Shown: positions 1 to 32,000, counted from the first letter of the stretch. The stretch is DNA of 32,000 nt from Candidatus Saccharimonadota bacterium (GCA_004563595.2 CP042461.1:990001-1022000), one strand, 5' to 3'. The notes: generated by a model from the sequence alone, not told the origin. Translations and numbers: made by a program.

Positions 1-246
1 GAAATGAAGTCCTTCTCAAATATCTACCATTGTAGTATTTGGAAAATTCTTCTCAATCCAAGAGGCTTCGCTTCTTTTCATAATCATTCATGGATCTGCA
101 TAAAAACAAATCTTTGGGATTTGAGTTTCTTTTAACCAATTATGATAGTTTTCAACAACATCAAAGATTTCTTAATGTATCCTACTTCCCTTTACTTCTA
201 AGTACTTTGACTCAAAAGGAAATTTTGATGAAATTTCTTTTGTCAT
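1..246 (-). pseudogene. Haloalkane-dehalogenase-like alpha/beta-hydrolase remnant with an internal deletion and in-frame TAA; runs off the window start
   Basis: ATG at 244-246 gives MTKEISSKFPFESKYLEVKGSRIH, the typical dehalogenase N-terminus (FPF..YVEV.G.RMHY). A TAA follows at 172-174. The same frame then continues EIFDVVENYHNWLKETQIPKICFYADPGMIMKRSEASWIEKNFPNTTMVDIGEGLHF, which matches the family C-terminus (cf. ..VEAYMNWL....PKLLFWG.PG........A......PN...VDIG.GLH). The roughly 200 codons of catalytic core are absent. Confidence 0.6.
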
Positions 247-257
247 ATTGTAATTGA

Positions 258-845
258 TTATTTTGTAAGCATACCGTGTAAAAATAAGTCTATATTCCCT
301 TGTAACCACCTCTGTTTATATTCAGCATTTGTAATAATATTAAAACCCATTCCTTTTTTCAGCCAATCTGAGTGCAGAACTTGGTTTCCTAAACGATCTA
401 TAATAAGCCCTGTTAACATTTCTGCATCGAGTTCTTCACGTACAAATCACTTTTTTTTAGATGCTGATATAAATGCAATAAATCAATCTGTATATTCGAG
501 AAAAGCTTCAGGTATTACATGTTCTCTAGATACTACTATGTATGATGTCTTTTGTCGTATCAAAGCTTCCAAAGTTTCTTCAACAAAAAGTCAAAAACGA
601 GAAACAAATTCTTGGTAAGTATCTGGTTCTTTCTTAATAATTCTTAAGGTATTGGTAAAGACTTCTGCTGAGAATTTCTCTAGTATACTTTCATATAAGC
701 CTTGCTTGTTACCAAAATAATGATGAATCATATTTATTCCCGTATTAGCTTCTTTACATATTTCTCTAATCGAGGCTCCTTTAAATCACTTTTCTGAAAA
801 GAGAAGAGAGCCTGATTCAATTAATCTTTCTTTTGGGTCTTTCAT
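258..845 (-). CDS. TetR/AcrR family transcriptional regulator (195 aa, table 25)
   Basis: N-terminal HTH: MKDPKERLIESGSLLFSEKGFKGASIREICKEANTGINMIHHYFGNKQGLYESILEKF. Four in-frame TGA codons read as Gly (e.g. EKGFKG). ATG 843-845, TAA 258-260, 588 nt. Confidence 0.8.
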
Positions 846-848
846 ATT

Positions 849-1358
849 TTATGAGTTAATTTTTTTTAGTTTTCTTGGATGTGGTTTTCCTGTTTCTACA
901 AAGTATTTTAACTCTTCTAGTATATCTCAAAACCCTTTTTTAAAACCAAGTATTAAAAGAGGGTATAAGACATAACCATGAGGCTTCAACTGAGGATTTG
1001 CTGTCCAAATGACTTCAGTTTGATCGTCTCCTACGCTTATCGCTGAGATGTCGAGAGTATTCTTCACTATGGGTAAGAGACCTGGTCCATTTTTCGGTAC
1101 AATCTCTACAGTCATTAAATGCTTATCTCAGTCATAAAATGTGATTTTTTCATTCGCCAATAATCCTTGAGCTCATTTACTCGTAAATTCACATATTCTT
1201 CCTACCATTGGAGATCAAGAAGCAGACTTCCCTTCTTGTATTTTATGAGATTTTGGAACTGGAGACATCCAATCTCCTGCTTTATCAAAATCGTCAGCTA
1301 ATACTTTCCATACATCACCTATTGGTGAATTAATAAGTACTTTTATTGATACTTTCAT
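849..1358 (-). CDS. SRPBCC (START/polyketide-cyclase-like) family protein, 169 aa
   Basis: MKVSIKVLINSPIGDVWKVLADDFDKAGDWMSPV... is typical of the SRPBCC N-terminus. In frame with track ORF 927..1115 and joined through TGA(Gly) codons. The stop lies 3 nt before the TetR start, so they form an operon. Confidence 0.6.
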
Positions 1359-1400
1359 AGTTTAAAAATGAGTTAATATTTATTATAACAACTTAAAAAA

Positions 1401-1439
1401 ATATAACAGTTGTTACAATTAGTATAACAACTGTTATAT
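1401..1439. promoter_or_regulatory. Perfect 15-bp inverted repeat, candidate TetR operator upstream of the SRPBCC-TetR operon
   Basis: ATATAACAGTTGTTA (1401-1415), a 9-nt spacer, then TAACAACTGTTATAT (1425-1439). A third half-site-like TATAACAACT sits at 1384-1393. The repeat lies about 45 nt upstream of the operon start codon. Confidence 0.6.
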
Positions 1440-1566
1440 TTAAATCAAGTTTATTTTATAAATATTCATCTTTTGGGCATTCATTATTGTTTAAAAATTA
1501 TTTCATATATTATATTTGATTCATTTAAAATTCAAAAAATTTAGTGAGTATTTTCAAATAAAAAAT

Positions 1567-1599
1567 AAAAAGACCTACTTAATATTAAGTAGGTCTTTT
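1567..1599. terminator. Bidirectional rho-independent terminator hairpin
   Basis: AAAAGACCTACTTAA-TAT-TAAGTAGGTCTTTT, flanked by A-runs and T-runs on both sides. Confidence 0.7.
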
Positions 1600-1606
1600 T
1601 ATTAAA

Positions 1607-1711
1607 TTAAATAATGGCAGGTCTGAAAAGTAAGTAATGAGGAACTTTTGGAGCTATTATATGAGGTAGGTAAATTATAATAATTTTTCTATTAGTTTTT
1701 ATATCAATCAT
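1607..1711 (-). CDS. Candidate 34-aa micro-protein ending in VPHYLLFRPAII (or a conserved RNA element, see findings)
   Basis: ATG 1709-1711 lies 11 nt after the stop of the upstream membrane-protein gene. Sequence: MIDIKTNRKIIIIYLPHIIAPKVPHYLLFRPAII. The C-terminal motif recurs at 2677-2723. Confidence 0.3.
   Translation of the reverse strand: MIDIKTNRKIIIIYLPHIIAPKVPHYLLFRPAII
1612..1653. repeat. Conserved ~42-nt element, copy 1
   Basis: TAATGGCAGGtCtgaaAaGTAAGTAATGAGGAACTtttgGAG. It lies between a gene 3' end and a terminator hairpin, the same context as copy 2. Confidence 0.6.
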
Positions 1712-1722
1712 TTTTATGCTTC

Positions 1723-2112
1723 CTAAACCAGAGCATTGACCAAACAAAATACATTTAATGCACCTAAAACAAATTCGGAAATTACCCCTTGAATTATCAA
1801 TTTGTTTGGTTTTCCATCTAAAACAATACTAAGTGATCTCCCAAATGCATATCCAAGAAAAAGCAAGATCGCAACAGCAAATGAAATAATAGTCATTTTT
1901 GGGATAAAAATACCCGATACAATAATAATTCCACCAAACATCATAACAGAACTCATTCCTCTAGCCTCACTTAATAGGTTTACTTCGTTTTCAAGTTTAA
2001 TTCCAGTATTCTTTAAATAATTTTTTATAGGGTTAATGAGTCTTAATACCCCCGCAAATGTAAATACTAATAAACCTGAAATTAATAGTACTATAATGTT
2101 AAATATTTCCAT
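1723..2112 (-). CDS. Small integral membrane protein (four predicted TM segments, DUF4345-like)
   Basis: Intact 129-aa track ORF, hydrophobic with regularly spaced TM helices. It contains no TGA codons, although I count about 14 Gly. Confidence 0.6.
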   Translation of the reverse strand: MEIFNIIVLLISGLLVFTFAGVLRLINPIKNYLKNTGIKLENEVNLLSEARGMSSVMMFGGIIIVSGIFIPKMTIISFAVAILLFLGYAFGRSLSIVLDGKPNKLIIQGVISEFVLGALNVFCLVNALV

Positions 2113-2455
2113 TTTTAAATGTTTTTTGTTAATGATAATGTAAACTAAATTTAGTTTTATGACAAAAGAAGCTCAAGAGTATTTTAGTGTTTTTATACTA
2201 AAATACAAAAGTAATTCTTCATAAGTCATATTGCATGGAGGATTTGGTATTAAAGTCAGTTTTTATTTCATATATTATTTTTGCATCAAAAAACCTAATT
2301 TTCATTATCAAATCCACCATTTTAAAAAATAAACTTTAAAAAAATGTAATCAGATATAAGGCTAATAAACTTAATTGACTTTTTCTTAGAGATATATAAA
2401 ATTAATTAAGTTGTTGAAACACTTTAAAGTAAACTTATAAAAATAATGTGCATTT

Positions 2456-2587
2456 ATGACAAGTACGCTTGTAATAAATGCTAAAATAGTTTATTTACCA
2501 TGCTTACGGGTATGATGTGGACCAGTAATTACTGGAGTATGCCATTATATAGAAAGCCTTTCTATTAATGGATTAAACCTCAAGTAA
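2456..2587 (+). CDS. Candidate 43-aa Cys-containing small protein
   Basis: MTSTLVINAKIVYLPCLRVGCGPVITGVCHYIESLSINGLNLK, with one TGA read as Gly. A terminator follows directly at 2604-2628. No family was recognised. Confidence 0.3.
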
Positions 2588-2603
2588 ACAACAAAATTTT
2601 GAA

Positions 2604-2628
2604 AAGCGAGAAAAGTCGCTTTTTTTTT
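2604..2628 (+). terminator. Rho-independent terminator
   Basis: AGCGA-gaaaag-TCGCT followed by T8. Confidence 0.6.
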
Positions 2629-2640
2629 GAAATAAAATAA

Positions 2641-2667
2641 AAAAGTGTTAAATTATTTAACACTTTT
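2641..2667. terminator. Bidirectional terminator hairpin
   Basis: AAAAGTGTTAAAT-T-ATTTAACACTTTT, with an A-run upstream and a T-run downstream. Confidence 0.65.
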
Positions 2668-2681
2668 TGGCTTTGTTTAAG

Positions 2682-2723
2682 TAATGGCAGGCCGTAGAGA
2701 TAAGTAATGAGGAACTAACTGAG
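2682..2723. repeat. Conserved ~42-nt element, copy 2
   Basis: TAATGGCAGGcCgtagAgATAAGTAATGAGGAACTaactGAG. It has the same position relative to its terminator as copy 1, which is 1070 bp away in direct orientation. Confidence 0.6.
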
Positions 2724-2735
2724 TTAATAGAAGAA

Positions 2736-2960
2736 ATAATCAATTAAGGATCAAATAAGTTATTGGCTTAAAACAAGGGACTATTTTCAATAATAGTACA
2801 AAGTATCAAATAACAATCAAATAAGAATATTTCTATAATAAAGTAATTATTACTAATACTTTCAATAATAATCAATTAAGGATCAAATAAGTTATTGGCT
2901 TAAAACAAGGGACTATTTTCAATAATAGTACAAAGTATCAAATAACAATCAAATAAGAAT
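2736..2960. repeat. Perfect 93-bp tandem direct duplication (2736-2828 and 2868-2960, period 132 bp) with 3 ATCAAATAA sites per copy
   Basis: The two copies are identical by direct reading. ATCAAATAA occurs at 2750-2758, 2805-2813, 2816-2824 and again at +132 for each. Copy 2 ends exactly at the stop codon of the 2960..4426 gene. Confidence 0.9.
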
Positions 2961-4426
2961 TATTGTACCCAATGTGGGATATATTTAGCATGTTTTCTAG
3001 TATTACTCTTAGGATCAAATGGTTTTATCTTTCATTCTTCTAGGGCTAATTTTATTAACCTAGAGGCTATAGCAGAATTTTGTTTTTCTATTCAAAATCT
3101 TTCACATACAGAATCATTAGTCATTGGTTCATTTTCTAATACAAACACTAATACGCAATGCCAATAGATTGATTCTGATTTTTCTTTATTTGTAAGTTTT
3201 CAAATTGGTCTTGTTCTAAATAAAATAACTCTAGTAAAGTCATCACTTTTTTCCATTTTTGGATTTGGAAGTTTCGATATCCTTAAAGCATTCATAGCTC
3301 TATCAACTCAACTTCATCTTCTTTCACAATGATTAGCTCTTCTCATAAAATCAGCTAAAAGTTCATTTCTAGATTTAGGAGGATGATCAACAAACCTATC
3401 AATTTCTATAAGAGGAATACCTGGATTAGAAATCTCAACTCTATCATCAAATATTTCAATAAGAACTTCTACTCAACTCATTCTTAGGTCTTGATGAATT
3501 ATTGAATTCGCAATAAATTCTCTCAAAGCAACTTTTGGATATAAAGGTTCATTTACTCTTCATTCTTCAATTGTTTCAATTTTAGGAACTTGCTGTAATA
3601 CAAATTTTATAAGTCCTGGAAATGCTATAGCATATCATTTTTTTCATTTTACATCACTAATTGCATGTAATCTATTTTTTCATCTATAAGTAATAACTCT
3701 AGGGGATTTATTTTTGAGGTTGAAAATTGTTAAATCTTTAGCAAAAAGTAATGCACATGCATTTGTGATATCATATAATCAATCTCTAAATTTTAATAAA
3801 TCATCTTGAAGGAGTTTTTCAATTCATTCTTGTTCTGAGTTTATTTCATATCACATCATCTTAGCGTATCAAAGTAAATCAATATACTCAGTCACTTTTA
3901 TATCTGAAATTTTAGATAAACAAATATCTGTATCAAATGAACTTCAAAGAATTTTTTCCCAAAGTTTAGATTCTAAATTTTTATATCATACAATCGACTT
4001 AGTATATGTATCAACTCTTACATATGTTGTTCAATCAAAAATGACTGGTTTTGTTTCTGCAGAGTTAATAACCAATACTACTATATTTTTATCTTCTTTA
4101 TAGTTTTCTATTTCATAAAAATTAAAATCAGAAAATCAATCTAAGCTCCTAATAAGCCAAGGAAGTAAGTCTTCATTTCATTTTCATTTTTTTGTTCTGT
4201 ATTTAAAGTTTGTTCCTACTACAGTATGATTATCAGGGTCTATTCAAAAAATCACATACCCATCAGGTCTATCTAATATTCTTGATGTATTTGCAATAGC
4301 AGAAATATTTCAACCTATTTCTTTTGAACTATGAAAATTTTTCTTAAATTCACACCAAGGTAACTCATGCGCTTTTCATTGTTTCAGGCAGTATTCAATT
4401 ATATCTATAAGTTGTGCTTTTTCCAT
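2960..4426 (-). CDS. Schlafen/AlbA_2 plus HATPase_c_4 (divergent AAA, RecG-like C-terminal) putative transcriptional regulator, COG2865-like, 488 aa
   Basis: N-terminus: MEKAQLIDIIEYCLKQGKAHELPWCEFKKNF...GYVIFGIDPDNHTVVGT (AlbA_2/Schlafen-like). Central region: LYPKVALREFIANSIIHQDLRMSGVEVLIEIFDDRVEISNPG (ATPase-like motif). C-terminal winged-helix-like segment: MTNDSVCERFGIEKQNSAIASRLIKLALEEGKI. There are about 30 in-frame TGA(Gly) codons. ATG 4424-4426, TAA 2960-2962, 1467 nt. Confidence 0.7.
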
Positions 4427-4597
4427 GCATATATATTAAAAAGTATCTTTTATTAGTAGTATAGGTATTTTTAAGTATATCTGCAAGTTTTTTAAAGCTA
4501 TTTAATTATTATATCCTGATATACCAATAATTATTCAAAAAAATATTTAATACCATTCATTACTTAATAAACTCAACTAATTTACTAAAAAATCATC

Positions 4598-4635
4598 AAA
4601 AAAAAGCACTAAATTATTTAAAATAACTTAACGCT
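4598..4635 (-). terminator. Terminator downstream of tRNA-Trp
   Basis: On the minus strand, AGCGTTAAGTTATTT-T-AAATAATTTAGTGCT (with G-U pairs) is followed by a T-run. Confidence 0.55.
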
Positions 4636-4655
4636 TTTTAGCTTTAATTAGTGTA

Positions 4656-4730
4656 TGGCAGCCTCACTAGGAATCGAACCTAGCTCGCAGGATTTGGAAT
4701 CCTGAATTCTAACCGATGAAATATGAGGCT
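4656..4730 (-). tRNA. trnW: tRNA-Trp (anticodon CCA), CCA end encoded
   Basis: Minus-strand cloverleaf: AGCCTCA TA TTTC ATCGGTTA GAAT T CAGGA TTCCAAA TCCTG CGAG CTAGG TTCGATT CCTAG TGAGGCT G CCA. The acceptor stem has 7 bp, the anticodon loop is TT-CCA-AA, the T-loop is TTCGATT and the discriminator is G. Confidence 0.9.
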
Positions 4731-4766
4731 ATATATCCTCAGCCGGAGCTGAGAATATGAATGTGA

Positions 4767-5552
4767 TTATATAGAAAATCTAGAAAAAGATGTAAGTGTA
4801 TCTTCACCGATAAAAGCTTTTACTTTTTGGTTCGGATCAATTACGAAAGCTTGTTCATATAGCGAAATTTCAGATTTGAATTTCCCTATTTTCCCTCCGA
4901 TAATTTTTAATAATACATCATCAGATTTATTCCCCATTTTTTCATCATTTTTCATGATTTCTAATTGGATAGCTTTTTCCTTTTCTACTACTTCTTCAGA
5001 AATATCATCAGCTTTAAGATATTCAGGATTTGCAGCAGTTACATGCATAGCAATTTGTTTTAGCTTATCTTCATCAGTTCCAGCTTTTGCAACTACAACA
5101 GCAGCTAATTTACCGTTTGAATGAACATATGATCCAACAGTATCACCTTGAAGAACTAAGTAATCTTTGATTTGTAAATTTTCACCAAGTTCAAGAGCAT
5201 AGTCACCATTTATAAGTAATTGAGCTGCATCTTTTGAGTCAGCACCATTTGCTTTTAAATATTCACATATGTCAGTTAACATAGCTTTAAATTTATCTGA
5301 GATAGCAAGGAAGTCAGTTTCACATGAAATAGAAACTACATAAGAAGTTCCAGCTTCAGTGATAATTTTGATTCCACCTTCAAGAGCTTCTCTATCAGCT
5401 TTTTTAGCAGCTTTTGCTAAACCTTTTTTCCTCAGTTCTTCAATAGCTAATTCCATATCACCATTGGCTTCAGTTAATGCTTTTTTACATTCCATCATCC
5501 CAATACCAGTTCTTTCTCTTAACTCTTTTACTTGAGCAGCAGTTATTGCCAT
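4767..5552 (-). CDS. tsf: Translation elongation factor Ts
   Basis: MAITAAQVKELRERTGIGMMECKKAL... is the canonical EF-Ts N-terminus. I take ATG at 5550-5552 as the start; the track's first codon at 5589-5591 is TTG and adds 13 unlikely residues. The gene has no TGA codons. Confidence 0.93.
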   Translation of the reverse strand: MAITAAQVKELRERTGIGMMECKKALTEANGDMELAIEELRKKGLAKAAKKADREALEGGIKIITEAGTSYVVSISCETDFLAISDKFKAMLTDICEYLKANGADSKDAAQLLINGDYALELGENLQIKDYLVLQGDTVGSYVHSNGKLAAVVVAKAGTDEDKLKQIAMHVTAANPEYLKADDISEEVVEKEKAIQLEIMKNDEKMGNKSDDVLLKIIGGKIGKFKSEISLYEQAFVIDPNQKVKAFIGEDTLTSFSRFSI

Positions 5553-5580
5553 AATTTTCTTATTAAGGATTAATTCATCT

Positions 5581-5625
5581 CCCTTTTTCAAAGGGAGTAC
5601 CCCAACAGGGGGGAGGGATTATAAA
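5581..5625 (-). promoter_or_regulatory. GC-rich structured leader between the DUF4870-like gene and tsf
   Basis: Minus strand: GAGGGAaaataacattttataaTCCCTC-CCCCctgttGGGG-taCTCCCTTTgaaAAAGGGAG. These are three adjacent or alternative hairpins in an otherwise AT-rich context, with no trailing U-run. Confidence 0.4.
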
Positions 5626-5645
5626 ATGTTATTTTCCCTCTTTTA

Positions 5646-5990
5646 TTATTTTTTCTTTTTTTCAGTTGTTTCTAATTTTTCTTTGATCTTTTGTTCTAAG
5701 TTATCAATATGTTCAAGTTCTACTTTTTCTCAATTATATGCCTTAAATCATAGGAATACTGTGATTCAAATATATATAAAGAATAAAAGTGGTCCTAAAA
5801 TTCATGCAAGAAGAGATTGTAATAGAGAATATCCTATAAACAATACTATTCAATACTTAATATGCTTCATTAATTCAGCGCTTTTATTACTTTCTGTAAA
5901 GAAAAATATAACAGCAACTAAAGGTATATAACAAAGAGCATGCTTTAAATTCATATTTTTTGAAGTTTCACTTTTTCCCATATGTTTCAT
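5646..5990 (-). CDS. Small membrane protein, DUF4870/Tic20-like, 114 aa
   Basis: MKHMGKSETSKNMNLKHALCYIPLVAVIFFFTESNKSAELMKHIKYGIVLFIGYSLLQSLLAGILGPLLFFIYIGITVFLGFKAYNGEKVELEHI... with six TGA(Gly) codons. It is antisense to the spurious track ORF 5626..5931. Confidence 0.6.
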
Positions 5991-6011
5991 TTAGAAAAAT
6001 AAATTCAACTA

Positions 6012-6839
6012 TTATTTAGTTTCTTCTGTTTTTACTTCTTCTTTTTTAGCAGGAGCTTTTTTTTCTGCAACTACTTCCTTTTTGATTGGAGCAGTTTTAG
6101 TAGGAGTTCTTTTTTCACCACTTACTCTTTTTGCATCAAATTTTCTTACTACTGTAGCTTTTACTTTTACACCAGCTAAACTTTCAGTTATTATCTTTGC
6201 AATAAAATCAATAGATTTTACTGAGTTTGTATTTGCAGGTATTAAATTTTGAACTACTGTTTCATCACCATTTGTATTCATAATTGCATACGCAGGAAGG
6301 TTTAAAGAATTTGCTTCTTTAACAGCTTGTTTTTCAAATACTCCATCAATAGCAAAAATTACATCTGGAATTTTTTTCATTTCTTTTAATCATTTGAATG
6401 CTCTATCTAATTTTTCTAATTCAAGCATTTTAGCAGCTTTTTCTTTTTTTGTTAAAACATCCAAAGCTCCTGATTCAGAATCTTTTAATAATCTTAAATA
6501 TGTAGCAATTCTCTTTTTAATTGTTTTAAAATTTGTTAATAGACCAGGAACCCATTTTTCAGTTACGTAAAAATGCCCTGTATCTTGAGCTAATTTAGCA
6601 AAAGCATCTCTTGTTTGAAGTTTTGTAGCAACAAAAAGAATTTTTTTCCCTTCAGCATGAAGATCTCTAATTTCTTTTTTTACTTCTTCTATTTTTTCAC
6701 CAGTTTTTACAAGATTAATTACATGTATACCATTTACAGTACCGTATATATAATCTTTCATTTTTGGATTCCAGTAGTTTGATTTATTTCCGATATGTAA
6801 GAGGTTATCAAACATTGAATTTAATATTTTTTTGTCCAT
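6012..6839 (-). CDS. rpsB: 30S ribosomal protein S2 with a K/A/E-rich C-terminal tail
   Basis: Track ORFs 6390..6839 and 6012..6380 are joined by TGA at 6390-6392. This gives ...LDRAFK-G-LKEMKKIPDVIFAIDG, aligning with the E. coli S2 region ..SLGGIKDMGGLPDALFVID. Confidence 0.93.
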
Positions 6840-6931
6840 TTGTTATTTATTATTTAAGTAAGCAAGATATTTTATGTCTTTAATAGATATTTTTGTGCCC
6901 TAAGAGAGGGCTTCCCAAAAATACTTAGTTA

Positions 6932-8146
6932 TTATTTCTCTTCTGTTTTTGCTTCAGTTTTTTTAGCTGGAGCTTTTTTAGCAGCAGGTGCTTTTTTTAC
7001 TTCTGCATCTATAGCATCTTCACTGTTTTCTTCTTTCTTTTTTGGAGCAACTTTAGGAGCTTCTTGTAAAGCTTTTAAAGAAAGACCAATTCTTTTCTTT
7101 TTTGGTTCAAAGTTAATAATCTTAGCAGTAACTTCTTCACCAACTTTGATATGATCTCTAATATCTTTTACAACTCCATGAGAAATTTCAGATAAATGAA
7201 TCAAACCTTGAATCCCACCTTCTAAATCCATAAATGCACCAAATTTTGAAATTCTTGAAATTGAAGCTGTAATTGAATCTCCAAGTTTGAATTTCTTTGC
7301 AAGAATATCCCATGGATTTTCTTTTAATCTCTTTATAGATAATGAAATCTTTTCAGAATCTAATCCTATTACTTTTACTTTTACTTTCATTCATACTTTA
7401 GCAAATTTTGAAGGATCATTTACATGTCCCCAATCAATTTCAGATACATGAACCAGTCATTCTAAACCTTCGAAAGTTACGAATAGACCATATGATAATA
7501 TACCACTTACTACTCATTCAACTATATCACCTTCTTTTAAAGATTTTAAAGCTTTTTCTCTACTTTCTTCAATAGCAGCTTTTTCAGAGAAGATAATTTT
7601 TTTACCACCTTCATCTACGTTGATAACTCTTACTTTAAACGGAACTCATACAAGTCCTTCTAAATGTTCAAGAATTTTTTCAGCATTTGCTCATTCAACT
7701 CTTGGGTAATGAAGAGGTGTAAGTTGTGAAACTGGTATAAACCCTTTTAATCCATCAATATCAACAAGAAGACCTCATTTGTTTGCTTCTGTAGCTTTTA
7801 CAGTAATAACTTCTGAAGATTCTTTGTATTTTGCAAGATTTGAAAGGTTTTTGATTTGATTTGCTCTTTTTAATGATAGAATCAAAAGTCCTCTTTCAAC
7901 TGAATCACCTAAAACCATAACGTCAATTCCTTGACCAGCTTCAAGAGTAGATAAATCAACAGTATTACCAACTTCTTTATTAATAACAAGTCCAGTAAAT
8001 TGATCATTTACATTCACTAAAATATTTTTCTTTTCTATTTTAATAATAGTTCAAGAAATAACTTCTCCTGTTTTTGGATATTTAATCTCAGGAGACTCTT
8101 TAAATAACTCTTCAAACAGAGCTATATCTTTGTTTACATCTGTCAT
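6932..8146 (-). CDS. rpsA: 30S ribosomal protein S1 (four S1 domains) with a K/A/E-rich C-terminal tail, 404 aa
   Basis: Track ORFs 6932..7390 and 7775..8017 are in the same frame and are bridged only by TGA codons. Motifs include GFIPVSQL, GLVHVSEI and GLIHLSEIS. ATG 8144-8146, 1215 nt. Confidence 0.9.
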
Positions 8147-8384
8147 GTATAACAATAATTTAAAAAATAAATGTTCTTAGATATTACAATCTAGAACTTA
8201 TAAAAGTAAAAAAACTTTTGAATAAAAACATTTTATAAGGCTCATATTTTTATTAAAAATCTCTCAAGTAAAAAGCTTAGAATTGAAACTCCCTACTTAA
8301 AAATTTTTAATGCTCATTTATAATTTCACTTTTTAGCGCAGTAAATATATTCAGGAAGCTATAAAAGTCAAATTTATTTTGACG

Positions 8385-8408
8385 AAAAAATCGAGATAGA
8401 AATCTCGA
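8385..8408 (-). terminator. Rho-independent terminator after the 121-aa gene
   Basis: TCGAGAT-agaa-ATCTCGA, with a T-run on the minus strand (A6 at 8385-8390). Confidence 0.65.
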
Positions 8409-8431
8409 CTTTTCATATCTATTAAACCAAT

Positions 8432-8797
8432 TTATTTATAATATGGTTCAACGAGTTTTTCAATAAATGCAATCTTTTCTTTAATAGATGCATTTACATC
8501 AAAATCTCTGATATCGGTAGAGTTATAACCATCTGGCATAGTCTCATTTTCAAGTATATAATCACTAGCTTCTTTCAGTGGGAAAATCCCTTTTGTTCCA
8601 GAATGCAATGACAATAAATAAAAAAAATACTCTATAGTTCCAGGGCAATTATTCTGATTTTTAAGTCCCAAATGAAAGTCTCGTATAACAATCCCATATG
8701 CAATTTCTAACAATCCATTAGGAGTAAGATTTCGTTGCTTATCTTCGATTTTAATACTTTCTATATTCCTTTCCAATATAAGACATTGTTTATCCAT
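8432..8797 (-). CDS. Hypothetical protein, 121 aa
   Basis: Intact track ORF with an ATG start and a good Shine-Dalgarno (AGGAGA 6 nt upstream on the coding strand). No family recognised and no TGA codons. Confidence 0.6.
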   Translation of the reverse strand: MDKQCLILERNIESIKIEDKQRNLTPNGLLEIAYGIVIRDFHLGLKNQNNCPGTIEYFFYLLSLHSGTKGIFPLKEASDYILENETMPDGYNSTDIRDFDVNASIKEKIAFIEKLVEPYYK

Positions 8798-8836
8798 AAT
8801 CTTCTCCTGGAGATTGATAGGTTGTCATGCATATAT

Positions 8837-8889
8837 TGACATACTAATAATTATTATTTTAAATACAAATATAAATAATTAGTATGTCA
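8837..8889. promoter_or_regulatory. Long inverted repeat between the Nudix gene end and the 121-aa gene start
   Basis: TGACATACTAATaATTATT (8837-8855) pairs with AATAATTAGTATGTCA (8874-8889). That is 16 bp of pairing with one bulge and an 18-nt AT-rich loop. Confidence 0.5.
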
Positions 8890-8917
8890 TATAATAGAGA
8901 GCAATTAAGAAAATATT

Positions 8918-9406
8918 TTATAATAATCATGGATTAGTTTTAAGAATTTGTTCCATTAAATATTCCTGAGTTTCTAAAGATTTCTGCGCACGCCCTCTAA
9001 ATGTTTTTCTCAAAAAAGGAACACATAGTATATCATTTGTAATTTCCTTAGTTGCATTTCCTATATTATTCAGCTCAAAAGTATCTGAAAAATCAAAACC
9101 TCAAATGCCCTGTATTTCATTACTTATTTCTAATTCGTCTGAAACTATCATATTAATCCAATACGTATAAATGATTATTTCTTCACCTATCGGAGATATA
9201 AGTCAATCATATGTTCCATACTCACTGATCTGATTGAGCATAAGATCTAATCATCCTAATTCTTCTCTTATTTCCCTACGAAGAGCTTCTATTCTACTTT
9301 CTCATTTATCAACTTTTCAGCCTGGCAACACCCAAAACCCTTGTCTATTTTTTACCAGTACTAGCTTATCATCCTTATGTATAATTCATCAAACTACCTC
9401 AATCAT
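8918..9406 (-). CDS. Nudix hydrolase, 162 aa
   Basis: Nudix box: GGKVDKGESRIEALRREIREELG (GX5EX7REUXEEXGU). Several Gly, including box glycines, are encoded by TGA. ATG 9404-9406, TAA 8918-8920. Confidence 0.8.
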
Positions 9407-9742
9407 ATTTTTAATTTAAAATCATAGATATATAACAAAAATAAAATCCTGAACTTGCAAGATAACTTCTCATAAAAATTTTATACTACTAACTATATTT
9501 TTATAACTAAAAAAGTCAAAAAAAATGCATTTTCATATATTTTTTTTATTTGTCAATTTAGTGGAGCACCTTTTTACACTCAAATTAGAACTAAAGAATT
9601 GCTTCATTTTGCTCATTCTAGATATCAAAGATTTTATGAGCTATACTCTAATACTGAAAAAAAAATATCTATTTTTCAAAAATAAGTTTTAATTGTACTC
9701 TATTTTTTAGTCATCTATGAAGGCTTTAATTGAATGATTATT

Positions 9743-10078
9743 TTATAAGAGCTTTTTATTTCTATAAAATCTAATTAAATTTAAAAACACAATTTGTAAT
9801 AAATAATAAGATATAATATTAAGAACTAATCAGTTAATATAAAAATCATCTTCAGGTCAAAGATTTCAAACAACAGAAGTATTTGGTGAGTCTGATAGAA
9901 AAATAAATGGTATTCATATTTCAGGGGCATCATAATAACAATAACCACTAGGATTTTCAGTAGTTTGATCACATAAATTACCCATAATTTTTGAAGATGT
10001 TCTATTAAAACAACTGAACCCAAGTAAAATTATTATTGATATTATTGATATAATTATATGTTTAAATATTTTTTTCAT
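9743..10078 (-). CDS. Small secreted protein or lipoprotein candidate with a C-terminal TM segment, 111 aa
   Basis: MKKIFKHIIISIISIIILLGFSCFNRTSS... (signal peptide with a Cys after the h-region), then a polar middle and a hydrophobic end. There are four TGA(Gly) codons. The overlapping track ORF 9826..10023 is in a different frame, starts at TTG and looks like hydrophobic noise. Confidence 0.45.
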
Positions 10079-10314
10079 ATTTTTGGTTTAATTGTAAAAA
10101 GAAGAATGACTCTAATGATTAACTCTTACCATATAAGAGTGATACAATTAGTTTACTTTTTCTTTCTTTTTTAGCCGTCTATGAAGACTAATTTTAAGTT
10201 TAATCTGTCGGAATAATCATTCCAATCAGTTAAATAATATTTGGAATATCTACTTCTCATGTGCAATCATACCAAGTAAATAAATATTTCAAATTTCTTT
10301 TTAAACAATACATC

Positions 10315-10354
10315 AAAAAACAGTATCAAATATAAATACTTGATACTGTTTTTT
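10315..10354. terminator. Bidirectional terminator downstream of tRNA-His
   Basis: A6-CAGTATCAA-atataaatac-TTGATACTG-T6. Confidence 0.7.
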
Positions 10355-10370
10355 GTTTTATTTTCTGTAA

Positions 10371-10448
10371 TGGGGTGCCCGAAGGGGTTCGAACCCTCGA
10401 CCTCCAGAGTCACAACCTGGCGTTCTAACCAACTGAACTACGGGCACC
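10371..10448 (-). tRNA. trnH: tRNA-His (anticodon GTG) with G-1 and an encoded CCA
   Basis: Minus strand: G GTGCCCG TA GTTC AGTTGGTTA GAAC G CCAGG TTGTGAC TCTGG AGGTC GAGGG TTCGAAC CCCTT CGGGCAC C CCA. The extra 5' G opposite C73 is the bacterial tRNA-His signature. Confidence 0.92.
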
Positions 10449-10512
10449 ATTACTTCATAATGCTTTTTAATATTTAAAAAGCACGAAGATTATATAAAAA
10501 AAGGGACTATTG

Positions 10513-10544
10513 TCAAAAGAAAAACCTACTTTTTTAGTAGGTTT
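10513..10544 (-). terminator. Terminator overlapping the lepA stop
   Basis: AAACCTACT-ttttt-AGTAGGTTT with a trailing U-run on the minus strand. Confidence 0.6.
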
Positions 10545-12412
10545 ACGAATGCTTCACTTGGTAAACTTACTTTCCCAAATTGCTTCATTTTCTTCTTTCA
10601 TTTCTTTTGTTTTTCGAGAAGTTTTTTCTTTCTAGAAATATCTCAACCGTAGAGTTTTGCAGTTACATCTTTTCTCATCGCTGAGATGTTTTCTCTTCAT
10701 ACTACATCAGCTCATACCACTGCTTGAATTTTGATAGTAAAAAGTGCTTTTGGTATTGATTCTTTCAAATTTGCACAAATTTTTCCTCATAGATAACGTG
10801 ATTGATCTCTGTGACAAATAAAAGCGAGAGCGTCTACTTTTTCTTCTGCTATTAATATTTCTAATTTCACTAAATCATCTTCGCTATACCTTATAAATTC
10901 ATAATTCAGAGAAGCATATCAACTTGAGAGAGATTTAATTTCATCATAAAAGTCTCAAATAAGCTCATTCATTGGGAGTTCATAGGTCAGCATCACTCTA
11001 TCTGAATCAATATAGGTTTGGTTTTTGAATATTCCCCTTCTGTCTTGTGATAGCTTCATAAGATTTCCTACATATGCTTGAGGAGTAATAATTTCAACTT
11101 TTGCAATTGGTTCTTCGATATAAAGATACCTTTCTCTATTTGGAAGATCTTCTGGATTTGAGACAAGTATTCTGGTACATTTTTGTCATTTTTCATTCTT
11201 GAGTAACTCTGCTGAATATCTTGAATACTCAGAGAGTTTATCTCAAAGTAACATTACCCTATAAGTCACCTGTGGCGCTGTCATAATAACATCCATTCAA
11301 AACTCTCTCATGAGTCTTTCTTTGACAATATCCAGATGTAGTAAACCTAAAAATCCACATCTATAACCATGTCCAAGTGCAGGACTTACTTCTGATTCTA
11401 CAAAGAGTGCTGAGTCATTTAATACCAGTTTCTCCATTGCATCTTTTAGCAATGGATATTCTGAAGAATCCATTGCAAATATACCTGCATAAATAAAAGG
11501 AGTTACTTCTCAAAAACCTTCAATTGGGCTTGCATCTTCAGGCTTTGCTTTTGGTCATTCTATATTTTCTGGTTTCCATATAGTATCCCCTACTTTTGCA
11601 TCTCTAATTGTTTTGAGGCCAGTTACCACATATCAAATCGCTCCATTTTCTATCTTATCATCACTTGTATACTGTGGTGAGAAGTATCATACATCAAGCG
11701 CTTCTATTTTTTTTGTTGTATTCAGAAAGGTTAAACTATCTCATTTTTTAATTTCTCATTGAAATACTTTTACATATGAAACAACTCCTCTATATGGATC
11801 ATATTGAGAATCAAAAACAAGAGCTTTACATTCATCAACTACAACATCTCATCACTTGTTATATACTTGAGGCTCACTGACTCTTTCTATTACAGCCTCT
11901 AAAATAGCTTCAACATTTTCTCATGATTTCGCTGATACTGGTATGATTTCTGATTTTTCACAGCCTAAAAGATTCACAATTTCTTCTGAAACTTTTTCCA
12001 CATCAGCAGCTGGTAGGTCAATTTTATTAATTACAGGAATAATATCTAAATCATTCTCTATAGCCATATATACATTACTCAGAGTCTGAGCTTCGATTCC
12101 CTGAGTAGCATCAACAATTAATAAAGCTCCTTCAACAGAAGCGAGACTACGCGATACTTCATACTGAAAATCAACATGACCTGGAGTATCAATAATATTC
12201 ATTTGATACTCTTTCCAATTCATTCTTACAGGCTGAAGCTTAATTGTAATTCCTCTTTCTTGCTCAAGTTCCATTGTATCAAGCATTTGAGAATTTTTCA
12301 TATCTCTTTTATCAATGGTTCCAGTGATTTCTAATAATCTATCCGCAAGTGTAGATTTCCCGTGATCGATATGTGCTATAATACAAAAATTTCTAATTTT
12401 ATTTAATTCCAT
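10526..12412 (-). CDS. lepA: Translation elongation factor 4 (LepA), 628 aa
   Basis: Track ORF 11921..12412 ([26 protein letters not shown]...) ends at TGA 11921-11923. Reading through gives VSAKS-G-ENVEAIL, which aligns with the SAKTG.G motif of LepA. The C-terminus [38 protein letters not shown] matches the LepA end ([32 protein letters not shown]). Confidence 0.93.
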
Positions 12413-12480
12413 TTAAGTTGTTTATTTATCTGTAAAATTCGGGGCTATTTTAGTGATAAATATAGAAAAGTAAAGGAAGA

Positions 12481-12514
12481 AAAAAAGAGAAAAATCTATT
12501 TTTCTCTTTTTTTT
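12481..12514. terminator. Bidirectional terminator at the end of the ATP-grasp/FGase operon
   Basis: AGAGAAAAAT-ct-ATTTTTCTCT, flanked by A5 and T8. Confidence 0.65.
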
Positions 12515-13704
12515 ATTTCAAATCATAAATCAATTTCTCATGATTGAATAGCTCTATCTACATCGGTTAATGCTCTTATTTTACACTCTCAGACAAACTC
12601 TGCTTTATCATGATCAGCTTTTCATTCTATTCCCCTAGAATACAAATAACGTCAATCTTCAATTTGAATAAAGTTTCTAATATTTGGATTTTTTCATTCT
12701 TTTTTTAACTTCTCTCTATATCATAAACCATGTTCAATAGTAGTATATCATCATGTAAAAGGTTCATTTACAAGTATTGTACTTTCATCAATTCATAAAT
12801 GATATGCAAATCTCATTCTAAATAACTCCATAATTTCTGGATGACACGATTCACCATCTAAAGTTCATAGAGAAAAATATGGAAAACCTCACGCTCTTAA
12901 GTCATCATTATCTGAATTTTTTGTTTTTTTAAATGTATGTGTATCATGATTATCAGTGGTAATAGAATACCCATTTTTTTCTTCTATTGTTTCTAGTCTA
13001 TCAGAAATAGTGTAAGAAAATTTTTCTCCTGCATCTTTTCAAATTTTTTTAAATTTTTGAGGATTTCCCAAAAGAGAAATACCGTTAAAGTCTGTTTCAC
13101 GAATACCCTCATCACTCCAATCTCTTTCTCATTTTTTTAGTACATATGCTTCTCTATCTTCTGGTTGTATAAAATGCTTTTTTCATTCTGAATCAATTAT
13201 AACAACATTTTTTTGAGTCGGTCTATTTGGATCTCCTATGGCTCTCGATAATGGATGGTTAATTAATTGCTTATTTGTTAATCTTCATCTTTTTAATGCT
13301 CTTCTTGATTGCCCTCTTGTGAGGTGATCTGAGTAATTTCTTAATAAATCTCATACTTGTTTTTTTGTTAACTTAATCTGAGTCTCTATCCCCTCTACAT
13401 CAGATAAAATTTCTAATACTCCATTAACATGATCATGTCTTACCTCAGATGGTAATGCAAAGGTTCCATGAGTAAATGTAAGTGTACATGTATCAGGTAG
13501 GGGGCTGTGATATTTTTCTTTTCACTCTTCTTTAAATGTTTCACTTTGGAAATTTCAAAACTTGATATTATCTGGATTGTAAAAATATTCTTTTAACGCT
13601 TCCTCAGAGTATAAACGTAGACTATCATCTATAAATGAATTTCAAGTACTGTCAGAAAAACCCTCAACACTTGGTCATACTAAATTATTTCATGTATTAT
13701 CCAT
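12496..13704 (-). CDS. N-formylglutamate amidohydrolase (FGase, PF05013-like) family protein, long paralog, 402 aa
   Basis: Shares THGTFALPSE, AIGDPNRPT, FSLGTLDGESCHPEIMELF...YHLGI...VNEPFTGGYTTIEHG and IQIEDGRYLY with the adjacent paralog and with the FGase pattern (N.PY.GG). It has an extra roughly 100-aa insertion. Many Gly are TGA. Confidence 0.6.
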
Positions 13705-13707
13705 GAT

Positions 13708-14631
13708 TTACAGGTTATTAAAATACTCTTTTCAAAATTTATGTCATGTTTCAGTCATAGCTCTTTTTAATCATTCTCAGATGATCTCCATTCTTTGAGT
13801 ATCTATTTCTTGAGTTGATTCTTTGAGATAGAGAAAACGCCCTAATTCAACCTGTATTAGGTTCCTTTTTCTTGTGTTATTCTCTTCCCTATAATTTTTT
13901 CAATGTTTTATGGTAACATATCATCATTTATATGGATCATTTATATGTGACCTTATTCACAAATGATATTCTAATCTTCCAGCAAAGTAATTCAAGATTT
14001 CATCATTACATGAATCTCCATCTTTTGTTCACAGACTAATTAAAGGAAATCCTTCCTTTCTGAATGTATCACTTATTTTTTGCTCTCACATTAATCTAAT
14101 TCAAGTGTCATGAATATCAAATCAAATGACTCAGTCTTCCTTTTGTTCAAGCTCCTTCATCTTCTTAGAAATTGTATCATGATATTTTTTGTGTTTCTTT
14201 TCTCACTCTCCTTGTAACTCTGACGTATTATCTAATAATTTATTTCATGAAAAATCCTTTGCTCTGATAAAATCATCTGCTGAAGTAGAACGATTTGCAT
14301 CTCATGTTAATCTTGATGTTTGATTTTCGATAATAAAACGTTCGGGGATTCAAGAAGCAATAATAGCTTTCTTTGTTCAAAAATCCGAAAAATTTTTAAT
14401 TAACCTTACATAGTCATTATTTGATAAGTCTATTGAATTAAACAGGCAAGAATCAATTTCAAAGTTTCAATGCGTTAATAAAACAACTGTATTCTCGGGA
14501 AATTCTAAATTAAATTTTTCCTTTCTTCAGTCTCTTACTTCAAAATTTCTTGGATTATCATAAAAAGCCAGCAGTCATTCGTATGACACTGTATGAAGGT
14601 TTCAAGGGATGTATTTCTTAATTTTACTCAT
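13708..14631 (-). CDS. N-formylglutamate amidohydrolase (FGase) family protein, short paralog, 307 aa
   Basis: Motifs: LLTHGNFEIDSC, RLTGDANRSTS, VIGFDIHDTG, ISLGTKDGDSCNDEILNYFAGRLEYHLGIRSHINDPYKGGYVTIKHG and LIQVELGRFLY. The stop lies 3 nt before the start of the next paralog. Confidence 0.65.
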
Positions 14632-14690
14632 TTTCGAGAATCTAAAAACACTATATCTTATTAAATATAACATAGTTCCGTATTTTTCGC

Positions 14691-14720
14691 AAAAATAGAA
14701 CTGAATTGAGTCAGTTCTAT
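14691..14720 (-). terminator. Hairpin overlapping the ATP-grasp stop codon (possible attenuator or terminator)
   Basis: ATAGAACTGA-attgag-TCAGTTCTAT with a U-run on the minus strand. Confidence 0.5.
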
Positions 14721-16069
14721 TTATCTTTTAGTTTAAGAAAATTTTTTACCTTGTTAAAAACGTATTTTCTTTTTTTCATAATTTCAGGAGGTTGCTCTAT
14801 TTCTAGTAAATCATGATATTTTGATTTCACATATAAATAATCTTTTCTTAACTTTTTATAATCTGAATCTTCAAGTTTTATCACTCATACTTTTACAAAT
14901 CAATCTCTTGTGAGTCATACTTCTTTTCCAATAAACCCCTCTTCTAAATCAATTTTATAGACTGTTGATCTTTGAGATATCTTTTCTAAAATCTTCTTAT
15001 TAAATCATGTAAGTATTCACCTCTTTGTCGCATATATATTAACGGCAATATTATTTAGTTTTAACTTTGTTGCTTTCATTTCTGGATTCACAATGAATTC
15101 ATACAAGTTCACATCACATGATCTTTTTAAAACTTCTAGTCTTCATCATCCTATTCTTCAGTTTAACTCTATAGTTTTAAATTCTCATTTTGAATTTATT
15201 TTAAACTCGTGGTGAACAAAAGTATTTTTTATTCATGTAGCTTGCACGGTAGATTTAATAAAAGACTTTAATCTCATTCATTTAAACTCCCCATCTGTTT
15301 TTTCAGTTGATATTCTAGCAATACAACAGTAATCATCCACATCTACGTCAATTCATAGTCTTACTTTTATTGGTTTTGATACTGTGATATCTCCATCTCA
15401 AGATACAAAATAATCTACAGAATAAAGCTTCCCATCAATAAATTCTTCAACAATCAATATTTTACTATCAACTCATCTACTTTTTAATCTATCATGAAAA
15501 TAATGATAATGCTTAATATAGCTTTCAAATTGTTTTCTTGTTGTAATTTTTTCTACTCATGCACTCTGAACCCCATCAACTGGCTTGATAATAAAAGGAT
15601 ATCACACTTTTTCTTCTATTTCTAAAATATCAAGTGCTTCTGGTTCCCCTTTAATAAATTTAATCCCTAACTCTGGGTTATGAGATTGGATAAGTTCTCT
15701 TTGGAGATGTTTATCTCTAAAAATATCTGGGTGATCAGATTGGACATGTCATAAAATACTTTTAATTTCTGTTACCACATTTACTAAAAGCTCAAGTGGT
15801 GTTGAAACAAATAGTATTTTGTATTTTTTATCAAGTTCTAAAACTTGCTCTTTTAAATCCTCTTTATTAGAGTAATTAAATAACAATATTCAAAGTTTTT
15901 CGAGCTTATTTATTAAGTCTTTGTATTCAATTTTTTCTCATTTGTAAAAAATTGCATTTTTGATTCCACATTTTTCTGATAAATCTTCTATCGCATCAAT
16001 TTCTGCTGTAAATGCATCACTTTTCATTCTAGCTTTCGTCATTATATGGACTATAGCTTTCTTGTGCAT
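14717..16069 (-). CDS. ATP-grasp domain ligase (L-amino-acid-ligase/PurK-like), 450 aa
   Basis: Motifs: GYPFIIKPVDGVQSAGVEKI, ILIVEEFIDGKLYSVDYFVSGDG and FKTIELNGRIGGG (the E.N.R.GG motif of ATP-grasp enzymes). ATG 16067-16069, TAG 14717-14719, 1353 nt. Confidence 0.75.
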
Positions 16070-16185
16070 AAATGATTGTTAATTTTAAATAAAAATCTAC
16101 CTACAATATTAAGTAATTCTTCTATTTTTTCATTGAGGTCTGCATTATAAAAAAAAGAAATTAATTAGCAAGCTTTTTTTGTTGA

Positions 16186-17001
16186 CTAATTGTTAATTTT
16201 TAAGATAAGCTCTCACCAAATAGCTATACTTAAGTCTTCTCACCTTGTATTTTCTTGTATTCACAAATTATGAAATACCTGTAAGATATAGTCTTTTTCA
16301 TATCATGATTTTACAAGATTGTTCAGAAGTTTTTTTCTTGGCTCACGAAATCATTTTTTAATAATTTCTAAAAAAACTCTATCGTCAATATAGTTATATT
16401 CATCATGAAGTTCAAAAAGTAATACTGATGATTCTACTTTTGGGGCTGGAACAAAATTTTCTTTCCCTACACTCATAATTTCAGATACTCTACATTTTTT
16501 ATTTACAAATAAGCTTAAAACTGACGATTTATTTTTTCATTTTCATAAAATCTTTTCTCATACATCAGCTTGCATAAGAATCACCATTTTTTCTGGTTTA
16601 TTCATAACATCATATATAAAATGTCTTAATATAGGGGATGTAATGTAATATGGTATATTTGCAATAATTGAATATTTTTCCTGTTCAGACTCAAATTTTA
16701 ATACATCTGTATTATGAATACAAAAATTAACGTCTCATATATTTAAATCTTTCTCTTCTATTCTTTGCTCCAAAATTTTTATCATATCTTTATCAAGCTC
16801 TACTAAATCTAAACTATGAGGGTTTTTTTGAAGAAGTTTTTCTGTAAGGGCTCAATAACCCGGTCAAACTTCAACTATATTTTTTCAGTTCACATCAATT
16901 GAATCAGCTATACTTTCTACTATCACATCATTTACAAGAAAATTCTGCCCGAGAGATTTTTTTGCTTTGATATGGTATTTCTTTAACACTTCAAGACTCA
17001 C
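16186..17001 (-). CDS. rsmA: 16S rRNA (adenine1518/1519-N6)-dimethyltransferase
   Basis: Motifs: KKSLGQNFLVND, VEVGPGYGALT (both G-x-G glycines are TGA, at 16852-16854 and 16864-16866), IIANIPYYITSPIL and FVPAPKVESSVL. GTG start at 16999-17001, with a TAA immediately upstream in frame. Confidence 0.88.
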
Positions 17002-17105
17002 TTATTTATGGTTAAAAAATATTTTAACTATTATATATAGTTCTTATAAAAACTCAATTTATGAAGAAAAGAAAACTCTCTTACTAAGAAAAAGTACCAT
17101 TTTTT

Positions 17106-17135
17106 TGACAAAGAGATTCAAAATATGCTAGACTG
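17106..17135 (+). promoter_or_regulatory. Sigma70-like promoter for the surface-protein locus
   Basis: TTGACA (17106-17111), an 18-nt spacer, then an extended -10 element TGcTAGACT (17127-17135). The roughly 75-nt leader contains the palindrome TTCGCTAGCGAA. Confidence 0.5.
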
Positions 17136-17209
17136 TTATTGCTAATGAAAGTTCAAAACAAACTTTCGATTCGCTAGCGAACACTTTATTTCATTATAAT
17201 GAACACATT

Positions 17210-17884
17210 ATGATAAAAACAAAAATAAAAAAAGTACTTGCAATTATTGCTATTAGTGCTTTAGCGAGTACTCAAATGGGTAACACATTCGCTGCAACTC
17301 AAATCGGTACTGGTTCAGTAACATGAACGGCATCATTTGATACAAATATTATGTGGGATGACAATTTCCCAGGTACTGCATCTGGTTCTATATCAGGAGT
17401 AGTGGTTACTGCTAATATAGCTCCAACCTTAAATATGACTATTTCTACAGGAGCAATAGATCTAGGAACACTAAGTTCAGTTGCATTTTCAACTGGGAGT
17501 TTAGATATTGAAATAGGTACAAACGCTGTAAACGGTGTTGTAGTTACTGCAAGATCTGGAAGTGGAGGTTTAACAAGCACTTCAAGTGGTTCTGTACAAG
17601 TAAATAATCTCTCTGCTGATGGAGCACAAGATAATTACTTATTTACTTCAAACTTAAATGGAGCAAATACTGATACAAATGGTGGTAGTTTTGTAGCTAC
17701 TGCAGCTCTATCAACTGAAGTAACTGACAATAGTACTGAACATGTCGTATATTCTTCAAACAGACCTGAAGAAAATACAGGGATAGATGATATTGAGTTT
17801 AGTGTTTCTGCACAAGCAAATGCTATGACTCCAGCTGGAAATTATCAAGATACTATTACTTTTACAGTAACAGGAAGTTTCTAA
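17210..17884 (+). CDS. Secreted surface protein, WxL-domain-like (degenerate motifs), 224 aa
   Basis: Signal peptide MIKTKIKKVLAIIAISALASTQMGNTFA. The mature part is Thr/Ser/Gly/Asn-rich and predicted beta-rich. The C-terminus PAGNYQDTITFTVTGSF resembles the terminal Y.G.LTWTL motif of WxL proteins, with F in place of W. There is one TGA(Gly) upstream of track ORF 17351..17884. Confidence 0.5.
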
Positions 17885-17997
17885 TAATTAAAAGCTATAA
17901 AAAAATAAAAGATTCTCATAAGTAATATGGGGTCTTTTTTTTGATTTTTCTGATATTTTACATATAAATGAAGTATTATCCTCCTCATTTTTTTTGT

Positions 17998-19419
17998 ATG
18001 AAATTATTTAGATACCTTACCCTTGCTTCTCTATTTTTGTTTTTACTTGTACAAAATCTATATATTTCTTTTGCAAATATAAATCTGACAGTTTCTCCTA
18101 TTAAGTATGAAATAGACGGTTTTACTGGAACCACTATCACAAAAACAGCGAAACTTATCAATAATACAGATAATAGTCTTACCATTTCTACTTGAAAATC
18201 TGATTTCACGAGCTCTGGATTAAGTGGGAAACCAAATTTTGTAAGGAAGAGTGAGTTAATTTTTCCTGACCAACAACTCTCATCATGGATTAGTATTGAT
18301 ATATCAAACTTTGTACTCTGACCTAAAGAAGAAAAAGAAGTTATTTTTACAATTGATATCCCTGCAAATGCAACCCCTGGATGACACTACTGAGCTGTAT
18401 TTTTCAAACAAGCAAGTACCTGAATAAGTGGTTGAAATAACATCTGAATAAATATTGATTATTGAGTCCTCGTACTCATAAACGTGGATTGAGAGATAGT
18501 AAGTTCATGAGAGATAGAAGATATTACCATTAGTAATAGTTGATGATGAGGTTGATGGTGATGAGGAGAGAGTAATACTCAGATTGATGACTGTCCTTTC
18601 TGAGATCTCTCCAAAAGTAATTATGATAATAAGTGTATAGATGAAATATTTAATGATGACAATAATAAGGCTGAGAATGAAAGTGGACTCAATTGAACAG
18701 GAACAACGAGTGAAGATGAGAACAAAGATGAAGGAAACAAAAATGATGACTTAAATATCAATTTTGAAATACCATTTAAAAATACATGAAATACCCACCT
18801 GAAACCAGAAGGAAAAATAAAACTTTATGATGAAGATTGAAATCAACTTAAATGAATTTGAAAACAAATTATTACAAATGATAACTGAGTTATCATTTGA
18901 GAAGATATCGTGGATTACCTCCCTATTAACGATATTGGATGAAATGTGCTCCCCTCTTCAAAAAGAGTCTTTGAATCTCAGTGGAAATGATTCCCATATA
19001 AAGATGAAAATAATATTGTAAAATACTGGAATCCTTGAGAATACTATACAAGACAAAACATTAAAGATAGTTGATTCCTTATGTTTTGGGAAAGAGTTTT
19101 TCAAAGAAAAAATCGTAAAGAAATTACTGCGAGATTTGACCTTTCATATGAAAATAATACTTGAGAAGATATTGATCTTAATTCAGCACGTGAACTAGAT
19201 AATACTTTTTATATAGACTATACTGAAGACTACGTCTGACTAAATATGTATATTGTAATCCCTGGAGCATTTCTCATTTTTATAATATTTATATGGTTTA
19301 TCATATGAGTCAGAAGAAAAACAAAGTGTAGAAAATGTAGTGAAACAATTGAGAAAAAAATGAAAATTTGTCCTTACTGTTGAACAAAACAATCTCAGAC
19401 AAACAAAAAAAAGAAGTAA
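17998..19419 (+). CDS. DUF916-like cell-surface protein with a C-terminal TM anchor and a cytoplasmic CxxC...CxxC zinc-ribbon tail, about 473 aa
   Basis: Signal peptide MKLFRYLTLASLFLFLLV; an alternative ATG lies at 17968. The beta-sandwich-like N-domain ends LGPKEEKEVIFTIDIPANATPGGHYGAVFF. A glycine run SGGGGGWGGGE is encoded by tga tga tga ggt tga tgg tga tga gga at 18541-18567. The TM segment is YIVIPGAFLIFIIFIWFII, followed by KCRKCSETIEKKMKICPYCG. About 40 TGA codons, no TAA/TAG in frame. Confidence 0.6.
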
Positions 19420-19431
19420 TACTTCTTTTTT
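19404..19431. terminator. Bidirectional terminator between convergent genes
   Basis: A-run, then AAGAAGT-aat-ACTTCTT, then T-run. Confidence 0.65.
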
Positions 19432-19438
19432 GTTTGTC

Positions 19439-20131
19439 TTATTTTGCAGGGTTTGTAATTTTTGAAGGCCATTTATGAAAAATTCTTTCTAAATATCCAA
19501 GGTTTATCATAAATGCTTCGAGAAGCTTATCATATTTAGTTCTCTCTTGTTGAACGTATTTTTTCTGTTCATCTTTTAAAATTTGTTGTTTATTCAGAGC
19601 CAGAATGTTATATGCTACTTGCTTTGATACATACAGCTTTGTTTTTACCAGATCCATACACTTTGTATCTTCAAAAAAGTCCTTCGCATTATGAGTGCTT
19701 GTTTCTCATCATTGATATAATTGAACTTTTTCTATAATAGTAAGGTTACAAATGGTATTAAATTCTCTCCAATATTTTCCATTCACCGCAAATCTACTCT
19801 CAATTTCATTAATTCATCAGATAAAACTATCCTGTTTTTCTGTTCAAAAGTAATAATTTTTACTTTCTTCTAACTCTGTAAGATAAACATCTATCTGATC
19901 ATCTATTTCTTTAAATTCTAGATCAAGTATAATTTGATATAGAATCTTTTCTTTTGATCAATTTATGCATAAAAAGTCTTCTATTTGTCTGGTAGTTCAT
20001 TTTTCATTTGCATCTATACATTGTTGAATCTGAGACTCATATGAACTCTCATTTCAGTATAATGGAGAGGGTATAACAAGAAATCAAATACTCAAAGCCA
20101 GTAAAAATGTAATTCAATATATATATTTCAT
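19439..20131 (-). CDS. Secreted hypothetical protein, 230 aa
   Basis: Signal peptide MKYIYGITFLLALSIGFLVIPSPLYG. In frame with track ORF 19439..19657 through TGA(Gly) codons. No family recognised. Confidence 0.5.
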
Positions 20132-20137
20132 AAATTT

Positions 20138-20374
20138 TTATTTTTTACTAAAAAGAGAGATTGTTTTTACCAGTACTTTTCAAAAAATTGAGTATCATTT
20201 TTGTGCTACTTTTATTCATTCAACTTTTACATTTTTAGTTACTTTTTTTCATTTATCTGTCTTTGATAATCAGATCATAGAAGCGACTGCTCAACCAACT
20301 ATGATACCGGTTACTAATCTATCAATTTTTTTTACAGATGATGATCAAAGAGATTTTTTATTTTTAAAAAACAC
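20138..20374 (-). CDS. YtxH-like small membrane/stress protein (start uncertain, GTG proposed), about 78 aa
   Basis: ...LVTGIIVGGAVASMIGLSKTDKGKKVTKNVKVEGIKVAQKGYSIFGKVLVKTISLFSKK: one TM segment with a G-rich face and a basic tail. It lies between hsp20 and the next gene with 6-nt spacing. No ATG precedes the TM segment. Confidence 0.4.
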
Positions 20375-20414
20375 CGAAAAAGAGGTTATGAATATAAATG
20401 AGTTATAGGGGCTA

Positions 20415-20834
20415 TTAAATAGTCCTGTTTATTTTAATACTTTGGGAAGAGAATTGTAATTTCTTTATTGTAATAATAAGCAAATTATTCTCCATTGTAG
20501 CTTCAATACTATCAAAATCAAGATTTTCAGGAAGGATAATATTTCTTATAAATGCCCCCCAATAACATTCAGAGTTTCTTACTATTACATCAGACTCAAA
20601 TATATCTGGTCTTTTCCTTGCTCCTTTGATAATTAAAACTGATTTTGAAAATGAAAGATCAATATCGTGCAAATCAACTCCGGCAATTGGAGATAAAATA
20701 ACTATCTCATAATCTGTTTCTAATACATCTAATGCTAATTGTCATATATCTTCAGAAACAAGTTCCTTTGTATCTATTTCTTCATCTAATTCAAGCATAT
20801 TATCATCTTCTCAAACTCAAAAAAATTTTATCAT
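20415..20834 (-). CDS. Hsp20/alpha-crystallin family small heat-shock protein, 139 aa
   Basis: Track ORF 20415..20672 carries the ACD core (...IKGARK...ECYWGAFIRNIILPENLDFDSIEATMENNLLIITIKK). It extends upstream through TGA(Gly) codons to ATG 20832-20834 (..LALDVLETDYEIVILSPIAGV). Confidence 0.8.
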
Positions 20835-20980
20835 AATACAGTATGTACTTAAAAATCAAATATTTCAACTCTTCTGCTGAAAAACTCTATAAAATGTTCC
20901 ACTAAAGTATAGCTTTTTTTGAAAAAAAACAAGAAGAATGCTACAATAACTGTAATCTAATAATTTTTATTCATAAAGAG

Positions 20981-22114
20981 ATGGATTTTTGAAAGAATAT
21001 ACTCCTGAAAATAAAATCTTTTTGATTGAAACAGGCCAGTATAGCAAAATTCTCAGTAAAAATAAGCTTAAAAGATAAAATAAATCTTTTGGAGCAGTTA
21101 TCAAGTCTCATAAATTCTTGAATCCCTATATTAAATAGTTTTAAGATTATGATATACCAAACAAGGGATAAAAAAATCAAAAGACTTATTTCACAAATAA
21201 TATCAACCCTCAATAAAGGAGAAAGCCTCAAAGATGCTTTTTTAAAACATCCAAATATATTCTCTACTTTTGATATATCAATCATTGAAATGTGAGAAGT
21301 AACATGAAAGCTCTGAGATGCCATTGAAACTATCAAAATTAAAGAAGAAAAAAGCAAAGAATTAAAATGAAAAATCATATGAGCTCTTGTCTACCCTATG
21401 GTAATCATATCTCTCTCAATTTTAATGATATGAGTTTTTATGATTTTTGTGATACCAAAAATACAAAAAATGTATACAGATGCAAAAGTAAATCTTCCTG
21501 ACCTGACTCAATGAGTTATCAATGCTTCAATTTTTTTACAAGAAAATATAAAGGAAATTTGTACCTGAATTATTATTTTCATTATACTTCTTTCTATTTT
21601 TAAAAATCATCCCAGAACAAAAATATATTTCGACAGGTTTATTTTAAAAATTCCCCTTTTTGGATGACTGATCAAGAAAAAAATACTTGCTCTTTTCTGC
21701 TCTAGTCTCTGAACTCTTCTGCAAAATGGAATCATTATTAATAGCTCATTGCAGATAAGCTCCAAAGCTTTAGAAAATGATTATTATGAGAAAGAATTAA
21801 AAAAACTCATTTCTTGAGTTTCAAAATGAATCGAACTGAGCACTCTTATGTGAATAGAGGAAATTAGCAAATGAAAAGAAAACTCATATTTCCCTGTAGA
21901 GCTAGCATCCATAGTCAAAATATGAGAACAAACTTGAAAACTAGCCCCTCTTCTCTTAAAAATATCTCAAAAGTATAATAAAGAGATAGATAATCTCGTG
22001 AAAAATATATGAACAGCCATTGAACCAATTGTTATAGTTGTTGTCTGATGAATCATATGAACCCTTATCATGGCAATTATGCTTCCATTTTTCAATATGG
22101 TAAATGTAATATAA
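20981..22114 (+). CDS. pilC: Type IV pilus assembly / type II secretion platform protein (PilC/GspF family), 377 aa
   Basis: Two GspF-type repeats: LSSLINSGIPILNSFKIM...IIEMGEVTGKLGDAIETI and LGTLLQNGIIINSSLQIS...VKIGEQTGKLAPLLLKIS. The end is AIEPIVIVVVGGIIGTLIMAIMLPFFNM. It is antisense to the spurious track ORF 20971..21378. Confidence 0.85.
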
Positions 22115-22118
22115 AAAA

Positions 22119-22148
22119 AATACCTAGAATTATCTTGGTATTTTTTTT
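22119..22148. terminator. Terminator after pilC (overlaps the stop of the convergent lipoprotein ORF)
   Basis: A8-ATACC...GGTAT-T8; the inner stem is imperfect. Confidence 0.5.
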
Positions 22149-22348
22149 AGTGTATCATCTAAATCTTGATTATTCTTATTGATAAGGTCCGTAACTGCTT
22201 TTGTATCCTGCACACTCCCTTCAAGAGTATCCACATAATCATTTATAATCCTTCAAGACTCTTCAACAACTCATTCTCATTTATTATTTTGTGTTGTACA
22301 TGATGAGAGTAATATTATAAGAAGGGTTCAAAATATAATTTTATTCAT
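22130..22348 (-). CDS. Small lipoprotein candidate, 72 aa
   Basis: MNKIIFGTLLIILLSSCTTQNNKGEG... carries a lipobox-like LLSSC. Confidence 0.5.
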
Positions 22349-22399
22349 AACATATGATGAAATAATAAATTTAAATAGCTCTCTCTTGAATCGTTACAA

Positions 22400-23329
22400 T
22401 TATTCTACGATATCTCAGATCATTTTTTTCATGTCATCTTTCAAATTTGCTCTAAATACTCTCTTTTCTCAATATAATTCAAATCCAAGCTCATATGCAT
22501 GTAATGCTTGTCTCTTAATTTGATGCATAGTTGCTACTTCTTTGTTTACTCTCACATTTCAATATGTTGAATCTCAAAGAATAGGGTATCAAATTGATGC
22601 AAGGTGGACTCTAATTTGGTGAGTTCTTCCTGTTTCTAACTTTATCCTTAAAACTGAATATTTATTATCTACGTAGTCAAGTACCTCTCAATAAGTAATT
22701 GCTTCTTTTGCAGCTATTGGATTTAAAGTTGTCATCTTTGTCCTATCATCTTTGTGTCTTCCAATAAAACTTTCTATTTTAAAGTTCCTATCTTTGATCT
22801 TCCCATGAACAATAGCTATATAATACTTATCTATTTGTCTGTTTTTAATAATACCTGATAAATAATTCATCATCTTATCTGTCTTTGCAATCATAATCGC
22901 TCAAGTAGTATCTTTATCAAGCCTATGAACAATTCAAGGTCTTTCTACTCATCCAATACTTGGAAGGTTATCTTTACAATGATATAAAAGACCGTTCACA
23001 AGAGTTCATGTTTTTCAATTTTCTCCTGGGACTGGATGCACATTAACTCTCGGGTTTTTATTGAGAATAATTATTTCTTTATCTTCAAAGACTATATCAA
23101 GATCCATTTTTTCTGGTTCAACTTCTAATTTTTCCAGTTGAATTTCAATTTTAATTTCATCATGATTTGATATTTTTATATTTTTATTAACTTTTACTCA
23201 GTTAACAGAAACCTGTCCTCTATCAACTAACTTTTGAACATAAGACCTTGAGAAGTCCTTAAAAAGAGTAGATAAAAATATATCTACTCGTATCTGCTTT
23301 TCCACTAATACACAAAAATTATAAATCAT
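22400..23329 (-). CDS. rluD: RluA/RluD family 23S rRNA pseudouridine synthase, 309 aa
   Basis: S4-like N-terminus (RVDIFLSTLF...). The catalytic motif HRLDKDTTGAIMIAK has its Gly encoded by TGA at 22901-22903. Also present: GRTHQIRVHLASIGYPILGD. In frame with track ORF 22688..22894. Confidence 0.88.
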
Positions 23330-23353
23330 TATTTTTTTATTTATTTAAATTGA

Positions 23354-23755
23354 TTAGAGTCCTAATCACGCTTTTATATCATCAATCTTTGATTGGTCTT
23401 CCCCTTGTTTTTCTTTGTTTTCTTTTTCATTTTTATACATATCTCATAAATGAATCCATTCAGTTTGTTGTTTATGTAACAGTTTCTTTATATCTTCTGG
23501 ATGTTCTTTTGCTAATTCCCTAAATTTTCCTCTTTCCTCAACAAATACTTTTTTTAACTCATCAAATTGAAACTGTGAAAGAGTTGGAGCAGCATCAACT
23601 ACTCTCTTTTTTTCTAAAGTATTCAAAGAGAGACTGTGTTTTAAAAGATCTGAGAATTCTTCAACATCTATTACAATATCTTTTGAATGAAGATGTAATA
23701 GTTCTGATACTACTTTATCAACTTCTTGTTCAGTAATAGTTATAGCTTCTGACAT
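23354..23755 (-). CDS. Hypothetical acidic/basic helical protein, 133 aa
   Basis: Track ORF 23444..23815 begins at a TTG; I prefer ATG 23753-23755 (MSEAITITEQEVDKV...). The frame continues through TGA at 23444-23446 to TAA 23354-23356. Confidence 0.5.
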
Positions 23756-23839
23756 AAAAAATTTTGGAAAAACAATAAACTTGCTTACATTATAAGTATA
23801 ATTTTTATTTTTCAATTTTAATTTCTAAACTTGTTGCAA

Positions 23840-24391
23840 TTGTTAATTTTTAAAACAAAGTGAATCATACTAAAAATTCATAAAGTAGATGAAAAAGACT
23901 ATTTATATACTATATTCACTTTTGATTATTGAAAAATTCTCTGCCAAAAAAAAATAAATAAAAAAGAGAAAACTCTTGACCTATGATATGTTATCAACTT
24001 TGAAATTGAAACAAAAGAAACCAGAAAAGTACATAAAATAAGAAATATAAAAATATCCTCCGAGTTTCAAACTGAAAATAAAAATTTCACACTCATACAT
24101 CAATACCTAGAACTCCTGTGAATAGTGTTAAGAAATACTCCTGATGGTGTTCCTGTCTCACATGTTTTAGAAATACTTGAGTATATTCATTCTGATCATA
24201 GACTTAGTGAAGAAAGAATACTTTTAGCAAAACTTAAATGCTACAATACTTTCTGAATTTTAAAAATTGAGCATAAAAATCAAACTATTCAAAAAATATT
24301 AAAATTTATAGATAAAAATAATATAACTGAAATATTAAAATTAACAGGAATAAACACTGAATTAAAAAAAGAATTAGAGCAATTGCTCTAA
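23840..24391 (+). CDS. recO: RecO-like DNA repair protein, short form, TTG start, about 183 aa
   Basis: A 570-nt open frame (23822-24391) has no in-frame ATG; TTG candidates lie at 23831, 23834 and 23840. The sequence (M)LIFKTKGIILKIHKVDEKDYLYTIFTFDYGKILCQKK...LDLGYVINFEIETKE... matches the RecO OB-fold N-terminus pattern (.G.VL......E.D.....FT...GK). I saw no CxxC zinc motif. Confidence 0.5.
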
Positions 24392-24400
24392 TTCTTTTTT
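24364..24400. terminator. Bidirectional terminator between recO and the pilin gene
   Basis: Perfect 12-bp stem AGAATTAGAGCA-at-TGCTCTAATTCT with flanking A-runs and T-runs. Confidence 0.75.
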
Positions 24401-24408
24401 GAGATATA

Positions 24409-26712
24409 TTAATAATGTTTCCCTATCAACCACTCACTCGTTGATGATGAATTTGATCATCATGGGAATGAGCTGAGATTAGAATAATTATACCCAACAG
24501 GAATATAGTTTGCACCATCAAATATTATATCAAAATAACGCTCTTGATTTGTTCATCAATAATTCTTCATGATTACTAAATCAAGATTATTATCAAATTT
24601 TGCAACCATGCCATCATATGATCAGGCATTTGTAGATCATCATGCATACGAACTTAAATTTGACTCAGTGTATCATGCAATTACGTAATCATTTCCATCA
24701 TAGACTACACTCTCAAAAGAATCTAACCCTGTTCATCAATAATTTTTCGATTGTAAGAGAGCAAAATTACTATTAAATTTCATAATTATTCAATCAGCTT
24801 GTCCGTTATAAGCCGGTATATCACTATTTCATACTACAACATAACTTGTACCGTTATATACTATCCCATTTAACCTTTGCGTTTCATTATATACAGCAGC
24901 TGAATAACTATCAGTGTAAACTAAATCATCCTCTCATAAAATCACAATATCAAAGCCAGTATTAACAAGGCCACTTATCCATATTCACTTCTCTCATACT
25001 GCTATATATCTACTTCCATCATAAATAATATCATTCAATTTTGCAGTATAACTTCCCCCCTCATTTTTTACATGTGTTTTTACAAGATTATTATCAAACC
25101 TGATAACCAGATTATCAGTTGTACTTGTAAGGGTACTTCATCATATACTTGTCAGATTCGATGTCGTTTTTCATACAGCTACATAATTTATCCCATCCGT
25201 TGCAACGCTATACAAATAATCTCCTCATCATCATCAAATATTATTTAATGTTATAATATTTAAATTTGAATCAATTTTTGCAATAACTGCCTCATATCAT
25301 CATGAAGTAGCTGTTCATCAAATAGCACTTAAATTTGAACTACTTTGTCATACTACAACGTAATTTGTTCCATCATATATAACTGAATTAAGTATATCTA
25401 CTCATGTTCATCAAAAACTTTTTAATGTAATCAGGTTTAAATTAGTATCAAACTTTGCAACAAGGAAATCATATGATCAAAGATTTGTTTCCCCTCATGG
25501 AAACGCACTCAAATTAGAATCACTATATCAAACTGCTAGGTAATTTGTTCCATCAAAAACAATTGATGTAAAGAAATTTAAGCCTGATCATCAGGAATTA
25601 TTAATTTTAGATAATAATAAATTTTGCCTATGTTCAGCCGTACACGATTGCGTTCCTCATCCTCATGATCATTTACAATCCCAAGTATAGGTGGATCATT
25701 CTCCATTATCTATAAAACTTGTTATTGCTCATGTTGTACATTGATTTGGTGGTATTGATGATGTAGGGAGTCCATTACTAGTCCCACATACTCATTCTAT
25801 TACGGGTGTATTATTTACTAGTTTTATTCATACAGTATCTTCGACCAATGGTCATACAAGTGCATATACTTCTCATGTCTCATCAGAATCAACTGAAAGA
25901 ATTGATGCATATATTCAGTCTTTTGCAAGAGTCGTTCCACTATATGCAGTTTGAAGGTTTTCAATAAAGATTGCTTGAGCTGCTGAGTCATTTAAATCAG
26001 TCACAGATCAACTAAATACCACTATATTTTCTGTTTGTATATCATTAAATACAAATCAACCCTCTCTGGTATAGTCTCACTTATATGAAGCTGGAATATT
26101 AGGAGTATTTGTATAAGCAAGTCTATTATTTGATATAATATCAAGTATATTTAAGCTTGATAAATCTGTTGAGATAATAGTTGGGACTGCAAGTAAATAG
26201 GTAGTTCACACAACCGTTACTTGTGCAAGTGCTCCATTATAAGGACCTGTAATATATGCTACAACATTTTCTAGAGCTGCATTTGCTGTATGTATTACAT
26301 TCGTTTGCCCTATGAGGTTATTTTCTAGTATAGCTCATACCTCAAATTCTTTCTTGGTATTGAGTCTTGAATATGAGTATTCTGAGCCTGTGAGTGGATC
26401 AACTGGAAGCTTGTTTATCTTTGATAGATTTGTAATCACTGAATCTCATACTGTTCCCTGATTCCGGACGGTCCCTCAACTAAATGTAACATCTTGTGAA
26501 CTTGATGGTTCTGGGTACTTCCCTGTTTTGAGGACAAACAGCTCTAAAGCCATTTTAATATTATTTATATCATTAATTCTTACTGAATCTCTCGCTGATT
26601 TACTGTATCATTGAAATGAGAGAAAAGCTATCGTTCCAAGAATTGCTAAAATAGTAATGGTTACTATCAATTCGACAAGTGTAAATCCATTTTTGTTTTG
26701 TATGTTCAGCAT
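24409..26712 (-). CDS. Type IV pilin-like protein fused to a Cys-rich module and a seven-blade SBBP-like beta-propeller, 767 aa
   Basis: Prepilin N-terminus: MLNIQNKN-GFTLVELIVTITILAILGTIAFLSFQGY. Mid-protein module: VCGTSNGLPTSSIPPNQCTTGAITSFIDNGEGSTYTWDCKGSGGGGTQSCTA. Seven repeats of roughly 60 aa of the form GGTG.D...SV.YDG.NYV.VGY..SNLS...GG....GSYD..VAKFD.NL.L follow. A tga x4 + gga run sits at 25222-25236. ATG 26710-26712, TAA 24409-24411, 2304 nt. Confidence 0.75.
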
Positions 26713-26773
26713 AGAAGGAGGAGTTAGAGATACATAAATTGTATAATAATATATAGAAACTTGAGCAAATCAC

Positions 26774-26810
26774 AAAAAAAAACACTTTACATAAATGTAA
26801 TGTGCTTTTT
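26774..26810 (-). terminator. Terminator after the dnaJ-like gene
   Basis: CACTTTACAT-aa-ATGTAATGTG (one mismatch) followed by U9 on the minus strand. Confidence 0.6.
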
Positions 26811-26822
26811 AATAGTTATATT

Positions 26823-27497
26823 TTAATATCCTATATTTTCTCTAATTCGTTCTAACATACTCATATCAACTTCTGAAATATTTTTTGGCATCTTTGCATC
26901 TATTTTAATAATCAGATTTCATTTCTTTGTCCCTTCTGATTTTCAAAGACCTTTTACTCTAAACTTCGATCCAGGTTTTGTTCATGCTGGAATTTTTAAT
27001 TTCACCTTTGTCCCATACACTCCACTTACCTCTATTTTACAGCCAAGAATAAGATCAAAGATTGGTACTTGATAGGTTTTTTCAAAATCAAGACTCACTG
27101 GTTCTTCCTTTTTTTGAGCTCTTCTTGATCCTCAAAATCAAGTATTTCATCAAAATCCTCAGAATAAATCCTCCATGTTGATTCCTCAACTTCATCATGC
27201 TGATGCTCATCAAAACATATCTTCAAAACCTCAAAAGCCCCCAGATTGAGTTCATCACGCTCATCATCCAAATGAATTTCATGAGGCTGATCAAAAGGTA
27301 TCGTATTGCTGTTTTTTTTGTGAATCTGATAAAACAGTATATGCTTCATTTACCTCTTTAAATTTCTTTTCAGCTGTTGTATCATCTTTATTTCTATCAG
27401 GATGATATTTCATCGCTCATTTTCTATATGCTTTTTTTATCTCTTCTGATGATGCTGATTTGTCTACTCATAAGATATCATAAAAATTATTTGACAT
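26823..27497 (-). CDS. DnaJ/CbpA-like co-chaperone (J domain, G/F region, one C-terminal substrate domain, no zinc finger), 224 aa
   Basis: [36 protein letters not shown] (HPD motif). The G/F stretch is FGSASGNSFGGGAGGTQSGGFGGFEDMFGGASAGGSGG...FGGFGGNTGFGG, with most Gly encoded by TGA. The C-terminus is [24 protein letters not shown]. Track ORF 27095..27349 is an out-of-frame artefact inside this gene. Confidence 0.8.
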
Positions 27498-27550
27498 TTA
27501 GTTTTTATTTAGTATAAAATATATGTAATTTATTTTTTCACAAAAAAAAT

Positions 27551-27994
27551 ATGAAAAAAATACTTGTATGCATAATAGCTATTTTTTCTCTTTTTTCAAT
27601 ACCAAATATCTCTTTCGCATCTGAATGATTGGTAGAGCAGCTTCTAGATATTAATATCTGAGTTGAAAAATATGATCTTGACTTAGCAACTATAGATACT
27701 CTGTATTTCAGAGACTATCAAACTCAAAAAACATATGATACATTTAAAAAAATAAATAATTTACTCAAAAAAGAAATTATCAGTAAATATAGAACCTGAA
27801 ACTTTGACTATTATCAGACAAAAGGAATCGTAACAAATCATAAAAACTTTGTATATTATGTAAATGAATTTTTCTATTATACCAGTATAAAAGAAACGAG
27901 ACCATATTATAAAGAAGTTGATGATGCTATATTCAAAAGTTATGAGAAAATTAGAAGTAATTATAGAAGGGTAAAAGTATGAGTAAGTAAATAA
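27551..27994 (+). CDS. Secreted hypothetical protein, 147 aa
   Basis: Signal peptide MKKILVCIIAIFSLFSIPNISFA. The mature part is Tyr/Lys-rich, with four TGA(Gly) codons. A terminator follows. Confidence 0.5.
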
Positions 27995-28020
27995 AAAAGA
28001 TGCTTAAAGGCATCTTTTTT
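27995..28020. terminator. Bidirectional terminator between convergent genes
   Basis: AAGATGC-ttaaag-GCATCTT-T5. Confidence 0.7.
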
Positions 28021-28699
28021 ATAAACTATATTCTCCCCCCTGGATATCAGAAACTACTCATTTTTTATCAAATGCTATCACTCTCTTTTTTAGAGAATTT
28101 ACTATATGACTATCATGTGTTGCCAGAATGATAGTCTTTCAATCTGCATGGAGATCTAAGAATATATTCATTACTTCCATTGCTGTTTCAGGATCAAGAT
28201 TTCAAGTTGGTTCATCTCATAGGATTATTTTTGGATCATGAACGAGTGCCCTTGCAATTGCAATTCTTTGCTTTTCTCCTCAACTCAGTTCAAATACAAA
28301 TTTATCTTTTTTGATAAGGAGTCATACTTGTTCCAATGCCTCTGGAACTTTTTTTCTAATTATTTCATCTGAATATCCACATACTTCCATAGCAAAGGCC
28401 ACATTTTCATATACCTTTTTTGACTCAAGAAGTTTATAATCTTGAAAAATAACTCATATTTGTCTTCTATATTCTAGTAAAGTTTCCTCGCTCATATTTT
28501 TGTATAATGCTATATTATTATCTAGAATAATATCTCACTTCATGGGTTTAAAATCTCATATAAGCGAACGAATTAATGATGTTTTTCAACTTCAAGAATA
28601 TCATATAAAAAATACAAATTCTCAAGCTTTTATTTCTAAATCTATATCACGAAGAATTACTTTATTTCTAAATGCTAAAGATACCTTGTCTATTTTCAT
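28019..28699 (-). CDS. ftsE: Cell-division ABC ATPase FtsE, 226 aa
   Basis: The Walker A motif IGYSGSGKTS has all three glycines encoded by TGA (28586-28588, 28592-28594, 28601-28603). Other motifs: RRQIGVIFQDYKLL, signature LSGGEKQR (first G is TGA), and Walker B IILGDEPTGNLD. Confidence 0.85.
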
Positions 28700-28797
28700 T
28701 CTTAGATTCTATAAAAAAATATTTTAATAATTCTAATATGTTTTATTTTTTTGTAAAGAAAAAAGCCGAGAACTTATCTCTCGACTATTTTTATTTC

Positions 28798-30162
28798 CTA
28801 TTTTACAATGAATAATGATAAGATGTATAATCATCCTGTAGCTGTAACAAGTGATACAAATGCAGTTGATAATCAACTTTTCATCCATCATCTAAATGTG
28901 ATTGGATTATCAGTTTGTTCTGATTTTGAAACAACAATTATATTTGCTGTTGATCCGATAGGAGATGCATTTCATCCAAAACCTACCCCAAATACAAGTG
29001 CCCACCATAAGAGTTCTACTCATGGGAGTTGAACTTCGTACTGTAAATATGCGATGATAGGTAACATAGCAACTGTCATTGGTATATTATCAACGAGTGC
29101 AGATAATACAGCAGATACCCATAACACAATCAATGCTGTCACTAATATGTTATCTGCAGCTCATGCTGTAATAAGCTCAGCTAATGCTTTGAGTACTCAT
29201 GCATGTTCGAGACCTCAAACTATTACAAACAGTGCTCAAAAGAAAAGAAGTACAGATAATTCGAGTTTTTCTAATATTTTTTGAGGATCTTTTGTAGCAG
29301 AAACAAGTATTAATGCCAATGATGCTCCAATAATTGCTACCATTGAAGGTGATATATGGATTATGTGATGAACAAAAAATAATATTACTACTATTCCAAG
29401 TACAACAAGTATTTTCTTGAGAGTTTCAGGATCAGTAATAGCTTCTTCTTCTTTCATTTTCATCAAATCTTCAATTGCTTTTGGATCTGGTTTTTCTTGA
29501 AGTTCTTTCTTAAATACAATTTTTAATGTAAACAGTGTCAAAAACCAAGCGACAAATACAATAGGCATTGAGTGAACCAAAAAATCAGTGAATGAAAACC
29601 CTGCAACTGAACCTATCATAATATTAGGTGGATCTCAGACAAGTGTAGCAACTCACCCTGTATCAGAAAGCAGAGCTTCTGCCATCAAGATTGGAGTTGG
29701 ATTTAATCTTAAAATTTTACAAATAATTATCGTAATTGGTACAATAAGTATAATAGTTGTAACATTATCTAATATTAAAGATAATAGAGTTGTTAAAGTT
29801 CAAAGAGCAACGGTCAACTTCCATAAGTTTCATCCCGTCTTCTTGGCAACCTTTATTCATAAATATTGAAATGCTCATGTCTGTTCTAATATAGCAACTA
29901 TAACCATCATTCAAAATAATAGTCCAATTGTATTAAAATCTATAGCTGCTTTTGCTCACTCAGGAGAGTAAAATCAAAAAAACATTCAAGCAATTACCAT
30001 AACTAAAGCTCATATAAGTCAGATTACTGATCTATGAATTCTCTCAGAGAGAATAATTCAAAAAGTAATTACAAATATAACTATACTTAACCAAAAACCA
30101 GTTCCACCGGTTGTATGAGCCACCACTTCACTTACGATGAGTGCTCAAGTTCCTACTTCCAT
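28798..30162 (-). CDS. ArsB/NhaD (SLC13-like) superfamily anion permease, 454 aa
   Basis: About 11 TM segments. Motifs include SERIHRSVIGLIGALVMV, LDNVTTIILIVPI and SALVDNIPMTVAMLPI. In frame with track ORF 29236..29619. Several plus-strand track ORFs here are antisense noise. Confidence 0.75.
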
Positions 30163-30214
30163 TTGTTTATCAAATTACATATTAAATTAATAAACCTCCT
30201 TTTTTTTATCAATT

Positions 30215-30664
30215 TTAATTAATTCACAATTCAGAAGCTAACATTTTTTTCAATGAGCTTCTTGTAAAGACTCAAACTGGTGCCCCATTTTCATCTAAAA
30301 CTGGGATTTTTGTTTGTCTTCATTCAGTAACAATAATAGCTGCTTCCATCATAGAAGTATTTATTTTAATTGCTTTTGTAAATGGCATCATAAAATCTTT
30401 TAACTCTTTGTCTTGCACCTCTTGTAAACATTCATCAAAAAGAGAATCCGTTGTAAAATGAGCTAAATTCTTTTCATTTCACAAATATGCAGGTATTGCT
30501 GCCTTTGTTAAAGTCACAATATCTATCCCTCATACAAGTTTATTTTCATTATCTACCACTAACAAAGAATTACAATTTTTGTCTGCCATAATTTGTAATG
30601 CTTCTTTAAATGTAGATCATTGGTTTACCTTAATTGCATCTCTCATAAATTTTTTTATATCCAT
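30215..30664 (-). CDS. CBS domain pair protein, 149 aa
   Basis: MDIKKFMRDAIKVNQGSTFKEALQIMADKNCNSLLVVDNENKLVGGIDIVTL...FMMPFTKAIKINTSMMEAAIIVTEGRQTKIPVLDENGAPVGVFTRSSL, which reads as two CBS motifs. Confidence 0.75.
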
Positions 30665-30733
30665 TGGTTTCTATAAAAAAAATAAAAAGTGGACTTATCC
30701 TAGGAGTTTTTTCCTGAAAATCAAGACATAATT

Positions 30734-30769
30734 AAAAAAAGTATGATACTATATTTTTATCATACTTTT
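30734..30769 (-). terminator. Terminator after the coupling-protein gene
   Basis: Perfect 10-bp stem AAGTATGATA / TATCATACTT with U7 on the minus strand. Confidence 0.7.
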
Positions 30770-30774
30770 ATTCA

Positions 30775-32000
30775 TTACTTTTCTTCTATTTTTTTATTTG
30801 CAGCCTGCTTTTCTAACATTTCATTATGCTTCTTTGCTTTTGTTTCTTTTTCTTTTTGTTTATAGTCTTCTTTCTTCTTTTCCCATGCAAGCTCTTGCTT
30901 TTCTAAGTCATTCATTGTCTTATTAATTTTCCCTTCTACCATTTTTCTGTCTTTTGAATATTTTTCACGACTTACTGAAAGTATTTTTTTATATCTCTTT
31001 ATAAATGCCTCATCGTCCTTTGGGTATGGAGCAAATGTTCCTGCTGAAAATATTGGAGAAGGCATTCAATCAATCAATTGTTTTAAATAAATCTTATATT
31101 TACTTAAGTTCATAAGATCTTCTTCTGATACTTCTCACGCTAAAACTTCTTTTAGTATCATAGAATCATGATATCATACTTGAAATGAAACTAAGCTTCA
31201 CACATTCCCAAATACTGCTCATCGCACTGATTCCTGCATTTGATCAATATATTGATTTGCCATTACAAGGTTCAATTTATATTTACGAGCCTCTGACAAA
31301 ATAGTCGCAAAACTGTCGGTAGCAAAGTTTTGAAATTCATCTACATAGAGATAAAAATCTTCTCTTTCATGTTCTGGAATATCAGCTCTACTCATGGCAT
31401 CCATTTGGAATTTTGTTACCATCATCGCTCATAAAAGAGCTGAGGCATCTTCTCAAATCTTCCCTTTTGAGAGATTTACAATAATAATTTTATTATTATC
31501 CATTGCCCACCTCACAGAAAAGGAATTTTTTGGTTGTCATAATATATTTCTCAAAATAGTACTTGATAAAAACTGTCCTACTTTGTTTAATATTGGTCCA
31601 GCTGCTTCTACTTTTTGATTTGGTGCCATTTTGGCAAATTCTCATGTCCAAAATTTCTTTACCACTGGATCAGTTATTTTATTTACCACCTTTCATCTAA
31701 ATACATCACTTGTGAGCATAAGTGGTATAGACATCAAAGTACTGTTTGGATATTCAACCAGTGCTAGAATGGTATTTCTTAATATATGTTCTAACCTTGG
31801 TCCCCAACTATCTCAAAATATTTTTTTAAATATTCATACAAGCCCAGATGCAACCAGGGGCCTTTGTTCTGGAGATACATCATCAAGCATATTAAATGCA
31901 ATTGGCCAATCTCTATCAGACGGATCAAATATAATCGTTTGATTGGTTCTACTTTTTGGAATATGTCCTATTACCGCTTCTGCTAAATCTCCATGTGGAT
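30775..32000 (-). CDS. VirD4/TraD/TraG-like type IV coupling ATPase, C-terminal part (5' end beyond the window), with a K/E-rich tail
   Basis: The frame is continuous through TGA codons: ...IIFDPSDRDWPIAFNML...GDSWGPRLEHILRN...IIIVNLSKGKIGEDASALLGAMMVTKFQMDAMSRADIPEHEREDFYLYVDEFQNFATDSFATILSEARKYKLNLVMANQYIDQ...AVFGNVGS. This includes a Walker B-like YVDEFQNF and the T4CP C-terminal pattern. It joins track ORFs 31219..31425 and 30775..31065. Confidence 0.7.

Follow-up and report, generated by a model that had tools for sequence, protein, structure and literature searches.

The analyzed window, a stretch of 32,000 nt with a G + C content of 28.8%, belongs to the chromosome of Candidatus Gracilibacteria bacterium 28_42_T64 (BD1-5; GCA_004563595.2). 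Its LepA is identical to the NCBI entry 'elongation factor 4 [Candidatus Gracilibacteria bacterium 28_42_T64]', and all named entries among the 120 listed LepA relatives are Gracilibacteria, which bears out the Gracilibacteria/Absconditabacteria lineage that an earlier note on this DNA had deduced from the genetic code. A 2019 paper presented the closed genome with an annotation based on translation table 25 (PMC6851277), and the GTDB order of the genome is given as BD1-5 in the Codetta table (PMC8629427). The window encodes, among others, translation factors, ribosomal proteins, an ABC ATPase, RNA-modifying enzymes and two tRNAs (Table 1).

Table 1. Features of the window discussed in the text and their in-frame TGA codons.
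Feature	Position	Strand	In-frame TGA	Remarks
tRNA-Trp, anticodon CCA	4656..4730	-		5-bp anticodon stem (CAGGA/UCCUG); encoded CCA end
EF-Ts	4767..5552	-	0	sole long CDS without TGA (0/19 Gly codons)
Ribosomal protein S2	6012..6839	-	1	
NUDIX hydrolase	8918..9406	-	8	
LepA (EF4)	10526..12412	-	19	
RsmA/KsgA	16186..17001	-	12	GTG start
Membrane-anchored protein	17968..19419	+	32	
RluD-type pseudouridine synthase	22400..23329	-	12	
Pilin-like protein, 767 aa	24409..26712	-	53	N-terminal methylation motif
DnaJ-like protein	26823..27497	-	22	majority in G/F-rich linker
FtsE (ABC ATPase)	28019..28699	-	13	

When TGA was treated as a stop codon, only 21 stop-to-stop ORFs of at least 100 aa were obtained, with a total of 8,781 nt and a longest ORF of 284 aa. 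With TAA and TAG as the only stop codons, long ORFs were restored (800, 629, and 492 aa), and a greedy non-overlapping choice with a cut-off of 60 aa resulted in 33 CDS covering 84% of the window. The standard-code ORFs are thus artefactual, as had been claimed. The earlier note had counted about 38 contiguous CDS; the number was revised to 33 CDS of at least 60 aa plus a few small ORFs. The CDS terminate with TAA (27 of 33) or TAG (six of 33). In total, 376 in-frame TGA were found among 9,058 codons, counting RsmA from its GTG start (at 17001 or 16989), which corresponds to 4.15% of all codons and 54% of the Gly codons. UGA is thus found in frame throughout real genes, and TGA is present in 32 of the 33 CDS. 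Read as Gly, it raises the Gly content from 3.5% to 7.65%.

A fragmentation of genes is indeed what table 11 yields, and UGA could still be a stop, with the affected genes being pseudogenes, products of assembly or sequencing errors, or subject to occasional readthrough. All 376 interruptions are TGA, however, with no TAA or TAG among them, and all 33 frames remain open, in line with the statement that genes are split by TGA only. Essential genes (LepA, FtsE, RsmA, S1, S2) are hit, and the TGA sites are spread more or less uniformly along the genes, without enrichment toward the 3′ end (KS p = 0.05). Furthermore, at 44 TGA positions the relatives, which come from other samples, have TGA as well, and the contig SRR3580189_23126 from Logan, an independent assembly located through the exact EF-Ts sequence, is 100% identical to positions 2931-15552 (12.6 kb), which speaks against assembly errors. 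The gene for release factor 2, prfB, is reported as absent (PMC6851277). A stop or error reading was rejected and is practically inconceivable.

The TGA codons that had been singled out at conserved motifs were all located in frame. They appear as TCA on the plus strand, since most of the genes concerned are encoded on the minus strand. In FtsE, the Walker A motif IxYSxSxKT carries TGA at 28601-28603, 28592-28594, and 28586-28588, and TGA also occupies position x of the signature LSxGE and of the D-loop EPTxNLD. In an alignment with solved FtsE structures, these codons fall on the Walker A glycines, the LSGGE signature and EPTGNLD. Compared with FtsE of S. pneumoniae and M. tuberculosis, ten of the 13 TGA are found at Gly, one at Ala and two at variable positions; at the TGA before the Walker B Asp, Ala is the commonest residue. 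RsmA has TGA at 16864-16866 and 16852-16854 of the SAM motif VEVxPGYxALT, both aligning to Gly of B. subtilis KsgA. The catalytic-loop motif HRLDKDTTx of the RluD-type enzyme (TGA at 22901-22903) contributes one of six TGA on Gly among ten aligned to E. coli RluD. In-frame TGA was likewise verified at 11921 in LepA (SAKSxENVE) and at 6390-6392 in S2 (AFKxLKEM), where it is the sole TGA of the gene and where the codon is GGG or TGA in relatives L004 and L003/L005. Two of the eight TGA of the NUDIX hydrolase are located at glycines of the Nudix box (LPGxKVDKxE), and the description of the DnaJ G/F region as rich in TGA is accurate (Table 1). The two reported TGA runs are in frame as well: positions 18541-18564 in the membrane-anchored protein read TGA TGA TGA GGT TGA TGG TGA TGA (GGGGGWGG under code 25), and positions 25225-25236 on the minus strand contain (TGA)4 in the pilin-like protein.

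UGA therefore occupies Gly positions of standard-code homologs. The stronger statement that every TGA lies on an invariant Gly is correct for the motif glycines and does not extend to all sites: among the 15 TGA columns of LepA that could be aligned, Gly is the commonest residue in 11, the other four being variable or Ala, and only three of 11 TGA of RsmA are found opposite Gly of B. subtilis KsgA. About a third of the TGA positions fall in non-conserved columns, where homologs give little signal, and four further TGA of LepA are located inside lineage-specific insertions.

A low G + C content combined with in-frame UGA is also known from code 4 organisms such as Mycoplasma, Spiroplasma and several insect endosymbionts, in which UGA encodes tryptophan. 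Many public pipelines have translated the present genes with W; a W version of the same LepA exists, and 109 of the 120 related LepA listed are Trp-rich entries. In contrast, the NCBI LepA of 28_42_T64 has G at all 19 TGA positions. Both readings were compared with the residues of 133 distant LepA homologs (identity ≤53%). At the 19 TGA columns, Gly accounts for 58% of the homolog residues versus a background of 6.3%, whereas Trp is at background level (0.35% versus 0.34%), and eight of these columns are more than 90% Gly. At column 572 of LepA, Ala is the commonest residue.

An HMM built from the same 133 homologs was used to score each of the 20 amino acids at the TGA positions. Glycine was the best of the 20 with 866.7 bits and alanine the second with 839.4 bits, and tryptophan, with 831.7 bits, was 35 bits lower than glycine. 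Likewise, each of the 15 Pfam domains tested, which come from 10 proteins, gains score when G replaces W, and the gains add up to 268 bits. This includes ABC_tran of FtsE (110.4 vs. 66.5 bits), RrnaAD of RsmA (149.0 vs. 134.2 bits), PseudoU_synth_2 of the RluD-type enzyme (104.5 vs. 93.8 bits), NUDIX (47.9 vs. 33.2 bits), and DnaJ_C of the DnaJ-like protein (43.2 vs. 29.7 bits).

Codon alignments of LepA, S1, S2, EF-Ts, and RsmA with three relatives revealed which codons replace TGA. Opposite the TGA of the window, the relatives have 44 TGA, 38 GGN and 11 other codons; opposite the TGA of the relatives, the window has 44 TGA, 32 GGN and 16 others. TGG was found in neither direction, i.e., there is no TGA-TGG exchange among 169 aligned TGA sites, and the exchange partners are GGN at 70 sites, GCN at five and TCT/AGT at four. 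Between related genomes, UGA is thus exchanged for GGN but never for UGG.

The LepA columns, the 20-variant HMM, the Pfam domains and the codon alignments, four independent tests, support Gly and never Trp. A Trp reading would also raise the Trp content to 4.66%, compared with 0.51% from TGG alone, and would turn the P-loop into WxxWxWKT. The sole tRNA-Trp seen, at the locus listed in Table 1, has the anticodon CCA, as the earlier note had stated, and a normal 5-bp anticodon stem; it is no UGA reader. A tRNA-Trp with a UCA anticodon or a 4-bp anticodon stem was not found in the window and its nearby flanks. With codon exchange, LepA columns, HMM and Pfam all against it, the reading of UGA as Trp was rejected and is very improbable, in agreement with the earlier judgment that table 4 is untenable.

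One might also consider selenocysteine or a small amino acid other than Gly (Ala, Ser, Cys) for UGA, as Ala is the commonest residue at a few columns (LepA 572 and the FtsE position mentioned above) and as the default ARAGORN label of a tRNA(UCA) is 'SeC'. In the LepA HMM, the lead of G is 27-28 bits over A, N, and S and 36 bits over C, and exchanges with GGN far outnumber those with Ala and Ser codons. For selenocysteine, 4.15% of all codons is far too many, and the tRNA(UCA) of the lineage, with 74 nt and Gly identity bases, belongs to class I and is not long-armed. These assignments are accordingly extremely unlikely.

Taken together, the genetic code of the organism is virtually certainly NCBI translation table 25, with UGA as a Gly codon and termination at UAA and UAG only. 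No observation was at odds with it. This reading is based on the ORF structure, the residue identity, the codon exchange, the composition, the source identity, the literature and the tRNA of the lineage, and it confirms the main claim of the earlier note, that TGA is Gly across the window. Accordingly, the commonest Gly codon of this AT-rich genome is UGA. The reassignment, including its use by the 28_42_T64 genome, is established knowledge: a Codetta screen in 2021 predicted Gly as the meaning of UGA in GCA_004563595.2 (PMC8629427, supplement 5), and proteomics of another BD1-5 bacterium identified 40 Gly peptides versus one Trp peptide at UGA at the highest stringency (PMC4032931).

Judging from published work and from relatives, a dedicated tRNA-Gly(UCA) would read UGA. 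The window contains only tRNA-Trp(CCA) and tRNA-His, and no tRNA(UCA) was detected in it or in the 5.6 kb past its left end. In a pattern scan of related genomes, at least 79 low-GC Absconditabacteria/Gracilibacteria loci were found to share one conserved tRNA(UCA) that shows elements of glycine identity. It is 74 nt long, belongs to class I, lacks the long-armed tRNA-Sec structure and shows the identity set G1:C72, C2:G71, G3:C70, and U73, so that it should be charged by GlyRS. ARAGORN also calls a UCA-anticodon tRNA at loci of the lineage. The scan additionally matched tRNA-Gly-like UCA genes in a Streptococcus isolate, an Akkermansia MAG, and a Thalassotalea MAG. The same sources suggest that release factor 2 was lost, in which case UGA would not be read as a stop; in the genome paper of 28_42_T64, prfB was not detected and prfA is present (PMC6851277). 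UGG presumably remains a Trp codon, read by the tRNA-Trp(CCA) of the window.

The share of TGA among the Gly codons varies widely from gene to gene (chi2 = 151, df 25, p = 5e-20). The lowest shares are found in EF-Ts (0/19), S2 (1/13), and S1 (7/34), which are TGA-poor in the three relatives, too. UGA might thus mainly encode Gly with a decoding that is ambiguous or costly (slow, with some Trp misreading) and is therefore avoided by some genes. Single UGA peptides fitting Trp, Ala, Asp or Lys were observed in a relative by Hanke et al. (PMC4032931), so rare misreading may occur, and a wobble ambiguity of U34 between UGA and UGG was considered possible by Shulgina and Eddy. However, in 37 other recoded genomes the TGA share of IF-3 and L20 (0.455) was similar to that of their neighbours (0.424; Wilcoxon p = 0.44). 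As these two genes are not TGA-poor, a general expression-linked avoidance is not supported, and costly or ambiguous decoding appears rather unlikely, if conceivable.

Among known systems, UGA decoding by an opal-suppressor tRNA-Gly (UCC to UCA) in standard-code bacteria also employs a glycine tRNA; such suppressors have to compete with RF2 and read through true stops only in part, whereas the reassignment here is complete and genome-wide. Selenocysteine recoding likewise converts an in-frame UGA into an amino acid via a UCA-anticodon tRNA. It is restricted to a handful of genes and depends on SECIS elements, SelB and a long-armed tRNA-Sec, in contrast to the use of UGA in all kinds of genes here and the ordinary tRNA(UCA) of the lineage. 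Table 4, used by Mycoplasmatales/Entomoplasmatales and insect endosymbionts, likewise turns the stop codon UGA into a sense codon, in genomes that are AT-rich and reduced, and shares the link to the loss of RF2. It differs in the amino acid, which is Gly here and not Trp, and in the decoder, which is a tRNA-Trp(UCA) there and a tRNA of glycine identity in this lineage; the tRNA-Trp of the window keeps its CCA anticodon. Table 25, the code of Candidate Division SR1 and Gracilibacteria, which reportedly goes back to Campbell 2013, Rinke 2013 and Hanke 2014, agrees in these respects: UGA is Gly, UAA and UAG are the sole stops, UGG presumably remains Trp, and the lineage is a low-GC CPR lineage with a tRNA-Gly(UCA) and a reported absence of RF2. 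There is no difference in kind, and the local details of the window are the 54% share of UGA and its very uneven use between genes.

All coordinates quoted in the earlier note, which had claimed that TGA is decoded as glycine throughout the window, proved to be in-frame TGA codons within the named motifs. This applies to the Walker A motif of FtsE, the SAM motif of RsmA, the HRLDKDTTG loop of RluD, SAKSGENVE in LepA and AFKGLKEM in S2, as well as to the Nudix box, the DnaJ G/F linker and both TGA runs. The gene identities given there agree with Pfam. The re-calling of genes with TGA as a sense codon, as proposed in the same note, was carried out on the window, which has a GC content of 28.8%. 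Using the standard bacterial code with TGA as stop, 21 stop-to-stop ORFs of at least 100 aa were found, which sum up to 8.8 kb and of which the longest has 284 aa, whereas the longest ORFs with TGA as sense have 800, 629 and 492 aa. With TGA not a stop, a greedy non-overlapping set of 33 CDS of at least 60 aa covers 84% of the window, and 27 of these CDS terminate with TAA and 6 with TAG. After RsmA had been taken from its GTG start, 376 in-frame TGA were counted among 9,058 codons (4.15% of all codons). TGA is spread along the window CDS, and no 3′ enrichment, a sign of dual stop/sense use, could be detected.

For the comparison with relatives, LepA, S1, S2, EF-Ts and RsmA were compared codon by codon with three related loci of 79-88% LepA identity. 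The TGA codons of the window are opposite TGA in 44 cases, GGN in 38 and other codons in 11; the TGA codons of the relatives are opposite TGA in 44, GGN in 32 and other codons in 16 cases, and TGG occurs in neither direction. This pattern is the signature of synonymous exchange inside the glycine family. As TGA is kept across samples, an assembly error is ruled out. The same holds for UGA as a persisting stop codon, with pseudogenes, sequencing errors or readthrough behind the interrupted frames: TGA is the only interrupting triplet, essential genes keep intact frames and an independent assembly is identical. An exact look-up in other assemblies was possible with EF-Ts because this gene lacks TGA, and its sequence was found on ENA and Logan contigs. 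Window positions 2931-15552 show 100% identity with the Logan contig, and the ENA contig is the same as the window except at a repeat near 2830-2870.

The amino acid was determined first of all on LepA, for which an exhaustive HMMER search yielded 150 representatives of at most 53% identity, 133 of them aligned in full length. In these 133 homologs, glycine makes up 58% of the non-gap residues in the 19 TGA columns, compared to 6.3% over all columns and 81% in the window's own GGN columns. Tryptophan reaches 0.35% in the TGA columns, with a background of 0.34%. Eight of the TGA columns contain more than 90% glycine, four lie in lineage-specific insertions and the remainder are variable or alanine. 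When the TGA variants were scored by amino acid against an HMM made from distant homologs, with the query left out, G reached 866.7 bits, followed by A (839.4), N (839.2) and S (838.6), and W reached 831.7 bits. In ten window proteins, all 15 reported Pfam domains drop with W instead of G, by 268 bits in total, including ABC_tran (110.4 to 66.5 bits), CitMHS (291.7 to 238.3 bits) and T2SSF (155.9 to 119.5 bits).

In alignments to solved structures, 10 of 13 TGA in FtsE fall on glycines of the S. pneumoniae and M. tuberculosis proteins, including those in GxxGxGKT, LSGGE and EPTGNLD. Both SAM-motif TGA of RsmA and one other match glycines of B. subtilis KsgA, with eight others on variable residues, and 6 of 10 TGA in RluD match glycines of E. 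coli RluD, the catalytic loop among them. None of the TGA in the FtsE, RsmA and RluD alignments falls on tryptophan. Distant homologs, HMM likelihood, Pfam profiles and solved structures are four independent tests of the amino acid. The glycine content of the window CDS is 7.65% under code 25 and 3.5% without TGA; under code 4, the tryptophan content would be 4.66%. Code 4, with UGA as tryptophan, is therefore refuted by homolog columns, HMM, Pfam, structures, codon exchange and composition alike, as the earlier note had anticipated in calling it untenable. The frequency of TGA among all codons, the HMM scores and the spectrum of codon exchanges likewise refute a decoding of UGA as selenocysteine or another small residue. 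Decoding as glycine may carry a low level of ambiguity, for which no support was seen anywhere in the sequence.

Two tRNAs were found in the window with ARAGORN (see table), and an Rfam search, run with the gathering thresholds and also with E values of up to 0.5, returned no other RNA families. The tRNA-Trp carries the anticodon CCA, as already noted from the sequence. Species of tRNA-Trp(CCA) with a 4-bp anticodon stem have been proposed as UGA readers; the window tRNA has an ordinary 5-bp stem and is therefore not among them. The decoder was searched for in one-genome-per-species contigs with a tRNA-shaped pattern (G1-C2-G3, C70-G71-C72, U73, canonical T-loop, anticodon UCA). A highly conserved 74-nt tRNA was identified in at least 79 loci among the matches listed (at least 120), typically with the sequence GCGGATATGATGTAATTGGTGTAGCATAGCAGACTTCAGCTCTGTTCGTACGGGTTCGAGTCCCGTTATCCGCT. 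All these loci belong to MAGs of low GC content whose label is Absconditabacteria, SR1, Gracilibacteria, Vampirococcus or 'Peribacteria' or which are unclassified, and infC and rplT are commonly located downstream. In five of five family loci checked by ARAGORN, the UCA tRNA heads a Tyr-Ala-Arg-Glu tRNA cluster, and the order observed in relatives continues with infC, rplT and tRNA-Leu(UAA). This conserved synteny could help to find the decoder in newly sequenced genomes. The L20 proteins of the relatives are about 60-70% identical by eye, and L20 and IF-3 are too divergent for the 28_42_T64 ortholog to be a likely match in a search with them. The 28_42_T64 genome, to which the window belongs, does not occur among the tRNA(UCA) matches listed, and its tRNA-Gly(UCA) is inferred from the relatives. 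The closed 1.343-Mb chromosome of 28_42_T64 (28.87% GC), with genes predicted using code 25, is described as having prfA and 33 tRNAs, with prfB not detected (Sieber et al., 2019; PMC6851277). The absence of prfB is as reported in that paper, in the supplements of which neither tRNAs nor prfB are tabulated.

The tRNA-Gly(UCA) family is also present in many MAGs that bear the label 'Candidatus Peribacteria' (e.g., loci L007, L008, L021, L030, L058 [CP060225.1] and L119). Their ORFs become two- to three-fold longer once TGA is not a stop, and they are probably mislabelled members of the recoded Absconditabacteria/BD1-5 clade. Furthermore, tRNA-Gly-like genes with a UCA anticodon occur in taxa not known as recoded (loci L079, L014, L080, L085, L092, L109 and L122); opal suppression, errors in sequencing or contamination may account for them.

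Coordinates of RNA genes, TGA-poor genes and other loci
Feature	Sequence	Position	Remark
tRNA-Trp(CCA)	window	4656-4730	ARAGORN
tRNA-His	window	10371-10447	ARAGORN
tRNA(UCA) cluster	L046	1749-2399	relative
tRNA(UCA) cluster	L075	2737-3553	relative
tRNA(UCA) cluster	L054	2693-3405	relative
tRNA(UCA) cluster	L058	3214-4336	relative
tRNA(UCA) cluster	L067	680-1446	relative
tRNA-Gly-like(UCA)	L079	596-666	Streptococcus sp. LQJ-218; in tRNA gene cluster, flanked by tRNA-Phe and tRNA-Ile
tRNA-Gly-like(UCA)	L014	4985-5055	Akkermansia MAG
EF-Ts	window	4767-5552	TGA/Gly codons 0/19
S2	window	6012-6839	TGA/Gly codons 1/13
S1	window	6932-8146	TGA/Gly codons 7/34
Secreted protein	window	17210-17884	TGA/Gly codons 1/23
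DUF4345	window	1723-2229	TGA/Gly codons 1/13
TetR and SRPBCC	window		TGA/Gly codons about 25%
Direct repeat, ~132 bp, two copies	window	2725-2957	TRF: period 66, 3.5 copies
Gap, 730 bp	window	2230-2959	holds the repeat
Small ORF	window	2455-2586 (+)	43 codons, one in-frame TGA, several Cys
Terminator-like hairpin	window	about 2605-2630	GC-stem plus T-run
Paralogous gene pair and ATP-grasp ligase gene	window	12496-16069 (-)	

The TGA share of glycine codons differs strongly by gene (chi2 = 151, df 25, p = 5e-20). Besides the TGA-poor genes in the table, most window genes use TGA for 55-88% of their glycine codons. EF-Ts and S1 are TGA-poor in all three relatives, S2 less consistently (0-44%), suggesting that genes with high expression avoid TGA. 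For IF-3 plus L20, no TGA depletion against neighbouring ORFs was seen in 37 other recoded genomes (0.455 vs. 0.424, p = 0.44), so that an expression-linked avoidance is not established. Decoding of UGA as glycine could be costly, being slower or ambiguous with UGG/Trp by U34 wobble, and selection would therefore keep UGA out of particular genes, an explanation we regard as unlikely. The genes it would concern are tsf-rpsB-rpsA and the one for the putative abundant secreted protein, which are almost free of UGA, a pattern that three related genomes share.

A reassignment of CGA and CGG to tryptophan is reported for Absconditabacteria, and CGG as tryptophan has been proposed in some relatives. 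The window, with 6 CGA and one CGG, is too sparse to judge this. CGA codon 14 of RluD is opposite an arginine of E. coli RluD, and the sole CGG is codon 83 of a pilin-like gene. Arginine codon use in all window CDS is extremely skewed (AGA 211, AGG 40, CGT 21, CGC 0).

The direct repeat lies just downstream of a Schlafen/HATPase_c_4 gene. Since the ENA assembly differs from the window exactly there, its copy number may be variable or mis-assembled. The small ORF in the same gap is called as a gene by public pipelines, has no family match and is followed by the terminator-like hairpin; it could encode a small peptide or represent an RNA that lacks annotation. On the reverse strand, two adjacent paralogous N-formylglutamate-amidohydrolase-like genes were found beside the ATP-grasp ligase gene, and two ATP-grasp copies occupy the matching place in one relative (L004). 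Together, the window genes may form a small cluster for peptide or amino-acid modification.

The choice of code has direct consequences for annotation. A table 11 gene caller shreds the window, a table 4 caller places tryptophan in every P-loop, and all gene-level readings of the window must use table 25. Two LepA database entries are identical to the window protein at all non-TGA positions: the NCBI entry 'elongation factor 4 [Candidatus Gracilibacteria bacterium 28_42_T64]' has G at 19 of 19 TGA, and the one from ENA/JGI/Logan gene calls has W at all 19. Among the matches listed, 109 of 120 representatives of related LepA clusters are rich in Trp and show W at positions that are G in NCBI; most public copies of these proteins derived from metagenomes carry the table 4 error. 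The metagenome-derived sets of ENA, JGI and Logan hold Gracilibacteria proteins in table 4 translation, for example the W version of the window LepA (P0001) beside its counterpart with G (P0002). Large protein databases are systematically affected by this mistranslation.

Since 2013, UGA has been known to be recoded to glycine in Gracilibacteria and SR1. The same reading of the window, of which we are all but certain, is scientifically nothing new, as the phenomenon and its occurrence in the 28_42_T64 genome were both on record. For GCA_004563595.2 (GTDB o__BD1-5, s__MAAV01 sp004563595), a Codetta screen of 2021 inferred UGA as glycine and CGA as arginine, and left CGG uninferred ('?') (PMC8629427, supplement 5). 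In another BD1-5 bacterium, UGA as glycine was validated by proteomics, with 40 glycine peptides at highest stringency and one peptide each with Trp, Ala, Lys and Asp (Hanke et al., 2014; PMC4032931).
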